Part shown: one piece after another, positions 1-64,000 of the stretch
Position numbering within the stretch: position 1 is the stretch's first letter
How the letters are laid out: each line of letters starts with the position of its first letter
The notes under the pieces: generated by a model
What the model saw: the letters and a program-made list of their open reading frames with translations, nothing else
Databases searched by the model: none
What the model was told of the DNA's origin: nothing
Made by a program: the position numbers and the translations under genes
IMG/VR virus record: IMGVR_UViG_3300005056_000001
Location: 62,001-126,000 of that record
Length of the DNA: 64,000 bases
Strand: one strand, 5' to 3'

Positions 1-1328
1 ATAGACTCACTTTGGGTCATTTCTGAAAATGGTGTTGTTATCTTTTTATTCTCTGCGATCTTGCGTGTGATCAGTTTATTGTATGGGTGGTCAAGATCTT
101 TTGTCGGTATAAGGTTGGTACCCAACACCAAGTCGCTAAGGGAATACTTTTTCTTTTGTGCCTTTGGGGCCTTACCCTTGACAACAAAGCCATGACGGTG
201 TTTTACGACTCTTAGAGTCTTGTTGGCCGCCTTTTTATTTTGGGTCTTAACAATTCTTTTTAGATAGGCAAGAACCTTGTTTTCGGTAAGCATTTTCTTG
301 CTCCATTCGCTGTCCTCCATGCCCATTGGCTTGGTCTGTGTATTGAATTTTTCGATATACGAAATCGCACTGTCCAACTTGGCAGATATTTCGCCGTGTT
401 GCTTGATTTCAAAAAGGTATTTCTTGACTCTAAACCCAAAATCATCATTTGTTAGCGACTTGTTAAACTCAAGACGTAACGCCGATTTAATATTGTGGCG
501 CAATGCCAATTTCTTGGAAATTTCTGATTTTGTGCTAACACTATTCGTGTAAGGAACATCCTTGAGATGTTCGGACTTTTTTTGAAGATAGATAACCTTG
601 GTATTATAATTCTTTACCCCCAAGGCACCAAAGGCATCATTTGTCAGTTGATATTGACCCACGAAATTAAACATCCTGTCTAGGTCATTTATTTGAGACT
701 TATAATACATCTCGTCGCCAAGGTACGAAGTCGGAACAATGGCCGCCACAACCCCGCCATTTTTTAACATCTTGGCACACATTTTAAAAAACAGTGCATG
801 GCTTCTGACATGCGTGTTTGTTTCGGTGTCGAACCACTCAAGACTAAAAGGAGGATTGCCCAACACGACATCAAACTTATTTTCGATGGTATTGTTTGGC
901 AGACTTGCCTCGGTAAAGTCTGCATCAGGATACAGACGGTTGGCAACCTGCACAGACTTTGGACAAATATCCATCCCATGAAAAACGGATTCGTTAGGCA
1001 CAAAATTACAAAACACACCCATTCCACATGTCGGATCCACAATCAATTCGTTTGAGGCAAGACCCACGATATCCACAATATCACTTGCAATCATGGCAGG
1101 TGTATAAAATTGGCCATTCTCGACCTCCTTTTTTGCTGCCGAGTACTCATAGTAATTACGATAGTCTTTAAATTCTAAACCATGCAACCCTCCATCACCC
1201 GTATAGGCATTAAAAATTTGCTCATTGCTAATGGCAGCGGAATCCAATTGGATTGCCATTAAGATCTTACTATTGACCGTTTTGCGGTGGTCTTGTGGTA
1301 TTGTATCGGTAAGGATATTGTATTTCAT
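1..1328 (-). CDS. N6-adenine DNA methyltransferase, large protein running off the left edge (probably a methylase-helicase fusion)
   Basis: Absent from the ORF track because it has no stop in the window. ATG at 1326-1328. My translation: MKYNILTDTIPQDHRK..NAYTGDGGLHGLEFKDY..ENGQFYTP..DPTCGMG (motif I)..DVVLGNPPF (motif IV). The helicase part is inferred from recalled family architecture and is not seen here. Confidence 0.85.
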   Translation of the reverse strand, partial: MKYNILTDTIPQDHRKTVNSKILMAIQLDSAAISNEQIFNAYTGDGGLHGLEFKDYRNYYEYSAAKKEVENGQFYTPAMIASDIVDIVGLASNELIVDPTCGMGVFCNFVPNESVFHGMDICPKSVQVANRLYPDADFTEASLPNNTIENKFDVVLGNPPFSLEWFDTETNTHVRSHALFFKMCAKMLKNGGVVAAIVPTSYLGDEMYYKSQINDLDRMFNFVGQYQLTNDAFGALGVKNYNTKVIYLQKKSEHLKDVPYTNSVSTKSEISKKLALRHNIKSALRLEFNKSLTNDDFGFRVKKYLFEIKQHGEISAKLDSAISYIEKFNTQTKPMGMEDSEWSKKMLTENKVLAYLKRIVKTQNKKAANKTLRVVKHRHGFVVKGKAPKAQKKKYSLSDLVLGTNLIPTKDLDHPYNKLITRKIAENKKITTPFSEMTQSES

Positions 1329-1427
1329 GCTATCTGTTTGTTTTTATGATAATGCTAAGGTAGTAATTTTTGGATAGGTGCAAGTGTATTTGGTTATTTT
1401 AACAAAATATTAACACTTGGGATGTGT

Positions 1428-2069
1428 TTAAACGTTTCGAGTTCCGCAATCCTTAACGATAAACCTGTCAACACCCCATAGCTTTGTAAGATGTTTTTTG
1501 AGCATACTCACATTTTTAATTCGATGGCCAATCGTCCATGTCTTTCGTTCACCATTGTAGTCTGCAAAATACTTTGTACAGGTGCTACGTGTTGAACTGT
1601 AAGGTTTTGATTTCCACGACTCACGTATTTTGTACAACACAAGACTTCCATCAAGACTTTCGAATTTTAAATAATTTTTTGCCTCTACATTACCATTTTC
1701 TGCACGTTTTCTGAATTCATTCATAAACATAAGTCTTGAATTCTTTAACGTCCCAAACATAGCAGCAATAAGTTCTATATTTGTCATGTCTCTCACATCT
1801 TCCTTCTGTACAGTGTAATACTTGTATAGTCTATGCTCATTGTCTTCTACCTTGTCAACGTTGTCTACCGAAATTGGGTTACCACGTTCCATCGAAACCA
1901 AAACTAAGCGTGATTCGATTTCCTTGAACGTTTCAAAAAGAATATTTTTATTGCTCCATATTTCAGAAAGACTATCAACAAACTTACATACTTTTCTTAC
2001 TCTACCATCAACCAATGCTGATATTAAAAGAACGTAACCCACAGCCTCCAATATTTCTTGTTTTATCAT
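1428..2069 (-). CDS. hypothetical protein (213 aa)
   Basis: Long ORF co-oriented with neighbours; no recognised motif. Confidence 0.7.
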   Translation of the reverse strand: MIKQEILEAVGYVLLISALVDGRVRKVCKFVDSLSEIWSNKNILFETFKEIESRLVLVSMERGNPISVDNVDKVEDNEHRLYKYYTVQKEDVRDMTNIELIAAMFGTLKNSRLMFMNEFRKRAENGNVEAKNYLKFESLDGSLVLYKIRESWKSKPYSSTRSTCTKYFADYNGERKTWTIGHRIKNVSMLKKHLTKLWGVDRFIVKDCGTRNV

Positions 2070-2270
2070 TTCAATTTTTCTGCTTTAAACAAATTATCCT
2101 TCTTCCATACCATTAATATTTCATCAACAGTCCCTCTCTTGTGTTTTTCGGTGTTGTATGGTATTAGCTTTGGACTCCCTGCACCAAAAAAAATTGTCTC
2201 GAAGGAAATTCCCAAAATCTGAAACCAATAATAAAACCTCTTCTTCTGTGTATGAATCTTTGCCTTTCAT
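2066..2270 (-). pseudogene. small ORF apparently frameshifted at an A8/T8 tract
   Basis: ATG at 2268-2270 follows a promoter module. Removing one base of the A8 run (2186-2193) gives a 67-aa ORF (MKGKDSYTEEEVLLL..FKAEKLK) whose TGA overlaps the ATG at 2069. Confidence 0.45.
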
Positions 2271-2410
2271 TGTGATATGTTTTATATTCTGTTTTGTGAT
2301 AGCATAAAGATATTGAAAACAGTCCGAAATAAAAGAGTATTAAAAATTTTAACAAAATATTAACACTTGGTATAAAGATATATCCTCTTGTAACTAGCCC
2401 ACCCATACGA

Positions 2411-3022
2411 TCACAGGGTTGCTTTGTTCTTCTGAGAGTCAATAAAATCCTTGCTACTCATCCACCCACAATGCTCCATAGAATAAACCTCATCAACAGA
2501 CTCGATCAAAGGAAGACAGTGTGTGGCTATAAATAGTTGTGTGTTTGAATTAATGGCGGTATCAATCGACTTAATCAATTCGTATTGATTTCTCAAAGAC
2601 ATGGCTGATTCGGGTTCGTCAAAAAATGCAATGCAGTCTTTGAGCCTCCCAATGCCATTTACGGTAAATTCCTGAAGACATTCTCCGTGTGACATAAAAC
2701 GGGCACCAAGTGCGGCACCAACCCCAATACCAACACTTTGACCCAACGGATTTGAATAATTCTGCACATCCGCCATTCGTGGATTGTCTTTCTCGGCGTC
2801 AAAATAAAACATATCCACACCAACCGCATTTTCTGTTGAGGCAAATTGTAAAAACTTGGTGTTGTTGATATGTCCATTATCTCGAAGTAGGTGTAGAAGA
2901 CTTGACTTTCCACAGCCTTGGTCACCCACGATAAGGTTCAATTCTTTACAGTCGATTTCTAGGCCCTGTGTGAGGTTTCCGTGGTGGTTTTCTAGTAGTG
3001 TAATTCTTTTAATGTAGATCAT
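2411..3022 (-). CDS. ABC/AAA-type ATPase (COG3910-like)
   Basis: Walker A GDQGCGKS, signature-like MSHGE, Walker B FFDEPE, H-loop IATH. Confidence 0.85.
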   Translation of the reverse strand: MIYIKRITLLENHHGNLTQGLEIDCKELNLIVGDQGCGKSSLLHLLRDNGHINNTKFLQFASTENAVGVDMFYFDAEKDNPRMADVQNYSNPLGQSVGIGVGAALGARFMSHGECLQEFTVNGIGRLKDCIAFFDEPESAMSLRNQYELIKSIDTAINSNTQLFIATHCLPLIESVDEVYSMEHCGWMSSKDFIDSQKNKATL

Positions 3023-3044
3023 GTTTTGTTGTGTTGGTAATTGG

Positions 3045-3911
3045 TTATAGGTTAATTTTAGCTGTTGGGTGTGTTGGTTTTGTGGTTAGGTTGTTGTTGC
3101 TTAATTCTACAAGTTTCAACTTTGTCAGATATTGAATGTTTGGTGGCTTTGTTAATTGGTTGTTATTCAGGAATAACCATTCCAATTTTGCTAAACCTTT
3201 AAGTATTGGAGGATCCGTAAGTTGGTTATTATTCAGGTCTAACCAATCCAAGTTGGCCAAGTAGTTGAGGTTTGGCAGGGTCGTTAGTTGGTTATTTCCT
3301 AAGTCTATACGCTCCAAGCTGACCAACGAATCTAGGTTTGGTGGTGTATTTAGTTGATTGCGGTTCAAGTATAGCGACTTTAATTTGGTTAAATCTTTAA
3401 GATTCGGTGGTTTGGTTAATCGGTTATTATTCAAATTTACATACACCAACTTAGCCAAACCATTAAGATTTGGTGGGGTTGTTAATTGATTATTCTCTAA
3501 TTCTAAAAGGTTCAAATTTATTAATGAATCAATATTCGGTGGGGCTGTTAGTTGTGTACAACTCAAATCTAGATACTCCAAATTAACTAGACCATCAAGA
3601 TTGGGCGGTTTTGTTAGATGGATGTTATTTATATGCAAAACAGTCAAGTTAATCAAACCGTCAAATATTGGTGGGGCTGTTATCTTGGTGTTATTTATAC
3701 ACACTCGCTTTAATTTAAACACCTGCTCAACCTTGGAAAATAATTCGTCTGTGTATTTAACCTCGCCATGCATTAGTAGGAATTGATATGTATTAATTAT
3801 GTCAGGAAATACACTTAGTACATTCACATTCCCGTTACGAATTTCAATCATTGCAATATCAACATTTTCGACACCAATTGTCGAAAGTAACCGTTTTATT
3901 TTATTCTTCAT
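3045..3911 (-). CDS. LRR protein, family A (22-aa modules; 10 modules)
   Basis: N-cap IKRLLST..NIDIAM..RNGNVNVLSVFP; LxxLxLxxNQLTTPPxL repeats; C-cap THPTAKINL. Confidence 0.95.
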   Translation of the reverse strand: MKNKIKRLLSTIGVENVDIAMIEIRNGNVNVLSVFPDIINTYQFLLMHGEVKYTDELFSKVEQVFKLKRVCINNTKITAPPIFDGLINLTVLHINNIHLTKPPNLDGLVNLEYLDLSCTQLTAPPNIDSLINLNLLELENNQLTTPPNLNGLAKLVYVNLNNNRLTKPPNLKDLTKLKSLYLNRNQLNTPPNLDSLVSLERIDLGNNQLTTLPNLNYLANLDWLDLNNNQLTDPPILKGLAKLEWLFLNNNQLTKPPNIQYLTKLKLVELSNNNLTTKPTHPTAKINL

Positions 3912-3963
3912 TTCTGTCTTGTTATATAGTGATGGTATGTCACCGTGGATTAAATTGTCATGC

Positions 3964-4986
3964 TTAGATGTTAATTTTTGCTGTTGGGTGTGTTAGCTGT
4001 ATTTTTAGGTGTGTTAGGTTTGGTGTTAGGCTGTTGTTCTCTAAACCTAAAAACTCTAGATTAGCCAAACTATCAACGTTTGGCGGAGTCGTTAATTGAT
4101 TGCCGTCTAGATATAACCACTTTAAACTTACCAATCCTTCAAGTATTGGTGGCGCAGTTAATTGATTGTCGTCTAAGTGCAAATGTCTTAACATGACCAA
4201 GCCTTCAAGTATCGGTGAAATTGTTAGTCTATTGTGGTTCAGGAATAACCGATCCAACTTTATCAAACCTTCAAGTATTGGTGGGTGATTCAGCTTGTTG
4301 TCCTCTAAATCCAACCTCTCCAAATTGACTAGACCATCAAGTATCGGTGGACGGCTCAAACTGTTGGTTGTTAAATCCAAACGCTTCAACTGTATCAAAC
4401 CTCCAAGTATTGGAGGTTCTATTAGTCGATTGTAGCTCAGATCTAAAGCCTCTAACCTGTACAATCCATTAAGAACAGGCGGGAGTGTTAGTTTGTTGTG
4501 GTTAATGTACACATGCTCTAGATTGACCAACCCCCCAAGAATGGGCGGTGTCGTTAATTTGTTGTTGGTCAAGCTTAATTTCTTCAGCTTGACCAAGCCC
4601 TCGAGGCTTGGTGGTGTAGTTAATCTGTTGTTGCTTAACACCAACCTCTTTAGGTTTACCAAACCGTTAAGAATAGGCGATGTCGATGAGGTTAGTTTAT
4701 TGTTGCTCAGATATAACTGTTCCAAATTAACCAATCCATCAAGAATTACTATGTGCTTTAGGTTGTTGTTTAAGTATAAACGCTTCAGTCTGAAAACTTG
4801 CTCAATCTTACAAAATATATCATCCGTGGCTTTAACCTTGTCATTACACAGTAGGAATTTATAGGTGTCGAGTATGTTCGGAAACACACTCAACACATCC
4901 ACGTTCCCGTTGCGAAAATTAGCCATTGCAAGATCTATATTTACATCGTCGCCTGATACTAGGAGTTGTTTTATTTTATTGTTCAT
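3964..4986 (-). CDS. LRR protein, family A (12 modules)
   Basis: Start reset to the ATG at 4986 (MNNKIKQLL), just after the upstream stop; same caps; ends THPTAKINI. Confidence 0.95.
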   Translation of the reverse strand: MNNKIKQLLVSGDDVNIDLAMANFRNGNVDVLSVFPNILDTYKFLLCNDKVKATDDIFCKIEQVFRLKRLYLNNNLKHIVILDGLVNLEQLYLSNNKLTSSTSPILNGLVNLKRLVLSNNRLTTPPSLEGLVKLKKLSLTNNKLTTPPILGGLVNLEHVYINHNKLTLPPVLNGLYRLEALDLSYNRLIEPPILGGLIQLKRLDLTTNSLSRPPILDGLVNLERLDLEDNKLNHPPILEGLIKLDRLFLNHNRLTISPILEGLVMLRHLHLDDNQLTAPPILEGLVSLKWLYLDGNQLTTPPNVDSLANLEFLGLENNSLTPNLTHLKIQLTHPTAKINI

Positions 4987-4990
4987 TCTT

Positions 4991-5845
4991 TTAATCTTCC
5001 TTAAGGCTATACAAATCAAAAAATTTCACAAAATCAGCACAGTCCTCATTCGTTTTAAATTTTATTTCGGCTCCATTATTCGAGGCAAAAAATCGAATCG
5101 ACTTGACACAACTCTCCTTGTTTTCTAGCTTATAGGTCTGTATTACCATACTATCCCCGCTATTTTTTGGAATATCGGCATATAGTTCCGATATCACAGG
5201 AATCCCTGTCTCATACAGACTCAAGGCCCTAAGCAAGGCACGCAGTCTCCAACAACCGCTACTCTCTAGGGTGCTTTGATAAGTCCAAAGAGAATAAAGC
5301 CATACATCGGTTTTCAATGATTTACCTTTGATGTTCATTCTTTTTTGACTGTGTAAGACAGACTTTAAGTCTTCCTTGCACTTATGTACGCCGCTATCAA
5401 AAAGACCTTGTCCGTTTAATTGTTGGACATACACAGGAAGCAATTCGGTGGACAGATCCCTCATATTCACAAGCGTTGACTTTGTGTCACTGTCAATATT
5501 TAAATCAAGGTTATACGCATGGTTTAAGTATCTTGTGTATCTGTCAATGATGTCATAGACACGACACATGTGTATAATTTCCAAACGCTCGGACAGTTTA
5601 GAAAAATTATATTCCAAGACATCCTCCCTGTCGGAAACATCGTCACCCTTGATCCAAAATTTTTCGGGCGGGCAATTGTACTTGTGGAGCTCCATTAGTT
5701 GGTCAATATACTTTCTGTGGGCATCATTGGACTCGTTCAGCCCGTCCAAGTCGGCCTGAAGAATTGCCAAATATTCACGGTCTGACTTTGAGAAAATTGA
5801 TTTTTCTTCTAATTCAACATTTAAGATGTCGTTTAATAATGTCAT
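4991..5845 (-). CDS. hypothetical protein (284 aa)
   Basis: Long ORF. The C-terminus SIRFFASNNGAEIKF..DCADFVKFF resembles ends of proteins I recall beside methylase-helicase genes (unverified). Confidence 0.7.
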   Translation of the reverse strand: MTLLNDILNVELEEKSIFSKSDREYLAILQADLDGLNESNDAHRKYIDQLMELHKYNCPPEKFWIKGDDVSDREDVLEYNFSKLSERLEIIHMCRVYDIIDRYTRYLNHAYNLDLNIDSDTKSTLVNMRDLSTELLPVYVQQLNGQGLFDSGVHKCKEDLKSVLHSQKRMNIKGKSLKTDVWLYSLWTYQSTLESSGCWRLRALLRALSLYETGIPVISELYADIPKNSGDSMVIQTYKLENKESCVKSIRFFASNNGAEIKFKTNEDCADFVKFFDLYSLKED

Positions 5846-6216
5846 TATTTTTTGTTTTGTGTTGATTCGAAATATGCCATATAAACCGCCTCTTGTTCTC
5901 TGAACGAGGAGTCTTTTAATTTATGGAAAAAGTTTTGGACACGTGTTTCGTGTTGGTTCCGTTTCCATGCCTCGATCTCGGTGTCAGATTCTAGCCTATA
6001 GAATGTTGGGTGCCATCCGTCGCCTCCAATTTGTTTGAATGTGATGGTGTTTTTATGCTCGGTGGGCGTTTCTATACGGTTTATTCTCTCGCCTGCCTTT
6101 GTGATTGCCTGAGTTTTGGTGACACGGTCAATTACATGCTTTTTGATGAATCCGCTTTTTGTTGTTTCGTAAAGAACCTCTCCAAGTTCTAGTATATGTC
6201 TCTTGATTGTGGGCAT
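5845..6216 (-). CDS. hypothetical protein (123 aa)
   Basis: ORF downstream of the promoter repeat; stop overlaps the next start. Confidence 0.75.
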   Translation of the reverse strand: MPTIKRHILELGEVLYETTKSGFIKKHVIDRVTKTQAITKAGERINRIETPTEHKNTITFKQIGGDGWHPTFYRLESDTEIEAWKRNQHETRVQNFFHKLKDSSFREQEAVYMAYFESTQNKK

Positions 6217-6235
6217 TATATGATTTTATATTAAT

Positions 6236-6381
6236 TTGATAGCACTAAGGTATGGAATAACATTCAAAAAACAAAATCGTTTTGTGGGAAATGTTGGTTT
6301 TAACGTTTTGTTAACGTTTTTTTGGTGGCTTTAGAGGGCTTTGTTGTGAACCCATCTTATTCCTTGATGGTGTATTGTGGG
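6236..6381 (-). repeat. about 145-bp direct repeat, copy 1 (promoter module)
   Basis: Near-identical to 6885-7029; contains TTAACGTTTTGTTAAC and, on the minus strand, TACCTTAGTGCTATCA. Confidence 0.95.
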
Positions 6382-6457
6382 GTTGTGCATGGTTTTTTGT
6401 TATGGAGAGTTGACATCCGACGAGATCTAGTCTTGGTTTTGATGTATTAGTCGGTAG

Positions 6458-6865
6458 CTAAAAATTGATATAAAATCCTCCTATAGTTTGGATATGCATA
6501 TCGCCTGAACAGCTAGAATTAAGGTAGTAGCCCTCGGACAGCAGTTCGTTAAAGTAGTCCGTATCCAATGTCTCACCGTCAATAAGTTCCAATAGCTCTA
6601 GTAGTTCCTCTTCGGTTTCTCTTATAATATAGTGTGTATCGTCCCCTGATTCAAACGTCGCCTGAAAACCTTCCCTACTCCATGTTTTAGAATACCCCAA
6701 GTAGGTTATAATTAAATCTTTTTCGGCGGTCTCTGTCTTGAAATCTCTCTGAAATCTCCTAATGTCACATCCCGAAAGGTTTTCATAATTAACCATTTTC
6801 ATATTAGTTTTATGGTCTAACCAAGTATTCCTGTAGTTTTTAAGAGTTGTTTTTATTGTAGTCAT
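6458..6865 (-). CDS. hypothetical protein (135 aa) flanked by direct repeats
   Basis: ORF bracketed by the two 145-bp repeats. Confidence 0.75.
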   Translation of the reverse strand: MTTIKTTLKNYRNTWLDHKTNMKMVNYENLSGCDIRRFQRDFKTETAEKDLIITYLGYSKTWSREGFQATFESGDDTHYIIRETEEELLELLELIDGETLDTDYFNELLSEGYYLNSSCSGDMHIQTIGGFYINF

Positions 6866-6884
6866 TATCTTGATTTATGATTAG

Positions 6885-7029
6885 TTGATAGCACTAAGGT
6901 ATGGAATAACATTAAATAAACAAAATCGTTTTGTGGAAAATATTGGCTTTAACGTTTTGTTAACGTTTTTGGTGGGTGGCTTTAGAGGGCTTTGTTGTGA
7001 ACACATCTTCCTTGATGGTGTATTGTGGG
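6885..7029 (-). repeat. about 145-bp direct repeat, copy 2 (promoter module)
   Basis: Near-identical to 6236-6381. Confidence 0.95.
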
Positions 7030-7030
7030 T

Positions 7031-7972
7031 TTAAATGACGATCTCTGCCGTGGGATGTGTTGGTGGGATGGTTAATTGGTTGTTTTTCAAGTTTAAATAC
7101 CTCAACTTAACCAACCCATCAAGATTGGGAGATGTTGCTAACAGATTGTTTTTTAAATCTATAAACTCCAAGTTGATTAGCGAATCAAGGTTTGGGGGAG
7201 AACTTAATTTGTTGTTTCTCAAAAATAACATCTCCAACTTAACCAAGTCTTCAAGATTCGGTGGGGTCGTTAGTTGGTTGACTCCCAAATTCAAACGCTC
7301 CAAGGTAACCAAACCGTTTAGTGTTGGTGTTTTGGTTAGTTGGTTATGGCTAAGGTATAAAATCTTTAAATTTACCAACCCTGAAGTGTTCGGGGTAATC
7401 GTCAATTGGTTATTGTCCAAGTTTAAATATTCCAACTTAACCAATCCTTCAAGATTTGGTGGGGCTGTCAGTTGATTAATCTTCAAGTTTAAATATTCCA
7501 AGTTTATCAAGCCTTCAAGTATTGGCGGTTTTGTCAAATCATTGTCCTCCAAATTTAAATACTCTAACCGATACAAATTAACCAAACCCTCAAGATTTGG
7601 AGCAATCGTTAATTTATTATTGGTCAAATTTAAAACCCTTAAGCTGACTAGACCTTTTAGTATTGGCGGGGTGGTTAAGTGGTTGTTATACAAAAATAAC
7701 AGCGTCAGGTTCACTAACCCTTCGAGTATTGGCGGGGTTGTTAGTTGCATATTGTCTAAAGATAGTGTTTTTATTTTAAACACCTGCTCAACCTTACAAA
7801 ACAAGTCGTCAGACACATTTACTTTGTTGTGACTTACCAAAAAATCATATGTGTCAAGTATCCTAGGAAAAATACTCAACACATCAACATTCCCGTTACG
7901 AAAATTAGCCATTGCGAGTTCTATGTTTGCATCGTCGCCTGTGGTTAGTAGTTGTTTTATTTGGTTGTGCAT
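7031..7972 (-). CDS. LRR protein, family A (11 modules)
   Basis: MHNQIKQLLTTGDDANIELAMANFRNGNVDVLSIFP cap; 22-aa repeats; ends THPTAEIVI. Confidence 0.95.
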   Translation of the reverse strand: MHNQIKQLLTTGDDANIELAMANFRNGNVDVLSIFPRILDTYDFLVSHNKVNVSDDLFCKVEQVFKIKTLSLDNMQLTTPPILEGLVNLTLLFLYNNHLTTPPILKGLVSLRVLNLTNNKLTIAPNLEGLVNLYRLEYLNLEDNDLTKPPILEGLINLEYLNLKINQLTAPPNLEGLVKLEYLNLDNNQLTITPNTSGLVNLKILYLSHNQLTKTPTLNGLVTLERLNLGVNQLTTPPNLEDLVKLEMLFLRNNKLSSPPNLDSLINLEFIDLKNNLLATSPNLDGLVKLRYLNLKNNQLTIPPTHPTAEIVI

Positions 7973-8001
7973 TGTTTTTTGTTGTTTTGTGTCGCCGTGG
8001 A

Positions 8002-9000
8002 TTAAATATCAATATGTGCCGTAGGGTGTGTTGGTGTACTTGTTAGTTGGTTGTTCTCTAAATCTAAACGATCCAAATTAACTAAAGTATCAATGATTGG
8101 TGATGTCGTCAGTCGGTTGTTGTATAAGTACAAAGCTCTTAGATTGGTCAATAATTTAAGATTAGGTGGTGTAGTTAATTGGTTATCGCCCAAATCCAAC
8201 CACATCAACCCTACCAAACCTTCAATAATTGTTGTGTTGGTTAATCGGTTACAATTCAAATACAAACAAGTCAAGTTAATTACCCCCCTAAGATCAGGAG
8301 AGCTCGTCAATACGTTACTGCTCAAATCTAACCACACTAGGTTAACCAATCCTTCAAGAATTAGTGGTGTCGTCAGTCGGTTCTCGCTCAAATCCAAACG
8401 CTTCAATTTTGCTAAATTCATAAGCTTTGGTGGTGTCGTTAATCGGTTTCTGCCTAGGGTTAAACGCTCCAAATTCACTAACGTATTAAGTGTTGGTGAA
8501 TCTGTTAGTTTGTTACTGCCTAAGTTTAAACCCTTTAAATTAACCAATCCATCAACTATTGGCGGATTAGTCAGTTGGTTATTGGTCAAATATAGAACCT
8601 CTAACCTTACCAACTTATCAAGAATCGGCGAAGTGGTTAACTTGTTATTATTCAAGTATAACCGCTTTAAATTAACCAACCCTTCAAGTATTGGCGGATT
8701 CGTTAATTGGTTCTTCCCCAAGTCCAAAACCTCCAAATTAATCAATCCCTCAAGTATTGGCGGACTAGTTAGTCGGTTACTAACTAAACTTAATCGTTTC
8801 AATCTAAAAACCTGCTCAACCTTAGAAAATAAGTCATCCGTGGATTTTACCTTGGCGTGCCATAGCAAGAATTTATACGTGTCAAATATCCTAGGAAAAA
8901 TACTCAACACATCAACATTCCCATTACGAAAATTAGCCATTGCGAGTTCTATGTTTACATCGTCGCCCGTGGTTAGTAGTTGTTTTATTTGGTTGTGCAT
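8002..9000 (-). CDS. LRR protein, family A (12 modules)
   Basis: First ~125 nt nearly identical to those of the 7031-7972 gene; ends THPTAHIDI. Confidence 0.95.
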   Translation of the reverse strand: MHNQIKQLLTTGDDVNIELAMANFRNGNVDVLSIFPRIFDTYKFLLWHAKVKSTDDLFSKVEQVFRLKRLSLVSNRLTSPPILEGLINLEVLDLGKNQLTNPPILEGLVNLKRLYLNNNKLTTSPILDKLVRLEVLYLTNNQLTNPPIVDGLVNLKGLNLGSNKLTDSPTLNTLVNLERLTLGRNRLTTPPKLMNLAKLKRLDLSENRLTTPLILEGLVNLVWLDLSSNVLTSSPDLRGVINLTCLYLNCNRLTNTTIIEGLVGLMWLDLGDNQLTTPPNLKLLTNLRALYLYNNRLTTSPIIDTLVNLDRLDLENNQLTSTPTHPTAHIDI

Positions 9001-9022
9001 TGTTTTTATTATTTTTGATTTG

Positions 9023-9063
9023 AGGCCCTAGAACACAAGACTCGTTAATGTGTTCTAGGGCCT
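9023..9063. other. perfect 15-bp inverted repeat (11-nt loop)
   Basis: AGGCCCTAGAACACA (9023-9037) / TGTGTTCTAGGGCCT (9049-9063); no U-tract on either strand. Confidence 0.85.
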
Positions 9064-9067
9064 GTGT

Positions 9068-9556
9068 CTATTCGGTGTCTTCAAAAAGTCTTAGATCTTT
9101 TGACTGTACAAGATATTTTAGATCTTTTATCTGTACAAGATGTGGCACATTACCTTTAAGCACAACACATGTCTTGTCAGTCATGAATTTAACAACACAA
9201 ACAGAACCTAATTTCAGCGTGTGAGGTTTCGAACCACTTTCGAAATTGCTATTCCCAATCACCACAACACTATTCCCAATCTCAATCCTCGGAACAACGG
9301 AAACAACGGGAATATTCCCAATAACATCCCCAACACAATCAACCTCCTCAATCATATACTCCCCACCCGTAAACACGGTCTCAATCGCTTGGAGCTTTTC
9401 GATGTAAATCTCAAGATTTGACATCATTGCAACAAGGGCCTCTTTTTGTGTTGCCCCATATCCTCCGATATGTTCGTTTATGTCGGAGAGGTAGGCCTCA
9501 AATGATTGATGCTTTCCTTTGCCGTCGTTGTGTAGTTTGATTTTTATGTTTTCCAT
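9068..9556 (-). CDS. hypothetical protein (162 aa)
   Basis: ORF in operon; the C-terminal part (GNSVVVIG..GSVCVV) looks KOW/SH3-like. Confidence 0.7.
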   Translation of the reverse strand: MENIKIKLHNDGKGKHQSFEAYLSDINEHIGGYGATQKEALVAMMSNLEIYIEKLQAIETVFTGGEYMIEEVDCVGDVIGNIPVVSVVPRIEIGNSVVVIGNSNFESGSKPHTLKLGSVCVVKFMTDKTCVVLKGNVPHLVQIKDLKYLVQSKDLRLFEDTE

Positions 9557-9558
9557 GT

Positions 9559-9891
9559 TTAGTTGCAGTTACTTTCTTTCCAACCTTTTTTATAGGTGGA
9601 TTCGATTAGGTTATTAATATGTTTTTGCACGGATTCAAAGGGTTCAACCCTCAAGACTATTTTGTTTACGACGTCATACACGTCTTGGCTTGTTTTCTTG
9701 GGATCAGAAAAAGTTGATGTTATTATTTGGCCCAATACACCCTTCTTGTTTACGTATACCACCACATCCAAGATACTCACAGAAGGGTCTAGTTTGTAAC
9801 AGACCTCATTGACGAACATGTCCATGTGACACCCGTCTTTTTTAAGGACAGCCCAACCACCTTCTTCTTTACATTCTCCTATTTTAATCAT
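9559..9891 (-). CDS. hypothetical protein (110 aa)
   Basis: ORF in operon. Confidence 0.7.
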   Translation of the reverse strand: MIKIGECKEEGGWAVLKKDGCHMDMFVNEVCYKLDPSVSILDVVVYVNKKGVLGQIITSTFSDPKKTSQDVYDVVNKIVLRVEPFESVQKHINNLIESTYKKGWKESNCN

Positions 9892-9903
9892 TTTTGTATA
9901 ATT

Positions 9904-11649
9904 TTACATATTAAAATTGTGATAAATATTCCCGTCGGGTGCCATTGTAACCTCACCATCAATCACAGGAAGTTCCTTTAATGCAATTGCCATAATACCC
10001 TTTTCACGACACAAATCTGCCGTGTGGTTATAGACAGTCGGGTTGGTACAAATAACCGCCCTGTACCCCTCCAAATCGCTTGGTGACACAACATCCCTCA
10101 TTAATATTTCGGAAGCATCCAATGTAATAACATCATTGCCGCTCAAAAGTATTCCTTTGAATGACGGAATCTTATCTGTGACGAATGTGGACACTTCTAT
10201 ATTGGGCACCACATGGTCAAGCAAAGACTTTGTTATTTTGCCTTGTTGGTAGAGCTCGTTGTAGTAGTTGGCCTTGGCACGGGGCTGTATGTAGGCATCC
10301 TTTATTTGTGTGACAATAATACCGTCTTCTGTTGTGATATACTCGTACACGGTTGGTGCTTGGCGATAATCCTTTAGGGTTTTTGATATCCAATCCACAT
10401 AGTCGCAGGTATTCACATCAAACCTTTCTTCCTTGGTGCCCATATTAAACTCGGTACCGTCACCAAACACATATTCGCCAAACAGACCGATCTTTCCTGT
10501 GAAGGGGTCATGATTATAAATAACACCCGTGGTATTTGCCTCCTTGTACACCTGAATACCCAAGCCAAAACCAAACCCCCATTCCTTGGGAAATGTGTTT
10601 CTGTCCTTATTTTCTTTGATTATACGCACAACCTCATCCTCAAGACAGACCTTTTGGGTGTCAATAACCCATGAGTCCAATAGTCCCGACATAGGACGAA
10701 ATGGGGATGTTCTAAGCATAACAAGATTATTTCCCACCATTTTCTTTGACTTCCCAATTTTTCTTTGTGCAGACAGACATTTTGGATCCGAACCATATAA
10801 ACCGTGCTCGTATATTGCCTCACACTCGTCATAAGACAATGCAATAAATCTAGGAACAGACAAACCACGTTCCTTTGCCTCGGTTAATTTGTTGTACTTG
10901 GCCCCGAATTTCAAAAAATCGTCTCCAAAAACACCAATACCCTCCAACATGTCGTCAAAGTCCATTCCTACACCCTTGGTTTCACTTCCTGTTTTTATGG
11001 CATCCAACAACGGCAAAACCTTCTGACTGTCTCCGAATTCCATGACAATCTCGTCTTTGCCAAGTCTGTTATGGTATTCAATGACCGTCATTAATTGTTC
11101 CATGGTAGGATTTTTTGCACAAAGCTCCCACTTCCATCTACTCAGCTTTATTAGTTGATTCACCTCCCATCCGTCTGACTTGGCGGCAGGATTTAAACTA
11201 TGGGAATGTATGAACGGTGTGGCTGCCCCAACATAAATAGCACCATCAGGAGAAATAACAGCCGAGCCGTAATCCTGTAATTTATTGAGTGGCATATATT
11301 TTATGTCCTCGGCAAAGTGACGCTTGAATTGTCTTGGCAAAAACTCGTTGGTCAAAGAGGTGTTGTATGGGGCAACAAAAGACGTCTTATTGTTTTTGTT
11401 TAGGGTTCTGAGTTCCTTTCTTCTTTTTTTAAGCACGACTTTTTTTGCCTGCCAAGAATCGACATACATTTTGTGCGTGTCGAGGTATTCAATATTTTCG
11501 TCCCTAAGCCTGAAATATTTGTCTTCGTCGAGTTCGATTTTTGTTTGCTTCTTTTGCATGTCCAAATAAAAGTCCAATGTATTCACATCAAATTGTAGAT
11601 CATAGATATTTTGACATATGTCGTGGGCCTGTTGTTCTATTGTTTTCAT
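9904..11649 (-). CDS. PPDK/PEP-synthase-like dikinase (ATP-grasp + phosphohistidine domain, no PEP barrel)
   Basis: GAKYNKLTEAKERGLSVPRF (cf. GGKGANLAEM..GLPVPPGF), VMLRTS..MSGLLDS, TGVIYNHDPFTGKIGLFGEY, C-terminal NHTADLCREKGI (cf. SHAAIVARxxG). Confidence 0.75.
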   Translation of the reverse strand: MKTIEQQAHDICQNIYDLQFDVNTLDFYLDMQKKQTKIELDEDKYFRLRDENIEYLDTHKMYVDSWQAKKVVLKKRRKELRTLNKNNKTSFVAPYNTSLTNEFLPRQFKRHFAEDIKYMPLNKLQDYGSAVISPDGAIYVGAATPFIHSHSLNPAAKSDGWEVNQLIKLSRWKWELCAKNPTMEQLMTVIEYHNRLGKDEIVMEFGDSQKVLPLLDAIKTGSETKGVGMDFDDMLEGIGVFGDDFLKFGAKYNKLTEAKERGLSVPRFIALSYDECEAIYEHGLYGSDPKCLSAQRKIGKSKKMVGNNLVMLRTSPFRPMSGLLDSWVIDTQKVCLEDEVVRIIKENKDRNTFPKEWGFGFGLGIQVYKEANTTGVIYNHDPFTGKIGLFGEYVFGDGTEFNMGTKEERFDVNTCDYVDWISKTLKDYRQAPTVYEYITTEDGIIVTQIKDAYIQPRAKANYYNELYQQGKITKSLLDHVVPNIEVSTFVTDKIPSFKGILLSGNDVITLDASEILMRDVVSPSDLEGYRAVICTNPTVYNHTADLCREKGIMAIALKELPVIDGEVTMAPDGNIYHNFNM

Positions 11650-11658
11650 AATGTTGGT

Positions 11659-12498
11659 TTAAAAAATGACTGTGACATCAGGAAGCAATTTTTGAATCCT
11701 GTCCTGTTCGTCAATGGAAAGGTGACACTCATGAAGGATTAGTCTTGTTAATTTTTTCAATTCCTTGATACTGTTGGGAATTGTGTTTATGGGATTATGA
11801 CTAAGATCCAAAATTTCAAGTGATTCTAGGCCCGATATCGCCTGTGGTATTTCTTTGATGCCATTACCCGACAAATCAAGCAGCTCCAATGATTTTAGCC
11901 CACACAGGCAATTAGGAATAACATTAATATTGTTAGACCCTAGCTCAAGTGCCGCAAGATTGACAAGCTTTTCTATCCCTGAAGGAACAAGCTTTAGGTT
12001 GTTGTGAGATAAACGAATATCTGCCAAGTTTACACAGTCGTATAGCTCAACAGGAAACTCCTCGAATTTATTTCGACTTAGGTCAATCTCCTCCAACCAA
12101 CACAGCGCACTCAAGTCAGGAAGGCTTGCGAGCTTATTTCTTTGTGCCAATAATGTCCTTAGTCCTCCAAACATATTCAACCCATGAGGGAAAGAATCAA
12201 GTCCGCACCTGCTCACGTCCAAACCTTCTTGCTTTCTCAACACATCATAAGAGAGTCCTGTAATCTCGGACAGTTCCCTGTGTTTGTATGCACTTGATAC
12301 ATTTTCGGGATAGACATAATAATCAACCTCCTTTAAATTTGTTGGGTGGTGTATAACAACCTTTCCGTCATACTCGCACAGCTTCCCTATGATATGACTG
12401 CCGTCTTTTAGGTATGCCAATACATTGTCTCCAAAAATAACATTCCATGTGTTACTTTTGTTTAGTACGGGCACGTGTATTTCTATTTTTGCTTTCAT
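11659..12498 (-). CDS. LRR protein, family B (23-aa repeats) with distinct N-terminal domain
   Basis: LxxLxLxxNxxxxxP repeats after a ~95-aa domain shared with the adjacent gene. Confidence 0.9.
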   Translation of the reverse strand: MKAKIEIHVPVLNKSNTWNVIFGDNVLAYLKDGSHIIGKLCEYDGKVVIHHPTNLKEVDYYVYPENVSSAYKHRELSEITGLSYDVLRKQEGLDVSRCGLDSFPHGLNMFGGLRTLLAQRNKLASLPDLSALCWLEEIDLSRNKFEEFPVELYDCVNLADIRLSHNNLKLVPSGIEKLVNLAALELGSNNINVIPNCLCGLKSLELLDLSGNGIKEIPQAISGLESLEILDLSHNPINTIPNSIKELKKLTRLILHECHLSIDEQDRIQKLLPDVTVIF

Positions 12499-12516
12499 TG
12501 TTTTTTTGTTGGGTGG

Positions 12517-13314
12517 TTAAAAATGCACATGAACACTCGGCAACATTTTTTTTATTCGAATAAGTTCGTCGTTCGAAATATTTGTGTGTTCTAGATACAA
12601 ATTCTCTAGCTTATGCAAATTTTTGATACTGTCGGGGAGTGTTGTGAGGGGATTACCACACAAATCCAAGTATACCAAAGACTCTAGGTAGCCAATGCTC
12701 TTAGGAATCTTAACAAGCTTATTATGTCCCAAATCAAGATCCGTCAATTGTTTTAGGTTGCCTATTGACTCAGGCAAAACCTCAAGGACGTTATTGCTCA
12801 AATTTAAATCCTCTAGGTTGTTAATATCACCAATAGAGTCGGGTAATTTTTTTATCTTGTTGCGTTGGAGGTTTAGGCTTGTCAGATCCTTTAGACCCAT
12901 TTCCTCGGGCAAGGTTTCTATGTTGTTATTGGTGACACCAAGATTCCGTAGCCCCTCTAGGTCACAAACACCGTCAGGCAGGCACGTGAGATTTTTGTTA
13001 TGCAAAAACACATCATGTGGTCTTTGTTTGATGTCGGTCATTGTTCTTTGGGTGGCAGACAGTAATTCTTTAAGTTGGAATGCCTCATCAATGTTGTTTA
13101 ATTCGACATAATAAACCACCTCATCCCAATGTGTTGGCGTTCCGACCTTGTCGGTGTCGTTATTTGGAACCAACTCTCCCAATACCGTTTCGCCCTCCTT
13201 GAGGAAGCATATAACATTGGTGTCAAGCGGAAAGTTATAGTCGCCATTGCTTATTATGACAGGTTTTTTGAATTCTATTTCAAGGTTTACCCTGAATGTT
13301 TGCGGATTTTCCAT
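12517..13314 (-). CDS. LRR protein, family B, paralog of 11659-12498
   Basis: Start reset to the ATG at 13314 (MENPQ); shared N-domain (N.ICFLKEG..LG.L..PT..EV.YYV) followed by LPDSIGxL repeats. Confidence 0.9.
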   Translation of the reverse strand: MENPQTFRVNLEIEFKKPVIISNGDYNFPLDTNVICFLKEGETVLGELVPNNDTDKVGTPTHWDEVVYYVELNNIDEAFQLKELLSATQRTMTDIKQRPHDVFLHNKNLTCLPDGVCDLEGLRNLGVTNNNIETLPEEMGLKDLTSLNLQRNKIKKLPDSIGDINNLEDLNLSNNVLEVLPESIGNLKQLTDLDLGHNKLVKIPKSIGYLESLVYLDLCGNPLTTLPDSIKNLHKLENLYLEHTNISNDELIRIKKMLPSVHVHF

Positions 13315-13447
13315 ATTTTGTTTTATATTTTTTTTTTGTATGATTACAAATATAAACAAAAAATCCGTACCAAAGAATTTTGATACGGATTTTAATATAA
13401 AAATGTTTTTTGTGTGGGTTGGTAAAATTGGCAACGAAGGCTTTTAA

Positions 13448-13654
13448 TTAACCAACAACTTCGATTTCCCTGATTTTATCGTCTTTAATAGGAGCCCAAT
13501 AGCTGTCCCACATCAAGTATATATCATCACCTTCAAAGCCTATAATTTCCGCCCTGTATCGGATATGATCACTAAAACCTGCCCAAAAATCAATCACGTC
13601 ACCTTCATTGAATTTTTTGTGAGATTTCGATAGGGTTTTTGCGAATTCAATCAC
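13448..13654 (-). CDS. hypothetical protein (68 aa)
   Basis: Start overlaps the upstream stop. Confidence 0.65.
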   Translation of the reverse strand: MIEFAKTLSKSHKKFNEGDVIDFWAGFSDHIRYRAEIIGFEGDDIYLMWDSYWAPIKDDKIREIEVVG

Positions 13655-14487
13655 CTTTGACTTGGGCGACCTCCAACATAATCGCTATTACTATACCTAT
13701 CAACCAAATCTATAAATAAACCCCTCTCTAACGCTTCACCAAAATTCTTTTTAGCCATCATCTTAGGATCAATAATCTCAAGCGTATAGAAGTCGTTTGA
13801 ATGAAACCTAACACCCACATTGTTTGTTGTATCTTTGTTGTTTCCTGACCACCTAGATGTTGCACTAGGGAATCTATACAAGTCCTTGGCTAAATATAAA
13901 TTTTGACTCAACGGGTCTCTTTGTTTTAAAAAGTCGTCATCATCTGTGTATCGGTCAAATATATAGGACGCTGTTCGTTGTAGCTGAAAGTTGACCAAGC
14001 CTCTAATTACAAGCCAATTAGTCCATTTTTTCGGACGACCATTTAATGGCTTGTATGTTCCTAGAATAGAAAACACACGTTCAGTTTTAAAAAAGCTCAC
14101 GGTTGCTTTCATCATTTCTTCACCAATTTGAAGATCAATAACCTCCCCATCCGAGGCACCATCAACCAAGTCGTTGAAGGCGTTCACAAAGGACGCAATG
14201 GAGTCATACTCCCAATTCATGTTGTTGCACACCTTTAAATCGTCTCGGTTTCTATCGTCTTGGTCGTGGAAACGTATGGTGCTGCCTGTTCCTCGTGTTC
14301 CTGCATCGGTGACGTCGCTCACTACCACAGAACCTCCCCGATTTTTGTCTCTTTTTAATTCAAATCGCTGTCCGTTGTGTACCATAAATTCAAGGGTGTC
14401 TATCACACTGTCTATGTGACAAAAATTCATTTTAACCTTGTTTAAATTCTCGTCGTATGCCCCGTTGGGTATGTTTTTTAAGTTCAT
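13651..14487 (-). CDS. paralog family P member 1 (278 aa), unknown function
   Basis: MNLKNIPNGAYD..LNK start; LVIRGLVNFQLQ; FYTLEIIDPK plus a unique tail. Confidence 0.85.
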   Translation of the reverse strand: MNLKNIPNGAYDENLNKVKMNFCHIDSVIDTLEFMVHNGQRFELKRDKNRGGSVVVSDVTDAGTRGTGSTIRFHDQDDRNRDDLKVCNNMNWEYDSIASFVNAFNDLVDGASDGEVIDLQIGEEMMKATVSFFKTERVFSILGTYKPLNGRPKKWTNWLVIRGLVNFQLQRTASYIFDRYTDDDDFLKQRDPLSQNLYLAKDLYRFPSATSRWSGNNKDTTNNVGVRFHSNDFYTLEIIDPKMMAKKNFGEALERGLFIDLVDRYSNSDYVGGRPSQR

Positions 14488-14526
14488 GTTTTTGTGTTAT
14501 TTCTTTGTTTAGTGTTGCTTTTTGGT

Positions 14527-15243
14527 TTATAACTGAAGGTTGGGGTCAATAATCTCAAGTATGTAAAAATAGTTTTGATCAATACTAACCCTAATAGTGT
14601 TGTTTTGGTCATTATCACCTTCCCACCTTGATCTTGCATCAGGATAATTTGCCAAATCATTGGCCAAATATACATTCTTGGACAATGTGTCTCTACTTTT
14701 TAAATTGTCACCATACACATTAAGTGTGTCGGATTCTACTTGTTGTAACTGAAAGTTTGCCAAGCCTCTAACCACAAGCCAATTGCTCCATTTGCGTGGA
14801 CGTTTTTTCAATGGCGGGTAAGTTCCTAGAATGGAAAATGTACGACCCGTACCAAAATATGTTAGAGTAACATTCATGGACACGCCACCAACCTCAACAA
14901 ATTTAATTGCACCATCTGTTGCGGTGCTTGCCGACGCATTGAAGTAGTTTACAAAAGATGTAATAGAATCAAATTCTAGATTCATCCCGTCGCACACCTT
15001 CAAAGAGTCCTTGCTATTGATGTCATGAAACTTCAATCTAACTCCTGTGCCTCTTACTCCTGCATTGGTAACCTCGGAGCATATTATTGAGCCACGAGAC
15101 GGCTCTTTTTTCAATTCGAAGCGTTGGTTATCGTGGATTATATATTTTAATTTGTTTGTCGAGCTGTCAACACGACAAAAATCAAAATTTGTTTTGTTCA
15201 GATCAACGTCATATGCCCCGTTGGGTATGTTTTTTAAATTCAT
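14527..15243 (-). CDS. paralog family P member 2 (238 aa)
   Basis: Same motifs; ends ILEIIDPNLQL. Confidence 0.85.
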   Translation of the reverse strand: MNLKNIPNGAYDVDLNKTNFDFCRVDSSTNKLKYIIHDNQRFELKKEPSRGSIICSEVTNAGVRGTGVRLKFHDINSKDSLKVCDGMNLEFDSITSFVNYFNASASTATDGAIKFVEVGGVSMNVTLTYFGTGRTFSILGTYPPLKKRPRKWSNWLVVRGLANFQLQQVESDTLNVYGDNLKSRDTLSKNVYLANDLANYPDARSRWEGDNDQNNTIRVSIDQNYFYILEIIDPNLQL

Positions 15244-15264
15244 ATTTTGTTATGATTTGGTTGG

Positions 15265-15996
15265 TTATACCCGAATTTTAGGATCAATGATTTTAAGAAA
15301 ATAAGATTCGTCAGGATAAAACACCACATTAACAAAATTACTGTCGATATTCCCATCCTTCCAACTAGCATACGCATTTGTGTCGATATTTATGTCACTA
15401 GCAAAATCCGTGGTATTTTTCATATTTAATGGTGTCTTTGAGTTGTCCTGTCCGTTATCGAAATTATACAAACGAGATACTTCTTGTAGTTGAAAATTCA
15501 TAAGTCCACGAATCACCAATGCTCGTGTCCATTCTTTTGGTCTATTTCTTATTGGTTCATATAGACCCATAAGGGAAAAATATGAACTAGAATCCTTGAC
15601 GCTTACATTTGTCTTGAATTCGTTTTCGTTTAAAGTGACGGTGTCGCTATTAAATTCCCCTCTTGCACCCTTCGAAAGCTTTTCTAGGAGTTTTACCATA
15701 CCCGATATAAGCATATTACCATCACGATATATTCTGTATATACTATTCATTAATTTCGTACTATCATTCCAAATACCATGAATAGTTAATTCGATAATCT
15801 GCCCTCTTTCCATTCCCGATTCTGTAACGTCCTTTAGTGAGATGCTGCCCAAATTCATATTGGTAAATTCAATCTCGTACCGTCTACCTTTGTGTACAAT
15901 ATATTGCATACCATGATACCTAATATCACCGAGGTCTAGTGTTGTTTTATTTAAATCTTTGTCATAAGAACCGTCAGACACATTCGTTAATTTCAT
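15265..15996 (-). CDS. paralog family P member 3 (243 aa)
   Basis: Same motifs; ends LKIIDPKIRV. Confidence 0.85.
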   Translation of the reverse strand: MKLTNVSDGSYDKDLNKTTLDLGDIRYHGMQYIVHKGRRYEIEFTNMNLGSISLKDVTESGMERGQIIELTIHGIWNDSTKLMNSIYRIYRDGNMLISGMVKLLEKLSKGARGEFNSDTVTLNENEFKTNVSVKDSSSYFSLMGLYEPIRNRPKEWTRALVIRGLMNFQLQEVSRLYNFDNGQDNSKTPLNMKNTTDFASDINIDTNAYASWKDGNIDSNFVNVVFYPDESYFLKIIDPKIRV

Positions 15997-16039
15997 TTTT
16001 TTTAGTTGTAGTTGTTAATATTGTATGGACACAATATAA

Positions 16040-16090
16040 TTAATCACAGTCAACCCGAATTTTAGGATCAACAATTTCGAGAGTGTAATA
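16040..16090 (-). pseudogene. orphan 3' tip of a family P gene
   Basis: Translates YYTLEIVDPKIRVDCD-stop with no start codon; shares ACCCGAATTTTAGGATCAA with sites near 15269 and 16349. Confidence 0.75.
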
Positions 16091-16095
16091 CTAGT

Positions 16096-17076
16096 CTAAT
16101 TTACAACTGCCCAATACTCCTGTATTTCACCAACGGTTCTTAACCATTCCAAGTCTGTTGGTAGATTAATCTCTACTTCATGGTAAGGCAATGCCTCAAT
16201 TTTTTGACGGGCAATACGTGCTTGTTCGTCGGTTCCGATTAATTGAGAAGTGTAACCTGCTCTGTACCATTCAAACTTATCAGTAAATCTTAAGGTGTCA
16301 CCGTCCTTGATAACCCTTCCATTCATATCCATGATTTGGTCGTCGGATACCCGAATTTTAGGATCAATGATCTCTAGTGTGTAGAATTTATTTGAATGAA
16401 AACGAACCCCAACAAAATTGCTGTCATCGTTTCGACCACTCCAATTAACACCTGTACGACCAAAATCGCTGATCTCCTTGGCCAAATCCATATTAAACTT
16501 AACGTCCAATGGTTTCCTTGTGGTCTCCTGTCCGCTATAATCGTCAAATTTGTATGACGAGGTTTGTTGGAGTTGAAAATTCATTAGTCCACGTATCACC
16601 AATACACGTGACCATTTTTTCGGACGATTGACAATTTTCTTGTAGAATCCCATGATAGAAAATGCAGAACCCGAGCCCTCTATACTAATGTTTGTCGAAA
16701 ATTCATGCCCGTCTAGGTTCACGGTACCACGATTGTAGTTGCCACTTGCACCCTTGGCACCCTTTTCGAGTAATTTTATCAGACCCACCATACTTGCAGT
16801 ACCGCCACCAAAAACATTGATGGCATTCATTAGCACAACACTGTCCCCCCACTCACCCTCGATGGTCAGCTCGGTAATTTTGCCCCTTGCCATGCCTGCA
16901 TCCGTGACATCCTTTAGTGATATGCTCCCAATGTTCCAATTGGTAAACTTTATCTCGTAACGACGTCCTTTGTGGACGATATAGTGCATACCATCGTTCC
17001 AAACATCCCCCAAATCAAAAGTGGTCTTATTTAGTTTGCGGTCATAAACACCGTCCGATATATTTTTTAAGTTCAT
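16096..17076 (-). CDS. paralog family P member 4 with YopX-like C-terminal extension
   Basis: Start reset to the ATG at 17076 (MNLKNISDG). After LEIIDPKIRV comes DMNGRVIKDGDTL (cf. YopX DKNGKEIYEGDI). Confidence 0.85.
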   Translation of the reverse strand: MNLKNISDGVYDRKLNKTTFDLGDVWNDGMHYIVHKGRRYEIKFTNWNIGSISLKDVTDAGMARGKITELTIEGEWGDSVVLMNAINVFGGGTASMVGLIKLLEKGAKGASGNYNRGTVNLDGHEFSTNISIEGSGSAFSIMGFYKKIVNRPKKWSRVLVIRGLMNFQLQQTSSYKFDDYSGQETTRKPLDVKFNMDLAKEISDFGRTGVNWSGRNDDSNFVGVRFHSNKFYTLEIIDPKIRVSDDQIMDMNGRVIKDGDTLRFTDKFEWYRAGYTSQLIGTDEQARIARQKIEALPYHEVEINLPTDLEWLRTVGEIQEYWAVVN

Positions 17077-17119
17077 TTTCGTTGCTTTTAAGGTTTGAGT
17101 TAATAGTGTATGTACCAAC

Positions 17120-17332
17120 CTAGTTCATATCCTCGGTTGTGTCAGAAACAGGGGTACACAATAAGTCGGTATCGGCAGGAACTATTCCGTATTTCTCGCC
17201 CATTTCATCCTCGCTCAGCTGAACAATACCATTCTTCGTATTAACAAAGAATATTATTCCTTCCTCTGTATTGTTTGCCCCAATAACCAAGTCTGTACCA
17301 AGAGCAAATGCATTTATTTTTACGATTTTCAT
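17120..17332 (-). CDS. hypothetical protein (70 aa)
   Basis: ORF behind a promoter module. Confidence 0.7.
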   Translation of the reverse strand: MKIVKINAFALGTDLVIGANNTEEGIIFFVNTKNGIVQLSEDEMGEKYGIVPADTDLLCTPVSDTTEDMN

Positions 17333-17376
17333 TATGTTTTTGTTTTGATTAATTTGATAATGTAATACTACAACAA

Positions 17377-17410
17377 AAAGGTCATACCCACAAGTGTGAG
17401 TATGACCTTT
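17377..17410 (-). terminator. rho-independent terminator
   Basis: AAAGGTCATAC..GTATGACCTTT stem with a minus-strand U-tract, after the gene ending at 17428. Confidence 0.75.
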
Positions 17411-17427
17411 AACATTTCCTTAACAGT

Positions 17428-17781
17428 TTAATCCAAGACCGCCGCTGTCGAAAAGATATACCTCCAATGCTTTGGATATTCGGATTTGTCCTTGATAACC
17501 TGAATACATTTCGCCTTTAGGTCATGTGTCACGCTGTTGGCCCAATATGCCAATGTAAAATCACCGTCACAAAAGAAGTGGTCACAGCCTTCCATTTCAA
17601 TTTTATAGGCAATTGACCTTGCAAGTTTGTGGATGTGAAACTGTCGGGTGTTCTTGTCGATATCCACAACCATTTGGTACAACACAGGATGTGTGTCTTT
17701 AAGATAAACAAACTCGGCACCAAGAACATCCCCGAATTTTTTGTCGAATCTGATTTTTGAGCATACAAATACTTTTTTCAT
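17428..17781 (-). CDS. hypothetical protein (117 aa), weak Csx20/CARF-like resemblance
   Basis: Start reset to the ATG at 17781 (MKKVFV); EFVYL and DGDFTLAY motifs. Confidence 0.6.
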   Translation of the reverse strand: MKKVFVCSKIRFDKKFGDVLGAEFVYLKDTHPVLYQMVVDIDKNTRQFHIHKLARSIAYKIEMEGCDHFFCDGDFTLAYWANSVTHDLKAKCIQVIKDKSEYPKHWRYIFSTAAVLD

Positions 17782-17786
17782 GTCTT

Positions 17787-18431
17787 CTATTTTTTGTGTT
17801 TTGACAAAAACATGTCCAATCCGTATACCAAGGCCTTGTCCTGTCCATAGACCTCGGGTGTCATGACCGACAGGTCTTGGTTGTGTGTCTTTAGTACCCA
17901 ATCGGCAGCCTGTTGGAATGTTGGTGCAGGAATAAATGATTTTATGGATAGATAGTTTGTTACCCAATTCTTAGAAATATGGGCAATAGACCAAGAAAAA
18001 CTATCGTCATATGTCTTCGTCTTGTCGTTGAAGACCTTTTTGGTGGGAGTATCGAATCCTATTCTCTTTAAGGCAACCGCCTGTTTGTAGCTCACGGTAT
18101 GGATTTTGTCACACTCGACAGGCAACATATTGACCACGATTTTTTTTGTGTTGTCTCCAATAGTCTCGTGTGAACAAGACAGGCCCTGATCCTCGAATGC
18201 CTTGATTATATCGGTATCATTGCCGTTCCATGCAATGTTTAGTGTCCCGTTCCATAGTGCCGACTTCCAATTGTTGGTATTGAAAATAACATAGGGCTCC
18301 TTTGTGGATACCTTGGATAGCATGGATTCGTTTGATCCACCAACTCTACATTTTGCTTGGTAACCATTTCTTCTCAAATACTTGAAGGCTCTTTTGATGG
18401 CCTCAATCGTTTCTTTGTTTTTGTATTTCAT
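17787..18431 (-). CDS. hypothetical protein
   Basis: Start reset to the ATG at 18431 (MKYKNKE). Confidence 0.7.
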   Translation of the reverse strand: MKYKNKETIEAIKRAFKYLRRNGYQAKCRVGGSNESMLSKVSTKEPYVIFNTNNWKSALWNGTLNIAWNGNDTDIIKAFEDQGLSCSHETIGDNTKKIVVNMLPVECDKIHTVSYKQAVALKRIGFDTPTKKVFNDKTKTYDDSFSWSIAHISKNWVTNYLSIKSFIPAPTFQQAADWVLKTHNQDLSVMTPEVYGQDKALVYGLDMFLSKHKK

Positions 18432-18436
18432 AACTA

Positions 18437-18910
18437 TTATTTTTTTGGTATTAAATATCCTGTATAGTGTCCACAGTAGTTTTCGTTGGGACAAGGAGAA
18501 ATATTCGATGAGCACCTATTGCAATAACCATTTTCTTTGGCATTCCCATAGGTTCCGACCTCCCAATCAATCTTTTCCTTGGGGTCACGGATTTCGGCAA
18601 AGTCGTCCTCGTCTAACAGGTCGATTCTAATCTCTTCCTGTAAATTGAAAGGATTGCGAAATTTTAAACTGACATAAACAGACAGCACACCATCGAAAAA
18701 TCCACGGTTGGGACAGATGACACATTTTGTGATAGTCACCCACATCTGACCAATATGCCTTGTGTTGGATAGTAGGTTCTTTTTGAGGGCGAATTTATAT
18801 TCCTTGTTTTTGCCCTTGGATTGTTGCACCCAAACCGCCAACTCAAAACCGCTCAATGAATCTGCTGCATGTTCCAACACAGGCTTCTTTACTATTTTAA
18901 TTTTGTCCAT
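18437..18910 (-). CDS. hypothetical protein (157 aa) with C-terminal Cys cluster
   Basis: CxxC..C..C at the C-terminus. Confidence 0.7.
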   Translation of the reverse strand: MDKIKIVKKPVLEHAADSLSGFELAVWVQQSKGKNKEYKFALKKNLLSNTRHIGQMWVTITKCVICPNRGFFDGVLSVYVSLKFRNPFNLQEEIRIDLLDEDDFAEIRDPKEKIDWEVGTYGNAKENGYCNRCSSNISPCPNENYCGHYTGYLIPKK

Positions 18911-19019
18911 AATATTTTTGGTGTTGTTTAATACTTACAATACTACGACCAATAAAATTAAAAAACAACAAAAACCGTTATTTTAACATTATTTTAACGG
19001 TTGTAAAAGTAAAAGAAAC

Positions 19020-19412
19020 ATGAAAAGAATACTAAACGTAAACAAAGAGGGTCGTTCCCTCACTAGGTTCGAGACTGAACGCCTATGCTTTTTGTTAAGA
19101 TGCAAACACGAACATTTGGATATCATCGGCGGAAGCACGGTATTGGAGGGAGTATTAACACCGTTTAGTGTTGTGAATGGTGATACACGTACCACCTTTG
19201 GTTCACTGACAAGAATTGCCAATAATTATGATGTAATAATCACAATAGGATTTTCAAAACATTTGGTCGATGGTTTGTTGGACATTGTCGAGGACACCCT
19301 GTTGTTGCATCCCAACTATGAAATGAAACCAAAATCCATGTACGAGTATGGCAAACAGTTGTCATTCACGGGGTGGCAGAGATGGAAAAAATATACCCTT
19401 GTGGATTTATAG
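19020..19412 (+). CDS. hypothetical protein (130 aa)
   Basis: Divergent ORF with A-rich leader. Confidence 0.7.
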   Translation: MKRILNVNKEGRSLTRFETERLCFLLRCKHEHLDIIGGSTVLEGVLTPFSVVNGDTRTTFGSLTRIANNYDVIITIGFSKHLVDGLLDIVEDTLLLHPNYEMKPKSMYEYGKQLSFTGWQRWKKYTLVDL

Positions 19413-19448
19413 TACATATGTCATTACAAAAACAAACCGAAAAACCAA

Positions 19449-19745
19449 ATGAAACGAGTATTAAAAAAAAGATTAGACGAGGCTTCTGTGGTAGATTTTA
19501 ACGAATTGGATCCAAAAATTCAACAACAAGTATTTAATGTTTCGAAAATATTAAAGGCTGATGTCGATGTTATTTTTGATGGTCTACATGGTGTTATTGC
19601 TATATATTCCTACTCACAAGCAACAAGAGGGATGGCATATACGTTCATGCCTGACATACTAGAAAAGTTGTTACAACAAAACATTCGTTGGGTTAATAGC
19701 AACAGTGAAAAAGGTAATATTTCAGTCGCATTCAAGCATAGATAG
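19449..19745 (+). CDS. hypothetical protein (98 aa)
   Basis: ORF with A-rich leader. Confidence 0.7.
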   Translation: MKRVLKKRLDEASVVDFNELDPKIQQQVFNVSKILKADVDVIFDGLHGVIAIYSYSQATRGMAYTFMPDILEKLLQQNIRWVNSNSEKGNISVAFKHR

Positions 19746-19791
19746 CACTATTAAGCAGCATGGATATTTTTACATACCACACATCCCTCAT

Positions 19792-19845
19792 TGTACGACA
19801 AAAGTCGCATGTACGTTCCTAACATACATGCGACTTTATCGTACA
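19792..19845. terminator. long hairpin between convergent genes
   Basis: TGTACGACAAAAGTCGCATGTA / TACATGCGACTTTATCGTACA; ~21-bp stem with one bulge/mismatch. Confidence 0.7.
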
Positions 19846-19865
19846 GATTATATTCCCCAATGTTT

Positions 19866-20618
19866 TTAGACAATCATCAGCTTTGGGTCTGTTATTGTTA
19901 GGGTGTATACGTACATCCCATATATGGTACTCAGTCTTATCTTGTTGGGGTCACTATCATCGTAGCCAAAATATAAACCCTTTATGTCGTCATTTTTTAC
20001 CTGAACAGCCACAGGATAGTTTTGTGCCACACCCGCCGAATAATTGCTTTCTGCATCCCTTGAATAGTCGTCTGTGTAATGTCCCTTTAGGTAGGAACTT
20101 ACCTGATTATTCATAAGCATATTAATAATATGATTACGATTTAGCTTGTCTGCCATTGGTCGGGTCTTTATAGGCTTGTAGTGTCCAAAAATATCAATCA
20201 CATCACTTGCCTTGTAGTCTGTGGCATAGACCCTAATTTCTCCAACATCCTGTGTTTGTTTGACTGCCTCATCAAAAAAGAACGTAAAGGTTGTCCAAAA
20301 ATCATTCTTGTCCCAAATCTTGGAATCGAAAAAATTATACCCCTCACTATCATTGTCGGAATATCTCCATGTAAACGCTACTTGCGGCGCAGACTTTCCA
20401 CGTTTGTTTGCGTGTGTCATTTCCTGCATTCTTACTTGCTGTGTAGAGTGATTGATTCTACAGACTCGATTTTGGTTAATCAAATAAATTGTGTTGCCCA
20501 AGGTTAAATATTTTCGGAAGTCGTTTCCTAGATACTCCAATTCCTCTGAATATACACCATCCCTCATTTTGTCGGCCAAGCCTTCGAATAATTGTCCTGT
20601 GCTATATGTTCTTCTCAT
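19866..20618 (-). CDS. hypothetical protein (250 aa), distant family P relative
   Basis: C-terminal half ..INMLMNNQ..GHYTDDYS..YTLTITDPK matches the family P C-terminal domain. Confidence 0.7.
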   Translation of the reverse strand: MRRTYSTGQLFEGLADKMRDGVYSEELEYLGNDFRKYLTLGNTIYLINQNRVCRINHSTQQVRMQEMTHANKRGKSAPQVAFTWRYSDNDSEGYNFFDSKIWDKNDFWTTFTFFFDEAVKQTQDVGEIRVYATDYKASDVIDIFGHYKPIKTRPMADKLNRNHIINMLMNNQVSSYLKGHYTDDYSRDAESNYSAGVAQNYPVAVQVKNDDIKGLYFGYDDSDPNKIRLSTIYGMYVYTLTITDPKLMIV

Positions 20619-20740
20619 TATATTGTGTTAATTTGGTTCATTGTATGTACATTTCGAAAAAGATACAACATTTATTATAAAAAACCAATTCTTTTTTGTA
20701 TGTTTGTGTGCATAATTTATACCACCAAAAAATATTTAAT

Positions 20741-21076
20741 ATGTGTGCAATGCAACTAAGGCCCGAAATCAAGGCAAATATAGACAACTACTTTGACAAT
20801 GTAACAGCAGAAGAGCTGTTGGAAAAGTCACTAAAACACGGATTTGATGTTGTTACGGTCGAGGATACCAAACAACAAGCCGAGGTTTTAATATCATCTG
20901 TGCGACATTTGCTCCAACAAGGAGTAAGAATGTATAATGTCGATCATGTCCTAGGCTTTGATGAAACCCTTGACAGCAAAGAACTGATAATGCTTTCTGA
21001 CAGAAACGACAAACAAACAATGACAAGCAAACTTGATGTCGATATATTGATAAAGATATTTTTGGATATTAGGTAA
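20741..21076 (+). CDS. hypothetical protein
   Basis: Start reset to the ATG at 20741. Confidence 0.65.
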   Translation: MCAMQLRPEIKANIDNYFDNVTAEELLEKSLKHGFDVVTVEDTKQQAEVLISSVRHLLQQGVRMYNVDHVLGFDETLDSKELIMLSDRNDKQTMTSKLDVDILIKIFLDIR

Positions 21077-21138
21077 CACACAAGTAATACGAGTAATACA
21101 CGAAAACAACACACAAGTAATACAAGAAAATAACTACA

Positions 21139-21294
21139 ATGAATACAAGTAACACAACACCACACAACCCAAACAATATAGACTCGGAAGGGTCTGTAAG
21201 AGATGCAAATGATGCAAATGTTTTGTCGAATAAGCCCACCATAGACACCTTCCCAAATTGGGATTGGTTGGGACTCCTGAGACGTATTTTATAA
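21139..21294 (+). CDS. small hypothetical protein (51 aa)
   Basis: Below the track cutoff; MNTSNTTPHNP..WDWLGLLRRIL fills the gap in the run. Confidence 0.4.
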   Translation: MNTSNTTPHNPNNIDSEGSVRDANDANVLSNKPTIDTFPNWDWLGLLRRIL

Positions 21295-21310
21295 AATAAA
21301 AATAAAAACC

Positions 21311-21670
21311 ATGAAAGAATACAAAAAAATCGCAACCGCCAACATGTCAAAAGTCTTTTTGTCCTATCGGGAACGATTAAAGAAGCAGGACGACAACAAG
21401 ACAAGAAGCAGTCTTACCGATGCCACCGACTCGGCAATTTTGCATAATGACATCAAGGAGTCACTTCGTGAAAGCCTGTCTATGTATTTTGAACAATACA
21501 TTGGTCAAGTAATGAGCACAGAAATAAAAGAAGACATGAAACTTTTCGTAAAAATGTTGCTTGATTTTATCCAAATGAAGAATTTAGAGCATAAGATTAA
21601 CGCAAGTATCAAAAAAGGAATCAAGGACGGTGATTTACTTTCGCCTCTTACCGATAATATATGGTGTTAA
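21311..21670 (+). CDS. hypothetical protein (119 aa)
   Basis: ORF with A-rich leader. Confidence 0.7.
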   Translation: MKEYKKIATANMSKVFLSYRERLKKQDDNKTRSSLTDATDSAILHNDIKESLRESLSMYFEQYIGQVMSTEIKEDMKLFVKMLLDFIQMKNLEHKINASIKKGIKDGDLLSPLTDNIWC

Positions 21671-21763
21671 GGTTGTGTTAAATAATACAATCAAGAATGT
21701 GTTTCGGAAATATATTCGTAATATTGCATATTATCAAAACATAATAAAAGAACATCAATCATA

Positions 21764-22585
21764 ATGAAGAGCAAGAAAACACTAATAAAAGAATATATTG
21801 AACAGGATTATACAATAGGCGATCATGTCACTGTGCGTGGTTTAGACGTTAGCAATAAAGCGGCATGGGGACATTCTACGGATATCGTTGGTATTGGTTA
21901 TTGTGGCGTTTTTGTGCAACCATTTCCATACAAGGAGCCTATGTTTGTCAAGCTGTGCGACGTAATGAAAACAACCCGCCATATCGGCTATAACCCATTC
22001 CCCAAAAAACCTATTCGGGTTAGAAGCTTTGATATAGATATCGACATGCTGCTAAAGAGGTGTATGCCCGACACCACGAGCGAATATTTCACGGAAAAAA
22101 CAAATATGCCGATTCGTGTATGTAACCATGACCCTATTGTTATCGACAAGGATGGCAAGATCGTGACCTACCAAAGAGAGCTTTGTTGGAAACCATGGCA
22201 AAAAAAGGGTCTGATTGATTCTGTTTATGACGGAATGGATATCGGACTGTTTACTGTACGAAAACGTTTTTTCGATGAGCTCGATGTTCTTGCAAAAAGA
22301 GGTGTGGATGTTCTTGCGTTTAGCGATGTCGTGGACGGGAAGCAGCGTCTTAACACCCTCAAAGAATTTGTGGACGGGAAATTTAAGGACAATAACGGCA
22401 TGTATTACCATCAAATGTCCGACAATTCACAACACAAATTTATGAGCTGTATGAATTTTACATATGCAGAATTACCCGAAAATTCATTGGACAAGGATGT
22501 TATCGAACAGTTCCTTAAGGTCAACAACACGGGCGTTCCTGTGTCAAAGAAGCACATAAATTATGTCAAGGAAATAAATATATAG
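21764..22585 (+). CDS. DUF262 (ParB-like superfamily) domain protein
   Basis: YQRELCW..QKKGLIDSV..VVDGKQRLNTL, the DUF262 QR and DGQQR motifs. Confidence 0.85.
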   Translation: MKSKKTLIKEYIEQDYTIGDHVTVRGLDVSNKAAWGHSTDIVGIGYCGVFVQPFPYKEPMFVKLCDVMKTTRHIGYNPFPKKPIRVRSFDIDIDMLLKRCMPDTTSEYFTEKTNMPIRVCNHDPIVIDKDGKIVTYQRELCWKPWQKKGLIDSVYDGMDIGLFTVRKRFFDELDVLAKRGVDVLAFSDVVDGKQRLNTLKEFVDGKFKDNNGMYYHQMSDNSQHKFMSCMNFTYAELPENSLDKDVIEQFLKVNNTGVPVSKKHINYVKEINI

Positions 22586-22586
22586 G

Positions 22587-22895
22587 ATGCACCAAGAAAT
22601 ACAGGGTTCGCATAAACTAACAAAACACCAACTAGATGTCCTTGGATGTCTAGTTGGTGTTTTTGATTGTCCAAAAATAGGATACAACACGAAATACGCC
22701 TTTAGTGATGACGACGAACTCCTGATATATCGCCAAAGTCACAACGGCTTGGTTAATATCATAATACACGAGGAGGACAGCTTTGCACTGTCATATATAG
22801 ACAATCATTACAAAAGAAATGACGAGTTCCTGTTTTACGAAAAACAAGACGGTGTTTGCTATGACTTGGTTGTTTATCGGTTTTTAAACTATTGA
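22587..22895 (+). CDS. hypothetical protein (102 aa)
   Basis: Coupled to the DUF262 gene. Confidence 0.7.
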   Translation: MHQEIQGSHKLTKHQLDVLGCLVGVFDCPKIGYNTKYAFSDDDELLIYRQSHNGLVNIIIHEEDSFALSYIDNHYKRNDEFLFYEKQDGVCYDLVVYRFLNY

Positions 22896-22908
22896 GACGT
22901 GGGGCAAC

Positions 22909-23286
22909 CTACCCAATCAGGACATCAATTTCTTTTTTAATATAACTGTCCCAATTGCCGCATTGTTCACACACAGACTCGTCCCTTTCCGACACCAACC
23001 CGATTTTTCCAAACAAATCCTTTAGCAATTCCTCTATAATATGCCTGTCCTCAATGGCATATTTTTTGATATTTAAAACCATTTGTGTCGTGTCTAAAAC
23101 AGGACAGTCATCTTCTAGCTGTTGATAATCAAAAACAATCTCCCATACCTCCTTTGTGTGACAAGGATATTTTTCGAGTATGGCACAGATAATCGAAATA
23201 CATTTTTCGCTTGGTAAAACATCAAAATCTCTGCCGTCTATTCTTAAAACTTTGCTCATGCAGAAGTCTCCTATTTCGACTATCAT
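22909..23286 (-). CDS. hypothetical protein
   Basis: Start reset to 23286 (ATGA overlap); CEQC near the C-terminus. Confidence 0.7.
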   Translation of the reverse strand: MIVEIGDFCMSKVLRIDGRDFDVLPSEKCISIICAILEKYPCHTKEVWEIVFDYQQLEDDCPVLDTTQMVLNIKKYAIEDRHIIEELLKDLFGKIGLVSERDESVCEQCGNWDSYIKKEIDVLIG

Positions 23287-23591
23287 ACCTTCTCCTTTTC
23301 CTTTTCCATTGTTACATAACAACCATTCTTTCCGTATCCCGAACCACTGATCATGTATCTGTCCTCAGACCAAACAATCCAAAATACATAATCCATCTCC
23401 CATCCATTGATGTCTTTTTCGTCAATGTCTATGGCACCAAGACTCGTGACATATTCGATCACCTGAGAAGGTGTCACATAGGGTATTGTTATTTCTGTAC
23501 AAGTCCCCTGAAAAAGGTCTAGTATAAGGTGCCACATGTTTTGGTCAATCTCTTCTTGTATGAGCAATCTTCTTTCTTTTGTTATAATCAT
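23283..23591 (-). CDS. hypothetical protein
   Basis: Start reset to the ATG at 23591 (MIITKERR). Confidence 0.7.
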   Translation of the reverse strand: MIITKERRLLIQEEIDQNMWHLILDLFQGTCTEITIPYVTPSQVIEYVTSLGAIDIDEKDINGWEMDYVFWIVWSEDRYMISGSGYGKNGCYVTMEKEKEKV

Positions 23592-23657
23592 GTTGTTTGT
23601 TTTTAAAATCAAGAGGACGACATGTTGTTGTGCCATCCTCTTTGTTAATGTTTCTGT

Positions 23658-23903
23658 TTATAGCCAACCAAAAAACGAGGCAGCAACCTCGCCTATGTGC
23701 TCGAGTCCCAAATCTTCATCCATATCCTCTGTATAAAAGGCTCCGATTTTATTGTCCAATGTATCATATCTGTCGGCCTTGGCCTTGTATTTTTGGGCCT
23801 TGGCTTCGAGGTCGTCGAAGCGTGTGTTTAGTGTGTCGTTGATCTCCTCGTAAGACATTTTCTTTAGGGTCTCAATCTCGATTTGTTTTTTAATGTTTTG
23901 CAT
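23658..23903 (-). CDS. hypothetical protein (81 aa, coiled coil)
   Basis: Overlaps the methyltransferase stop. Confidence 0.7.
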   Translation of the reverse strand: MQNIKKQIEIETLKKMSYEEINDTLNTRFDDLEAKAQKYKAKADRYDTLDNKIGAFYTEDMDEDLGLEHIGEVAASFFGWL

Positions 23904-24681
23904 TGTTTGGTTTTTTATTGAACAAGAATAGTCGCTTGTTCATTGTTTCGAAATGTTGCTCATCCTTTTCTATTAGCAGGAACTCTCTATTTGTGTTCAA
24001 ACATGCCATACCAACAGTTCCACTACCCGCAACATTATCCAATACGATTTCTCCTTCTTTGGTATATGTGTTTATTAGATATTCGCATAACTCCAAAGGT
24101 TTTTGTGTGGGATGTAACTGACCAACATTGTGTTGTGAGTATTCTAGTATTTGTCTTGGGTAATTTGTATACTCGATTCTACGTTCTAGTTTATGACTTT
24201 CCCTTGTTGAATTAACCCCCTTTCCGTCACCATACAGCTTTGGACGCTTCCATGTTTTATTTACTTCAACTAGGTCTTGTGGGTAATACGGCATATTGTT
24301 CTTGCTACCATTGGCAGTTTTCCCGCTGCTAAACACGGCTATTTCCTCTATATCCTTTAGGGGTTTTAATTTTGCATTGACAAACCCCGATGGTCTTGAC
24401 TTTTTCCAATACCACATATATTTAAATTCGTCTATATTGCTACCGACCAATAATGATGTAAATGGTTGTTGGCAAAACAGAACGATAGGCCCGTTTGGCT
24501 TGATTATTCGTTGATACTGCTCCCATAACGGAACAAATGGGAGGATAGTATCCCATTTGCATGCTGTTGTTCCGTATGGCAAGTCTGCAAATATCATGTC
24601 AATACTCTGACTTTTAATGTTTTTCATCAATTCAAGCGAGTCGCCTAGCCATGCCTCGCTTGATCCGTATTTCTTAATCAT
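23890..24681 (-). CDS. orphan DNA methyltransferase, N6/N4 beta class
   Basis: Motif IV DLPY near the N-terminus, HPTQKP, motif I DNVAGSGT; no adjacent endonuclease. Confidence 0.93.
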   Translation of the reverse strand: MIKKYGSSEAWLGDSLELMKNIKSQSIDMIFADLPYGTTACKWDTILPFVPLWEQYQRIIKPNGPIVLFCQQPFTSLLVGSNIDEFKYMWYWKKSRPSGFVNAKLKPLKDIEEIAVFSSGKTANGSKNNMPYYPQDLVEVNKTWKRPKLYGDGKGVNSTRESHKLERRIEYTNYPRQILEYSQHNVGQLHPTQKPLELCEYLINTYTKEGEIVLDNVAGSGTVGMACLNTNREFLLIEKDEQHFETMNKRLFLFNKKPNNAKH

Positions 24682-24699
24682 AATTTATTGTTTTCTATT

Positions 24700-27600
24700 T
24701 TAAATATGATAGCCCCCAAAATCACCCATCAAAAACTCGATCGAATTGTCTCCAATATCCGTGAGAACATGGTCAACCACAATGAGATTTTTCCTTTGTG
24801 AAATAGAAAGTAATAATTTTTTGTATAACTCCCTGAAGTCAACGGCATGTTTGTTCTTTAGGTCTTCGCCCGAACTTAGTTGTCCTGATAACTCGTCAAT
24901 AAAACGAAGGTTTATGTTCCATTCGTCGTTTAGTGAGTCGATAACTTCCATTAATGACAGTGCCCCCATGTTTATCTCCATCCCGCTAATGTGGTCAATC
25001 GGAAGTTCTTTGACCTGACCATTTCTTTTGTCTACCTTTACCAATTCTCCGTTGGCAAATCTGAGCGCAAACGGGAACATTTCAAGCATGTCTGCCATTC
25101 GCTTGTTTATGATATTGGCAATGTTGTTAAACACATATAGTGGCAATCCGTTGCCCGAAACAATTTTCTTGAATAGATTCATTGTCTTTTTGCCAATCGA
25201 ACGGGCATCAAGCTGTTTAATGAAATTCTTGCACCTTCCAAGTTCGTTCTCGTTCTCGGTTATTTTGACTTCCAACAACTCGTTGTTGTGGACAAGGTTT
25301 GTTATCTGTTCCTCGCCGTCTTTGATTTTGGTTTCCAACACATTGCAAGTTTCTTTTACCTCTTTAATCTTGTCCTCGAGACGCTTGTTAAAATTGTAAC
25401 TGTGTGTAACCGTCTCGAATTCTTTGGCAGACTCCTTGATTTCCACAAGAACCTCTGTTTTTCTGTTCTCTAGGAGCGTCTTTTGGTCTCCACGACTCAA
25501 CCAAAGGTTGGACAGCTTTTCTTGCTCTGTCAGCAACTTTTGGGCCTTTGTTAGTCCGTCCTCGGTGGTCAAAAGTTCTTCTTCGTATTTGGCGATTAAA
25601 TTTTCGTGATCAACAACACTTTCACTGACCCTTTTGTATTCGGAAGAGATTTTTTGTATAGACACATCGTTTGTTCGGGCCTTGTTGATCATATCCTTTA
25701 GATTGATTTTTTCTAGCTCGGTCTCGACTGTTTTTTTGTTTAGTTTCAGTTGGTTTATTTCGTCTGTGTGGACGACCAACAAAAACTTGTCTAGTACAGC
25801 CTGTCTTCTGTTTATTTCCTGAGTCAATTCCTTGGATTGATTTCTTAGTTCGATAATCTTGTCCGATGTTATGATCCCTAGTATTGCCTCAATTTTGTCG
25901 AATTGCTTTGATTTGACAATGTCCTTCAGAACCGTGATTGTATTTTTAGTCTCGGTCTTTTTGGTGTCATGAACAACAAGAACATAATCATTTACCAAGG
26001 ATGATTTTGTGTCCATGTCTGCCTTGAGTCGAACGATGTGTTCTTCAATTTTTAGCAGCTCGGTTGTTTCGATACCATGCGGATCCCCACAATTTTTACA
26101 CAACTCGTTTTTGTACATCTCGACCTTCGAAGTCTCTGACGCAATTAGTTTTTCGACATCATCCAATTCTCGGTTGTGGGTATCCAATCCTTTTTGGCTC
26201 GAAGATTCCTCTTTCTCCAATTTAGAATAATACTCGTTCAGCTCCTCCAACTTGTCAAGCTGCATTCTTGATGCTGTTTGATACATTTCGGATTGTATCA
26301 AAGACTTGTTCTGAGTAGAATTATTTAGGTACGTTTCGTATTCACGCTCTAATATACTCAGGGATTTGACTGATTCTTCTTGTTCACTTTCCAATACATG
26401 AATTGATTTTTCAATCTCGACAATCTTTTTTGACTGACCAACATATATAACATTATAGGACTCGGTTTCTTCCTCGCTTATTTCACGTTTTCTGTCGGTT
26501 CCTTGTGTGTGCCAATATCCTTGCTTTTTAATGCTGTCACTATGTTTTGTTCTTGCAGACAACAGCCTTGTTTTTATGACAGGCAAACCCTCTACATACC
26601 CATCAACCTCTTCTGTGTACTTGTCAAACAGTTTTCTGTCGAACGAGTCCTGACCCTCATACATGTCAATTTTTCCGTTGATTGTGTCCAAGTCGTTGTT
26701 GAGCGATTCTAGTCTGCCCTGAAAAGAGAAATACTTTTGGGCAATCTCTTTGTTTATTTGTTGTTCTTGGTCTTCCAAGTACTCGTCGAATTCCTTGAGT
26801 TCTTCTGATAATGAATCAATCTCCGAAAATATCTCAAGATGTTTTTTGTTGTTGTCGGCTACCTGATCATTAATTGACAATATTTCGCTTGTACATGTGG
26901 CAATTTTCGATTCATAGAAAGTTTGTTTGCCTTCGGGATTCGGAAACTTTTCCATATACTTGTCCTGTACCACACTAAAGTTTTCGCCAAGTTTTTCAAT
27001 GGCACCAATCCCGACTCTCCTTAGTATTTCGGTCTGTAACTTGTCGGATGGTTGGTGCAGAAACAAGTCAAGCGATGCAATATTTTGATAAATATCCTTG
27101 ATTTCCGCAAACGGGAACAATTGGTCAAGATACTCCTGTGCATCTTCGTATGTTTCGACAGACCCGTTCTTGGTTATTGTAATGGTCTCGACAGGTTTTT
27201 TGCCTTCAAATGTGACCACACGATCCACCACATACGTATCCCCGTTCAGAACAGAGGTTGTACACACTCTCATTTGGTCGTCGTTGAGGTAATTGCGTAT
27301 TCTGTTTAGGTTGTATGCCTTTCTGTTGCTGCGTTCCTTGCCTGTTATTTTTCCGCTCTTACACCAAGACAGTGCCTTTATGACAGTGGACTTTCCTGCA
27401 CCATTAGTGCCCCTAATTGTTGTGAGTGGTTTGTTTAGCGGAACATTGGCCTCTCGGATACCCAAGAAATTATATATTTCTATATTCAGGAATGTAAGAC
27501 TTTTCTTTGGCTTGGTCAATAGTATTTCTTTGAATGACTCGGATACCAAGTCACGAAGAATTTCTTTTGCCTTGTCTTTGTCGTCTAACCCCCTTGATGT

Positions 27601-28830
27601 GTCCACGATTCTGTCCACAAAAGAAAGCGATGCCTCCAATAGCTCCTGTTTTGAGAACTCTGATTTTTCGTCAAAATTCTGTTCTTCCTCATTAAACACA
27701 ACCTCGTAATTACCCTCCATCTTAACACTTAGACAGTTTGTATTTTCTTCGATGCGTTGTTTCATAATAATTGTGTCGGCAGACGACAGCGAAGACTTAA
27801 TCTTTACATGTGAAGGTATCGGCAACGGCAACGAATCAAAAAGCTTTGTCATATTAACCGTCACACGATTTATGCAGGGTTCGATTGCTGTAAAATTACA
27901 GGTTACTGTCTCGCCTAGATTGTTGAGTTCCCATACCATGTAACCATGCTGTTTGCGTCCTTCTTGGTAACACCAATCATTGGCATAATAATCACCCTCC
28001 CCAAAACCACGCATGGTAACAGACGAAGAGTATGCAAAAATCTTGGGTTGTCCACTTGGTGTGGTGCCAATGTCATGAATCTGCGGTGCATGAATGTCTC
28101 CCGCAAGAACACTGTTTACGTTGTCAAAAGACTTGATGTCAACGGTTCCGATCTTGTCATGTACCTTGCTGTCAAAGCCAATCGAATGACCAATGGTTGC
28201 ATCATGGTACAGTGACACATTGGCCACATTGGGGTCGGTTGGTTCTGTGTAGATGTAGGGCTGCTCAAGGAAAGGCAATTGTTTGTTATAATGGGAATGA
28301 ACAATGAAATTGTACACAACACCATTTACCTCCTTTGGGTAAATATCGGTATACTTGTAATAGTTCACACGAGGGTTGTTGAGCGTGTTTACCACATTGT
28401 CAATTTCGTCAATCGGTGCCAATATCTTTCCGTCTGTTGCCAAACATTGTATATTGGACGATTTTTGCATCTCATGGTTCCCGTTGATGATTATAATTAT
28501 ACCCTCGAATGCCTTTAATATCCTGCCCAAAAGGCTAATGAACACCCCGACCTCGTTTGAGTTGATGGTGCCCCGATTCCCGTTCTCGAATATGTCGCCT
28601 GTTATAACAACAATATCGGGCTGCTCTTTTCGAATAGCCGATTCTAATTTTTTGTTGGTGTATTCGTATTCGTCATATCTGTCATGGCGATTTGACACAA
28701 CCTCGATCTGTTGGTCACCGAACTGAAATATCTTTATGTGTGCATTAAGGTTTGGATTTTTATAGTTTAATAGAACATCTACTTTTTCGTTAATGGCTTC
28801 CATGTAAAATTTTGTTGATGAGATAATCAT
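24700..28830 (-). CDS. Mre11/SbcD nuclease - Rad50/SbcC ATPase fusion
   Basis: Phosphoesterase motifs TGDIFE, NGNHE, LYHD, GDIH; Walker A GTNGAGKST; long coiled coil with CKNC zinc hook; ISGME signature; FIDE Walker B. Start is 28830 or 28803 rather than the TTG at 28866. Confidence 0.92.
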   Translation of the reverse strand: MIISSTKFYMEAINEKVDVLLNYKNPNLNAHIKIFQFGDQQIEVVSNRHDRYDEYEYTNKKLESAIRKEQPDIVVITGDIFENGNRGTINSNEVGVFISLLGRILKAFEGIIIIINGNHEMQKSSNIQCLATDGKILAPIDEIDNVVNTLNNPRVNYYKYTDIYPKEVNGVVYNFIVHSHYNKQLPFLEQPYIYTEPTDPNVANVSLYHDATIGHSIGFDSKVHDKIGTVDIKSFDNVNSVLAGDIHAPQIHDIGTTPSGQPKIFAYSSSVTMRGFGEGDYYANDWCYQEGRKQHGYMVWELNNLGETVTCNFTAIEPCINRVTVNMTKLFDSLPLPIPSHVKIKSSLSSADTIIMKQRIEENTNCLSVKMEGNYEVVFNEEEQNFDEKSEFSKQELLEASLSFVDRIVDTSRGLDDKDKAKEILRDLVSESFKEILLTKPKKSLTFLNIEIYNFLGIREANVPLNKPLTTIRGTNGAGKSTVIKALSWCKSGKITGKERSNRKAYNLNRIRNYLNDDQMRVCTTSVLNGDTYVVDRVVTFEGKKPVETITITKNGSVETYEDAQEYLDQLFPFAEIKDIYQNIASLDLFLHQPSDKLQTEILRRVGIGAIEKLGENFSVVQDKYMEKFPNPEGKQTFYESKIATCTSEILSINDQVADNNKKHLEIFSEIDSLSEELKEFDEYLEDQEQQINKEIAQKYFSFQGRLESLNNDLDTINGKIDMYEGQDSFDRKLFDKYTEEVDGYVEGLPVIKTRLLSARTKHSDSIKKQGYWHTQGTDRKREISEEETESYNVIYVGQSKKIVEIEKSIHVLESEQEESVKSLSILEREYETYLNNSTQNKSLIQSEMYQTASRMQLDKLEELNEYYSKLEKEESSSQKGLDTHNRELDDVEKLIASETSKVEMYKNELCKNCGDPHGIETTELLKIEEHIVRLKADMDTKSSLVNDYVLVVHDTKKTETKNTITVLKDIVKSKQFDKIEAILGIITSDKIIELRNQSKELTQEINRRQAVLDKFLLVVHTDEINQLKLNKKTVETELEKINLKDMINKARTNDVSIQKISSEYKRVSESVVDHENLIAKYEEELLTTEDGLTKAQKLLTEQEKLSNLWLSRGDQKTLLENRKTEVLVEIKESAKEFETVTHSYNFNKRLEDKIKEVKETCNVLETKIKDGEEQITNLVHNNELLEVKITENENELGRCKNFIKQLDARSIGKKTMNLFKKIVSGNGLPLYVFNNIANIINKRMADMLEMFPFALRFANGELVKVDKRNGQVKELPIDHISGMEINMGALSLMEVIDSLNDEWNINLRFIDELSGQLSSGEDLKNKHAVDFRELYKKLLLSISQRKNLIVVDHVLTDIGDNSIEFLMGDFGGYHI

Positions 28831-28862
28831 CGGGTGTAAGATAATAATAATTTTTTGTTTAT

Positions 28863-29210
28863 TCAAACTTTATTGTCCCGAACAGTTCTTTTGTTTTCAA
28901 TGGTGCTCATTTTAATAATAACACTGTCGCTCTGTGTTTCCACATCGGATACCAAGTACAATAAATCATTGTTCACAACCCTCACATGTTTATGGAGTTC
29001 CTTTGGGAAGGTTGTGCCCTTTCTGAAGAAATCAAGATTCTTTAAGAATGCCCCACATTCTATTTCGAACCTCAGCGTAGTCACAATTGCCCCACTCTTG
29101 CAGGAAAAGTATTGATTGTACCTGACGCTTTCAATTGTTGTCTCATTAAAAGAGTTGTATAGAACAGAATCAACTGTCAGACTCCTGTTGTTTTTAAGTG
29201 TTAGTCGCAT
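28863..29210 (-). CDS. hypothetical protein (115 aa)
   Basis: In operon with the SbcCD fusion. Confidence 0.7.
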   Translation of the reverse strand: MRLTLKNNRSLTVDSVLYNSFNETTIESVRYNQYFSCKSGAIVTTLRFEIECGAFLKNLDFFRKGTTFPKELHKHVRVVNNDLLYLVSDVETQSDSVIIKMSTIENKRTVRDNKV

Positions 29211-29761
29211 TTGTACTCTTTTTCTTCCGTGAATAAAAGATCTATATATTCCCTGTCCAAGTCAACAGGGCTAAATAGCGACATCAAAGGACTATTATTA
29301 TACGAAAGACTTTCCAAGAGTTCTTTCGGAACATCAATGGCGCAATTTAGAAACAGGTTCATGTTGTCCAAAAAGGCCTGTTTTGGGATGCTTATAATTA
29401 GTGTTGTGCAAATCTTCTTGGTGGATGGGTATAGCATCTGTTTTAGTATGGGGTTGCGGCGATACACATTGTCTTTTTTGCTTGGGTCGTTTTTTGGTGG
29501 GTTGCCTACGTTCACGATAATTGTTGTCTTGTTATCCTTGGCAGTCTCCGATTCTGTATTGTCCTCGCCCGTCTTCGTATAGAAATTCAATGTTAATTGT
29601 TCGATCATAATGTTAATATGTTGTTGATTAATAAATCTTTTTTTTGATGTAGTATTGTTTGTTTTAGAAACGAGTAATTCGGTTAGGGCACTAGAAAAGT
29701 CCTTGTCCAACACGAATGGTGTGTCTGTGATTCCAATGGTATTTTTTGGTTTCATGTTCAT
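29201..29761 (-). CDS. hypothetical protein
   Basis: Start reset from TTG 29848 to ATG 29761. Confidence 0.6.
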   Translation of the reverse strand: MNMKPKNTIGITDTPFVLDKDFSSALTELLVSKTNNTTSKKRFINQQHINIMIEQLTLNFYTKTGEDNTESETAKDNKTTIIVNVGNPPKNDPSKKDNVYRRNPILKQMLYPSTKKICTTLIISIPKQAFLDNMNLFLNCAIDVPKELLESLSYNNSPLMSLFSPVDLDREYIDLLFTEEKEYKCD

Positions 29762-29882
29762 GGTAACAGGATTTGGTTTTTTTGTATGCTCATTATGACA
29801 ATAAACGTTTTTGTTTTTATTATGAAACAAATGTGTGTATCGAAACAAAAACGTGTTCGTATATAAAAATATCTAATGCTTA

Positions 29883-29920
29883 CTGTTATTAGGCTTTTTG
29901 CCCAAAAACCCTAATAACAG
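29883..29920. terminator. hairpin in non-coding region
   Basis: CTGTTATTAGG..CCTAATAACAG stem extended by TTTTTG/CAAAAA. Confidence 0.55.
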
Positions 29921-30306
29921 CTATGCCACTCAACGCCTTTATGTATCGTATGTTCAGCATGTATTCTTGGTCGTTCATTTGTCAACGAAAAATGCGTAAA
30001 TATGGCAAAATACTCGATTCGAAACAAAAACGTGCATGAAAATGACAAAAAAAATGAAAATGACACCGAAAAAATGCACGAGCTTCAATGTGTCTGACGG
30101 TAAATATAGGGCTACACATACGATATATAAAGGCGTTGAGGCTTGTGATTGTGGAGCTGCAAAAATAGGTGTGTACCATTAAAACAAAAAATACTTATAG
30201 TGAGCCATTTTTGAGAGTAAGACAATCTAAAAAAATAGTAACACTTTTCCAAATGATAGTAATACTATCAAAACTAATTGTGTTACTATTTTTTGCAATA
30301 CTCTTA

Positions 30307-31698
30307 CTATTCATCGCCTATCATAATACTGTCACCGACACCATCACCATCTTTGTCACGTCCGTTGTGTCTCATAACAAACTCCTTCTCGCCTTTTTTG
30401 GTATAGAATGTAACCATTTGCTTCTCACCTTCTTTAACGCTTTGTTTGTCCAATGATTTGATGGCACTGTCGTTGTTACGGACATTTTCCTTGATGTGCA
30501 TCATTGTATTCTTTAGACGCCCTATTTCGTGATTGTCCAAGTCCTGTTTTTGTATCTTGTGCATAACGTTTTTAATGATATCCTCCTTGTCCACCAATCC
30601 TGCAACCATGTCTTCAACATAAACCCCGACGTCGGACTTAGTCTTGGCAAGTGCACGTTCTTGTACCTCTGTGGTCATGCGTTCCGATTTAGACTCAAGA
30701 ACCTTGGCAAGTTGTTTCGTGTGTTCATACAACATTTTCTCTTGTGCTATAGCCTGTACATTGAACGTTCTTGCCATTTCTTTAATTTTATCCACGGACT
30801 TGGTGTCCATGTTTTGTTCTAGCATCATTTCATAGGCAAACATTATACGCTCTATGTCATTGATTAGCCCTTCTGATATCGGAATATCTGACTCTGTATT
30901 AATAACCCCTATCTGTACATCATCCAATGCCTGTTGTGCCAACATATAGGAGTCCATGGCCGTCATTTTTGTGTCGGCAAGATCATCAACAAGATCATAA
31001 ACCCTGTTTTCAAGCCTGTCAATCTCGTCTCCTATAAATATATACATGGAATTGTTCATATTTTCAATAATACCATACAACTTCTCGATTTCATTTTCTT
31101 GGGCCTCATAATCGAGTGTGTATCCTCTCAGCCTTGTATCAATCATTTTGTCAATGTCTCCTGATATCATGAGCATGTCGGACTTGCTCAAGTTATGTTT
31201 TTCGCCAATAACAGGCTCCAATGCCCTTACTTGCGTGGCATAACCCTTGATTGCAATAGGAATGAATATTGCCAATATACCCCCCATTAGGATTGCAGGA
31301 AAGTTAAGTTCATAAAAGCCGACATTATCCTCCACAAGAGGTTTATATATTAATTTGTCCAAATAAAAAATCAGACCCAAACCAATTTCAAGATACGTAA
31401 ACATCTTGACTGAATATATTGCAGATACGTTGTCTTCGCTCGATCGTCCCACATAATATAGTAGTGCCCCGCTCAAAAACATTGCACCCAACAAGGAGAT
31501 TAGAAAACTTGCCACGACATTCTCAAACGGGTTCACGATGGTAAATGCCAAAAACATATGGGCACCCTGAACCAAGACCCCCAAGACCGCCAACGCAAAG
31601 CCCATTCCACGGGAAGAATATGAGATTGCCCATTTCATCAGGGGCATTATTTCCCTGTTGATTCCCGAGTCTTTTGTTATAGATTCTTTCTTATCCAT
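30307..31698 (-). CDS. membrane protein (about 4 N-terminal TM helices) with long coiled-coil C-terminus
   Basis: Hydrophobic segments in residues ~30-150, then an acidic heptad-rich region. Confidence 0.8.
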   Translation of the reverse strand: MDKKESITKDSGINREIMPLMKWAISYSSRGMGFALAVLGVLVQGAHMFLAFTIVNPFENVVASFLISLLGAMFLSGALLYYVGRSSEDNVSAIYSVKMFTYLEIGLGLIFYLDKLIYKPLVEDNVGFYELNFPAILMGGILAIFIPIAIKGYATQVRALEPVIGEKHNLSKSDMLMISGDIDKMIDTRLRGYTLDYEAQENEIEKLYGIIENMNNSMYIFIGDEIDRLENRVYDLVDDLADTKMTAMDSYMLAQQALDDVQIGVINTESDIPISEGLINDIERIMFAYEMMLEQNMDTKSVDKIKEMARTFNVQAIAQEKMLYEHTKQLAKVLESKSERMTTEVQERALAKTKSDVGVYVEDMVAGLVDKEDIIKNVMHKIQKQDLDNHEIGRLKNTMMHIKENVRNNDSAIKSLDKQSVKEGEKQMVTFYTKKGEKEFVMRHNGRDKDGDGVGDSIMIGDE

Positions 31699-31865
31699 TT
31701 TATTTTAATGATTAGTGAAAAATGTTATTTATTTTATGTAAAGATACTAATTTATTGTCTTTTATTGTATTATATGTAGCTAAAAAATTATTTTTAAGGA
31801 TTATTATTCATTTTCAAATATTATGTTTATATTGTGACAAATCATAATCACAAAAACAAATTGTA

Positions 31866-31911
31866 TTGCAGGATTCCTGCAAACATCATGTCTATTGCAA
31901 TAGTCCTGCAA
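31866..31911. promoter_or_regulatory. paired operator-like TTGCA-N7-TGCAA sites
   Basis: TTGCAGGATTCCTGCAA (31866-31882, perfect arms) and TTGCAATAGTCCTGCAA (31895-31911) in the main divergent intergenic region. Confidence 0.5.
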
Positions 31912-32162
31912 TAACAATCAAAAAAGTACAAGTATGAACAAAACGACATATTAGACTACGACGAGCCCATTAATATTCCTGTATATAAAACACTAAAATT
32001 CTATGTCGGACTAGTGAAAATAACATTGGAATTTAATATAATTTTCTGTTTTTGTAGTTCTGTGTTATACGCCTTGTGGGGCAGCGACAGATGGCTGTGT
32101 AGGCTGTGTATATGTATAGGGCTTGCTGTGTTATATCTCATATTTATAACTATTAGAAATAA

Positions 32163-32351
32163 ATGGACAAGTTTGAAGTTTTAGACGATATGGATTTAGG
32201 GAATGACTCGGTTTACAAATCGAGGGCTGAACAACTAATGGAAATTCTATTAACTGTTATGCTTGGTATTGGTATCGTCACCCCTTTTGCCTGTATTTTA
32301 TTCCCCTATGTCTTTGACTTGGTTTTGTATATTTACGGATTGCAAAAATAA
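32163..32351 (+). CDS. small membrane protein (62 aa)
   Basis: One hydrophobic helix. Confidence 0.55.
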   Translation: MDKFEVLDDMDLGNDSVYKSRAEQLMEILLTVMLGIGIVTPFACILFPYVFDLVLYIYGLQK

Positions 32352-32440
32352 ACAACAGTTTGTCAAAAATTTATACATTCATACAAAAATCCAAGATATT
32401 ATGCTTATGTTTGTGTCGAACAATAACCAAAAACAACAAA

Positions 32441-32641
32441 ATGGGAATTAATATTAAACTAGGAAGGGATTACTATTCATTCGAGACAGGCGACACACTC
32501 ACACTGAGTTCGAATCACAAAAGCTTTGCATTAAAAAGAGGAGAAGAAGGATTGGGTTCGGTCAGTCATCAGGTAGTAGACAGTATCCTTGATGATCTGA
32601 ACAAAACATGTCCATACCCATTGACTTTTGTGGTTAAGTAG
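32441..32641 (+). CDS. hypothetical protein (66 aa)
   Basis: Start reset to ATG 32441 after an A-rich leader. Confidence 0.6.
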   Translation: MGINIKLGRDYYSFETGDTLTLSSNHKSFALKRGEEGLGSVSHQVVDSILDDLNKTCPYPLTFVVK

Positions 32642-32653
32642 ACAGTATATTCT

Positions 32654-32718
32654 AAAACAAAACAAAACAAAACAAAACAAAACAAAACAAAACAAAACAA
32701 AACAAAACAAAACAAAAC
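32654..32718 (+). repeat. (AAAAC)13 microsatellite
   Basis: 13 perfect units, ending 10 nt before the ATG at 32729. Confidence 0.97.
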
Positions 32719-32728
32719 AACACAAGCA

Positions 32729-33010
32729 ATGAAAGCAAAATTCGAAGAAGACGACAGAGTGGTATACGACGGTTTGGTTGCTATTGTTGACCGAGTGAAT
32801 ACACATGGTGGCCGTATTAGTTACGACCTAACATCCGATGTGGATCCTGAATTGACATGTACAGCAAACGAGGTCGATTGCGAGAAGTACGACTGTGATA
32901 ACGACTTGGAACAAGAAAACACCCTAAAGCGTATCGGAATCAACAACAGACTAATGACACAAAGAATTGCCTCCACAACATACAAGCACCTAAGAGACGG
33001 TACCCATTGA
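32729..33010 (+). CDS. hypothetical protein (93 aa)
   Basis: KFEEDDRVVY..AIV, KOW/SH3-like start. Confidence 0.7.
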   Translation: MKAKFEEDDRVVYDGLVAIVDRVNTHGGRISYDLTSDVDPELTCTANEVDCEKYDCDNDLEQENTLKRIGINNRLMTQRIASTTYKHLRDGTH

Positions 33011-33029
33011 TCATATCACAACACAACAA

Positions 33030-33365
33030 ATGAAACCCAATCCGAACATATTTGAGTTATGCAAGAAGGCATTCGCCGAAAACGAGTTTGTACTATATCA
33101 AATGGGCACGGAGGTCAAGCTGACTCGGTACTATGGGTTCATACTTCTTCGATACAACAAGAAAACCAAGAACACACATGTCATAAGGGTTGCCAATATC
33201 AGAAACCTGATTAATCTTTGTCACAAAAAAGGTTTCACCACCCACAACCCCTGCGGAATCTCCAAAAAACATTACACTTTTCAGAAAGGGGCAATTCTTA
33301 ACGAATACTACAAGGGTGATCGAAGAACCGATTTGGTTGATTTAAAATATACCAAGAAACAATAA
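33030..33365 (+). CDS. hypothetical protein (111 aa)
   Basis: ORF in run. Confidence 0.7.
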   Translation: MKPNPNIFELCKKAFAENEFVLYQMGTEVKLTRYYGFILLRYNKKTKNTHVIRVANIRNLINLCHKKGFTTHNPCGISKKHYTFQKGAILNEYYKGDRRTDLVDLKYTKKQ

Positions 33366-33394
33366 CAGAAACAATAACCAAGAAACAACAACAC

Positions 33395-33916
33395 ATGATG
33401 ACAACATACGGGGTAATCACCAACCCACAACCCGAACTAAACGACGATGGAACACCGATATACTTCGACAAGAATGGCTTCGTAACAATCGGATATCACA
33501 CAGAAAACAATGGCATATCAAAGGTTACATGGGCCAATGATGTGGCCAAGTTCCTGCCCGACTATCAACGTATCTATCCTTTACACAAGCCTGCCAATGG
33601 CATCAAGACCATTGGCGACCTAAAGAGAAGCGTCGAGGCAAAGCCCAAGGGTTTAATCACAAAATGTTTCGTAGAGACTCCGCTGTCGTCCCGACTTTGG
33701 GCCATCTTTTATTGTGAGGCTGTTGATGAGGCAGCAAAGCAGAAAGAAAGCGGACTTCTGACCCAAGAAGAAGATTTTGAATGTCAAAGATTGTCAAGAA
33801 AATTGGTTCCTGAGATTGAAAGCTCTGTTTTGACATGGATACAACACGGAATGCCACACATAGAAAAAATATTGGAGCAACAAAAAATCGAAAATGAGCA
33901 ACAAAAAGATATATGA
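33395..33916 (+). CDS. hypothetical protein (173 aa)
   Basis: ORF in run. Confidence 0.7.
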   Translation: MMTTYGVITNPQPELNDDGTPIYFDKNGFVTIGYHTENNGISKVTWANDVAKFLPDYQRIYPLHKPANGIKTIGDLKRSVEAKPKGLITKCFVETPLSSRLWAIFYCEAVDEAAKQKESGLLTQEEDFECQRLSRKLVPEIESSVLTWIQHGMPHIEKILEQQKIENEQQKDI

Positions 33917-34208
33917 ATTTATAAAAATTGAGTCCGAGTCGATTGGTGAGGACATTGTGTTGGAGCCATACAACGAAGAATGGAATTATCTTGTTCCTGT
34001 ATGGCAAATGTGCGACGGGATTATAAAAGAATATTACCTAGACTCTCGACTTGATGCTCCACACACCGACACAATTGAGAATATTAGCGTGGCGATTATG
34101 TGTGACAAAGACGAATGTTACAAATACATCTGCGATTTCGTTTGTTTGTGGTTAGATATTCGGGAGGACGTGATTGGTTCCCAAGTAAATCAAAAAATAA
34201 ATTATTAA
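33894..34208 (+). CDS. hypothetical protein (104 aa)
   Basis: ORF in run. Confidence 0.7.
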   Translation: MSNKKIYEFIKIESESIGEDIVLEPYNEEWNYLVPVWQMCDGIIKEYYLDSRLDAPHTDTIENISVAIMCDKDECYKYICDFVCLWLDIREDVIGSQVNQKINY

Positions 34209-34224
34209 CATTATAATCATAAAA

Positions 34225-36384
34225 ATGATAGACATAAAGATGGTGAGAATGCAAGAGTGGTCTGTGGGCGACAAGCCCTTGCGACACGTCACTAAAGTAC
34301 TAGGAAAGGTTGGAGTCCTGAATATCACACAGGCAGAAAACCTGATATGGAATCTGACACAGGTCATTAAATCTCACAATTGGTGCTATTCGGTAAAAAA
34401 TAGCCCTGTGATTTCGGATTCCGAATATGACGTGTTGTTTAACCGCCTTGTTGAGTTGGAACAAAAATATCCGTCATTGCTAAAGTCAGACTCTCCGACA
34501 CAAGGCGTTTCCGACGACAGCAATAACACCGACAAGTTCAAACATTTGAGTCCTATTTTGTCCCTTAAAAACTCTTATAACGAGGAAGACCTAAACAATT
34601 TCGACGACACCATAAGAAACATGGTAGGGTTTTCGGAGTTGCCTGTTATTGAATATTGTGTGGAACCAAAGTTTGATGGTGGCACAATCGTATTGGTATA
34701 CGAAAACGACGATTTGTTGCGTGGTGCCACAAGAGGTGACGGTATCAGCGGCGACAATATTAGTGTGACGGCAAATGCCATTGAGTCTATTCCTATGAAG
34801 GCATTGTTCTCCAAGTACGGAATACACAAGGCCGAGTTAAGGGGCGAGGCCATTATACAAAAAGACTTGTTTGTTGTCATAAACGAAAAAAGGGCAACAA
34901 AAGGAAAACAAATCTTTGCCAATCCACGAAATGCTGCCACAGGAGGACTACAGCTCAAGACATCTGCCGAGGTAAAAGAAAGAGGACTAACAGCATTTAT
35001 TTTCCAACTGAGCCATGCCGAGGACATAAACGGGAAGTGTATGCTTAATAAGTTCGGAACACACAACGAACTTGTGGATATGTTGTCTGATTTGGGATTT
35101 AAAGTGCCTGTGTATGGCATGGAGCGTCAGGTGTATAACAACATAACAGACGTCAACAAACATTGCCAAGAATGGGAACGTAAGCGTGAGGAATATCCGT
35201 TTGAGATTGATGGCATGGTCATAAAGGTTAATCTGTTGGGTCATCAAAAAACCTGTGGACACACCAATCACCACCCACGTTGGGCAATCGCCTATAAATT
35301 CAAGGCAAAGCAGGCAACCACAACATTGTTGGATGTCGAATACCAAATCGGACGAACAGGAGCAATAACCCCTGTCGGAAAACTAGAACCTGTTCAGTTG
35401 GCGGGTGTTACTATTTCGAGCGTGTCACTACACAATGCCGATTTCATACTCAAAAAAGGCTTGTTGATTGGCGACAAGATATTATTGGAACGTGCAGGCG
35501 ATGTGATTCCATACGTTGTCAAGCCACTGACAAAAATGCGTGACGGTACCGAAAAAGAAATTGTATTCCCCACGAATTGTATAAAATGCGACAGTGTTTT
35601 GGTGCGTCCAACGGGTGAGGCAATTTGGAGGTGTGAAAATACTTCCTGTGAAGGCAAAGTAATTAACAGCCTAATACATTTTGTGTCAAAGGATGCAATG
35701 GATATACAGGGCTTTGGGAAAAGCTATATCGAACGATTCTACAAGGAGGGCCTGTTGTCCAATATTACCGATATCTACAAATTGGACTATGTCGCCATCG
35801 AGTCTTTGTCGGGTTTTGGCAAAAAGTCGGTCGATAAATTAAAAATTGCCATCGAGCAAAGCAAATCAAAGACTTCTGCCCGATTATTATATGCACTAGG
35901 AATCAGATTCATAGGACGCACGGTTTCCAAGATACTAATGGGAGAGGTAAAACGAATTCAAGACCTCGAACATCTAACCATAGAGCAATTGATGTCTTTG
36001 GAGGATATTGGACATGTTGTGGGAGGACAAATAATCGAACACATGCGCAATCCACAAATATTGGACACCATCAACCAACTCGAACGGCTCGGTGTCAATG
36101 TATGGCAATTAGAGTCTGAAATGCCCGTGGTTGTCAATGTGGATGATCCTTTTAATGGTCTAACATTTTTGTTCACAGGGAAATTTGAAAAGATGTCCCG
36201 TGTCGAGGCAAAGAAGATGGTCGAGGACTTGGGCGGGAAAGCCTCTAGCGGTGTCAGTAAAAGCCTGAGTTATTTGGTTGTCGGCGAAAAGGCAGGATCA
36301 AAACTAAAAAAAGCAAAGGCACTTGGTGTGGATATTTTGTCGGAGTCCGAGTTTTTGGACATGATCACAAAACAAGGCAAATAA
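34225..36384 (+). CDS. ligA: NAD-dependent DNA ligase
   Basis: ISDSEYD (domain Ia), EPKFDG adenylation motif, ATRGDG, NPRNAA, EIDGMVIK, zinc finger, HhH repeats, C-terminal BRCT (FLFTGK..GEKAGSKLKKA). Confidence 0.98.
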   Translation: MIDIKMVRMQEWSVGDKPLRHVTKVLGKVGVLNITQAENLIWNLTQVIKSHNWCYSVKNSPVISDSEYDVLFNRLVELEQKYPSLLKSDSPTQGVSDDSNNTDKFKHLSPILSLKNSYNEEDLNNFDDTIRNMVGFSELPVIEYCVEPKFDGGTIVLVYENDDLLRGATRGDGISGDNISVTANAIESIPMKALFSKYGIHKAELRGEAIIQKDLFVVINEKRATKGKQIFANPRNAATGGLQLKTSAEVKERGLTAFIFQLSHAEDINGKCMLNKFGTHNELVDMLSDLGFKVPVYGMERQVYNNITDVNKHCQEWERKREEYPFEIDGMVIKVNLLGHQKTCGHTNHHPRWAIAYKFKAKQATTTLLDVEYQIGRTGAITPVGKLEPVQLAGVTISSVSLHNADFILKKGLLIGDKILLERAGDVIPYVVKPLTKMRDGTEKEIVFPTNCIKCDSVLVRPTGEAIWRCENTSCEGKVINSLIHFVSKDAMDIQGFGKSYIERFYKEGLLSNITDIYKLDYVAIESLSGFGKKSVDKLKIAIEQSKSKTSARLLYALGIRFIGRTVSKILMGEVKRIQDLEHLTIEQLMSLEDIGHVVGGQIIEHMRNPQILDTINQLERLGVNVWQLESEMPVVVNVDDPFNGLTFLFTGKFEKMSRVEAKKMVEDLGGKASSGVSKSLSYLVVGEKAGSKLKKAKALGVDILSESEFLDMITKQGK

Positions 36385-36469
36385 AACTTGTGTTTTATTT
36401 TGTTCCTATGAAATAATACCCTAGATTGTGCATTCAAAATATATATATTAACAAAAACGTAAGATCGTA

Positions 36470-37405
36470 ATGGAAATTAATCAAAGTAATAGCACCCTAA
36501 ATAACAAAGAGATTGAAAGCGTATTTTTTACCCCATCAAAGAAGCCCCAAGTGTTTTGGACTACAATGACACCAATCATTGCCAAGCGTTTGTATGAGCA
36601 GATTACCCCAAACACACCACAGCGCAGATTTGACAAAAGATTTGCCAAATTCCTGTCATATCTAATGAAAGAAGGGTTGTGGATGTTTAATGGCGACACA
36701 TTCAGACAAGACAGCGACGGCAACACGGCGGATGCCCAACACAGAACATGGGCATGTGTTGATTCGGGGGTCTCGTTTCCTTGTATTTTTGTAAAGGGAT
36801 TGCATCCCAACGCAATTAAAACAATTGACACAGGACAAAAGGTTCGAACACTTGCCGATGTTCTTGAGATTGAGATGGGTGACCGTATAAAATACTACAA
36901 AGAGACCGCTGCTGCTGCCTGTTTTATTATGGATTACGAACAGAAAGGTTTGGAATCGTTTAGTTCAAACGGGAATAGCGATGTGCACTCAATCAACTTC
37001 ACGGATTGGGTTTTGAACAACCGAAGTATCGTGCAATTCGTGGAGACCGAAATGAATGAATACAAAAAGGGCTATAAAAAAATTCGTTCAAAGTTACACC
37101 TTGGGTTAAAATGGATCCTAACGGACTTCAACAGCCAAAACAAGGATGAGGCCGCAGACTTCTTTAACAAGCTATCAACAGGTCTAATTTCTGACGAAAC
37201 AAGTCCTCTGTACATCCTAAAAAGAAAGTTGGATTCAAACAGCGATGTAAGCGACAAAAGAATGCGCCTGAGTCCGAGAGAGGTTATCTTTTGTATAATT
37301 CGGACATGGAATGCAATGGTTGATGGCGAGACCATTAAACGGTTGACCATTAAAACCGATGTTGTGATTCCTGCGATTAAGTCTTTTAATACAGACAAGA
37401 AGTAA
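36470..37405 (+). CDS. ParB-like N-terminal domain DNA-binding protein
   Basis: W.FNGDTF..DG...DAQHR..A..SG..ID.G..RTLADVL pattern of phage ParB-like proteins. Confidence 0.75.
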   Translation: MEINQSNSTLNNKEIESVFFTPSKKPQVFWTTMTPIIAKRLYEQITPNTPQRRFDKRFAKFLSYLMKEGLWMFNGDTFRQDSDGNTADAQHRTWACVDSGVSFPCIFVKGLHPNAIKTIDTGQKVRTLADVLEIEMGDRIKYYKETAAAACFIMDYEQKGLESFSSNGNSDVHSINFTDWVLNNRSIVQFVETEMNEYKKGYKKIRSKLHLGLKWILTDFNSQNKDEAADFFNKLSTGLISDETSPLYILKRKLDSNSDVSDKRMRLSPREVIFCIIRTWNAMVDGETIKRLTIKTDVVIPAIKSFNTDKK

Positions 37406-37413
37406 GATGTGAT

Positions 37414-37452
37414 ACACCCTCCTGCTATATTTTTTTGTGGGAGGGTGTTTTG
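37414..37452 (+). terminator. rho-independent terminator
   Basis: ACACCCTCCTGC / GTGGGAGGGTGT stem followed by TTTG. Confidence 0.7.
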
Positions 37453-37511
37453 TTTTATGGGTTGGACTAAAAACCGTGCTTGGTGTTATTAAATAATCAA
37501 AAAATAATATA

Positions 37512-38198
37512 ATGAAAACAACGAACAAAATAAATACTACCATTCTAAAATTACTTACATCAGGAAGTCGCAAAGACATAGATCATGCAATGTCAGTGTT
37601 TCGTGATGAAGATGTGGATGTGTTATGCATGTTCCCAAAAATAGTTGACACGTTCGAATTTCTGCTAGGTCATGGCAAGGTAAACCCCACGGACGATTTG
37701 CTTTTTAAGGCCGAGCAGGTCTTTAGGGTGGAGGGTTTATATTTAGTGAATAAACAATTGACGAGTCCCCCAATACTTGATGGTTTGGTGAATCTAGATT
37801 CGCTATTTTTATCGAATAATCAATTGACGATTCCTCCAATACTTGACGGGTTAGTAAACCTAACATATTTAGGGTTAGAGAACAATCAATTGACGATTCC
37901 CCCAATACTTCATGGGTTAAATAACTTGATATATTTATATCTAGAGAACAACCAACTAACCACACCACCGATTTTTGACGGTTTAGTGAACCTAAAATCT
38001 TTATGGTTGAATAATAACCAACTAGCTAACACTCCATCACTCGAAGGGTTGGTAAAGTTGGAGTTTTTGCATTTAAGCGACAATAAACTAAAAACACCGC
38101 CAAATCTTGATGGCTTGGTCAAGTTACAGGAGATATACTTAAGCCGCAATCCACTAGGTAACCCACCAACCCACAAAAGCGCAGTAATTCATATTTAA
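37512..38198 (+). CDS. LRR protein, family A (7 modules)
   Basis: Cap LKLLTSGSRKDIDHAM..DVLCMFP; ends THKSAVIHI. Confidence 0.95.
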   Translation: MKTTNKINTTILKLLTSGSRKDIDHAMSVFRDEDVDVLCMFPKIVDTFEFLLGHGKVNPTDDLLFKAEQVFRVEGLYLVNKQLTSPPILDGLVNLDSLFLSNNQLTIPPILDGLVNLTYLGLENNQLTIPPILHGLNNLIYLYLENNQLTTPPIFDGLVNLKSLWLNNNQLANTPSLEGLVKLEFLHLSDNKLKTPPNLDGLVKLQEIYLSRNPLGNPPTHKSAVIHI

Positions 38199-38201
38199 GA
38201 C

Positions 38202-38284
38202 AAGTGTTAAAATTTTGTTAAAATATCCATTATTCTTTGATGGTGTCTAAATAAACACGTACTTGGTGTTATTAAATAATCAAA
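38202..38284 (+). repeat. 83-bp direct repeat, copy 1 (promoter module)
   Basis: Near-identical to 40319-40401; its 3' part (CTTGGTGTTATTAAATAATCAAA) also precedes the gene at 37512. Confidence 0.95.
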
Positions 38285-38295
38285 TAGTAAATATC

Positions 38296-39050
38296 ATGAA
38301 AACTCGGAAAGAAATCGGCGAATCCATCATTATTGAATTACTTACACTAGGAAATCGTGATGATATAACCCGTGCAATGGATATATTTCGTAATGGAAAA
38401 GTGAATATATTAAGTATGTTCCCGAAAATACTCGACACCTTTGAGCTTCTGCTAAGCCATAACAAGGTAAACCCCACAGACGATTTGTTTTCAAAGACCG
38501 AGCAGGTATTTAGGTTGGAGTATTTATACTTGAACTACATTCAACTAACGACCCACCAATACTTGATGGTTTGGTAAACCTACAGGATCTTTATCTGAAC
38601 AACAACCAACTAACCACACCTCCAATACTTGATGGATTGGTAAACATAAGGTTGTTAGACCTAGAGTACAACCAATTAACCACACCACCGAATCTTAAAT
38701 CTTTGATAAACTTGGAGTTTTTAGAACTGAACGACAACCAACTAACGACACTACCGAATCTTGAAGGTTTATTAAAGTTAAAGAGGTTAGACTTGGACTA
38801 CAACCAATTAACGAACCCGCCACTGCTTAATGGTTTGGTAAATCTAAGACAGCTATTGTTGGGCGACAACCAATTGACTACACCGCCAATACTCGAAGGT
38901 TTGGTAAGGTTAGAGCATTTGGATTTAGATAATAACCAATTAATCACACCGCCGAATCTTGACGGATTACTCGATTTACAGGATGTGTATTTGAGCGGTA
39001 ACCAATTTACCACTCCACCAAGCCACCCACACGCCGAAATACGCATTTAA
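38296..39050 (+). pseudogene. LRR gene, family A, split by a 1-bp deletion (8 modules when rejoined)
   Basis: ACG ACC CAC CAA at 38548-38559 versus the consensus ACC CCA CCA: one C is missing from a C-run at 38552-38554. This joins ORFs 38296-38577 and 38571-39050. Confidence 0.85.
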
Positions 39051-39073
39051 ACATATCAAAACAGTACCACATT

Positions 39074-39649
39074 ATGAAAAATCAAAAACATATACTAGAA
39101 ATATATAATTTTTTACTCAATTATGGAGAAGTCAAGCCAACAGACGACCTGTCCGCCAAGGTCGAAGAGCTCGAAAAAATAACAATTTTGGACTTGAGAT
39201 ATAGAAAATTGACTAGTATACCAAGCCTAGAGGCATTGGTGAATTTAGAACTCTTGGATTTGGACAATAACGACCTGACCGATCCTCCAATACTCAAGGG
39301 CTTGGTAAATCTAAAGCAGTTGTATTTGGGCCATAACCAACTTGAAACCCCTCCAAATCTTGAAGGATTGGTAAAATTAAATGTTTTAGCCTTAAACGAC
39401 AACCAACTAACAACCCCACCAAACCTAGAAGGGTTATCAATACTGAACGTTTTATATTTAGACAACAATAAACTGATGACGACACCCAATCTTGATGGGC
39501 TGTCAAACCTAGAGCGTGTACATTTAAACGGTAATCACCTAAGCACACCACCGAACCTAGAAGGCTTAAACAGATTAACATGGGCACGTTTTGAGAACAA
39601 CCCACTAACAACCCCACCAACACACCCAACAGCGACAATTGATATTTAA
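39074..39649 (+). CDS. LRR protein, family A, short-cap type (7 modules)
   Basis: Begins at the ILE.Y.FLL..G.VK.TDDL part of the cap; ends THPTATIDI. Confidence 0.95.
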   Translation: MKNQKHILEIYNFLLNYGEVKPTDDLSAKVEELEKITILDLRYRKLTSIPSLEALVNLELLDLDNNDLTDPPILKGLVNLKQLYLGHNQLETPPNLEGLVKLNVLALNDNQLTTPPNLEGLSILNVLYLDNNKLMTTPNLDGLSNLERVHLNGNHLSTPPNLEGLNRLTWARFENNPLTTPPTHPTATIDI

Positions 39650-39672
39650 GGATATATTAAAAACATTACACC

Positions 39673-40320
39673 ATGGTTACAAAAAAAAGCATACTAGAAA
39701 CATACGATTTTCTTCTTAAACACGACAAGGTCAAAGCAACAGTCGATGTGTCTGCCAAGATTAAGGAAGTCAAAAAAATCGTTGTGTTAGAGTTGGGTTC
39801 TGAAGAGTTGACCAACATACCGAGCCTTGCAGGCTTGGTTAATTTGTTGATTTTAGATTTGGGCTGTAACGAACTCACCACACTTCCGAGTCTAGAAGGA
39901 TTGGTAAAATTGGAGATTTTAGATTTAGCCAACAACAAAATAACTACACCGCCAATACTAGAAGGATTGGTAAGATTAAGCACCTTATTCTTGGACAACA
40001 ACGATCTAAACACACCGCCAAATCTTGAAGGCTTAATTAGATTGGAGACCTTGCACCTGAGCTCTAATAAACTAAAAACACCACCAAATCTTGAAGGCTT
40101 AATTAGATTGGAGACCTTGCACCTGAGCTCTAATAAACTAAAAACACCACCCAATCTTAAGGGTGTGCCGATTCTAGTAATGTTGGTATTAAACGACAAC
40201 AAATTAACAACTCCGCCAAACCTTGAAGGATTGTCCAATTTGAGAGATGTATACTTATACAACAACCCACTAACAAGCATACCAACCCACCCAACCGCAT
40301 CAATTAATATTGAAGATTAA
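39673..40320 (+). CDS. LRR protein, family A, short-cap type (8 modules)
   Basis: Contains a perfect 66-bp duplication; ends THPTASINIED. Confidence 0.95.
   Translation: MVTKKSILETYDFLLKHDKVKATVDVSAKIKEVKKIVVLELGSEELTNIPSLAGLVNLLILDLGCNELTTLPSLEGLVKLEILDLANNKITTPPILEGLVRLSTLFLDNNDLNTPPNLEGLIRLETLHLSSNKLKTPPNLEGLIRLETLHLSSNKLKTPPNLKGVPILVMLVLNDNKLTTPPNLEGLSNLRDVYLYNNPLTSIPTHPTASINIED
40018..40149 (+). repeat. perfect 2 x 66-bp tandem duplication of one LRR module
   Basis: 40018-40083 is identical to 40084-40149. Confidence 0.97.
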
Positions 40321-40401
40321 GTGTTAATATTTTGTTAAAATTGTCATTATTCTTTGATGGTGTCTAAATAAACACGTACTTGGTGTTATTAAATAATCAA
40401 A
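40319..40401 (+). repeat. 83-bp direct repeat, copy 2 (promoter module)
   Basis: Near-identical to 38202-38284. Confidence 0.95.
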
Positions 40402-40412
40402 CGGTAATTATC

Positions 40413-40850
40413 ATGAAATCGCAAAAAATAAAAGTCAACGGTATTGTTGTCCTAGAATTAGAATCGCCTCCGAAAATAGGTACCTATTACCTAAATTTCA
40501 GAGAAAGTGGAGACTTTAATTATACCATAAAGGTTGTGTCAAGCCAAACACAGATTAGTATTGTTTGTGCGTCTCGTCATGACATAACCAAGAAAATCTT
40601 CAGTGTGGAAGACATTATCCGAAAATGTTGTAGAGCAGACCTAGCCAACAACGAATTGGACTATGCAAAAATAACACAAAGCTTTTGGTTTTGGGATGTT
40701 TTTGATTATTGGCTTTTGGGCATAAAGACGTCTAGAATCTTCACGGTCACAAAGGAGAACTTTGATGATGAGGTAAATTTCTTCGTCTCCGACACGACTA
40801 GTTCCATGATCTTGTCATGTACAGACACCATTAAACGTAGCTACAAGTAA
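40413..40850 (+). CDS. hypothetical protein
   Basis: Start reset to ATG 40413 after the repeat. Confidence 0.7.
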   Translation: MKSQKIKVNGIVVLELESPPKIGTYYLNFRESGDFNYTIKVVSSQTQISIVCASRHDITKKIFSVEDIIRKCCRADLANNELDYAKITQSFWFWDVFDYWLLGIKTSRIFTVTKENFDDEVNFFVSDTTSSMILSCTDTIKRSYK

Positions 40851-41224
40851 TGGAAATATCAAAAAAAGTTAGAGACTTGTATAAGGAATTATTACACCAC
40901 AAGCGTCACACGTCTGAATACAACACGGCATTCAAGGAATTGCTACACCTAAGCAAAACAGACAGTGTGGCATTGTCTTACCTAGAACACGGAACCCCCG
41001 ACAATATCCTGAAGCTATTTAAAACTACTTATATCACGAAAGGTGAGGGTGTGACAAAAACGTTTCAAAATGTTCAATACTCACATTTTTATATGTGCGA
41101 AAATATTTTGTTCAAAATGGGCAAAGAATTAAAAAACGTCACACAGGTCAAGAAATATTTGGAGAAAAAGTACAATATCAATGGTATTATAATAAGCGAC
41201 ATGGGTGTGCACGGGAACCGATAA
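40850..41224 (+). CDS. hypothetical protein (124 aa)
   Basis: TAATG stop/start overlap. Confidence 0.7.
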   Translation: MEISKKVRDLYKELLHHKRHTSEYNTAFKELLHLSKTDSVALSYLEHGTPDNILKLFKTTYITKGEGVTKTFQNVQYSHFYMCENILFKMGKELKNVTQVKKYLEKKYNINGIIISDMGVHGNR

Positions 41225-41290
41225 TAGATTCCAAAGACAATCAAAAAAAATAACAAAGTCTTCCAATAAAAACGAGAGGGCTGCAATATA

Positions 41291-41590
41291 TTGAACATGA
41301 ACAAATGTAACGGATGCAATCGTTGTGTCAATTATAAAAGTGAGGCGACTATAAATAAAAACGTTGAGCCATGGGGTACAGACACCACCACCACCTGTAA
41401 GATTGGCAACACGACACAGATGTTGGAATGGTGGGAGAATAATGGAACGAAGATGGTTGGGGACAAATTGGACGACATGCCATGCTTTCAACAAACAGAA
41501 TTTGCAAAGAGACTTGAAAATATGTCGTCTATATTAGATGAAATCAAAGTCTCTATAATAAATGAAGGTGGTAAAAGTGCCAAAATCTAG
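41291..41590 (+). CDS. hypothetical protein (99 aa), Cys-rich N-terminus
   Basis: CNGCNRC..C..C motifs. Confidence 0.7.
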   Translation: MNMNKCNGCNRCVNYKSEATINKNVEPWGTDTTTTCKIGNTTQMLEWWENNGTKMVGDKLDDMPCFQQTEFAKRLENMSSILDEIKVSIINEGGKSAKI

Positions 41591-41660
41591 ATTGGTGGTG
41601 TCGCTGTGTTTTAATACTGTGACACATCATGGGAATGCATAGGAACCGATAATATCTTTA

Positions 41661-41737
41661 ATGGATATTTTTAATATATTGCGCTTTCATGGATATTTTT
41701 AGTATCTTGTGGTTTAGGAATATTTTTCATATCTTAC
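41661..41737 (+). promoter_or_regulatory. three tandem promoter-like units (~27-28-bp period)
   Basis: GGATATTTTTAATATATTGC / GGATATTTTTAGTATCTTGT / GGAATATTTTTCATATCTTAC upstream of the ATG at 41748. Confidence 0.55.
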
Positions 41738-41747
41738 AACATAAAAA

Positions 41748-42194
41748 ATGGACACAACAAGAATAGGTATGGGGTTCCCGTATCAAGAAATCAAAAAGGA
41801 CTTGGACGAATTATGCTCTATCAGCAACACAACCAAAGACACCAAAGACTTTTACGTGCCTAGCATAACCAAAAACCTTGTACTTATTTTTGATCACAAC
41901 AAAGACAAGGATTTGGCATGGGTCAAGGAACATTTTCCAAAGAATCAAGGGAGTGGCGACCTGTCTTTTATAGAGAATCTATTACCTCCCGACATGAAGG
42001 CGTACCACATTCATAGCTATAATTTTGTTGACCCACAAGGAGGAGAGAACAACAGAAGATTTCAGGGTGTGTTTTATTGGCCCGAATATGATGCAATAGT
42101 AAACACGCCTCCGATAGAGGTGCTAAAGAATGCCAAGAGTTTCAAGATAGACCCCTATAGCAAGGATGCTGTATTGTGGACTATTTGGTTTTAG
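41748..42194 (+). CDS. hypothetical protein (148 aa)
   Basis: ORF in run. Confidence 0.7.
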   Translation: MDTTRIGMGFPYQEIKKDLDELCSISNTTKDTKDFYVPSITKNLVLIFDHNKDKDLAWVKEHFPKNQGSGDLSFIENLLPPDMKAYHIHSYNFVDPQGGENNRRFQGVFYWPEYDAIVNTPPIEVLKNAKSFKIDPYSKDAVLWTIWF

Positions 42195-42247
42195 GTTCTT
42201 GTGTCGATATTAAACCATATTATAATTTAATTACTAAAAAAGAACCT

Positions 42248-42667
42248 ATGTACTTTGGAGAATATACAATAAATAGCAATGGTCGTTTAGAAAGTAAGTG
42301 TACCTCTATACATTTCGACATCGAAGAACTTAATGGTCGTTGGGTATCCAATCGAGACGATACTGACTCCTACATTCCTCATCAATATTCCAATGGAGAA
42401 TGCGGGGATTGGACGGCAAATTCCGACAGACTCAGCCAAGAGAATTATAAATTGTCTGACGAATTGAAACAAAAGCACTTTGGCAACAAGGGCGACTATT
42501 GGAATGGTCGTAGCAAGAAAGACATAGAGGCTTTTTTGCAAGATTTTATCGGAAACGAGACCCTTGTTTTATGCAGGGTTATTGAGTACGAAAATGCCTC
42601 TAACGGATATCCGTATTGGAGATTTGATTACTACCTTAACAACAATAGAAGAAATGAAAATAAGTAA
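42248..42667 (+). CDS. hypothetical protein
   Basis: Start reset to ATG 42248. Confidence 0.65.
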   Translation: MYFGEYTINSNGRLESKCTSIHFDIEELNGRWVSNRDDTDSYIPHQYSNGECGDWTANSDRLSQENYKLSDELKQKHFGNKGDYWNGRSKKDIEAFLQDFIGNETLVLCRVIEYENASNGYPYWRFDYYLNNNRRNENK

Positions 42668-42848
42668 CTTTTTGGAATATTTAGTGAGCGGCAAGGACAC
42701 CATGCCTACAGACAGGTCTAGGTACACATCAAAAATGTCGCAGATAAACAACAAAGAAACAAACAACGAAGATGTACTAGACAGGTCTATGTATACCTCT
42801 TTGATGTCAAAGATAAACAATGAAAAATCGAAACCGAAAGAAGCTTAG
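42654..42848 (+). CDS. small protein with a 23-aa internal repeat
   Basis: DRSRYTSKMSQINN / DRSMYTSLMSKINN; start reset to 42654. Confidence 0.6.
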   Translation: MKISNFLEYLVSGKDTMPTDRSRYTSKMSQINNKETNNEDVLDRSMYTSLMSKINNEKSKPKEA

Positions 42849-43524
42849 AAATTTAGTGTATAAAATCACACCCAATGAACTCTGTCCAATTTCAATCAAA
42901 AAAATTAGTCTATTAGAAAAGGCTAAAGCGACCGTTGTTAAATATCTCGACAGAAAACAGCCACCATACGGAATAGTACACAATGACCTTGTTGCAATTA
43001 ATCCTCTCCTAAAGGAGGTTGGAGAATCGGATTTCAATACTATAATTGGCGAAGTAAGGCTCATGATCCAAAATTCTATGGTTTACAGACCAAAGACACA
43101 GAGTTGTAACAACAATAAGTGTGGCAATCAATATAGTCATAAATATGCCAATTCCAATTATCCAAAAAAGGCACCCAAAAACCTGACACAAATTGTTTAT
43201 GATTATCTGAGCACAAAAGAAATTTCAGATTTAGGTGTCACAATAGAGAATATTTGTTATGATTTGACTATATTGCACAAACACATATTCGGACTCTTCC
43301 AAAACTTGGACAAAAAGAATATTGTATGGATGAGCAAGCGTGATTTTTCGGCATCTTATGGGGATTTTGAGGGCGGTCTTGTATTGGATAGACCCGTAAT
43401 GAAATACAGTCGTCCTGTGTGGCGTTCGATGGACTCCTATCAAGACGGTAGTCGAACATCAAGACGTTGGAATGTTAGCATGAACAAATTCAAAGAATAT
43501 ATTGACTCAAAAAATAAATCGTGA
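42820..43524 (+). CDS. hypothetical protein (234 aa)
   Basis: ORF in run. Confidence 0.7.
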   Translation: MKNRNRKKLRNLVYKITPNELCPISIKKISLLEKAKATVVKYLDRKQPPYGIVHNDLVAINPLLKEVGESDFNTIIGEVRLMIQNSMVYRPKTQSCNNNKCGNQYSHKYANSNYPKKAPKNLTQIVYDYLSTKEISDLGVTIENICYDLTILHKHIFGLFQNLDKKNIVWMSKRDFSASYGDFEGGLVLDRPVMKYSRPVWRSMDSYQDGSRTSRRWNVSMNKFKEYIDSKNKS

Positions 43525-43940
43525 AAAAGACAGACTTTATTAAAAATTTGTGTAAACTGACCCCACAAGAAGATGACGGAGGGGCATTAGGCTATTACCC
43601 GTTTAATGTATATTTTAAATCGGGCTTGGATGGGAAAGACATTCTAATGTCTATTGCATCCGTAGAGAATTCGCAGGCTGTATATTTGGGCACATCAAAA
43701 ACATACAGAGCAAATGAGTGTACAGAGGGATTTATAGCCTTGGACTTTCCGTGTCTTCTTGAGGATTGTCCTTATGACTTTATTGCGATTTTTTCAATAG
43801 CAGGCGGTAAGATCTCTATTGAGGCAATGCCATATAATACAGGAGGCGAATTTCAGCCCACGATTTACTCGGACAGCAGCAATGTACTCACACAAATTTT
43901 GACCGATATTAATAGATGTTTTAATCTCACTGTTGCCTAG
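43521..43940 (+). CDS. hypothetical protein (139 aa)
   Basis: GTGA overlap with the upstream stop. Confidence 0.7.
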   Translation: MKKTDFIKNLCKLTPQEDDGGALGYYPFNVYFKSGLDGKDILMSIASVENSQAVYLGTSKTYRANECTEGFIALDFPCLLEDCPYDFIAIFSIAGGKISIEAMPYNTGGEFQPTIYSDSSNVLTQILTDINRCFNLTVA

Positions 43941-43942
43941 TA

Positions 43943-44269
43943 TTGTGGCAGGTAAACCAAGACGTTATGACAAAGGTAATTACAATACTAACCGAACAAT
44001 ATCTCATAGACCATCCTTTATTTGAAAAGGTATTCAGGAATGATTATGAATCCGACAAACTTTTTAGTTATTTGATAAAACTATCCGAAAACACAAAAAT
44101 GCGGGTTCACTATGCAAGAACATGTGAATTTTTACCCTGCTATGTTGGTATTGACATACTCAGGAATGGTGGGTATTACCACCGATACCACTTTGGATCT
44201 TTATTCCTAGAGGATGCCTATGACACCATACAGACTTATCTTAGTGAGTATAATATTGATCAGGTATAG
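43943..44269 (+). CDS. hypothetical protein (108 aa)
   Basis: ORF in run. Confidence 0.65.
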   Translation: MWQVNQDVMTKVITILTEQYLIDHPLFEKVFRNDYESDKLFSYLIKLSENTKMRVHYARTCEFLPCYVGIDILRNGGYYHRYHFGSLFLEDAYDTIQTYLSEYNIDQV

Positions 44270-44330
44270 ACTTTTCTGAAACCCATAAAACAATCGAATA
44301 ATAACTAATTTTTAAAATATAACAAAAGTA

Positions 44331-45422
44331 ATGGAAACCAACACAAAAACACCGACAGTAACAGTAAACCTAGACAGCAGCGAAATGTCAAATGTTATCC
44401 TGCACAAGGTAGGAAACAAGTCAATGGACGAGGGAATGCGTATTGCAACAAACGAGCTAAAAATGACCGATGGTCTGAATGAGTCGTTGTTTAGCTATTT
44501 TGTAGGAGGATTTAAATTCGACACATTGTATGAGTTTACGGATGAGCACGACCTTTCTATGAATTCGGTATTCAAGATTTGCAAGAGAATCTTTGAAGAA
44601 ACAGACAAGGAACAAAATTTTTACAAAGGCTCTATTGATATCCTTAGACACCTCTATGATATGTCAAACAATCCCACCATTAAAGGAGGCGATCTGTATG
44701 TTGCATATTTCAATAATTGCGACTGTGACGGTGAATCGACTGATGCTATCGGAATTTTCAAGGCCGACAAGCGTGTCAATTTTGTTAATCCGAAATTTGA
44801 CGAGGACGAGAATGAATGGGCCGTGGATATTCGTGAGGGATTCGACATGACAAAAATCGACAAGGGTTGTATTATCTTCAACACCCAAGCCGAAACAGGA
44901 TATCGTATTGCCAACATCAAACTAAAAGGATTAATGGCAAGTGCATGGAATTTGGATTTCATGAACATTTCCCGTGTACAGGACGATTCTTACCAAACAC
45001 AGGTCTACATGGATATGTGCAAAGATTTTGCCAACAAGGCCTACAAAGAAGACAACAAAGACGTAAAGGTTGACTTCCTGAATCGTACCAAGGATTATTT
45101 CGAAAACTACAAAGAACATACCGACGAGGATTTCAAGGAAGTGGTGTTCGAGGACTCTGAAAAGAAAGAAGCCTTTGCGGAGCATGTCACCGAGACACGT
45201 GACAGCCTAGAACTTGAGGACGAAGACAACGGCGAATTCTTGATCTGTGCCAACACGGTAAAGAAGGCCAAAAAAGGATTCAAAAACAATATTCTGCTAG
45301 ACACCGAGGTGGAGATTAAAATCTTGTCTTCACAGGCGGTTTCTGATGGGTATGTTGAGCGTGGACACGACGACGAAAAGGACATGGACTTCTACAAGGT
45401 TTATTTTAACAGCGAGAAATAG
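44331..45422 (+). CDS. nucleoid-associated protein (37-kDa NdpA/YejK-like, Bacteroidota type)
   Basis: ILHKVGNK, LYDMSNNPTIKGGDLYVAYF, AIGIFK.D, IDKGCIIFN, W..DF, I.LD..IEIKI..ERGHDDEK..FYKVYF. Confidence 0.85.
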   Translation: METNTKTPTVTVNLDSSEMSNVILHKVGNKSMDEGMRIATNELKMTDGLNESLFSYFVGGFKFDTLYEFTDEHDLSMNSVFKICKRIFEETDKEQNFYKGSIDILRHLYDMSNNPTIKGGDLYVAYFNNCDCDGESTDAIGIFKADKRVNFVNPKFDEDENEWAVDIREGFDMTKIDKGCIIFNTQAETGYRIANIKLKGLMASAWNLDFMNISRVQDDSYQTQVYMDMCKDFANKAYKEDNKDVKVDFLNRTKDYFENYKEHTDEDFKEVVFEDSEKKEAFAEHVTETRDSLELEDEDNGEFLICANTVKKAKKGFKNNILLDTEVEIKILSSQAVSDGYVERGHDDEKDMDFYKVYFNSEK

Positions 45423-45522
45423 TTCTCGGTGTGTGCTTAAATTTTATAAAATCCTGTGTCAATATTTGTTGGTGTAGGATTTTATTTTTATATTGTGGAA
45501 ATTGATAACAAAAAAATATATT

Positions 45523-45795
45523 ATGAAAAATTTGGATTATAATGGGGCACTTAAGTTGATGACTAAATTGTCTAAGAAGAAAAACAGTGACATTGCCGTA
45601 TTTACAGACCGAGGTTGGGGAGACGACCATTCGGTAGAGAGAACATATGAAATTATCGAAGGCGGGGATGGTCAAAAGCCTTTGGGAAGTATTTCGAAAG
45701 GGACATTCGACAAACTTAGAGAAGTAGGGGTGTTGGGCGAGAATACGCTTATGTCATTTAAGGCCCGAACACTACACGACTTTAAAGGCAAGTAA
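45523..45795 (+). CDS. hypothetical protein
   Basis: Start reset to ATG 45523. Confidence 0.7.
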   Translation: MKNLDYNGALKLMTKLSKKKNSDIAVFTDRGWGDDHSVERTYEIIEGGDGQKPLGSISKGTFDKLREVGVLGENTLMSFKARTLHDFKGK

Positions 45796-45821
45796 TAAAC
45801 CGAATTATTAAAAATAAAATA

Positions 45822-46367
45822 ATGGAAAAACTAAAAATGTCCGACATATCAAAACCGCTAGATTTTAATGTCGGCTCTGTCCAATGTTTGGCACACCATG
45901 GCTCAAAACTCCTCTCGGGTCGTTACGATTTCGATTTTAATGTTTATTTACCCACAAGGGAAATGAATCTACAGCGTGAATTGGTTTGGACAGATCACCA
46001 AAAAAGTGAATTTATTAAGTCTATAATAAAAGGCATAAAGATACCACCGTTTTGTCTGATAGAAAATACCCACGAGGATGGGACTTCGTACTATGAGGTA
46101 ATCGACGGCAAACAACGCCTGAGTACCTACATTTCATTCATTAAAGGAGAATTTAATATAATGAACAATGGTATTGAATACTCAATAGATGGCTTGGACA
46201 GTAAAACATGCAATCGTGTGGAACAATGGGGAATACATGCACACATCGCATTTAGCGACCCCGAAAACAGAATCACAGACGATCAAAAAATCGCATGGTT
46301 TAGGCTAATTAATTACACCTCGACTCCACAGGAGGACATTCATCTACAGAACCTCGAAAAACAGTAG
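45822..46367 (+). CDS. stand-alone DUF262 domain protein
   Basis: LQRELVWTDHQKSEFIKSIIKG..IPPF..VIDGKQRLST. Confidence 0.88.
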   Translation: MEKLKMSDISKPLDFNVGSVQCLAHHGSKLLSGRYDFDFNVYLPTREMNLQRELVWTDHQKSEFIKSIIKGIKIPPFCLIENTHEDGTSYYEVIDGKQRLSTYISFIKGEFNIMNNGIEYSIDGLDSKTCNRVEQWGIHAHIAFSDPENRITDDQKIAWFRLINYTSTPQEDIHLQNLEKQ

Positions 46368-46399
46368 TGGTTTATAACCAAAAATATAATAAAAAGCAC

Positions 46400-46624
46400 A
46401 TGAAAAAGCTAAAAAAGGAGTTTATTGCAAAGTTAAAAAGTATTTCTATACCCGACGATGAACCCGACACATATGATTTGTTGTGGGGTGTTATTGACGA
46501 GCTCCCAAATTGTTTTGCCAAGGGTTATTTGGAGGCCCTGTTTCAGGCAGACAGTGACGAGAACGGATTGAAAGGATTAAAAAGTCGCATGTTGGACTGT
46601 GCCAAGACAAAGATATGGAAGTAA
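46400..46624 (+). CDS. hypothetical protein
   Basis: ATG 46400 (or GTG 46367). Confidence 0.65.
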   Translation: MKKLKKEFIAKLKSISIPDDEPDTYDLLWGVIDELPNCFAKGYLEALFQADSDENGLKGLKSRMLDCAKTKIWK

Positions 46625-46727
46625 TTGTTGGAACAATTGAGAATATATGCATATTGTTTTGTTGATGTGAGATTTTATGATTACATTGTGTGACTGTTAA
46701 TAACGAAATCAAGAAGTATTGAATAAT

Positions 46728-47462
46728 ATGAACGATAAAATTAAGCAATTGCTTGCATCAGGCGACGATGCAAATATAGAACTTGCAATGGCTAATTTTC
46801 GTAACGGGAATGTGGATGTACTGAGTGTTTTCCCGAATATACTGAAGACGTTCGAACTTTTGCTTTTTCACTGTATGGTTGACCATACAGATGACTTGCT
46901 TTTTAAGGTTGAGCAGGTGTTTAACATTAAGCAGTTATACTTGGATAACTTCCAACTAATTAGTCCGCCAATACTAGAAGGTTTGGTTAGGTTGGAGCGT
47001 TTGGATTTACGAAACAACCAACTGACCCAAACACCAAATCTTGAAGGATTGTTTAGGTTGGAGTGTTTGGATTTACAAAATAACCAACTGACAACCCCAC
47101 CAAATATAAAAGGATTGGTAAATTTAGAGTATTTATACCTGTGTGACAACCGACTGAAAAAGCCGCAAAACATTAAAGGATTGGTAAATTTGGAGTGGTT
47201 GTATTTGGGTAATAACCAATTGACTACTCCACCAATACTTGATGGTTTAGTAAAGCTGAAGGTATTAGATTTGAATCATAACAATTTAATCACTCCACCA
47301 ATGCTAGATGGTTTAGTAAAGCTGAAGGCATTATTTTTGGAGAATAACCAACTAACAAAACCGCTAAGTATAAAGGGATTGGTAGAACTGAAATTTTTAC
47401 ATTTACAGAACAACCCACTCAAAACAAAACCATCCCACCCAACAGCCGAAATATACATTTAA
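46728..47462 (+). CDS. LRR protein, family A (8 modules)
   Basis: MNDKIKQLLASGDDANIELAMANFRNGNVDVLSVFP; ends SHPTAEIYI. Confidence 0.95.
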   Translation: MNDKIKQLLASGDDANIELAMANFRNGNVDVLSVFPNILKTFELLLFHCMVDHTDDLLFKVEQVFNIKQLYLDNFQLISPPILEGLVRLERLDLRNNQLTQTPNLEGLFRLECLDLQNNQLTTPPNIKGLVNLEYLYLCDNRLKKPQNIKGLVNLEWLYLGNNQLTTPPILDGLVKLKVLDLNHNNLITPPMLDGLVKLKALFLENNQLTKPLSIKGLVELKFLHLQNNPLKTKPSHPTAEIYI

Positions 47463-47483
47463 AATACCAAAAAATACAATAAC

Positions 47484-48526
47484 ATGAAACCTCAAAAAAC
47501 AATCAACATACTAAATACCTACGAATTCCTACTAAAGCACGGCAAGGTCAAAGCAACAGACGATTTGTCTGTTAAGATAAAAGTACTCGAAATGGTCGTG
47601 TCGTTAGATTTAGCCTCTAAGCAGCTAACACTCATACCGTGTCTTGAGGGTTTGGTGAACTTGGTACGTTTAGACCTTAGCTACAACCAACTGACCACTC
47701 CGCCAATACTCAAAGGTTTGTGTGGCTTGAAGGTTTTACTTTTGCATAATAATCAATTGACTACGGCACCAAATCTTGAAGGTGTTGTAAGGTTAGAGTG
47801 GTTACACTTGAGTGATAATCAACTGACCTCACCACCAAACCTTGAAGGCTTGGTGAAGTTGGAGCTGTTATACTTAGACGACAATCAATTAACTGCGCCA
47901 CCAATACTTGAAGGATTGGTAAATTTAAAGTGGTTATATCTAGACGGCAATCAATTAACTACTCCGCCAATGCTTAATGGTTTGGTAAATTTGGAGCGAT
48001 TACATCTAGACGGCAATCAATTAACAACTCCGCCAATACTTAATGGATTGGTAAATTTGGAGCTGTTATACTTAGACGGCAATCAATTAACTGCGCCACC
48101 AATGGTTTGGTAAATTTGGAGCGATTACATCTAGACGGCAATCAATTAACAACTCCGCCAATACTTAATGTTTTGGTAAATTTAGAGCGATTGAAATTAA
48201 ACAGTAACAGCCTAGACAAAACACCAAATCTAGAAGGTTTAGTAAACTTGGCTTTTTTGGATCTCGGTCACAACAAATTGACGTTACAGCCAATACTAGA
48301 AGGTTTGGTTTACTTGAGAGGTTTAAGTTTGTGTCACAACCAACTAACAACCCCACCAATCCTTAAAGGTTTGGTTAATTTGGAGCGTTTATACCTGAGT
48401 CACAACAGACTAGACAGATCACCAACGCTCGATGGATTGTTGAAATTGAAGTGGTTAGACCTAGGCAACAACCCACTTAAGACAAAAACAAAACCATCCC
48501 ACCCAACAGCAGAAATTAACATTTAA
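47484..48526 (+). pseudogene. LRR gene, family A, short-cap type, split by a 7-bp deletion (14 modules when rejoined)
   Basis: CCAATGGT at 48099-48106 versus the consensus CCAATACTTAATGGT; joins ORFs 47484-48113 and 48107-48526. Confidence 0.88.
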
Positions 48527-48539
48527 AATAAAACGCAGA

Positions 48540-48815
48540 ATGTTTAATATTATAATAGCTTTCATATTTGGTGCAATCGCAGCCACGATCATCCAACACA
48601 TTAAAAAGACCGACACAAGACCCAAACCCCCTGTCATTAAAAACGACATATTGGAACTTGGAATAAGGTTACGGTCAAAACACATAACAGAGGAGGCGAT
48701 TAAGGACATGTACTCACTAAAGCCGTTTATATCAGAGGAAGAATTTACGTATCTTCAGAATAAGGTAAGACCGTCTGTTATAGCAAGATTCAACAAAACA
48801 TTAAATAATTTTTAA
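48540..48815 (+). CDS. small membrane-anchored protein (91 aa)
   Basis: N-terminal hydrophobic helix. Confidence 0.7.
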   Translation: MFNIIIAFIFGAIAATIIQHIKKTDTRPKPPVIKNDILELGIRLRSKHITEEAIKDMYSLKPFISEEEFTYLQNKVRPSVIARFNKTLNNF

Positions 48816-48827
48816 ATAACAAAAAGA

Positions 48828-49187
48828 ATGAGTGAATTAAAATTAGAAGGAAAGATTGTTGCCATAATGGAAAAGAAGCAAGTCACCGACACATTTGCCA
48901 CACGTGAGTTTGTGATTGAAACAGATGAACAATATCCACAAATGGTCAAATTCCAACTGACCCAAGCCAAATGTGAGGACATCGACAATCACAAGGTTGG
49001 TGACGAGCTTAATGTCCATTTTAATATGCGTGGGCGCAAATGGACAAACAGAGAAAATGAGGACGTATATTTCATTAGTGCAAATGCATGGCGATTGGAG
49101 GCCCTGAACACTGCACCAACCCAATCTGCACCAACGCCCGAAAGCGAGCCGCCTGCCGATAGTTTTGCGGACGACTTGCCGTTTTAG
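48828..49187 (+). CDS. DUF3127 family OB-fold (SSB-like) protein
   Basis: FATREFVIET.EQYPQMVKFQLTQ..GDELNVHFNMRGRKW..AWRLE, acidic tail DDLPF; typical of Bacteroidota. Confidence 0.92.
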   Translation: MSELKLEGKIVAIMEKKQVTDTFATREFVIETDEQYPQMVKFQLTQAKCEDIDNHKVGDELNVHFNMRGRKWTNRENEDVYFISANAWRLEALNTAPTQSAPTPESEPPADSFADDLPF

Positions 49188-49194
49188 GAAAGGT

Positions 49195-49236
49195 AATAAA
49201 CCATGCTCTACTCGGGGGTATGGTTTATTTCTTTTT
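49195..49236 (+). terminator. rho-independent terminator
   Basis: AATAAACCATGCTC / GGGTATGGTTTATT stem followed by TCTTTTT. Confidence 0.75.
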
Positions 49237-49310
49237 AAGACTTATTGAATAATGTGAGGATGTTGTGATTTTTTTGTATATTACGACATTGCTTCATTTA
49301 AATATATATT

Positions 49311-49835
49311 ATGACATGTAGATTATTAAAGCTAAAGGATGATATGACAAAAAATCATATTGATTCAGAAGGTATATCATCTAGAATTTTTAAAAACAAC
49401 CTTACTGCACAATATAGCATTAGATCATTATTCCGAAATGTTGTTGCATTGGAGGTGTACGTCAACCTAAACACAAGCTTTGTGGTTGAATTTCATATTC
49501 CACAGACATATATAGGTAGCGTTCCGCTTGAAGTAGAATTCTGTATTAATGAGATATATCAAAACCCCCTGAGTAAGGAACTCGTATCGTGTATTAATGA
49601 CACCGAAGTTCCTCTAATAAAATCTTACAAGGTAGTGCGTGGTGTTGCGTCTCGTTATGGTTCAAACGTGTCCGAACTACTTAAGGGTATTGACGAGAAA
49701 ATGCCCATGTTAGAAAACATACTAATGGCGGCACTTAGGAGCAGAATCGAAATAAACACACGAAAAGAATCCATAAAAAGTAATCTTGAAAGATTGGAAA
49801 AAGAATATTGTGTTTTAAAATTGAAAAAACAATAA
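49311..49835 (+). CDS. hypothetical protein (174 aa)
   Basis: ORF in run. Confidence 0.7.
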   Translation: MTCRLLKLKDDMTKNHIDSEGISSRIFKNNLTAQYSIRSLFRNVVALEVYVNLNTSFVVEFHIPQTYIGSVPLEVEFCINEIYQNPLSKELVSCINDTEVPLIKSYKVVRGVASRYGSNVSELLKGIDEKMPMLENILMAALRSRIEINTRKESIKSNLERLEKEYCVLKLKKQ

Positions 49836-49836
49836 A

Positions 49837-50379
49837 ATGACAAAGAAAAACTTTAAAAAACCTATACACCTTGCCGCAAGTGATGGGAACGAATACAGGG
49901 CAATGGATTATCTCCATTTTGAGGACGGCAACATTGTGGCCACAGACGGACATGTGATTGTTGTTCAGGCATTGTCTTTGCATGGGTTCACAGAGGACGA
50001 GGTTCTGCTTATGGAGGGTATGGCCATACATCGCAAGGAATTCAAGGGTCTCATGGGATATACACATGTGACTGTAACCAAAAATGGTTTTGTGTGTTTA
50101 AAGGGCGAGACCGAGACCATTATCCCACTCAAGCCATTGTCCGAACAAACAGACGAAAGGTTTGTCAATTACAAAAATCAGTTCTATGGTGTTAGGGCAG
50201 ATGAAAAGATTAGCGAAATAGGACTAAATTTGGACTTGTTGTCACGCATTAAAAAAATGACAATGAACAATCTTGGACATGTAAATATTACCTTTAAGCA
50301 CAACGGAAAGGTTTGTTTGATTAAGGGCGTGGACATAGAAGGAGAGCAATTTCTGCTAATGTCGCTTGAGCCGCAATAG
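49837..50379 (+). CDS. DNA polymerase III beta-clamp-like protein (partial domain set)
   Basis: IVATDGHVIV, FVNYKNQF, IGLNLDLL motifs echo beta-clamp domains 2-3; only 180 aa. Confidence 0.55.
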   Translation: MTKKNFKKPIHLAASDGNEYRAMDYLHFEDGNIVATDGHVIVVQALSLHGFTEDEVLLMEGMAIHRKEFKGLMGYTHVTVTKNGFVCLKGETETIIPLKPLSEQTDERFVNYKNQFYGVRADEKISEIGLNLDLLSRIKKMTMNNLGHVNITFKHNGKVCLIKGVDIEGEQFLLMSLEPQ

Positions 50380-50423
50380 CTTTGGTATTTATCGTATAAT
50401 TAAACAGTAACAAAAAACAAAAA

Positions 50424-51254
50424 ATGAAAACACTTAAAAAGATGTTATGGCACCTGCTTGGGATTATTAGTCAAGAGGTGCGCTTGTGCAAAGTCCTAGA
50501 AATTACACCACAGCATATTGCCATTGCGATGTTATTGGACAAGGAAAAAGGATTGTTCCAAACACGAATGTTTGAACACGAAATCCTGACAAAGCTCTGT
50601 CTAAAAGATGGTGACCTGCTACGTCTTACACTCACTAGATACCACGGAGAAATCAGGTTTAGATTCGATGGAATGATACTTGGGTATTTCTTGAGAAAAG
50701 AAGACAAGAAGTTATACGAGATGGTCAAGAATTACTCCGAGAAGCCGCATGATGTGGTTATTAAGGATGTTCTTTCTGATCCTATGTTTGATGTGCTGAA
50801 GGGCGAGAAGGCACATATCGAGGACGAATCAAAGCCTTTGTTTGATAGTGATGGTACTGATAGAATGTTCTCTGACCCGCCGTTTGAAAGTTGTAAAATG
50901 ATTGATACTAAGAGTGCTTTTTATAAAGGCAAAAAAACCATGCAAAACACTGTTTCCCTAGGAGTCTTAAACGAGGAGCAGAAAGGGTTCGTGGCGTTCT
51001 GTAATAAGTTGGGCTTTTTTGTTTCGACACTGAGCAATACAGAAGGGAGTAATGTATATTATACAACCCTTAAATATAATTGGAAATTGTACAATGTCCC
51101 GAAAGAAAGTAAAGAAATCACAAACGGATATCGTGGCTTTGGGGGTACAATCGAATTCTTAATGGAGGCGATAACCATATTTCATGAGAACGAGGATAGT
51201 CACTTTCAGATATTCGACAGTGTTTATTTAAAAAACAACCAAGACAATGTTTAA
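50424..51254 (+). CDS. hypothetical protein (276 aa)
   Basis: ORF in run. Confidence 0.7.
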   Translation: MKTLKKMLWHLLGIISQEVRLCKVLEITPQHIAIAMLLDKEKGLFQTRMFEHEILTKLCLKDGDLLRLTLTRYHGEIRFRFDGMILGYFLRKEDKKLYEMVKNYSEKPHDVVIKDVLSDPMFDVLKGEKAHIEDESKPLFDSDGTDRMFSDPPFESCKMIDTKSAFYKGKKTMQNTVSLGVLNEEQKGFVAFCNKLGFFVSTLSNTEGSNVYYTTLKYNWKLYNVPKESKEITNGYRGFGGTIEFLMEAITIFHENEDSHFQIFDSVYLKNNQDNV

Positions 51255-51711
51255 GTATACAGAAAAAGTTAAAGTAAAACACACGGCAAGTATAAAGACT
51301 ATTGTTTCGGCATGTCTTGTGGATTGTCAGTTTAAGATAACCCAAGACCTTGTCGAGTCCTTGGGCTCCGAAAGTGTGTGCGACAACATTAAATTATTGC
51401 AGAACATATGCAACACACACGAGTTGGCAGAGGGTTTTGACATTGCCTCACACATGAAAGATTTTGACTGTTTTTCAAATTCGTTACTCGAAATAGTAAA
51501 ACATGCAATCCCTGCTTATTTAAACCATCTACTCGGATTGTTAGAATGGACAAGTTTTCAGGACAAAAAAGTCCATGATGCACTGTTCGAATCCTTGTAT
51601 GATGTAAATACCATAAACCATCTTGGTGCATCTTGTCTTTTGGCTACTATACGTGAAAGTCATCACACACTTCAGGTATTCGAGCTAGAGCAAATTACAT
51701 TGGGTGAATAA
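51247..51711 (+). CDS. hypothetical protein (154 aa)
   Basis: Overlaps the upstream stop. Confidence 0.7.
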   Translation: MFKYTEKVKVKHTASIKTIVSACLVDCQFKITQDLVESLGSESVCDNIKLLQNICNTHELAEGFDIASHMKDFDCFSNSLLEIVKHAIPAYLNHLLGLLEWTSFQDKKVHDALFESLYDVNTINHLGASCLLATIRESHHTLQVFELEQITLGE

Positions 51712-51753
51712 AACAACAATAAATAACTTTCCACAAAACGTTAAAATTATGTT

Positions 51754-51788
51754 AAAGTCCTGCACATTTATTGTGTAGGACTTTTTTT
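51754..51788 (+). terminator. rho-independent terminator embedded in a promoter module
   Basis: AAAGTCCTGCACA / TGTGTAGGACTTT stem followed by a T-run. Confidence 0.8.
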
Positions 51789-51846
51789 ATTCGGATTTTA
51801 TTTGTAATATTGGGGTATCAATTAATAACGACATTAAACAACAACA

Positions 51847-52410
51847 ATGAGAATTAAAATAGACGGCAATTATTTTGATATTCCTAGTGAAGGAATGATT
51901 ACATTTAAAACGATTGACATAAGAAATCATTTTAATTATTCCACGTGTGATATTGATATGCACGTGGATAAGGGTGCGATATATAAATGTGACATATATA
52001 GCATAAGAAATATATCCCTACGAAGAACAAGGCTACGGAATGTGTTGTTGGGTCAGATCATTGAACAGGGTATTTTTGTTGAGGTTATTGAGCCAACAAC
52101 CAAGGGTAGCGAGTTTACTATCCGATACAGCAACAATAACCCATATGCCGATTTAATTGCCGACTTGATGGAGGTCGAGAAATACAACAAGAGCAGAGGC
52201 TTTAGAAGGTTCCTGTCAATGGACTCCGACACTATCGAATTTGAATTCTATGGAAGTCAGGGGTGCCGTAATTATGCCTCGGCTATGCATGCAAGTGACA
52301 TCATAGATTGCATCAAAGACAAAACAGGCAAGACTCCACAATGGAACCGCCAAAAAAGTTGGGACAGCAACAGCCTAACACATGCATATAATTTTAAAAT
52401 TACGCTATAA
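51847..52410 (+). CDS. hypothetical protein (187 aa)
   Basis: First gene after a promoter module. Confidence 0.7.
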   Translation: MRIKIDGNYFDIPSEGMITFKTIDIRNHFNYSTCDIDMHVDKGAIYKCDIYSIRNISLRRTRLRNVLLGQIIEQGIFVEVIEPTTKGSEFTIRYSNNNPYADLIADLMEVEKYNKSRGFRRFLSMDSDTIEFEFYGSQGCRNYASAMHASDIIDCIKDKTGKTPQWNRQKSWDSNSLTHAYNFKITL

Positions 52411-53075
52411 TGAAAAATCCACACAAGCAGGCAGACATGAACAGGCTATCCGAACTCCTAAAGTCGGGAAACAAGGAGAATATAGAGCTCGCCTTTCAAT
52501 TAACCGAATCAAACAACATCGGACTAGATTTATTTGGATGGTGCATGCTATCGGAGTGGCTATACAGGTTTTGGGTTATCGGACACTATAAACCCCTAGA
52601 GGAGGCAATTATCATGATCGGTGAAATTCGGGAGTTGGTAATCGTAGACGAGAACCTGTTAAAAGTCCCTCGTTATATTGGTCTCATGTCCAATTTAACA
52701 TCCATACATTTTAGGTCTAGCCGTCTTAATAAATTGCCAAAAGAAATAGGAGATTTGCCTAACATCAAAGATTTAACTGTGGTGGGTGGCAGCTTTTCCG
52801 AATTTCCTTCCACATTTTCCAATATGAATAATTTGGAGCATCTTTGTTTAAACGATCTTGGACTAGATGTGGTTCCTGATTTTATTTGCAAGACTCCTAG
52901 TATAAAAAGGTTGTTTTTGGAAACCAACAAAATAACCGAGATACCAAAAGACATCGAAAATATTACATCCTTGGAAGAACTATTTTTGCATGGTAATCTT
53001 ATTAAAGAATTTCCAAGGACTATAGGCAGTCTTAAATGTATTGGTGCAAACAAAGGCAGTTATTCGAATTATTAG
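52410..53075 (+). CDS. LRR protein, family B with helical N-cap
   Basis: LLKSGNKENIELAFQL cap; 23-aa LP.EIG.L repeats. Confidence 0.92.
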   Translation: MKNPHKQADMNRLSELLKSGNKENIELAFQLTESNNIGLDLFGWCMLSEWLYRFWVIGHYKPLEEAIIMIGEIRELVIVDENLLKVPRYIGLMSNLTSIHFRSSRLNKLPKEIGDLPNIKDLTVVGGSFSEFPSTFSNMNNLEHLCLNDLGLDVVPDFICKTPSIKRLFLETNKITEIPKDIENITSLEELFLHGNLIKEFPRTIGSLKCIGANKGSYSNY

Positions 53076-53111
53076 AACAACTGTCCCTAACCATTTAATA
53101 CCTAGTAAAAT

Positions 53112-53804
53112 ATGAAGGACTCCGACAAGCTACTCAATCTAATAAATTCGGGTGTAAAGGAAAATATTGAGCTCGCCTTTCAGTTGCACAAATCCAATGG
53201 TATACCATTGGATTTGTGGGCATGGTCAGAACTTGCCGAATGGCTGTATAAATATCGACTAATAAAATCCTACAAGTCGTTGGAAGAGGCGATTGTTAAG
53301 ATTTTCGACATACGAGAGGTATATGTGACAAGTGATTTACTAGAAAACATAACAGAGCATATCGGTCTTATGGTCGGCTTGGAATGTATTAGTTTTATAT
53401 CCAAGAAGGTAACCACACTGCCCGATAGTATATCAAAACTAACACACCTAAAATATATCATCCTATACGGTTGCAATATAAAAACCCTGCCAAAATCCAT
53501 GTCAATGCTCACGAATCTTGTTAGTATTGACATGGATAGCAATGGAATGAAAGATCTACCCTCCGAAGTCTGTGATATCCCTAACCTTGAGAATTTGGAG
53601 ATTAGGTTCAACGATTTAACAACACTCCCCAAGAACATTGGAAATTTAAAAAAGCTAAAAAAGCTAAAACTTCAGGGCAATAAAATGGCGGTTCTTCCGA
53701 AATCTATTTGTATGCTACAATCACTAAAAGGACTTATGGCCAACGATACCTATATCACAATTGACGAGTTGGTACCCGATCAGGATGTGATTCTATTGTG
53801 TTAA
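53112..53804 (+). CDS. LRR protein, family B
   Basis: LINSGVKENIELAFQL cap; 23-aa repeats. Confidence 0.92.
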   Translation: MKDSDKLLNLINSGVKENIELAFQLHKSNGIPLDLWAWSELAEWLYKYRLIKSYKSLEEAIVKIFDIREVYVTSDLLENITEHIGLMVGLECISFISKKVTTLPDSISKLTHLKYIILYGCNIKTLPKSMSMLTNLVSIDMDSNGMKDLPSEVCDIPNLENLEIRFNDLTTLPKNIGNLKKLKKLKLQGNKMAVLPKSICMLQSLKGLMANDTYITIDELVPDQDVILLC

Positions 53805-53901
53805 TGTTTTGTTAAGACGCATTGGTTTTGGTGATATATTTTGTTTATTCGGATTTTATTTGTAATATTGTACTATCAATTAATGATTAACAAACAAGGA
53901 T

Positions 53902-54615
53902 ATGGTAACCACGGAACAACAAGAAGACATAGACAAGATAACATCACTCTTAAAATCGGGTGATAGTGCCAATATAGAGCTTGCATTCATGCTTATAAGT
54001 TCTAATAAATTAAGGATTTGTTTGTGGGCATGGGGCGACCTATCTGTGTATTTGCGAAACCATGGCGATTTGGGCAAATACAAAACATTCAATGATGGCA
54101 TTAGGAGAATAGGAGAAATGCGTGAACTCGCATTAAGACAAGGAAACCTTCACGGATTAGGTTCTTGTTTTTCATTCATGCCTTATTTGACAGGGCTTCA
54201 TTTGACACAATACAAGGACATAACACTTCCCGAAAATATAACAGAAATACACAATCTTAAATATATCGTTTTTGATGGATGTATAATAGAATCCTTGCCC
54301 AAAGGAATATCCACATTAAAAAACATTGTTCGTATAGACATTGACTGTCATAATATGAATGCGCTCCCGAAAGGAATATGCACCATCCCCAATCTTGAGA
54401 CATTGACCATTAGATTTAGCAAGCTCACAAGCCTCCCAAATAATATTGGAGACCTAAAACACCTTAAAAAGTTGGTGATTGACGGCAAACAAATCGAGTC
54501 ACTTCCTGAATCCATCAACCGCCTAGGAAACTTGACGGAAATTATTGTCAAGAATGGCATTGTCGATATTAGTAATTTGGCTCCTAATATAATTGACTTG
54601 ATTAAAACTGCTTAG
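53902..54615 (+). CDS. LRR protein, family B
   Basis: LLKSGDSANIELAFML cap; 23-aa repeats. Confidence 0.92.
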   Translation: MVTTEQQEDIDKITSLLKSGDSANIELAFMLISSNKLRICLWAWGDLSVYLRNHGDLGKYKTFNDGIRRIGEMRELALRQGNLHGLGSCFSFMPYLTGLHLTQYKDITLPENITEIHNLKYIVFDGCIIESLPKGISTLKNIVRIDIDCHNMNALPKGICTIPNLETLTIRFSKLTSLPNNIGDLKHLKKLVIDGKQIESLPESINRLGNLTEIIVKNGIVDISNLAPNIIDLIKTA

Positions 54616-54618
54616 AAC

Positions 54619-55320
54619 ATGAAGGACACACAAAAGATATGGGACTTGATCTATACGGCCCAAGAAGTAAATATAAACCTTGCGTTTACCTTGGCAGAGG
54701 CCAAAGGAATAGCATTAGATTTAAGTGCGTATCACGAGATTTTCGGGTGGTTACAGACCCATGAAACCGAGACTACAGAACATAAATCAGACCTAGAAAT
54801 ATTGATATATGTATTGACACTAGAAACGGTGACAGTGCCCTGTAAAGGACTGACCGAAATACCAAAATCAATAGGAAAACTTAGATCGCTTAAATGTCTT
54901 ATTTTGGGGTGGAATAAATTGACATACCTTCCTGATTCAATCGGAGAATTGAGCAACCTAGGAATGTTGCATGTCTTAGGAAACAAACTCACAAACCTGC
55001 CCGACACAATCGGGAATCTAACATTATTAGAATATCTATACGTTGGCGGTAACCAATTAACAGAACTTCCCGAAACGATTGGTGGTCTTAAAAATCTAAC
55101 AGAATTGTGCGTCAATAATAATAGATTGGAAACCATTCCAAAGACTATACTAAACCTAAAATATTTAGAAAAGATTGACATCAAAATGAACAACATAAAA
55201 GATATTCCTGACAGGCTTGGTTATCTTCCAAACCTGCGATGGTTACATCTTGGCAAAAAAGTATCCGAGAAGGTGAAAAACAACCTTACAAGCAACAAGA
55301 ACACAAATTGGTATGACTGA
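54619..55320 (+). CDS. LRR protein, family B
   Basis: LIYTAQEVNINLAFTL cap; LPDSIGEL-type repeats. Confidence 0.92.
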   Translation: MKDTQKIWDLIYTAQEVNINLAFTLAEAKGIALDLSAYHEIFGWLQTHETETTEHKSDLEILIYVLTLETVTVPCKGLTEIPKSIGKLRSLKCLILGWNKLTYLPDSIGELSNLGMLHVLGNKLTNLPDTIGNLTLLEYLYVGGNQLTELPETIGGLKNLTELCVNNNRLETIPKTILNLKYLEKIDIKMNNIKDIPDRLGYLPNLRWLHLGKKVSEKVKNNLTSNKNTNWYD

Positions 55321-56437
55321 TCAACAAAAGATAATGTGTCTTATTAAGACAGGAGATTTGACCAACATAAAAATGGGTCTTATGATGGCCAAATCAAACA
55401 AAATTGATTTGGACTTGTCCGAATATTGGGCCATACATCATTTTTTGGTTGTGTACAAAGAGTTGAAGCCTGCAAAAAATGATTACCACATGCTTGTATT
55501 GTTAATGGGCGTGACACACCTACACTTACACGATATCAGGATACTGCATATTCCTGAATCCTTTGGTTGTCTTCATAATCTAAAAACTTTTGGTATTAGA
55601 AACGCAGGAATTAGTAGCCTTCCTGATTCTATCGGTAATCTCAAAAACTTGGACAGTATTAGGATATCACGCACAAACCTAACACATCTCCCTGAATCAA
55701 TATGCGCAATCACAGGGTTGGTCACTATATTTATAGAGGACAATAGTCTGTCTTGTCTGCCAAAAGACATTGGTAATCTGACCAATATTAAACGCCTGAT
55801 GATTATTGAGGAAAATATCAAAACGCTTCCCGAATCCATAGGGAATATGTCGGCATTGGAAAATCTGTCAATTCAAAATTGCTTTCTTGAAAGTCTTCCT
55901 GAATCAATAGGCGATTTACAGGGCTTGTGTGTGTTGTATTTAGAAGGAAATAAACTCACAACAATACCCAAAACCATAGGCAAATTACAAAAATTGGAAT
56001 TATTAAAAGTTTCTGATAATTTGTTACAATCGCTTCCTGATACGTTATTCGACCTAATTAATTTGCGTCATTTAAGCGCAATGAAATGTGGTTTAGAAGA
56101 CCTACCAAAAGACATTGGCAGACTAATCAATCTTGAGTATCTAGGGCTTGGTGGTAATAAACTAACTTCCTTGCCAAAAAGCATTGCCAAGCTGTCTAAA
56201 ATGGAGACTCTGATTTTGGCAAGGAACGAAATAAGCATGTTCCCCAAGGAAATAACCTCACTAAGCAAACTAAAATATCTAAGACTCCGTTTTAACAACA
56301 TAAAACAATTCCCAAAAGAAATAGTCAATTTAAAAGAATTAATTAGTCTATCGGTAGACATGAATCCTGCAACATACGAACATATATGTTGGCTCATAGA
56401 TATATTGCCACACACAAATATTAATTACAGAAACTAA
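55313..56437 (+). CDS. LRR protein, family B (longest, ~13 repeats)
   Basis: LIKTGDLTNIKMGL cap; LPESIGxL repeats. Confidence 0.93.
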   Translation: MTDQQKIMCLIKTGDLTNIKMGLMMAKSNKIDLDLSEYWAIHHFLVVYKELKPAKNDYHMLVLLMGVTHLHLHDIRILHIPESFGCLHNLKTFGIRNAGISSLPDSIGNLKNLDSIRISRTNLTHLPESICAITGLVTIFIEDNSLSCLPKDIGNLTNIKRLMIIEENIKTLPESIGNMSALENLSIQNCFLESLPESIGDLQGLCVLYLEGNKLTTIPKTIGKLQKLELLKVSDNLLQSLPDTLFDLINLRHLSAMKCGLEDLPKDIGRLINLEYLGLGGNKLTSLPKSIAKLSKMETLILARNEISMFPKEITSLSKLKYLRLRFNNIKQFPKEIVNLKELISLSVDMNPATYEHICWLIDILPHTNINYRN

Positions 56438-56443
56438 AAAAAT

Positions 56444-56845
56444 ATGAAATATAAAATTCTTACAGAAAGCGTCCATAACGGCCATGGTAAATTAATCGAG
56501 ACTAAGTTCACCATCCAACAGTCACGTATTTTTGGACTATTTAAACGAGTATCAAAATTTGCCGAATATAAATACAAACTAGGAAGTGTGGGCCCGCACG
56601 AAAATTCTATACATTTTTACCCCACAAGATTTGACTCCATAGAAAAGGCAGAGCGGTGTCTTGAATATCTCGAAAACCCGTATTGGAAGGATTACAAAGG
56701 GGAGACGATCTTCAAGATATTAAACAGAATTACGGTAGTGGAGGCGTATTCTGTCTACAGAAACGGTGATTATACGATGTGTAAAAGTATTAAGGAGGCC
56801 CAAGATTTGATTGATACTTGGGTCAGAACCTCAAAGTTTGTGTAG
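56444..56845 (+). CDS. hypothetical protein (133 aa)
   Basis: ORF in run. Confidence 0.7.
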   Translation: MKYKILTESVHNGHGKLIETKFTIQQSRIFGLFKRVSKFAEYKYKLGSVGPHENSIHFYPTRFDSIEKAERCLEYLENPYWKDYKGETIFKILNRITVVEAYSVYRNGDYTMCKSIKEAQDLIDTWVRTSKFV

Positions 56846-56884
56846 TTTCCACCCGAAAGAAAATCAAATTTACAATAGGCCCTT

Positions 56885-58189
56885 GTGTCTCAAAATATAA
56901 ATATGTTCAAAGGAAGAGAATACAACAAAAAATCAAAACCGTATGTTTATTATCATGCCCGATTTGTCTCCAACGATAATGCATGGTGTGTGCAGGCATA
57001 CAACCGTGACCACATGGACGAGATTATTTGTAGAAACAAGAAAAATGAGGAGGCCTATATAAAAGGACGGACTCATTCGTTTAAAACAGACGAAAATTAT
57101 GAATGGCGTTATCTGAGGATCCCGCATATCTATACGTTTTCCATGGAAAAATGTCTGATAGTACACAAACGGGTATTGTTTGAAACCGAGGAAGAGGCAA
57201 AAAGCTTTATAATCGAATATGAAAACTTTTGTGGGCCTCTTGACTCGATTTGTCCAAGGTATAATCGTGGATCAAAAATAGTGGATGACAACATCAGGTC
57301 AAGTATGTTCCTGTACTTGGATTATGACATTAACCACAACAAATTTTTGGTGGACAATAATTTGTCAAGCGAAGACGAATTTACAAACCACAACAAAAAA
57401 CTTTTCTCGGTTGCCCTGCTTGGTGGAAGGCTTGTTTATGTGAACCTGACGGATGTTGTTGGATACAACATTGATGGGGGGAAAATGCTTCCGTATTTTA
57501 TGTGGAGCGAAGACCTCGACCGTTTGGTTGCTATGTCATACGACAGCCCGCTACTTCGAGAGACCGTTTATTACAAAACCAAACAAAGGGAAGGATTTTT
57601 CAACAGGCTGTTTGGTATCAAAGAAAAAATTGCCACAAAATTCAGGGGGTATTATATTAAACATACTCCAACCTTCCTAGAAGATCCATTAAGCTTTACG
57701 GGTGACACAAGGATGTGTGAATTTATACGTTGTGCCTACAAGTTTAAGGATTTTAAGGACTATGAGGGGTATGGTCTAACGTGTGGGTACGAAGGTTTTA
57801 ATGAGTCGGTACAGACGCTTTATACGGACATAGGAAACCTTCAACAATTATTGACCAACATTCAGCTATGTGAGCGTTTTAATTCATCCGAAGTAATCTA
57901 TAATAGTTGTAGGATATATGCGGCCATGGGACAGTCGGGTGGTTGCCATATAAACCAAGAAATTAGTTACTACACAAAAAACTTTAGTAAGCCCGTCAAG
58001 GAGCATGGTATAAAGTTCATTTTTGATGTTGGGAGTCCTAGATACAAGGATGTCTGTTCGGGCAAGCAAGGCATAAACACAACAGGAGAACTAGATTTCA
58101 AATACGGCACCGAGGCATATCTGTACAGGGACACTCTTGACGAGCTGTATAGAATTATTGACGAAAAAAAATTTAATATATTACAATAA
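56885..58189 (+). CDS. hypothetical protein (434 aa)
   Basis: Long ORF; no motif recognised. Confidence 0.75.
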   Translation: MSQNINMFKGREYNKKSKPYVYYHARFVSNDNAWCVQAYNRDHMDEIICRNKKNEEAYIKGRTHSFKTDENYEWRYLRIPHIYTFSMEKCLIVHKRVLFETEEEAKSFIIEYENFCGPLDSICPRYNRGSKIVDDNIRSSMFLYLDYDINHNKFLVDNNLSSEDEFTNHNKKLFSVALLGGRLVYVNLTDVVGYNIDGGKMLPYFMWSEDLDRLVAMSYDSPLLRETVYYKTKQREGFFNRLFGIKEKIATKFRGYYIKHTPTFLEDPLSFTGDTRMCEFIRCAYKFKDFKDYEGYGLTCGYEGFNESVQTLYTDIGNLQQLLTNIQLCERFNSSEVIYNSCRIYAAMGQSGGCHINQEISYYTKNFSKPVKEHGIKFIFDVGSPRYKDVCSGKQGINTTGELDFKYGTEAYLYRDTLDELYRIIDEKKFNILQ

Positions 58190-58249
58190 AATTTAATATA
58201 TTACAATAAATTTAATATATTACAATAAATTTAATATATTACAATAAAA
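58172..58249 (+). repeat. 4 x 19-20-bp tandem repeat TTTAATATATTACAATAAA(A)
   Basis: Copies start at 58172, 58192, 58211 and 58230; the first spans the stop codon of the upstream gene. Confidence 0.95.
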
Positions 58250-58257
58250 TTAAAATT

Positions 58258-58839
58258 ATGATAGACAGGATATATTCTAGCCATTGGATGTTTATGGTGT
58301 TTTTCTTATTATTCATGAGCAACCCAATGTTCTTGGGTGTCAATAGTGATTGGACATTAAATAATGTTTTTTGGGTATGTATGATCGTAAACATCATTTT
58401 TTTTATATACACACGGAACGAATGGAGGAATAATCTAAGACCCGAAAAGCGAATAGTAATAGTTAAGGCCATGGCTAGTATATCCATTGTGTTTTCAATA
58501 GGATTTATTTGTTATAGCATAATTCATTTACCTATTGCACCACTAGGACTATACGTTTTTATACCCTTTACTTTTGTGTATTATATGATATATCATGTGT
58601 GTCTGACATGGGATATATTTAAAGCGAATATAACATATGCTCATGGCAAGATATTTATAATTTCATGTTTTCTTATTTGTTGGTATATATTCAGGATACG
58701 TTTTTTCTTTCCGCCCTTTGAATACAAGTCAAGCCTGATTTTTTCAATACTAAATATATTATTACTTCTTTTTTTGATATATCCTATTACATTGGTACCA
58801 CCAAAAGAAATAGAACTGATTGATCATTTGGTCGAGTAA
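58258..58839 (+). CDS. integral membrane protein (193 aa, ~6 TM)
   Basis: Almost entirely hydrophobic helices. Confidence 0.8.
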   Translation: MIDRIYSSHWMFMVFFLLFMSNPMFLGVNSDWTLNNVFWVCMIVNIIFFIYTRNEWRNNLRPEKRIVIVKAMASISIVFSIGFICYSIIHLPIAPLGLYVFIPFTFVYYMIYHVCLTWDIFKANITYAHGKIFIISCFLICWYIFRIRFFFPPFEYKSSLIFSILNILLLLFLIYPITLVPPKEIELIDHLVE

Positions 58840-58933
58840 TCATTAATGAAATGTTAAAAATTATCAAAAGGAGCCCAATAATTTGGTTTATAACTCTTGT
58901 TGTTGTAATATTGTTCTAACAAAAACAAACAAC

Positions 58934-59380
58934 ATGTCTTTAAAGGATTTAATCAACACAGGCAATCACAATAATATTATCCTTGCCTTTACATTGGCAA
59001 AGAGTAATAATACTGCGATTATTGGAAAATGTAGACCGTGTTTCGGGCTTCTGTTGTATGTCCTCATGCAACACCATGACAACCATACCATGGATTGGAA
59101 GATATACAGAAATTGTTTTCTGTATTTAGAATATGACAAACAGATCCTTGGGCAATTGGTCACTATCGGTTTTGATGCAGAGGTTAGATACAAAAACAAC
59201 TCAAAACGAAAGACTGACCGTGTTATTTTGGTGAATTGTACCGATTTTATCGAGACAATCTTTAATCTAGTAACTGTTGAGGGGGATATTGTCGAATACA
59301 GGAGGGGTTTGTTTGGATATAGAAACTATAACAGCAACAAGTTTATTGCTGTCAAAACAACATTTGAAAAACACATTTAG
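58934..59380 (+). CDS. protein with the LRR-family N-cap but no LRRs
   Basis: Start reset to ATG 58934: MSLKDLINTGNHNNIILAFTLAKSNN, then an unrelated domain. Confidence 0.7.
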   Translation: MSLKDLINTGNHNNIILAFTLAKSNNTAIIGKCRPCFGLLLYVLMQHHDNHTMDWKIYRNCFLYLEYDKQILGQLVTIGFDAEVRYKNNSKRKTDRVILVNCTDFIETIFNLVTVEGDIVEYRRGLFGYRNYNSNKFIAVKTTFEKHI

Positions 59381-59392
59381 TATAAAAATATT

Positions 59393-59602
59393 ATGGCAAA
59401 ATTTGAATTGGTAGGGAAAATCACGATTTCTGTTTATACAACAGTAGAGGCGGACACCTTGGAAGAGGCTATTGCGAAACAAAAAATCGAAAGACGTAGT
59501 GTTGAAATGTCGCATACGACAGATACCAAAGAGCAAGAAGAAGAGGTTTGGGTTTATGAGGAATGTATGGACGGTGAGGTTTATGGTGTTCGTAAAGCCT
59601 AA
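59393..59602 (+). CDS. hypothetical protein (69 aa)
   Basis: TVEADTLEEAI, a common small phage protein pattern. Confidence 0.7.
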   Translation: MAKFELVGKITISVYTTVEADTLEEAIAKQKIERRSVEMSHTTDTKEQEEEVWVYEECMDGEVYGVRKA

Positions 59603-59743
59603 TTTCATGAACAAGATATTGATAGTATTGGTGTCCATGGAGTTTATGAAGAAAGCGATATGTAATACTAGAACTTCACATACGGGAACAAAAGTTGGAT
59701 TATTTTTTATATAAATATTTTCAAATTAAAACACAACACCAAA

Positions 59744-60082
59744 ATGTACACACTAACGACAAAGGATAAACAAGAATTATTAGATCAAAAATCAGTTTCA
59801 TTATATGGAACGATACAATACGTCACACGAGAAGATGTGTCGGTGGTATCTGATGCTATTGATTGGTTGACAGAAGATACACTCATAACACTTATGTCTT
59901 ACGGGACTGTTTGTGTTGAGTGGGAATGCTACGGTGACTATACGTATGCAAGAACTTTGTATATCGAAACGAACGAAAAGTTTCATACAGAGCCGATGGG
60001 ACTGATGCTGCTGATTTTTGATTTAAACCTAAGAGAATTTACGGAAATTAAAAAAGATACCATTCGTTTGTACAGTAAATAA
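59744..60082 (+). CDS. hypothetical protein (112 aa)
   Basis: ORF in run. Confidence 0.7.
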   Translation: MYTLTTKDKQELLDQKSVSLYGTIQYVTREDVSVVSDAIDWLTEDTLITLMSYGTVCVEWECYGDYTYARTLYIETNEKFHTEPMGLMLLIFDLNLREFTEIKKDTIRLYSK

Positions 60083-60086
60083 AAAT

Positions 60087-60311
60087 ATGAGCAACAGCAA
60101 AGGAAGAAGGCTTTTTCGTGAGTACGCCCAAAACAAGGGTAAAGAAGCAAAGGAATTTATACAAATTAAAAAAGATGGTTATGGATATACAGATATCCTT
60201 GTCACAAAAGACAATAATGGTCAGTTGGAAAACACGGATCTTAACTATGAAAACATGCTCATTTGGGCAATAAAAACAAATAGAATATGCCAACCCAACA
60301 AGAAAATCTAG
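60087..60311 (+). CDS. hypothetical protein (74 aa)
   Basis: ORF in run. Confidence 0.65.
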   Translation: MSNSKGRRLFREYAQNKGKEAKEFIQIKKDGYGYTDILVTKDNNGQLENTDLNYENMLIWAIKTNRICQPNKKI

Positions 60312-60892
60312 AGGAATTTAATACAGGAAACGACACACTTGATTGTTTCTGTATTTTAATGGCAATGTCAAAGGCAGACATTAGCCTTGGCGAAAATCAG
60401 ACCGAGCGTATTATTAAATCGCCTCTTATTGATGTGAGACTCTTACATGATGTTTGGTCAGAAAGCTCACGTGGGAACTTTAGAGACCGCAATGGTGATA
60501 TTATTAAACTCCCTGCAAATATTCAATTACTGATGTTTCAACGCTTCCTTATAAAGGCAGAGCAGGACTATAAGGAGCAGAACTGTCCCAACCCCACTGA
60601 TTTGGACAGGTACCACACACCAAGCTCACCACACAGACACAGATTGGATTGTGAGTATAATGTAAACGATAATCATGAGTTGTCATGGCTTTTAAGCAGC
60701 ATTATGTTTGACCACGAAATCATTAATAATCCACAAACCAAGTCGATTAGTCTTCACGCAATCATGAGTCGTTCACAGGCAGGGGACATTAGATTCAGGT
60801 CTGAAAACTATGCGGTTCCTAATAAGGTGCTGTGTAAAATCAGCGAAAGGCTAATTCGTGATGGTGTGTTAAAAACAAATCCATATACATGA
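60287..60892 (+). CDS. hypothetical protein (201 aa)
   Basis: ORF in run. Confidence 0.7.
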   Translation: MPTQQENLEEFNTGNDTLDCFCILMAMSKADISLGENQTERIIKSPLIDVRLLHDVWSESSRGNFRDRNGDIIKLPANIQLLMFQRFLIKAEQDYKEQNCPNPTDLDRYHTPSSPHRHRLDCEYNVNDNHELSWLLSSIMFDHEIINNPQTKSISLHAIMSRSQAGDIRFRSENYAVPNKVLCKISERLIRDGVLKTNPYT

Positions 60893-61527
60893 ACAAAGAA
60901 GAAATGCAAGTAATAATAGGGAATAAAACGCCCCTTCCATCAACACCATTCGAACGTGTAGGGTCAGAGGCCTCGATCGAACATGTGGCAAGATATGTTG
61001 AATGGTTGAATGCAGAAAAAATTGATTTCTTAATGGGTCTCGGCGAGTTGTATGTTGAATGGGACGACGAGGACAAGAAGTTTGCGTCATTGTTGCATTT
61101 TAGAATGACCAAAAATTTAAGTGCATGGTGGGTTGTGATAAATCTTATGTTGTTTTTTGATGATCTTGGTTTAATATGCAAAGGGAGTAACACAGACGGT
61201 ATTGTTTGGCTCTATGGAGAAACGAAATGTGAGTATGTCATTAAGGACAATCCCGAAGCAACCAAACTTTGCAATGTCATATGTCGGAGGTTTTTCCTTG
61301 ACGACAAGACTACTATTATGCATGGAGAAGGTTTTTCTAAGTGTCTTTACGAGTCTGCCCAAATGATAAAGAATCCGAACACTGACCGTAACCTTCTTAA
61401 TGAGATATTGACGGCAAGCACAGTCGGTTGGGTCATGAATAAAAAAGGTGATGTTGTGGAGATCCCTTCGGTATTATCTACCTATATTTTTAATATTTTA
61501 TCAGAGGAAGGAATAATAGAACGTTAA
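60889..61527 (+). CDS. hypothetical protein (212 aa)
   Basis: ATGA overlap. Confidence 0.7.
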   Translation: MNKEEMQVIIGNKTPLPSTPFERVGSEASIEHVARYVEWLNAEKIDFLMGLGELYVEWDDEDKKFASLLHFRMTKNLSAWWVVINLMLFFDDLGLICKGSNTDGIVWLYGETKCEYVIKDNPEATKLCNVICRRFFLDDKTTIMHGEGFSKCLYESAQMIKNPNTDRNLLNEILTASTVGWVMNKKGDVVEIPSVLSTYIFNILSEEGIIER

Positions 61528-61548
61528 CACATATAAAAATAAACAATC

Positions 61549-62286
61549 ATGAAAATAGTCATAAGCAAACGCAATAACGATCTAGTAAATGCATGTAGGT
61601 CAACGGATATTAACTGCCTAATCGAGCACTTTAATGATGGTGTGTCTCCAAGTATAGTGTTCAAAGATTCTGATGTCCCACATCTCATACGACGAATCAC
61701 ACGGGTTTATATGATGTGCGTGGATTCGGAACATTTTTTGGATATGCTTTTTGAGGCCTCTGTCTGTAGATACTCCCACCTTTTGGATGATGAACGTTGT
61801 AAGCAAGACACACAACTTGGTAAGTTGTATTGTCAGCTATATTTTTGGATGTTAAAGTTGGAGTCTATTGACTATGACACATTTATTGTCGGGGAACACA
61901 ATGCCATTTTTCTTGACACGCAAGACAATTCCCTAAGAACTGCATGTAAAGGTCGTTTTGATTCGGGCTTGGGGATTATTGACTGTCTCATTAAGGATTG
62001 GAAGATCTATTGTGATGTTAGTGTGGATTTTGAGCCACAATGGATACCCAACATCATTGCCCGTATACAAAAAATATATTTAGATGTTGTTGGACAAAAA
62101 CACTTCATGTCTGTACTAGAACAATCCTACTCAGACAGACACAAAAGCGGAGGAGGTTCGTGCGATGATCGTTGTAACGGAAATTCCGAGACCGCCGTCA
62201 ACTATTCACACCTTTTGTTTTGGGCAAAAAAGTTGAGATGGTTAGGAGAGAATTGTTTTGTTGTTTTGGAAGAGGAGAACGTTTAA
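61549..62286 (+). CDS. hypothetical protein (245 aa) with two internal repeats
   Basis: Both halves carry I.CLI..-P..I.RI..(V/I)Y..-HF...L..S-D.RC..-Y..L.FW..KL. Confidence 0.75.
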   Translation: MKIVISKRNNDLVNACRSTDINCLIEHFNDGVSPSIVFKDSDVPHLIRRITRVYMMCVDSEHFLDMLFEASVCRYSHLLDDERCKQDTQLGKLYCQLYFWMLKLESIDYDTFIVGEHNAIFLDTQDNSLRTACKGRFDSGLGIIDCLIKDWKIYCDVSVDFEPQWIPNIIARIQKIYLDVVGQKHFMSVLEQSYSDRHKSGGGSCDDRCNGNSETAVNYSHLLFWAKKLRWLGENCFVVLEEENV

Positions 62287-62310
62287 TGTATCATAGCAAA
62301 ATAAAACCCA

Positions 62311-62601
62311 ATGGTAAAGATGTATTTTAAGGGAGGTTCAGGAATTGTGGCTCCTGTTGATTTTAATGGAACACCAATCAAGGAAGGTGACATATTAACA
62401 CATTGTTGGTTCGAGAATGATTATACATCTTTCTTTGAGCGTCACACAAATATACACACACCGCAAGAAATCGAAAAAGAGGTTCATAAGCCCTCCGTGG
62501 TGGTCAGGTTCGACAAAGAAAAATGCATATTCTATGGAGAAGGAATCACACAAAAACTCTATATGCACGACTTTAGGTTTAAGTGTGCAAAAATAGTATA
62601 G
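62311..62601 (+). CDS. hypothetical protein, YopX-like motif
   Basis: DFNGTPIKEGDIL. Confidence 0.65.
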   Translation: MVKMYFKGGSGIVAPVDFNGTPIKEGDILTHCWFENDYTSFFERHTNIHTPQEIEKEVHKPSVVVRFDKEKCIFYGEGITQKLYMHDFRFKCAKIV

Positions 62602-62602
62602 T

Positions 62603-62827
62603 ATGTATGCGGAAAAATATATTCAAGTAATTTCAATGTTTACATGTACAGAAATGCCACTTTCGATTGTTGATGGTTACCTTTCAGGAACCGATGATGG
62701 TGCTCAGGTCATAGTGGACGAAATTAATAAAACATTAAAGACAGAATTTTATTGGTGTACAGGTATCTCGATCCTAGAAATTGTTGAGCACTTGGTAAAG
62801 GAATCAATAGACAATGAAAACATATAA
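62603..62827 (+). CDS. hypothetical protein (74 aa)
   Basis: ORF in run. Confidence 0.65.
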   Translation: MYAEKYIQVISMFTCTEMPLSIVDGYLSGTDDGAQVIVDEINKTLKTEFYWCTGISILEIVEHLVKESIDNENI

Positions 62828-63170
62828 GATGAAAAACCTAAGCAACATTATAAAGGATTGTACGTCCATGTTACATTACACAGCAACAAAAAGGTTGGCC
62901 AATGACGGATTTAATCAAGTCGGATACGACAAGCATTACACCTTCTTAAAATTGGGTAAATTGCTTGTTCACATATATGTATTTACGGATTCTATTGTGG
63001 TTAAAAAAGAATGTATGTCGGTAGAGGGCGAAAGTAAAACATTCTGCCGTGTATTCAAATTGAATGTCAACAATTTCGATGATGTGTATGACTTCGACGA
63101 TGTGTATGATTCTGTGCTCGAATATATTGAAAAACTTGTAAAAGAAAACAGCAAGGGATGTGTACAATAA
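62814..63170 (+). CDS. hypothetical protein (118 aa)
   Basis: ORF in run. Confidence 0.65.
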   Translation: MKTYKMKNLSNIIKDCTSMLHYTATKRLANDGFNQVGYDKHYTFLKLGKLLVHIYVFTDSIVVKKECMSVEGESKTFCRVFKLNVNNFDDVYDFDDVYDSVLEYIEKLVKENSKGCVQ

Positions 63171-64000
63171 TCATTAATCTAAAGCCTGAAATGGCAATGG
63201 AAGTATTGAAAGGCAAGGTTACCGACATATTCCGTAAAAGACATCCAAAGGAGGTGGTCACAAAAATATTGGTATATGTGCCCTACCCTGTTCGTAAACT
63301 TCTCATGATATTGGAGGTGTCTCCCCATAGAGTAGTGACGATGAAACAATACCACACCAACAAAACATTCGAAACAAATGCATTCGGTATAACCAAGGTT
63401 ACAGCCCTTAAAAATCCGATTGGACTCGATATGTTGGGGCGTCTCTTAAAGTTTTGGGGGGTTCATGGTGTCGGTTTCGTTTACCTCAAGGACAGGCCCA
63501 ATTTTGTCAAGTATTTAGACGACGAAGGAATCCTTAAACAGGCACCTGATTTCTTGGACGTGGTAAAACCAAGGATTAAGTGTAAGGCCACCACAAACAA
63601 CGGTAATAATTGTCGCAATTATGCCAAGATTAATGGTTATTGTATGACACATGCCCGAATCGTGCTTGATTACCGTGACGAGAATCGTTGTAGTGCAGGA
63701 ACATGTACCCAATACAGATTTCAGGAGCACGATGTTTGTTTGTCGCATCTTGGACAACGAACCCGACTAGAGGAAGAACGTAGGCACGAAGACAACCTAC
63801 TCAATAACGACAAATGCCTCATACAAACTTTTTTCGAGTTTTCCTATTATGAAATGTTTCATGTAGAGGAAGATTCAGAGCTTAGGGAAATTGGCATCTA
63901 TGATCAGGATATCAAATACCTAAAAAACGAGATGAGAAGTTTTACGTTTAATGAACTAGACGTACTATTTCTGACACCATTTTTGGACATGTATCCAAGG
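63158..64000 (+). CDS. ASCH/PUA-like domain + Cys/His zinc-finger protein, running off the right edge
   Basis: Not in the track. ATG 63158: IIINLKPEMAMEVLKGKVTDIFRKR..ILVYVPYPV (ASCH-like); CKATTNNGNNCRNYAKINGYCMTH (DUF5763-like); a second C-C-C-H cluster. Confidence 0.75.
   Translation, partial: MCTIIINLKPEMAMEVLKGKVTDIFRKRHPKEVVTKILVYVPYPVRKLLMILEVSPHRVVTMKQYHTNKTFETNAFGITKVTALKNPIGLDMLGRLLKFWGVHGVGFVYLKDRPNFVKYLDDEGILKQAPDFLDVVKPRIKCKATTNNGNNCRNYAKINGYCMTHARIVLDYRDENRCSAGTCTQYRFQEHDVCLSHLGQRTRLEEERRHEDNLLNNDKCLIQTFFEFSYYEMFHVEEDSELREIGIYDQDIKYLKNEMRSFTFNELDVLFLTPFLDMYPR

What the first reader, a model, noticed from the sequence alone, without database searches (positions are those of the whole stretch)
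4081..47969. A 98-bp two-module LRR tract is shared between inverted genes 44 kb apart
Seen: the reverse complement of 4081-4178 equals 47872-47969 except at 2 positions (GGTAAG/GGTAAA and AACGAC/AACTAC). It encodes LDDNQLTAPPILEGLV(S/N)LKWLYLDGNQLTTP in both genes, whereas the flanking modules and N-caps of the two genes are clearly divergent. Inference: recent ectopic gene conversion or cassette copying between distant LRR loci, so the dispersed genes behave as one exchanging pool of modules. This is the strongest mechanistic evidence for the repertoire idea.
Basis: partly seen in the sequence, partly recalled or inferred. Interest (0 to 1): 0.88.

Follow-up and report, generated by a model that had tools for sequence, protein, structure and literature searches.

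The report
Copied LRR patch between phage paralogs
Two otherwise divergent leucine-rich-repeat genes lying 44 kb apart in a huge phage genome share a 98-base stretch that is almost certainly a recently copied patch (gene conversion), an ordinary process in gene families but a clean example in an unusual, LRR-rich phage.

Summary
The reverse complement of 4081-4178 matches 47872-47969 at 96 of 98 bases, in the same codon frame and the same repeat phase. Both flanks fall to about 55-65% identity.

It is not chance, not a general property of the modules and not protein-level selection:
- Among 3,007 same-phase two-unit comparisons between different genes, the mean is 58/98 and the best unrelated pair is 74/98.
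- 29 of 30 degenerate codons are identical, against 45% in the family background.

The window is part of a 368-kb IMG/VR contig. The contig looks like a huge phage distantly related to the PAU/PTm1 jumbo phages. It carries ten genes of this 22-residue LRR family and seven of a second LRR family.

The best explanation is a short non-reciprocal copy, by gene conversion or template switching, from the B-type array (47484-48526) into gene A (3964-4986).

This is the only long inter-locus tract in the LRR arrays. The other recent events are local: two within-gene unit duplications and two end tracts between adjacent genes.

No related genome or reads were available, so assembly cannot be checked directly. 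I rate it a new member of a known kind, of moderate interest.

The parts
4081..4178 (-). Copy of the shared tract in gene A. It covers units 10-11 of 12 and is the inferred recipient copy.
   Evidence: 96/98 identical to 47872-47969. Apart from their tract partners, the nearest relatives of A.10 and A.11 are mostly units of gene B and never units of gene A.
47872..47969 (+). Copy of the shared tract in gene B, covering units 5-6. It is the inferred donor-type copy and sits inside a sub-array of similar units.
   Evidence: Ba.5 and Ba.6 are 79-88% identical to Ba.7 and Bb.1. The 22-24 nt sub-blocks of the tract recur in Ba.7, Ba.8 and Bb.1.
3964..4986 (-). Gene A. It is a 340-aa LRR protein with a long helical N-cap, 12 units of 22 aa, and a C-terminal THPTAxIxI tail.
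   Evidence: ORF list and translation. Pfam LRR_4 and LRR_8. AF2 model with pLDDT 91.
47484..48526 (+). Gene B. It is an LRR gene with a short N-cap, read as two ORFs (47484-48113 and 48107-48526) because one unit is 7 nt short near 48100.
   Evidence: Unit spacing is 59 instead of 66 nt at 48042 to 48101.
47976..48170 (+). Exact 70-nt direct repeat inside B (47976-48045 and 48101-48170). The period is 125 nt, which is 2 units minus 7. This very recent internal duplication/deletion creates the frameshift.
40018..40151 (+). Exact 68-nt tandem duplicate with a 66-nt period inside g8 (39673-40320). It is an in-frame unit duplication.
7838..7989 (-). The 5' end of g3. It is near-identical to the 5' end of the adjacent g4 (8866-9017): 140/152 overall and about 96% from -9 to +125. 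Identity then drops to about 68%. This is a second mosaic tract.
48485..48533 (+). The 3' end of B, covering the C-cap, the stop codon and a few bases beyond. It is 90% identical to the 3' end of the adjacent g9 (47421-47469).
   Evidence: (family D10).
3045..3911 (-). g1, a family member with a long N-cap.
7031..7972 (-). g3, a family member with a long N-cap.
8002..9000 (-). g4, a family member with a long N-cap.
37512..38198 (+). g5, a family member with a long N-cap.
38263..39050 (+). g6, a family member read as two ORFs. A run of 3 C where the repeat consensus expects 4, near 38553, shifts the frame.
39074..39649 (+). g7, a family member with a short N-cap.
39673..40320 (+). g8, a family member with a short N-cap. 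It is B's closest N-cap relative, at 76% nt.
46725..47462 (+). g9, a family member with a long N-cap, adjacent to B.

Best explanation
The tract is a short non-reciprocal patch of about 98-99 nt (1.5 LRR units). It was copied recently from the B-type LRR array (47484-48526, + strand) into the paralogous gene A (3964-4986, - strand). The mechanism is either homologous recombination (gene conversion) or replication template switching, between copies of a huge-phage genome.

The 66-nt periodicity and the conserved repeat scaffold supply the short homologies. They also keep any in-register exchange in frame.

The effect is to replace, in A, the variable residues of the predicted binding-surface positions in units 10-11 with those of B.

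Shown:
- the tract exists and is a statistical outlier;
- it is identical at synonymous sites;
- both flanks are divergent;
- its relatives do not match those of the rest of gene A.

Inferred:
- the mechanism (recombination versus template switch);
- the direction B to A;
- the assumption that the assembly is correct.
For: (1) 96/98 identity against flanks of about 55-65%.

(2) Background. In 3,007 same-phase 98-nt comparisons between different genes the mean is 58.3 and the sd 5.0. The next value, 81, is the same tract shifted by one unit. The best unrelated pair is 74, so z is about 7.6. Over all diagonals, every other LRR-array match between genes is at most 76/98.

(3) 29 of 30 amino-acid-identical degenerate codons use the same codon. 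The family background is 0.446, giving a binomial P of 1.2e-9. Selection on the protein therefore cannot explain the identity.

(4) It is a patch, not a crossover. Upstream, A has the long N-cap of g3/g4/g9 and B has the short N-cap of g7/g8. Downstream, A's 3' end resembles its neighbour g1 (family D8, 80%) and B's resembles its neighbour g9 (90-93%).

(5) Direction. Apart from their tract partners, A.10 and A.11 are mostly closest to units of B (Ba.7, Bb.1, Ba.6; 71-79%) and never to units of A. Within B the tract units have relatives at 79-88%, which are older than the 98% A-B identity.

(6) The family shows other recent repeat-level rearrangements, so the machinery is evidently active. These are exact 68-nt and 70-nt within-gene duplicates in g8 and B, and a 152-nt 5' tract between g3 and g4.

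(7) The two copies differ at 2 bases and each has unique flanks. That is not what a collapsed repeat looks like.
Against: No reads, coverage or long reads were available, and no related genome exists in the collections searched. Neither the assembly nor the pre-conversion state of A could be checked.

The flanks offer only short microhomology: a 14-nt identical block 18-31 nt upstream and a few bases downstream. Classical RecA-type conversion would therefore have had little homology to start from, which favours template switching or a phage annealing-type recombinase. Neither was identified.

The direction rests on a rough clock argument.
Confidence: 0.75

Rival explanations
1. Assembly artefact. 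The metagenome assembler created or misplaced the shared tract, through repeat collapse, a chimeric path or a mixture of strains.
For: The contig is a metagenome assembly (IMG/VR UViG_3300005056_000001). Gene B holds a 70-nt exact internal repeat and a frameshift exactly at a repeat junction. Gene g6 is shifted at a C homopolymer. So local assembly or sequencing errors in these arrays are plausible.
Against: The two copies differ at 2 bases and each has unique, divergent flanks on both sides. A collapsed repeat would be identical. Graph mis-traversal can only swap what follows a shared k-mer block, which would invert or mis-join the 44-kb segment. It cannot write B's sequence between A's two flanks unless junction k-mers exist in the reads. 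The longest exact shared blocks are only 51 and 36 nt.
Confidence: 0.1
2. The inverted 98-bp repeats are crossover sites of an inversion switch, either shufflon/Gin-Cin-like or flip-flop by general recombination. The switch would invert the 43.7-kb segment and exchange the 3' parts of A and B in frame.
For: The two copies are inverted, in the same frame and the same repeat phase. They also straddle the point near 32 kb where transcription diverges and cumulative GC skew is lowest. An inversion would therefore preserve gene orientation on both arms and produce in-frame chimeras.
Against: Pfam scans of the ORFs of about 160 aa and more in the window, except two members of the 13651-17118 paralogue family, found no serine or tyrosine recombinase. 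Known invertase sites are about 26-34 bp and their segments are a few kb, from general knowledge. Inversion needs a pre-existing identical tract and does not explain how the identity arose. Each gene's 3' end resembles its own neighbour's, which does not help decide either way.
Confidence: 0.04
3. Programmed cassette diversification. The family would be a repertoire in which modules are regularly copied between members, like lamprey VLR assembly or the vls/pilS/msp2 systems, possibly with frameshifted members as silent donors.
For: There are ten paralogues with hypervariable predicted binding-surface positions. There is one inter-locus tract, three other mosaic or duplicated tracts and two frameshifted members.
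Against: Only one long inter-locus LRR tract exists among 45 gene pairs, and the other unit pairs are at most 82% identical. All members are complete genes with their own start, N-cap and C-cap, so there is no expression-site plus silent-cassette architecture. B's frameshift comes from an event younger than the transfer, since the 70-nt repeat is exact. No dedicated enzyme was seen in the window.
Confidence: 0.05
4. The identity is kept by selection on the protein or on a nucleic-acid element, or it is the product of a diversity-generating retroelement (a template-repeat/variable-repeat pair).
For: The tract lies near the C-terminal end of A, and one of the two differences is A (in B) to G (in A).
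Against: Synonymous sites are identical (29/30 against a 45% background). Rfam gives no match. The second mismatch is T/G, which is not adenine-specific, and all the other adenines of the tract are unchanged. The Pfam scans of window ORFs found no reverse transcriptase.
Confidence: 0.01

Closest known systems
Interlocus (ectopic) gene conversion in multigene families. Examples from general knowledge are the LRR regions of plant resistance-gene clusters, mosaic Listeria internalin genes and bacterial surface-protein paralogues.
   Same: A short tract of near-identity, including synonymous sites, sits inside otherwise divergent paralogues. Both flanks are divergent. The tract stays in frame and respects the repeat register. 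It replaces the variable residues of the predicted binding surface of LRR units.
   Different: Here the genome is a huge phage known only from a metagenome. The two genes are inverted and 44 kb apart. Only a single event of this kind is visible.
Lamprey/hagfish VLR assembly and bacterial cassette-based antigenic variation (vls, pilE/pilS, msp2).
   Same: LRR modules, or cassettes, are copied by a gene-conversion-like, short-homology-guided process into a recipient gene.
   Different: There is no incomplete expression locus and no bank of silent partial cassettes. There is no evidence of frequent or programmed copying, and no dedicated enzyme was found. All ten members look like independent complete genes.
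SDS22-like / internalin-type 22-residue LRR proteins (internalin A and F, Leptospira LIC11098 and LIC10831, SDS22).
   Same: 22-residue units with the LxxLxLxxNxL motif. Pfam LRR_4 and LRR_8 match. The predicted solenoid matches these structures with Foldseek E of 1e-11 to 1e-12 and TM of 0.6-0.75.
   Different: The N-cap is a distinct 5-helix domain with no Pfam match. There is a conserved C-terminal THPTAxIxI tail. There is no Ig-like inter-repeat domain, and by inspection no signal peptide or wall anchor. Sequence identity is only 22-33%. No homologue of the caps appears among 5.8 billion proteins.
LRR paralogue expansions in giant viruses (Klosneuvirus, Hokovirus, Catovirus, entomopoxvirus).
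   Same: They are the closest viral structural matches, and these viruses also carry many LRR paralogues per genome.
   Different: The window's non-LRR genes point to a phage. A 1,388-aa SbcCD-like fusion and a 463-aa protein have their only phage relatives in the jumbo phages PAU, PTm1/PTm5, pT24 and MA9V. Gene ends overlap in a prokaryotic way, and there are no Shine-Dalgarno sites.

Membership tests
Ectopic gene conversion tract | A segment with much higher identity than both flanks, beyond the family background | tested here: met
   96/98 against flanks of about 55-65%. Background mean is 58/98 and the best unrelated pair is 74/98, from n=3,007.
Ectopic gene conversion tract | Identity extends to synonymous sites, so it is not protein-level constraint | tested here: met
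   29/30 identical codons against a 0.446 background, P=1.2e-9.
Ectopic gene conversion tract | The tract and the rest of the gene have discordant relationships | tested here: met
   A's N-cap groups with g4, g6, g1 and g5. B's groups with g8 and g7. The tract units of A are mostly nearest to B units and never to A units.
Ectopic gene conversion tract | Non-reciprocal: a patch bounded on both sides, with the donor unchanged | tested here: inconclusive
   Both flanks in A are unlike B, and each gene's 3' end resembles its own neighbour's. The pre-event state is not available.
Ectopic gene conversion tract | Confirmed in reads or in related genomes | not testable with these tools
   No close relatives in metagenome contigs (best 40% aa), in IMG/VR or in the protein database (best 37%). 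No reads are available.
Programmed cassette system (VLR / vls / pilS type) | One expression site plus a bank of incomplete silent cassettes | tested here: not met
   All ten members have their own start codon, N-cap, array and C-cap.
Programmed cassette system (VLR / vls / pilS type) | Many mosaic tracts shared among members | tested here: not met
   There is one long inter-locus LRR tract. Other inter-gene LRR matches are at most 76/98.
Programmed cassette system (VLR / vls / pilS type) | Variation within a population at the recipient site | not testable with these tools
   No reads or sibling assemblies were found.
Diversity-generating retroelement | Template/variable repeat differences confined to adenines of the template, with a reverse transcriptase nearby | tested here: not met
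   The mismatches are A/G and T/G, and all the other adenines are unchanged. No RT was found among the scanned ORFs.
Site-specific invertible segment (Gin/Cin/shufflon) | An adjacent invertase or shufflon recombinase, with short crossover sites | tested here: not met
   Pfam scans of window ORFs found no recombinase. The repeat is 98 bp and the segment 43.7 kb. The rest of the 368-kb contig was not examined.
SDS22-like / internalin-class LRR fold | 22-residue LxxLxLxxNxL units forming a curved solenoid | tested here: met
   Unit consensus and spacing, Pfam, AF2 pLDDT 91, Foldseek.
Internalin family proper | Signal peptide, internalin cap, Ig-like inter-repeat domain, surface anchor | tested here: not met
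   The model ends about 25 residues after the last unit, with no Ig-like domain. The N-terminus is a polar helical cap, by inspection. No signal-peptide predictor was run.

The most novel reading that the evidence does not exclude
The huge phage keeps its LRR genes as an actively recombining module library. Inverted and tandem paralogues on both arms of a divergent replication/transcription unit would exchange 1-2 unit patches, and might flip the intervening 44 kb through the shared tract. Frameshifted members would act as silent donors. In this way the phage would rapidly evolve new intracellular binding specificities, for example against host defence proteins. This would be a viral analogue of VLR-like or antigenic-variation cassette systems.
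Probability: 0.06. Interest if true: 0.8.

Novelty: new member of a known kind. Interest (0 to 1): 0.4.

Why it matters
Gene conversion among repeat-protein paralogues is a textbook way of reshuffling binding surfaces, so the mechanism is not new.

The setting is worth noting. The genome is an uncultured 368-kb phage that carries at least 17 LRR genes in 64 kb. According to a review cited in PMC10945359 (its reference 47, Matsushima et al. [quoted passage not shown]

The ten family-I genes have caps with no homologue in 5.8 billion proteins, and their predicted binding-face positions are hypervariable. Traces of unit duplication and patch transfer suggest ongoing diversification of a phage-encoded binder family of unknown target.

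If the tract is real, module-level exchange contributes to that diversification. The tract also gives a testable prediction: inversion isomers through the 98-bp inverted repeat.

Tried and rejected
- Related genomes, to see an unconverted A orthologue. Metagenome contigs with gene A gave 41 loci, the best at 40% aa and LRR-only, and did not even return the source contig. IMG/VR by protein, by family alignment and by a tract 35-mer returned only this contig and one giant-virus MAG at 39%. The 5.8-billion-protein search gave a best hit of 37% over the LRR part. The look-up of encoding contigs for the ligase found nothing on record.
- megablast of 25 kb of the window against phage records: no match.
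- Selection instead of copying: rejected by codon identity.
- DGR: rejected by the mismatch pattern and the absence of an RT.
- Invertase switch: no recombinase found in the window.
- Structured RNA: no Rfam match and no tRNA.
- PADLOC gave nothing for the LRR genes.
- Giant-virus origin was considered, because of the BFVD and GVMAG hits. The phage-specific homologies, the overlapping gene ends and the absence of SD sites argue against it.
- Literature searches for LRR gene conversion in phages and for LRR in jumbo phages gave no direct precedent.
- My first two regex attempts to call the units failed or were noisy. The units were then fixed by hand from the 22-aa spacing.

Full report
**1. 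The observation**

The reverse complement of window 4081-4178 and window 47872-47969 are identical at 96 of 98 positions.
- The two differences are at tract position 52 (G in the minus-strand gene, A in the plus-strand gene; Ser versus Asn) and at position 89 (G versus T; synonymous Thr).
- One further base matches on the 3' side, so the tract is at most 99 nt.
- Immediately outside, identity falls to about 55-65%.
- Both copies are in the same reading frame and begin 13 nt into a 66-nt LRR unit. The tract spans the second half of one unit and about two-thirds of the next, roughly 1.5 modules.
- A degenerate 98-mer with up to three mismatches finds only these two sites, and none are expected in shuffles.
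- A 35-mer from the tract occurs only twice in all of IMG/VR, both times in this contig.

**2. Is it more than the family background?**

The window holds ten genes of one LRR family, with 22-residue, 66-nt units.
- Minus strand: 3045-3911 (g1), 3964-4986 (A), 7031-7972 (g3), 8002-9000 (g4).
- Plus strand: 37512-38198 (g5), 38263-39050 (g6, frameshifted), 39074-39649 (g7), 39673-40320 (g8), 46725-47462 (g9), 47484-48526 (B, frameshifted).
- Sources.

Three comparisons set the background.
- Units. Across 95 units, inter-gene identity averages 56% (sd 8%). Apart from the two tract pairs, the maximum is 82%.
- Same-phase windows. In 3,007 comparisons of 98 nt between different genes the mean is 58.3 matches (sd 5.0). 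The tract scores 96. The next value, 81, is the same tract offset by one unit. The best unrelated pair scores 74. That gives z of about 7.6.
- All diagonals. Every other match between LRR arrays of different genes is at most 76/98.

Protein-level selection cannot explain the tract either. Of 30 amino-acid-identical degenerate codons, 29 use the same codon. The family background is 44.6%, giving a binomial P of 1.2e-9.

**3. What the genes are**

Pfam finds LRR_4, LRR_8 and LRR_1 in A and B.

An AlphaFold2 model of A, built on the eight intact paralogues, is confident (mean pLDDT 91, pTM 0.89). It shows a five-helix N-terminal cap (residues 1-66), a 12-strand solenoid and a short C-terminal strand.

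Foldseek gives only generic LRR relatives.
- PDB: designed LRRs, internalin A and F, Leptospira LIC11098 and LIC10831, SDS22 and SHOC2.
- Viral proteins: LRR proteins of giant viruses.

The family has two N-cap classes:
- long: g1, A, g3, g4, g5, g6, g9;
- short: g7, g8, B.

It also has a conserved C-terminal tail, THPTAxIxI. Neither cap has a homologue among 5.8 billion proteins. The best hits reach 37% identity and cover the LRR part only.

Within the unit, entropy is highest at positions 3, 7, 5, 8 and 2. These are the x positions of LxxLxLxxN, which in known LRR structures line the concave, ligand-binding face (general knowledge). The scaffold positions are nearly invariant.

By inspection there is no signal peptide, so these are probably intracellular binders of unknown target. 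That last point is an inference.

**4. Genomic setting**

The window is bases 62001-126000 of IMGVR_UViG_3300005056_000001, a contig of 368,109 bp.

Several features point to a huge phage distantly related to the PAU/PTm1 group.
- A 1,388-aa metallophosphoesterase-SbcC-like fusion (24700-28866, minus strand) matches phrog_35725 over its full length. At about 25% identity it matches the corresponding proteins of the jumbo phages PAU, PTm1/PTm5 and MA9V.
- A 463-aa protein (30307-31698) has its only phage relatives in PTm1/PTm5, pT24 and PAU.
- Other genes are an NAD-dependent ligase, a DNA methylase, two GmrSD_N/DUF262 proteins and a nucleoid-associated NA37 protein.
- Gene ends overlap by 1-8 nt. 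Only 4 of 58 starts have an SD-like motif, and the leaders are A-rich.

The leader pattern suggests a Bacteroidota-type host. That is an inference.

Genes run leftward up to about 31.7 kb and rightward from about 33 kb. Cumulative GC skew has its minimum there.

**5. How the tract most likely arose**

The evidence fits a non-reciprocal patch.
- Upstream of the tract, A carries the long N-cap and B the short one. Their shared core is 61% identical in nucleotides.
- Downstream, A's 3' end resembles that of its neighbour g1 (80% over 50 nt). B's resembles that of its neighbour g9 (90-93%).

So both sides of the tract in A are unlike B. That is the signature of gene conversion or a double template switch, not of a single crossover.

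For direction, two facts point the same way.
- Apart from their tract partners, A.10 and A.11 are mostly closest to units of B (Ba.7, Bb.1 and Ba.6 at 71-79%) and never to units of A.
- Inside B the tract units sit in a sub-array of relatives at 79-88% identity. The 22-24-nt sub-blocks of the tract recur in that sub-array.

Those within-B duplications are more diverged than the A-B pair (98%). The tract type therefore existed in B before the transfer, and B, or a B-like allele, was the donor. This is an inference that rests on a rough clock.

Flanking homology is minimal: a 14-nt identical block 18-31 nt upstream and a few bases downstream. Template switching or a phage annealing-type recombination is therefore at least as likely as classical long-homology conversion. 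I could not tell these apart.

**6. Other recent events in the family**
- An exact 68-nt tandem unit duplication in g8 (40018/40084).
- An exact 70-nt repeat in B (47976/48101) with a period of 125 nt. One unit is therefore 7 nt short, which splits B into two ORFs.
- A 152-nt tract at the 5' ends of the adjacent genes g3 and g4. Identity is about 96% from -9 to +125 and about 68% after that.
- A 49-nt tract at the 3' ends of the adjacent genes g9 and B.
- A possible short tract between g6 and g9, 41/45.

So repeat-level rearrangement recurs. Apart from the A-B tract, all of it is local.

**7. Rivals**

Assembly artefact.
- The contig is a metagenome assembly, and two family members carry frameshifts at repeat or homopolymer sites. 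Local errors are therefore plausible.
- But the two tract copies differ at two bases and each has unique flanks on both sides.
- Graph mis-traversal at a shared block could swap what follows it, inverting the 44-kb segment. It could not write the tract between A's flanks without junction k-mers in the reads.
- I give this 0.1.

Inversion switch.
- It fits the geometry: the repeats are inverted, in frame, and straddle the divergence point.
- No recombinase turned up in the Pfam scans, which covered the window ORFs of about 160 aa and more except two members of the 13651-17118 paralogue family.
- It also does not explain where the identity came from.

Retroelement (DGR).
- Excluded by the mismatch pattern and the absence of a reverse transcriptase.

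Programmed cassette system.
- Not supported, because there is no expression-site plus silent-cassette architecture and only one inter-locus tract.

**8. Comparison with what is known, and novelty**

The process is ordinary ectopic gene conversion in a repeat-protein gene family. From general knowledge it is well known for LRR regions of plant resistance-gene clusters, internalins and bacterial surface-protein families.

It works like those cases and meets the sequence-level criteria I could test. Confirmation from reads or relatives was not possible.

It resembles VLR-type or vls-type cassette copying only in the elementary step.

The less ordinary part is the carrier: an uncultured huge phage with ten genes of an orphan-capped LRR family and seven of a second LRR family in 64 kb. 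A paper in the library notes, citing Matsushima et al. [quoted passage not shown] LRR domains are predicted in host-recognition proteins of a chimallivirus (bioRxiv 10.64898/2026.04.21.720040).

**9. Verdict**

The conversion is accepted; the exchanging repertoire is not shown.
- It is a new member of a known kind.
- Interest is 0.4.

Noticed in passing
window 11659-12498, 12517-13434 (-) and 52410-53075, 53112-53804, 53902-54615, 54619-55320, 55313-56437 (+): A second, different LRR family with LRR_14/LRR_8 matches. Two of its members also match phrog_6688. Its seven genes lie on both arms, roughly mirror-symmetric about the divergence point near 32 kb. That makes at least 17 LRR genes in 64 kb of a phage genome.
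   Followed up: partly
window 48042-48170: Gene B is split into two ORFs because one LRR unit is 7 nt short (59-nt spacing). The break is exactly at the junction of an exact 70-nt direct repeat with a 125-nt period. It could be a very recent illegitimate duplication/deletion that made a pseudogene, or an assembly error in a near-identical array.
   Followed up: partly
window 38545-38577: Gene g6 is frameshifted at a run of 3 C where the repeat consensus (ThrProPro) expects 4. In the shifted frame both g6 and B end with the same residues, because the conserved GLVN codons contain an out-of-frame TAA.
   Followed up: partly
window 31699-33029: A stretch of about 1.3 kb with no ORF of 100 aa or more lies where transcription diverges: leftward genes up to 31.7 kb, rightward genes from 33.0 kb. 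Cumulative GC skew has its minimum there. It is a candidate replication origin or a divergent early promoter region.
   Followed up: no
window 13651-17118 (-): Four tandem paralogues (13651-14487, 14527-15243, 15265-15996, 16096-17118) with conserved 5' and 3' blocks. The two that were scanned have no Pfam match, and the one scanned against PHROGs has no match there.
   Followed up: no
window 5845-6216 / 6458-6865 with 6203-6358 / 6852-7009: Two small paralogous genes whose upstream regions are 87-90% identical over about 160 nt. This looks like a duplicated gene-plus-promoter cassette sitting between LRR genes.
   Followed up: no
window 38202-38310, 40319-40427, 37450-37507, 2329-2368: Intergenic segments next to LRR genes are repeated at 74-90% identity, and one is inverted on the other arm. 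They contain a conserved motif ending in GGTGTTATTAAATAATCAAA just upstream of the start codons. They are probably shared promoters or leaders of the family.
   Followed up: no
window 2411-3022 (-), 21764-22585 (+), 45822-46367 (+), 23890-24681 (-): Defence-like or anti-defence-like genes sit among the LRR genes. They are a small AAA_15/AriA-like ATPase, two GmrSD_N (DUF262) proteins and an N6/N4 DNA methylase.
   Followed up: partly
window 44331-45422 (+): A homologue of the bacterial 37-kDa nucleoid-associated protein (NA37/YejK family, E=1.5e-28) is encoded by the phage.
   Followed up: no
L003 (IMGVR_UViG_GVMAG-S-ERX556119-27_000001): The only other IMG/VR contig with a detectable relative of gene A is a giant-virus MAG, at 39% identity over the LRR part only.
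   Followed up: no

What the first reader, a model, noticed from the sequence alone, without database searches (positions are those of the whole stretch)
9904..11649. PPDK-like dikinase missing its pyruvate domain, with an unknown ~230-aa N-terminal region
Seen: ATP-grasp motifs and a C-terminal His domain retaining the histidine (NHTADLCREKG), but no PEP/pyruvate TIM barrel. Established: enzymes with this swivel architecture and another substrate domain (rifampin phosphotransferase, glucan-water dikinase) phosphorylate non-pyruvate substrates. Inference: the N-terminal region could bind a novel substrate such as a nucleotide, signalling molecule or protein.
Basis: partly seen in the sequence, partly recalled or inferred. 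Interest (0 to 1): 0.6.

Follow-up and report, generated by a model that had tools for sequence, protein, structure and literature searches.

The report
Truncated phage dikinase, orphan N-terminus
A giant marine phage encodes two very divergent copies of a cut-down pyruvate-phosphate-dikinase-type enzyme that keeps the ATP-binding and phosphate-carrying histidine parts, has no pyruvate part anywhere in the genome, and carries a front region that matches nothing known, so it probably phosphorylates something other than pyruvate.

Summary
Window 9904-11649 (-) is a 581-aa ORF in a complete 368-kb jumbo myovirus, probably of a marine Bacteroidota host.

- **Core, residues 241-581.** This is a PPDK-type ATP-grasp plus phosphohistidine swivel domain: hhalign probability 99.3%, E 7e-21; Foldseek to PPDK E 4e-15; VIA-align Z 25.9 to 1kbl residues 14-511.
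- **Catalytic residues.** The equivalents of K22, R92, E323, Q335, R337 and H455 are present as K251, R313, E436, Q448, K450 and H542. Only the D321 equivalent deviates (Val434).
- **No pyruvate domain.** There is no PEP/pyruvate TIM barrel in the protein or anywhere in the phage genome.
- **N-terminal region, residues 1-240.** It matched nothing in any search, including an exhaustive scan of 1.84 billion proteins.
- **Paralog.** A 711-aa copy lies 17 kb away, with a different N-terminal helical part.

Pfam and PHROGs do not recognise the protein. The kind is no longer unprecedented: M. tuberculosis VadK is a truncated PPDK that autophosphorylates, and phages carry an uncharacterised "kinase" family, phrog_18609.

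Most likely it is an ATP-driven, His542-mediated phosphotransferase for a non-pyruvate acceptor. The acceptor is unknown. Links to RNA ligase and to LRR neighbours were tested and are not established. I rate it a new variant of a known kind, of moderate interest.

The parts
9904..11649 (-). Whole gene: 581-aa truncated PPDK-type dikinase (P0001), stop codon included.
   Evidence: ORF list and translation. Only 3 open codons lie upstream of the ATG.
11380..11649 (-). Residues 1-90: long helices, possibly a coiled coil, ending in a basic KKRRK patch (residues 74-78). This part differs in sequence and length from the paralog.
   Evidence: AF2 secondary structure H4-40, H42-51, H53-64 and H67-86 at pLDDT 50-75. 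Paralog alignment. Composition.
11266..11379 (-). Residues 91-128: low-confidence, probably flexible linker.
   Evidence: pLDDT 28-40. Poorly conserved between the paralogs.
10930..11265 (-). Residues 129-240: orphan alpha/beta module conserved between the two paralogs (34 invariant positions, net charge -6). It is the candidate acceptor- or partner-binding module.
   Evidence: Alignments A1 and A7. No family, fold or profile match. Composition.
10294..10929 (-). Residues 241-452: ATP-grasp nucleotide-binding domain. It holds K251 (10897-10899), R313 (10711-10713), V434 (10348-10350), E436 (10342-10344), Q448 (10306-10308) and K450 (10300-10302).
   Evidence: hhalign, 30-sequence alignment A3, AF2, Foldseek and VIA-align to PPDK and RPH, codon check.
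10183..10293 (-). Residues 453-489: helical linker between the ATP-grasp and the swivel domain. It corresponds to the PPDK linker of about residues 341-389.
   Evidence: Helices H456-468 and H474-480. PDB profile alignment to 1dik 330-374.
9907..10182 (-). Residues 490-581: phosphohistidine swivel (PEP-utilizers mobile) domain. The catalytic His542 is at 10024-10026, and the motif NHTADLCREKG is at 9997-10029.
   Evidence: Sub-threshold PF00391 match (13.1 bits). VIA-align to the PPDK phosphoryl-carrier domain 2fm4, Z 9.6, model 489-581. His aligned to PPDK H455. The motif is conserved in P0002, P0003 and P0004.
11659..12498 (-). Upstream neighbour, 9 nt away: 279-aa leucine-rich-repeat protein, probably co-transcribed.
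   Evidence: Pfam LRR_8 and LRR_4. No strong minus-strand terminator lies between 13360 and 9000. Binding to P0001 is not supported.
9559..9891 (-). Downstream neighbour, 12 nt away: 110-aa protein of unknown function (P0128).
   Evidence: Translation. Only a weak phrog_14269 match.
9068..9556 (-). Next downstream gene: 162-aa protein of unknown function (P0129).
   Evidence: Translation. No family match.

Best explanation
P0001 is a phage-encoded, very divergent, truncated member of the PPDK / PEP-synthase / rifampin-phosphotransferase dikinase superfamily. It has an orphan N-terminal region (1-240), a PPDK-type ATP-grasp (241-452), a helical linker (453-489) and a C-terminal phosphohistidine swivel domain (490-581).

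**Proposed mechanism**
1. The ATP-grasp binds Mg-ATP.
2. His542 attacks the beta-phosphate. AMP leaves, the gamma-phosphate is lost as Pi, and His542 is left phosphorylated.
3. The swivel domain moves on its linker and hands the phosphoryl group to an acceptor that is not pyruvate.
4. The acceptor is chosen either by the conserved alpha/beta module at 129-240 in cis, or by a separate partner protein.

The two paralogs share the catalytic engine but differ in the N-terminal helical part. This fits two enzymes aimed at different targets during infection.

**Status of each element**
- Shown here: the fold, the homology, retention of the catalytic residues, and absence of a pyruvate domain.
- Inferred: activity, and that the N-terminal region confers specificity.
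- Unknown: the acceptor.
For: - **Homology and fold.** hhalign probability 99.3%, E 7e-21. Foldseek to PPDK E 4e-15. VIA-align Z 25.9 to 1kbl and Z 22.7 to RPH, covering model 241-581.
- **Catalytic residues.** Near-invariant superfamily positions are kept in P0001: G249, K251, R313, G322, Q366, G375, G404, E436, Q448, H542, R548, G573. His542 aligns with PPDK His455. Lys22 is essential in RPH and PPDK (PMC4844700).
- **Purifying selection on the engine.** The paralog P0002 is 37-39% identical, with these residues invariant. The His motif is conserved in metagenomic fragments P0003 and P0004 and in contig L016.
- **No pyruvate domain.** There is no PEP-utilizers_C in the protein or the genome.
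- **Precedents for non-pyruvate acceptors and two-domain forms.** These are RPH (PMC4844700), the two-component HpeHI (PMC12167813) and VadK, which autophosphorylates on His422 with ATP and Mg (PMC13400623).
- **The N-terminal alpha/beta module is conserved between paralogs while the extreme N-terminus is not**.
Against: - No biochemical data exist, and no RNA runs hold the gene.
- The equivalent of PPDK Asp321 is Val in both paralogs, while every other aligned family member has Asp or Glu. From my own recollection of the PPDK literature this residue is an acidic metal-site residue. Against this, the Mg-ligand mutant E297A of RPH stayed active.
- The N-terminal region could not be modelled (pLDDT below 50), so nothing shows a binding pocket.
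- That module is acidic (net -6), which argues weakly against nucleic-acid binding.
- Genomic context gives no consistent pointer to an acceptor.
Confidence: 0.6

Rival explanations
1. VadK-like regulatory kinase. The protein autophosphorylates on His542 and acts by binding and modulating host or phage proteins. The N-terminal helices serve as the docking element, and there is no small-molecule acceptor.
For: - VadK has the same two-domain core without a third catalytic domain. It autophosphorylates and co-purifies with methylcitrate-cycle enzymes (PMC13400623).
- P0001 has long N-terminal helices.
- It sits among genes for LRR proteins, a protein-protein interaction fold.
Against: - P0001 does not group with the VadK-like sequence P0016 in the core tree.
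- VadK has no N-terminal extension.
- The complex prediction with the upstream LRR protein gave no answer (score 0.00).
- No partner has been identified.
Confidence: 0.2
2. Nucleic-acid end-healing kinase. The dikinase phosphorylates 5'-OH RNA ends for an RNA ligase, replacing a T4-Pnk-type P-loop kinase in tRNA or RNA repair.
For: - The paralog P0002 is followed 109 nt downstream by a PF09414 RNA ligase (E 2e-18).
- The distant relative P0007 has a PF09414 ligase two genes downstream.
- No AAA_33 Pnk-like kinase was found in the phage.
Against: - P0001 itself has no ligase nearby.
- RNA ligase is absent from all 40 IMG/VR records with short kinase relatives. It is also absent from phages SIO-2, DLP_5 and RcZahn.
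- The conserved N-terminal module is acidic.
- No known dikinase acts on nucleic acids.
Confidence: 0.07
3. Catalytically impaired scaffold, or a futile ATP pyrophosphatase (ATP to AMP + 2 Pi) that perturbs the host energy charge and has no dedicated acceptor.
For: - Val replaces the conserved acidic residue at the PPDK Asp321 position in both paralogs.
- RPH variants retain ATP pyrophosphatase activity uncoupled from substrate phosphorylation.
- No acceptor domain is recognisable.
Against: - All other ATP-site residues, the His motif and its surrounding residues are conserved across at least four lineages. This is costly to maintain for a scaffold.
- A 110-aa module conserved between the paralogs in front of the ATP-grasp would be unnecessary for futile hydrolysis.
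Confidence: 0.1
4. An ordinary metabolic PPDK or PEP synthase carried as an auxiliary metabolic gene, as phage 'PPDK' genes are often annotated.
For: The top structural and sequence matches are PPDKs. Related phage genes are annotated as PPDK (PMC12038007).
Against: - The protein ends with the His domain.
- There is no PEP/pyruvate TIM barrel in the protein or anywhere in the genome, so it is not a split enzyme either.
- It fails the Pfam PPDK_N model altogether.
Confidence: 0.02

Closest known systems
Pyruvate, phosphate dikinase (PPDK, EC 2.7.9.1; e.g. Clostridium symbiosum 1kbl/1dik)
   Same: - The ATP-grasp nucleotide-binding domain and the phosphohistidine swivel domain are in the same order and relative pose (Z 25.9 over 332 residues).
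- It has the PPDK-type short 'R-[ST]-[SG]-x3-[SP]-M-[AS]-G' segment rather than the longer PEP-synthase form.
- Equivalents of K22, R92, E323, Q335, R337 and H455 are present.
   Different: - It has no PEP/pyruvate TIM-barrel domain.
- It lacks the helical subdomain of the PPDK nucleotide domain (about 112-196).
- It has an extra 240-aa N-terminal region.
- Val stands at the Asp321 position and Lys at the Arg337 position.
- It is about 15-18% identical and below every Pfam threshold.
VadK (Rv1127c) of Mycobacterium tuberculosis, a truncated PPDK acting as an autophosphorylating kinase (PMC13400623)
   Same: It has the two-domain core (ATP-grasp plus His domain) with no PEP/pyruvate domain. VadK is the experimental precedent that such a core autophosphorylates on the catalytic His with ATP and Mg.
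   Different: - VadK (about 490 aa) has no long N-terminal extension.
- It is cellular and actinobacterial.
- The VadK-like sequence P0016 groups with PPDKs, not with P0001, in the core tree.
Phage 'kinase' / 'pyruvate phosphate dikinase' family phrog_18609 (Vibrio phage SIO-2, vB_VneS_J26 ORF98, Stenotrophomonas DLP_5, Rhodobacter RcZahn, Bacillus phage G gp139)
   Same: These are phage-borne PPDK-type ATP-grasp plus His domain proteins lacking a full pyruvate domain, and they are uncharacterised experimentally.
   Different: - P0001 and P0002 do not hit the PHROG model.
- Most members carry a 140-275-aa C-terminal domain instead of an N-terminal one. That domain is unrelated to the P0001 N-terminus.
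- Their conserved neighbours are a DSP/PTP phosphatase and DNA polymerase A. The DSP/PTP phosphatase has no homologue in this phage, and no DNA polymerase A gene was seen beside either copy.
- The N-terminal extensions of the P0007 subgroup are unrelated.
Rifampin phosphotransferase (RPH-Lm, 5hv3/5fbs; PMC4844700) and the two-component dikinase HpeHI (9goj; PMC12167813)
   Same: The ATP-grasp and the C-terminal swivel His domain match (Z 22.7, model 241-578; HpeI Z 11.6). Both are dikinases that phosphorylate non-pyruvate small molecules through a swivelling phospho-His.
   Different: RPH has a domain of about 440 aa that binds rifampin, inserted between the ATP-grasp and the His domain. P0001 has only a linker of about 37 aa there, and its extra sequence lies in front of the ATP-grasp. 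HpeHI is split into two proteins.
P0008, a 376-aa minimal dikinase on a 204-kb metagenomic phage-like contig
   Same: It is the closest full-length relative outside this phage lineage in the core tree (split support 100). It shares the 'H-T-A-D' sequence after the catalytic His.
   Different: - It has no N-terminal extension.
- It lies beside Ter-type genes (vWA-TerF-like, YAcAr, HAD, PRTase_3, TerC, TerD). TerD (PF02342) is absent from this phage, and none of the genes in the P0008 stretch (L004) has a homologue here.
- The grouping may be long-branch attraction.

Membership tests
PPDK proper (EC 2.7.9.1) | N-terminal ATP-grasp nucleotide-binding domain homologous to PPDK_N | tested here: met
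   hhalign probability 99.3%. VIA-align Z 25.9 to 1kbl 14-511. However, the Pfam PF01326 model gives no hit even at E<=10.
PPDK proper (EC 2.7.9.1) | Central swivel domain with the catalytic histidine (His455 in C. symbiosum) | tested here: met
   His542 aligns with His455. PF00391 is sub-threshold at 13.1 bits. VIA-align to the carrier domain 2fm4 gives Z 9.6.
PPDK proper (EC 2.7.9.1) | C-terminal PEP/pyruvate-binding TIM barrel (PF02896) | tested here: not met
   The protein ends at the His domain. PF02896 is absent from the protein and from the whole genome at E<=1.
Swivelling-His dikinase superfamily (PPDK / PEPS / RPH / GWD) | ATP-site residues equivalent to PPDK K22, R92, D321, E323, Q335 and R337 | tested here: inconclusive
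   K251, R313, E436, Q448 and K450 are present, but the D321 equivalent is Val434 in both paralogs. The residue roles are recalled from the PPDK literature. The K22 role is confirmed in PMC4844700.
Swivelling-His dikinase superfamily (PPDK / PEPS / RPH / GWD) | ATP to AMP + Pi with a phospho-His intermediate | not testable with these tools
   This needs enzyme assays.
VadK-like truncated PPDK | Two-domain architecture without a pyruvate domain | tested here: met
VadK-like truncated PPDK | Common descent with actinobacterial VadK | tested here: not met
   In the ML tree of the core, the VadK-like P0016 groups with PPDK and the phage class-2 kinases, while P0001/P0002 lie on a separate long branch with P0008.
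Phage kinase family phrog_18609 | Match to the PHROG profile | tested here: not met
   There is no hit for P0001 at E<=0.1 or for P0002 at E<=0.01, while P0007, P0008, P0009, P0011 and P0014 hit at 1e-12 to 1e-80.
Phage kinase family phrog_18609 | Conserved neighbourhood (DSP/PTP phosphatase, DNA polymerase A) and a 140-275-aa C-terminal domain | tested here: not met
   The neighbour tally covers 32 lineages. There is no phosphatase homologue in this genome. P0001 has no C-terminal extension.
Rifampin phosphotransferase | Large substrate-binding domain inserted between the ATP-grasp and the His domain | tested here: not met
   Only about 37 linker residues (453-489) separate the domains.
Glucan, water dikinase | His domain N-terminal to the ATP-grasp, with carbohydrate-binding modules | tested here: not met
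   The order of the domains is ATP-grasp then His. No CBM match was found.

The most novel reading that the evidence does not exclude
The two paralogs may form a phage-specific class of targeted dikinases. In this reading a conserved ATP-grasp/phospho-His engine is fused to an orphan N-terminal recognition module. It phosphorylates a host macromolecule or signalling molecule during takeover or counter-defence. The divergent N-terminal helices, and possibly the surrounding LRR proteins, would set the target. That would be a new way for phages to use the swivelling-histidine chemistry, distinct from metabolism and from antibiotic inactivation.
Probability: 0.25. Interest if true: 0.7.

Novelty: new variant of a known kind. 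Interest (0 to 1): 0.5.

Why it matters
Swivelling-histidine dikinases are known mainly from central metabolism (PPDK, PEP synthase), starch phosphorylation, antibiotic inactivation and aromatic catabolism. Truncated forms with regulatory roles have only just been described (VadK).

Phages turn out to carry many PPDK-derived kinases: 188 IMG/VR contigs in one scan. All are uncharacterised and are often mis-annotated as metabolic PPDK.

This gene is the most divergent form seen here. It is invisible to Pfam and PHROGs, it is duplicated within one jumbo phage, and it carries an N-terminal module with no relatives among 1.84 billion proteins.

Identifying its acceptor would show what phages use this chemistry for. 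It would also correct a recurrent annotation error. The catalytic prediction is directly testable with a simple autophosphorylation assay.

Tried and rejected
1. **Family scans.** Pfam, PHROGs, PADLOC and NCBIfam scans of P0001 and P0002 gave no meaningful hit.
2. **Close-relative searches.** tblastn and megablast against 50,697 phage records found nothing. The word-index protein search found only the protein itself. The IMG/VR pattern scan with the paralog pair found nothing.
3. **First AF2 run** with a 2-sequence alignment failed (pLDDT 35).
4. **N-terminal region.**
   - ESM Atlas feature and structure searches gave only sub-0.8 scores and TM of about 0.5 or lower.
   - hhalign against the N-termini of the P0007 family gave probability 0.1%.
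   - hhalign against the C-terminal domains of class-2 phage kinases gave 0.2%.
   - hhalign against its own His domain, as a test for internal duplication, gave 0.9%.
   - All these links are rejected.
5. **RNA-ligase link.** It is real for P0002 and P0007. It is absent in 40 of 40 IMG/VR records and in 3 of 4 isolated phages checked, so it is not a family trait.
6. **Ter-cluster link** through P0008. There is no TerD (PF02342) and no homologue of any gene in the P0008 stretch (L004) in this phage.
7. **PTP-phosphatase link.** The weak Myotubularin hit near P0002 has no CX5R motif, and the family HMM finds nothing in this genome.
8. **LRR-dikinase module duplication.** The LRR genes upstream of the two paralogs are not each other's closest relatives.
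9. **Complex prediction** of P0001 with the upstream LRR protein gave a score of 0.00, which is no verdict and no evidence either way.
10. **Split-PPDK idea.** There is no PEP-utilizers_C in the genome.
11. **Word search with P0008** found only itself.
12. **Literature.** Searches for a phage PPDK-like kinase function found only an annotation-level paper.

Full report
**Setting.** The window is bases 62001-126000 of a 368,109-bp virus record with direct terminal repeats, rated 100% complete. GC content is 38%, and my simple ORF caller gave about 480 ORFs. The phage encodes a tail sheath, a head maturation protease, a ribonucleotide reductase and an NAD-dependent DNA ligase. Its sheath is closest to that of Tenacibaculum phage pT24 (34% identity), followed by other Bacteroidota jumbo phages. 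It is therefore a jumbo myovirus, probably of a marine Bacteroidota host. Small pieces at 99% identity or more occur in subsurface and seawater metagenomes. No RNA run holds the gene.

**The observation.** Window 9904-11649 (-) is an uninterrupted 581-aa ORF, P0001, with only three open codons upstream of its ATG. The motif NHTADLCREKG is residues 541-551. Standard libraries see nothing: Pfam, PHROGs, PADLOC and NCBIfam all return no meaningful hit. A single-sequence search of PDB gives only a marginal PPDK hit at E 0.045.

**Is it really PPDK-like?** Yes.
- The genome holds a paralog, P0002 (711 aa, G000:C1:54253-56388, minus strand). It is 37-39% identical from residue 129 onward.
- I ran a profile of the pair exhaustively against 1.84 billion representatives. 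It found only seven proteins.
  - Two are C-terminal fragments of close kin (P0003, P0004).
  - One is a true PPDK.
  - One is an RPH-like protein.
  - Two, P0007 and P0008, consist of PPDK_N plus PEP-utilizers only.
- hhalign of the pair against 13 such two-domain proteins gives probability 99.3% and E 7e-21 over P0001 175-556.
- With a 30-sequence alignment, AlphaFold2 models residues 246-581 at pLDDT of about 90.
- Foldseek ranks PPDKs first (E 4e-15), followed by PEP synthase, rifampin phosphotransferase and HpeI.
- VIA-align gives Z 25.9 (rmsd 3.7 A, 332 residues, model 242-581 against 1kbl 14-511) and Z 22.7 to RPH.

The ATP-grasp and the swivel domain are thus established.

**Catalytic residues.** In the 30-sequence alignment the near-invariant positions include G249, K251, R313, G322, Q366, G375, G404, E436, Q448, H542, R548 and G573.
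- Through the PDB alignments, H542 corresponds to PPDK His455, E436 to Glu323, Q448 to Gln335 and K450 to Arg337.
- K251 and R313 sit in the GxKG and (V/L)R(S/T)S motifs that hold Lys22 and Arg92. This is my mapping from the alignment and from recalled PPDK numbering.
- Lys22 is essential in RPH and PPDK (PMC4844700).
- The one deviation is Val434, and Val also in P0002, where every other aligned member has Asp or Glu. This is the PPDK Asp321 position.
- The weight of that change is uncertain. In RPH, the Mg-ligand mutant E297A remained fully active.
- The short 'RTSPFRPMSG' segment is of the PPDK type, not the longer PEP-synthase type.

**What is missing.** The protein stops at the end of the swivel domain. 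PF02896, the PEP/pyruvate TIM barrel, is absent from the protein and from all six frames of the genome at E<=1. The enzyme is therefore not split. PEP synthesis is excluded.

**The N-terminal region.**
- Residues 1-90 are predicted as long helices and end in a basic KKRRK patch.
- Residues 91-128 are of low confidence.
- Residues 129-240 form an alpha/beta module with 34 positions invariant between the paralogs and a net charge of -6.
- The extreme N-terminus differs strongly between the paralogs; P0002 has about 125 extra residues there.
- Nothing matches this region. I checked the exhaustive profile search and the ESM Atlas feature and structure searches. I also checked the N-termini of the P0007 family, the C-terminal domains of other phage kinases and the protein's own His domain.
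- Its fold remains unknown, because pLDDT is below 50.

**Relatives and context.**
- P0007, P0008, P0009, P0011 and P0014 match phrog_18609 ('kinase'). That family includes genes annotated as kinase or PPDK in Vibrio phage SIO-2, phage J26, Stenotrophomonas DLP_5, Rhodobacter RcZahn and Bacillus phage G.
- The only paper found on a phage member is in silico (PMC12038007).
- An IMG/VR scan found 188 viral contigs with relatives. By length they fall into three groups: full PPDKs (844-930 aa), a 598-780-aa class with a 140-275-aa C-terminal domain, and minimal forms.
- The middle class has conserved neighbours: a DSP/PTP-type phosphatase in 25 of 32 lineages, and DNA polymerase A. This phage has no homologue of that phosphatase, and P0001 and P0002 do not hit the PHROG.
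- In a maximum-likelihood tree of the core, P0001 and P0002 sit on a very long branch with P0008 (split support 100). They lie outside the PPDK/class-2 clade and the PEPS/RPH clade. Long-branch attraction cannot be excluded.
- P0008 lies in a Ter-type gene cluster. This phage has no TerD (PF02342) and no homologue of any gene in that stretch.

**Local context.**
- P0001 lies in a minus-strand array. An LRR gene ends 9 nt upstream, a second LRR gene lies before that, and two small genes of unknown function follow within 12 nt.
- Terminator-like hairpins on the minus strand lie at 13393-13360 and 17410-17377. There is no strong one between 13360 and 9000, which suggests co-transcription.
- P0002 also has an LRR gene immediately upstream. 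The two LRR genes are not each other's closest paralogs, and the genome has 28 LRR genes in all.
- A complex prediction of P0001 with its upstream LRR protein gave no verdict.
- P0002 is followed by an RNA ligase (PF09414, E 2e-18), and P0007 also has one two genes away. However, the ligase is absent from 40 of 40 viral records with short relatives and from three of four isolated phages checked. I keep this only as a low-probability lead for the paralog.

**Mechanism.** The best-supported reading has four steps.
1. ATP binds in the grasp.
2. His542 is pyrophosphorylated and then left phosphorylated, with release of AMP and Pi.
3. The swivel domain moves on the 453-489 linker.
4. It delivers the phosphoryl group to a non-pyruvate acceptor, selected either by the conserved 129-240 module or by a partner protein.

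This chemistry is established for PPDK, RPH and HpeHI (PMC4844700, PMC12167813). Autophosphorylation of a two-domain core is established for VadK (PMC13400623). For P0001 the fold and residues are shown, the activity is inferred, and the acceptor is unknown.

**Verdict.**
- The protein should not be filed as PPDK, RPH, VadK or phrog_18609, because a defining feature fails for each.
- It works like a swivelling-histidine dikinase.
- It is a new, very divergent variant of a kind with recent precedents, of moderate interest.
- The simple decisive experiment is ATP-dependent, H542-dependent autophosphorylation, followed by an acceptor search.

Noticed in passing
G000:C1:54253-56388 (-), outside the window (L002:1495-3630; L018): There is a second, 711-aa paralog of the dikinase (P0002) with a longer and different N-terminus. 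A PF09414 RNA ligase (P0130, C1:53364-54143) follows it 109 nt downstream, and an LRR gene precedes it.
   Followed up: yes
window 3045-5019, 7031-9000, 11659-13434, 37512-40320, 46719-48526, 52410-56437: This jumbo phage has a 28-member family of leucine-rich-repeat proteins (phrog_6688-like), 19 of them inside the window in several tandem arrays. Their role is unknown.
   Followed up: partly
window 13651-17118 (-): Four tandem paralogous genes (278, 238, 243 and 340 aa) have no family match. They lie just upstream of the LRR-dikinase block.
   Followed up: no
window 13360-13393 (-): A strong terminator-like hairpin (15-bp stem plus T-run) lies inside the predicted 5' end of the LRR ORF 12517-13434, which has a TTG start. 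The true start of that gene is probably further downstream. A similar hairpin lies at 17377-17410.
   Followed up: no
IMG/VR loci L024-L103 (e.g. L039:12564-13229, L040:8638-11025): Phage kinases of 598-780 aa (phrog_18609 type) have a conserved neighbourhood. A DSP/PTP-type phosphatase occurs in 25 of 32 lineages, often in two copies. DNA polymerase A and three unknown families also recur. This is a kinase-phosphatase pairing of unknown function, routinely annotated as metabolic PPDK.
   Followed up: partly
L004:2194-9131: The closest outside relative, P0008 (376 aa), sits in an operon-like row with vWA-TerF-like, YAcAr, HAD hydrolase, PRTase_3, TerC and TerD genes on a 204-kb phage-like contig.
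   Followed up: partly
L016:2-1005: A 1-kb NCBI metagenome contig carries a P0002-like gene (51-61% identity). Its frame shifts near 637-652, which is either an assembly error or a broken copy.
   Followed up: no
window 24700-28866 (-) and 34225-36384 (+): The window also holds a 1388-aa SbcC-like / metallophosphoesterase protein (phrog_35725) and an NAD-dependent DNA ligase (phrog_3869, E 2e-176).
   Followed up: no

What the first reader, a model, noticed from the sequence alone, without database searches (positions are those of the whole stretch)
47859..48170. Intragenic mosaic modules and a microhomology deletion in the longest LRR gene
Seen: 47976-48045 is identical to 48101-48170 (70 bp; offset 125 = 2x66 - 7). 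47859-47905 matches 48057-48103 with one mismatch (offset 198 = 3x66), and that mismatch (GAC to GGC) is the state of the neighbouring modules, so the module is chimeric. The frameshift at ~48101 removes 7 bp between two AAT trimers (CCAATacttaatGGT to CCAATGGT). Inference: recent unequal recombination or slippage built this array, and an imprecise junction split it into an 8-module capped part and a 6-module part that can restart at ATG 48102-region/GTA-adjacent 48107.
Basis: partly seen in the sequence, partly recalled or inferred. Interest (0 to 1): 0.7.

Follow-up and report, generated by a model that had tools for sequence, protein, structure and literature searches.

The report
Recently duplicated, frameshifted phage LRR gene
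One of ten leucine-rich-repeat genes in a 368-kb phage from sub-seafloor fluids recently copied three of its 22-residue modules and lost bases at the new joint, which splits the gene in two; this is the ordinary way repeat genes grow and die, caught unusually early.

Summary
The repeats are real. 47976-48045 equals 48101-48170 (70/70). 47859-47905 matches 48057-48103 at 46/47. Module 48048-48106 is 59 nt instead of 66. Among 3741 module pairs of the family, mean identity is 59.5% and the 99.9th percentile of exact runs is 27 nt.

The gene (47484-48526) is one of ten SDS22/internalin-type LRR paralogs, each with its own N-cap and C-tail, in a 368,109-bp tailed jumbo phage from North Pond crustal fluid.

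The best history is a 198-nt (three-module) tandem duplication followed by a 73-nt deletion at a 3-nt AAT overlap. The net gain is 125 nt, which shifts the frame by -1. A bare 7-nt deletion fits less well.

The result is ORF1 (209 aa, no C-cap) and a tail ORF (139 codons) with only TTG starts in a random-like context. This looks like a nascent pseudogene, not two working halves.

Three assemblies, probably of one read set, carry the same joint. One of them has an N-gap inside the 70-nt repeat. No reads covering the joint could be obtained.

The family also shows an in-frame module duplication, a 97/99 conversion tract between paralogs 43 kb apart, and a second frameshifted member. The mechanism is ordinary and interest is modest.

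The parts
47484..48113 (+). ORF1 of the broken LRR paralog 'J' (209 aa): short-type N-cap, seven full 22-residue LRR modules and the truncated eighth. It ends ..LTAPPMVW-stop out of register and has no C-cap.
   Evidence: (LRR_4 E 8.2e-25); start context 10.8 bits
48107..48526 (+). Tail ORF of 'J' (139 codons from the first TTG; the frame is open from 48044). It holds six modules, the last being the family C-cap ending PSHPTAEINI. It lies in the -1 frame relative to ORF1.
   Evidence: (LRR_4 E 1.2e-20); no ATG or GTG, only TTG candidates with random-like context
47859..48056 (+). First copy of the inferred 198-nt (three-module) duplication unit, spanning m05 (from its 10th base), m06, m07 and the first 9 nt of the next module.
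48057..48181 (+). Second copy, 125 nt left after the internal loss. 48057-48103 matches 47859-47905 (46/47). 48104-48181 matches 47979-48056 (76/78; the two mismatches are at 48171-48172).
48048..48106 (+). Short chimeric module m08 (59 nt instead of 66). Its first 16 nt are as in m07/m09, its core is m05-specific, the G at 48079 is as in m06/m07, and its last 6 nt are as in m06.
48101..48103 (+). The joint: an AAT shared by both flanking tracts (3-nt microhomology). The frame changes here.
47976..48045 (+). 70-nt exact repeat, copy 1 (last 6 nt of m06 plus the first 64 nt of m07).
48101..48170 (+). 70-nt exact repeat, copy 2 (end of m08 plus m09). The ENA scaffold of the same phage has a 100-N gap at 48155, inside this copy.
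47872..47970 (+). Tract shared at 97/99 with paralog B on the other strand (4080-4178), set in flanks of about 60% identity. This is an inter-paralog conversion or module-exchange tract.
4080..4178 (-). Partner tract in paralog B (gene 3964-4986, minus strand).

Best explanation
The locus is paralog 'J' of a ten-member family of small LRR proteins (22-residue, SDS22/internalin-type repeats) in a 368-kb tailed jumbo phage from sub-seafloor crustal fluid. Each member has a helical N-cap, 5-12 modules and a conserved C-terminal cap ending P-[TS]-H-P-T-A-x-I-x-I. Shown: J very recently gained a second, near-identical copy of the block m05-m07, and the new copy lacks 73 nt of that block. Its first module is therefore 59 nt long and the frame shifts by -1. 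Inferred mechanism: a misaligned exchange or template switch three modules out of register duplicated 198 nt. A second slip between two AAT trimers, or a second jump in the same replication event, then removed 73 nt from the unstable new copy. Consequence (inferred): translation from the good start at 47484 stops at TAA 48111 and gives a 209-aa LRR protein without the family C-cap. The 139-codon tail has no credible start of its own. J is therefore a nascent pseudogene or truncated allele, too young to have collected further lesions. The same family shows the rest of the birth-and-death cycle. It has an in-frame one-module duplication (H), short conversion tracts between distant paralogs (B/J, C/D), and a second member broken by a missing base (F). 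Variable residues sit on the predicted concave binding face, so the family is most likely a set of fast-evolving binders of host or defence proteins. The target is unknown.
For: Repeats and the short module. Far above background: mean 59.5% identity; 99.9th percentile of exact runs 27 nt; 4th longest exact repeat in the genome. The 198/73 model: copy 2 matches copy 1 at 122/125, with 12/29 and 7/20 mismatches just outside, and only m06 ends in AATGGT. The J span is 1043 nt (2 mod 3) and the new copy is 125 nt. Both halves align to consecutive parts of intact paralogs, and only the tail carries the C-cap. Start signals: phage genes have A-rich, G-poor leaders without Shine-Dalgarno cores. ORF1's start scores 10.8 bits, while tail candidates score -0.3 to -2.9 against a random mean of -2.6. 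Same joint and same split gene calls (209 + 139 aa) in JGI 3300005056, JGI 3300029927 (L071, 0 differences over 9487 nt) and ENA ERZ23495903. The data are Illumina HiSeq (PMC4776111). Family dynamics: H 40006-40158 at 84/87 with offset 66, B/J at 97/99, C/D at 118/122; F split and also present in all three assemblies. Fold: AlphaFold2 model of paralog H has pLDDT 95.8 with strands every 22 residues; the best Foldseek hits are SDS22, designed LRRs, VLRs, Leptospira LRR proteins and internalins. Highest entropy lies at module positions 8, 9, 11, 13 and 14, the x positions of LxxLxLxxN. Phage identity: Terminase_6N is present and no NCLDV capsid is found.
Against: No read-level evidence. The public runs that hold this phage are kept only as short contigs, and none of them covers 47400-48350. 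The three assemblies are probably re-assemblies of one 2012 read set, so they are independent in method but not in sample. One of them breaks inside the 70-nt repeat at 48155. This shows the repeat is hard to thread and that the copy number of the 125-nt unit is not certain. No ortholog exists in any searchable collection to polarise the events, and records near the window may be masked in those searches. Three mismatches between the copies (48079, 48171-48172) need later change or short-patch conversion. Whether the truncated protein is made, folds or works was not tested.
Confidence: 0.7

Rival explanations
1. Assembly artefact: the repeat array was mis-threaded or collapsed, and the true gene is intact.
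For: The ENA scaffold has a 100-N gap at 48155 inside the 70-nt repeat, and further gaps at the two other exact repeats of 62 nt or more (32713, 40138). The source paper describes shearing to 175 bp, less than the 195-nt repeat-spacer-repeat unit. No reads could be laid on the joint.
Against: The joint has only 3 nt of overlap, so a k-mer graph cannot create it without reads that contain it (inference). The unique spacer 48046-48100 is flanked on both sides by sequence found only in this gene. Three assemblies with different fragmentation all contain the joint, and two thread the whole array identically. The data are Illumina, not an indel-prone platform. Extra copies of the 125-nt unit would still leave the 59-nt module and the broken frame.
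Confidence: 0.08
2. One reading: a 7-nt deletion between two AAT trimers in an otherwise complete inserted module, with the tail re-initiated at about 48102-48107, so that two half-proteins are made.
For: m08 is exactly 7 nt short of a module. TTG 48107 overlaps the ORF1 stop (TTGGTAA), a geometry that can allow termination-reinitiation (own knowledge).
Against: The three bases after the joint (GGT) match only the m06 end. A 7-nt loss from an m05 or m07 end would leave GGA. An m05-like module next to an m07 copy needs a further event that the 198/73 model does not. ATG 48102 is in the ORF1 frame. The TTG candidates have random-like context in a genome whose real starts are strongly A-rich. The tail lacks the N-cap and ORF1 lacks the C-cap, while all eight intact paralogs have both.
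Confidence: 0.12
3. Programmed -1 ribosomal frameshifting, or another recoding event, joins the two ORFs. This could be a regulatory feature shared with the second split paralog F.
For: Both split paralogs need a -1 shift. The J overlap (48044-48113) contains an X XXY YYZ heptamer, AAATTTG, at 48053.
Against: The same heptamer is part of the module consensus (G-L-V-N-L) and occurs in frame in intact paralogs A, C and I and elsewhere in J. The F overlap has none. A shift at 48053 would replace an LRR module with 16 out-of-frame residues. There is no homopolymer that could support transcriptional slippage. Both lesions are plainly missing bases relative to sister modules.
Confidence: 0.03
4. The broken allele is real but is only one variant in a mixed phage population. 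The consensus hides intact alleles with other module numbers.
For: Fresh tandem duplications are unstable (own knowledge). The assembly graph breaks at the repeat in one assembly. The family shows ongoing module gain elsewhere.
Against: There is no difference between the three assemblies over 19 kb, and no alternative contig was found by exact-protein look-ups of five flanking genes. These tests cannot see minor variants.
Confidence: 0.15

Closest known systems
SDS22-like / internalin-type LRR proteins (22-residue repeats; e.g. human SDS22, Listeria InlA/InlC2, Leptospira LIC10831)
   Same: The period is 66 nt, or 22 residues. The module consensus is L-[ED]-G-L-V-N-L-x-x-L-x-L-x-x-N-Q-L-T-T-P-P-x. 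Pfam LRR_4, LRR_8 and LRR_1 match. The predicted solenoid with a helical N-cap has SDS22, designed LRRs, LIC10831 and InlA among its best Foldseek hits.
   Different: The gene is phage-encoded. No signal peptide is visible. There is no Ig-like inter-repeat domain or wall anchor, because the protein ends right after the last repeat. The N-cap found no relative among 1.84 billion representative proteins. The C-tail P-[TS]-H-P-T-A-x-I-x-I was not seen in 54 LRR loci fetched from other viruses and metagenomes.
LRR multigene families that evolve by unequal crossing-over and gene conversion (Listeria internalin genes, plant Cf/Xa21/NLR clusters; own knowledge)
   Same: Module-number change occurs in multiples of the repeat (198 nt in J, 66 nt in H). 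Short mosaic tracts occur between paralogs (B/J 97/99, C/D 118/122). Some members are broken (J, F). Variability is concentrated on the concave face.
   Different: The family sits in a virus of bacteria. The paralogs lie in four clusters on both strands within 45 kb. The J lesion is an out-of-register joint with only 3 nt of overlap.
Lamprey/hagfish VLR assembly from LRR cassettes (own knowledge; VLRs are among the fold hits)
   Same: LRR modules are copied between loci over short homologies, giving mosaic arrays.
   Different: There is no evidence of a dedicated or programmed process, of an incomplete germline gene flanked by cassettes, or of a deaminase. Only two or three tracts were seen in one consensus genome.
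Programmed -1 frameshift genes of phages (tail assembly chaperone G/GT; own knowledge)
   Same: Two overlapping ORFs lie in a 0/-1 relation.
   Different: There is no specific slippery site, and the lesion is visibly a loss of bases relative to sister modules.

Membership tests
Leucine-rich repeat proteins (Pfam clan LRR) | Significant match to LRR profiles above the curated cut-off | tested here: met
   LRR_4 scores 86.7 bits (cut-off 27) for ORF1 and 73.5 bits for the tail ORF. LRR_8 and LRR_1 are also above their cut-offs.
SDS22-like (22-residue) LRR class | Repeat length of 22 residues with LxxLxLxxNxL and a solenoid fold like SDS22 or internalin | tested here: met
   Period 66 nt. Consensus and entropy per position. 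Model of paralog H has pLDDT 95.8 with strands every 22 residues. Foldseek top hits are SDS22 6obn_C (E 1.2e-8) and 6mky.
Listeria-type internalins | N-terminal signal peptide, and an Ig-like inter-repeat domain after the LRRs | tested here: not met
   The translations start with a polar helical cap and end 10 residues after the last repeat. No further domain appears in Pfam. No signal-peptide predictor was run; this was judged from the sequence.
Frameshift pseudogene of a paralog family | Two adjacent ORFs in different frames that align to consecutive parts of intact paralogs, with a definable indel at the break | tested here: met
   module m08 is 59 nt, ORF1 holds the N-cap and modules 1-8, and the tail holds modules 9-14 with the C-cap.
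Frameshift pseudogene of a paralog family | The break is present in the molecules, not only in one assembly | tested here: inconclusive
   The same joint is in three assemblies. These probably come from one read set, and no reads cover the joint.
Tandem duplication by unequal (out-of-register) recombination | Near-identical copies at an offset that is a whole number of repeat units, with identity dropping at the unit borders | tested here: met
   Offset 198 = 3 x 66. 122/125 identity inside the copy, with 12/29 and 7/20 mismatches just outside.
Programmed -1 ribosomal frameshift | A slippery heptamer specific to the overlap that gives a sensible fused product | tested here: not met
   AAATTTG at 48053 is a module-consensus heptamer also present in intact genes, and the F overlap has none. 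A fusion there would carry 16 out-of-frame residues.
Independently translated second cistron | A start codon with the genome's usual initiation context | tested here: not met
   only TTG candidates, scoring -0.3 to -2.9 bits against a random mean of -2.6. Real starts of the family score 2.3 to 11.2.

The most novel reading that the evidence does not exclude
The phage uses its LRR paralogs as a recombination-driven diversification set. Modules are swapped between expressed and silent or broken copies (F, J) by short conversion tracts, so binding specificities against host or defence proteins change quickly, in a cassette-like way resembling antigenic variation or VLR assembly. The fresh duplication and out-of-frame joint in J would then be a by-product of that high exchange rate.
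Probability: 0.1. Interest if true: 0.7.

Novelty: new member of a known kind. Interest (0 to 1): 0.3.

Why it matters
On its own the finding is a textbook case of how repeat arrays expand and break, so it does not open a new question. Its value is as a dated snapshot. The duplication, the out-of-frame joint, an in-frame duplication in a sister gene and conversion tracts between paralogs 43 kb apart are all visible in one clonal jumbo-phage genome. This shows that the phage's large, lineage-specific LRR family is turning over now. It marks the family as a candidate for fast-evolving phage-host interaction proteins, and it marks positions 8, 9, 11, 13 and 14 of each module as the likely binding face. 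For annotation, 47484-48526 and 38296-39050 should be flagged as disrupted genes rather than as four separate small proteins.

Tried and rejected
- Read support: two searches for runs and two read-laying runs were used. Only three Logan contigs of 151-175 nt from one seawater run lie on 48360-48942, and nothing lies on the joint.
- Orthologs to polarise the events: the search for homologous proteins with ORF1 gave at best 50% identity, on generic LRR proteins. Viral contigs by protein and by the exact joint gave two distant loci and no exact match. Metagenome contigs gave 52 loci of at most 56% identity, mostly 32-50%. The phage collection by megablast gave nothing. Records near the window may be masked in these tools.
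- N-cap profile against 1.84 billion representatives: only the phage's own F1 product was found.
- Regex scan of the fetched loci for the family N-cap and C-tail motifs: none found.
- ESM Atlas on the N-cap: scores of at most 0.81 and helical-bundle look-alikes with TM of at most 0.58. These are leads only.
- blastn of the gene against the window merged the repeats into long low-identity HSPs and was replaced by ungapped window scans.
- Supplement look-up to learn which sample 3300029927 re-assembles: not held.
- Literature on LRR proteins in jumbo phages: nothing specific to this family.
- I did not read the gene through the break or build any mended version. The halves were analysed separately.

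Full report
**What is there.** The window is bases 62001-126000 of a 368,109-bp virus record with 99-nt direct terminal repeats. The genome encodes a Terminase_6N large terminase and no NCLDV capsid, so it is a tailed jumbo phage. The same contig is JGI Ga0071102_1000001. That is the 2012 metagenome of cold, oxic crustal fluid from borehole U1383C (shallow) at North Pond on the Mid-Atlantic Ridge flank, sequenced on Illumina HiSeq (PMC4776111).

Around the finding lie early and DNA-metabolism genes: an NA37 nucleoid protein, GmrSD_N, a DUF3127 single-strand-binding protein and a RusA-like resolvase. Gene starts in this genome have A-rich, G-poor leaders, and Shine-Dalgarno cores are depleted (3% against 9% at random). 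From my own knowledge this is the Bacteroidota style of initiation and hints at the host.

- 47976-48045 and 48101-48170 are identical over 70 nt, and the identity stops sharply at both ends.
- 47859-47905 and 48057-48103 differ only at 47881/48079 (A/G).
- In 66-nt register the gene has 14 modules. The eighth (48048-48106) has 59 nt.
- ORF 47484-48113 (209 aa) therefore runs into TAA at 48111. The rest of the array, down to the stop at 48524-48526, is open in the -1 frame from 48044.
- This is not chance. The 87 modules of the ten paralogs give 3741 pairs with mean identity 59.5%. The 99.9th percentile is 57/66 for identity and 27 nt for the longest exact run.
- In 44-nt windows the best match elsewhere is usually 28-37/44. 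It reaches 43-44/44 only across 47859-48188.
- The 70-mer is the fourth longest exact direct repeat of the whole genome.

**The family.** All ten paralogs lie in the window.

| Paralog | Coordinates | Strand |
|---|---|---|
| A | 3045-3911 | - |
| B | 3964-4986 | - |
| C | 7031-7972 | - |
| D | 8002-9000 | - |
| E | 37512-38198 | + |
| F | 38296-39050 | + |
| G | 39074-39649 | + |
| H | 39673-40320 | + |
| I | 46728-47462 | + |
| J | 47484-48526 | + |

- All share a helical N-cap. A-F and I have a long form, and G, H and J have a short form.
- They have 5-12 modules with the consensus L-[ED]-G-L-V-N-L-x-x-L-x-L-x-x-N-Q-L-T-T-P-P-x.
- They end in a C-terminal cap, P-[TS]-H-P-T-A-x-I-x-I, directly before the stop.
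- Entropy is highest at module positions 8, 9, 11, 13 and 14. These are the x positions of LxxLxLxxN that line the concave face in LRR structures (the structural meaning is established knowledge).
- An AlphaFold2 model of H is confident (pLDDT 95.8, pTM 0.91). It has two N-terminal helices, strands every 22 residues and a last strand in the C-tail.
- Its best solved look-alikes are SDS22, designed LRRs and repebodies, VLRs, Leptospira LRR proteins and internalins.
- The N-cap has no relative among 1.84 billion representative proteins other than the phage's own F product. The ESM Atlas gave only weak leads. The family is thus a lineage-specific wrapping around a generic SDS22-type solenoid. It is not an internalin, because it has no signal peptide and no inter-repeat domain.

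**How the array was built.**
- m09 (48107-48172) is a copy of m07, and the six bases before it (AATGGT) are the end of m06.
- The core of m08 is m05-specific. Its first 9 nt are what follows m07.
- If 47859-48056 (198 nt, three modules) is taken as the unit, the second copy is 48057-48181. That copy lacks the equivalent of 47906-47978 (73 nt).
- What remains matches at 122/125. The mismatches are at 48079 and 48171-48172.
- Identity collapses just outside: 12/29 mismatches on the right and 7/20 on the left.
- The two sides of the loss share only AAT.
- A 7-nt loss from an m05-type or m07-type end would leave GGA, not the observed GGT. It would also need an extra event to put an m05 copy next to an m07 copy.
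- I therefore read the history as a 198-nt out-of-register duplication followed by a 73-nt deletion, or as two template jumps in one replication pass.
- The net gain is 125 nt in a span of 1043 nt (2 mod 3).
Point change and short-patch conversion cannot be told apart here.

**Consequence.**
- ORF1 keeps the N-cap and a strong start (10.8 bits; the 99th percentile of random sites is 6.8). It lacks the C-cap that all eight intact paralogs have.
- The tail has the C-cap but no N-cap, no ATG and no GTG. Its TTG candidates score -0.3 to -2.9 bits, like random sequence (mean -2.6).
- ATG 48102 is in the ORF1 frame.
- Programmed -1 frameshifting is not supported. The only X XXY YYZ heptamer in the overlap (AAATTTG, 48053) is part of the module consensus and also stands in intact paralogs. 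A shift there would give 16 out-of-frame residues, and the second split gene has no such site.
- The most likely state is a nascent pseudogene or truncated allele. No further lesions are expected yet, because the copies are still almost identical.

**Is it real?** Reads could not be obtained. The only runs that hold the phage are stored as short contigs, and none lies on 47400-48350. Exact-protein look-ups did find two further assemblies.
- JGI 3300029927, a re-assembly used by Seyler et al., has contigs of 12.9 and 9.5 kb. They are identical to the window over 45329-54815 and 33681-43155. They thread the whole J array the same way and carry the same 209- and 139-aa gene calls.
- The ENA scaffold MEYE16-2 scaffold_3 (368,684 bp) is also identical. 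It has 100-N gaps at the AAAAC microsatellite (32713), inside the exact repeat of H (40138) and inside the second 70-mer of J (48155).
- All three contain the joint at 48101-48103. A joint with 3 nt of overlap cannot arise from mis-threading a k-mer graph (inference). Extra copies of the 125-nt unit would not mend the frame.
- The assemblies probably share one read set, so minor intact alleles or a library artefact are not excluded.

**The rest of the family shows the same processes.**
- H carries an in-frame one-module duplication (40006-40092 against 40072-40158, 84/87, including 68 exact).
- J 47872-47970 matches B 4080-4178 on the other strand at 97/99, inside flanks of about 60% identity. 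This is a conversion tract between genes 43 kb apart.
- C and D share 118/122 at their 5' ends.
- F is also split. One base is missing at the C-run 38552-38554, which separates the N-cap with the first repeat (93 aa) from seven repeats and the C-cap. This too is present in all three assemblies.
- Both broken genes end in M-V-W-stop. That is because the shifted reading of the conserved ..ATGGTTTGGTAAAT.. runs into TAA.

**Verdict.** The mechanism, unequal recombination and slippage in a repeat array producing a frameshifted copy, is well known from internalin genes and plant LRR clusters (own knowledge). The interest is therefore modest. The less ordinary part is the setting: a large orphan-capped LRR family in a sub-seafloor jumbo phage that is visibly exchanging and losing modules.

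Noticed in passing
window 38296-38577 and 38514-39050: A second LRR paralog (F) is split by a -1 frameshift. One base appears to be missing at the C-run 38552-38554, which separates the N-cap plus first repeat (93 aa, ending ..LMVW-stop) from seven repeats plus the C-cap. The identical sequence is in all three assemblies.
   Followed up: partly
window 40006-40158 (gene H, 39673-40320): An in-frame tandem duplication of one 66-nt module (84/87, including 68 exact) gives two identical 22-residue repeats. The ENA scaffold has an N-gap at 40138 inside it.
   Followed up: partly
window 47872-47970 (+) and 4080-4178 (-): A 97/99 identical tract lies between paralogs J and B, 43 kb apart and inverted, within flanks of about 60% identity. 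It looks like gene conversion or module exchange. The direction is unknown.
   Followed up: partly
window 7851-7972 (-) and 8879-9000 (-): The 5' ends (N-cap) of the adjacent paralogs C and D are 118/122 identical, much more alike than their repeat regions.
   Followed up: no
window 38190-38300 and 40307-40416: The ~100-nt intergenic stretches after genes E and H are about 93% identical (57 nt exact). This may be a shared promoter or terminator element ahead of the next gene.
   Followed up: no
window 11659-13434 (-) and 52410-56437 (+): A second, different LRR family (phrog_6688, weak LRR_14/LRR_8 hits) has at least seven members. The phage thus carries about 17 or more LRR genes within 64 kb.
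   Followed up: no
window 32654-32725: An AAAAC x 14 microsatellite lies in an intergenic region at the switch between the minus-strand and plus-strand gene blocks. It is an N-gap in the ENA scaffold.
   Followed up: no
whole genome (G000): Gene starts have A-rich, G-poor leaders (A 55-66% at -14 to -3, 71% at -3). Shine-Dalgarno cores are depleted (11 of 343 genes against 9% at random). This suggests a Bacteroidota-like host.
   Followed up: partly
all LRR modules, e.g. window 48102-48113: The conserved ..GGTTTGGTAAAT.. (G-L-V-N) reads as ..V-W-stop after the loss of one base. Any such frameshift in these genes is therefore stopped within one module, a built-in hidden stop.
   Followed up: no
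window 24700-28866 (-): The 1388-aa ORF is an SbcC-like / metallophosphoesterase protein (phrog_35725, E 3e-72), not a tape measure. An NAD-dependent DNA ligase lies at 34225-36384.
   Followed up: no
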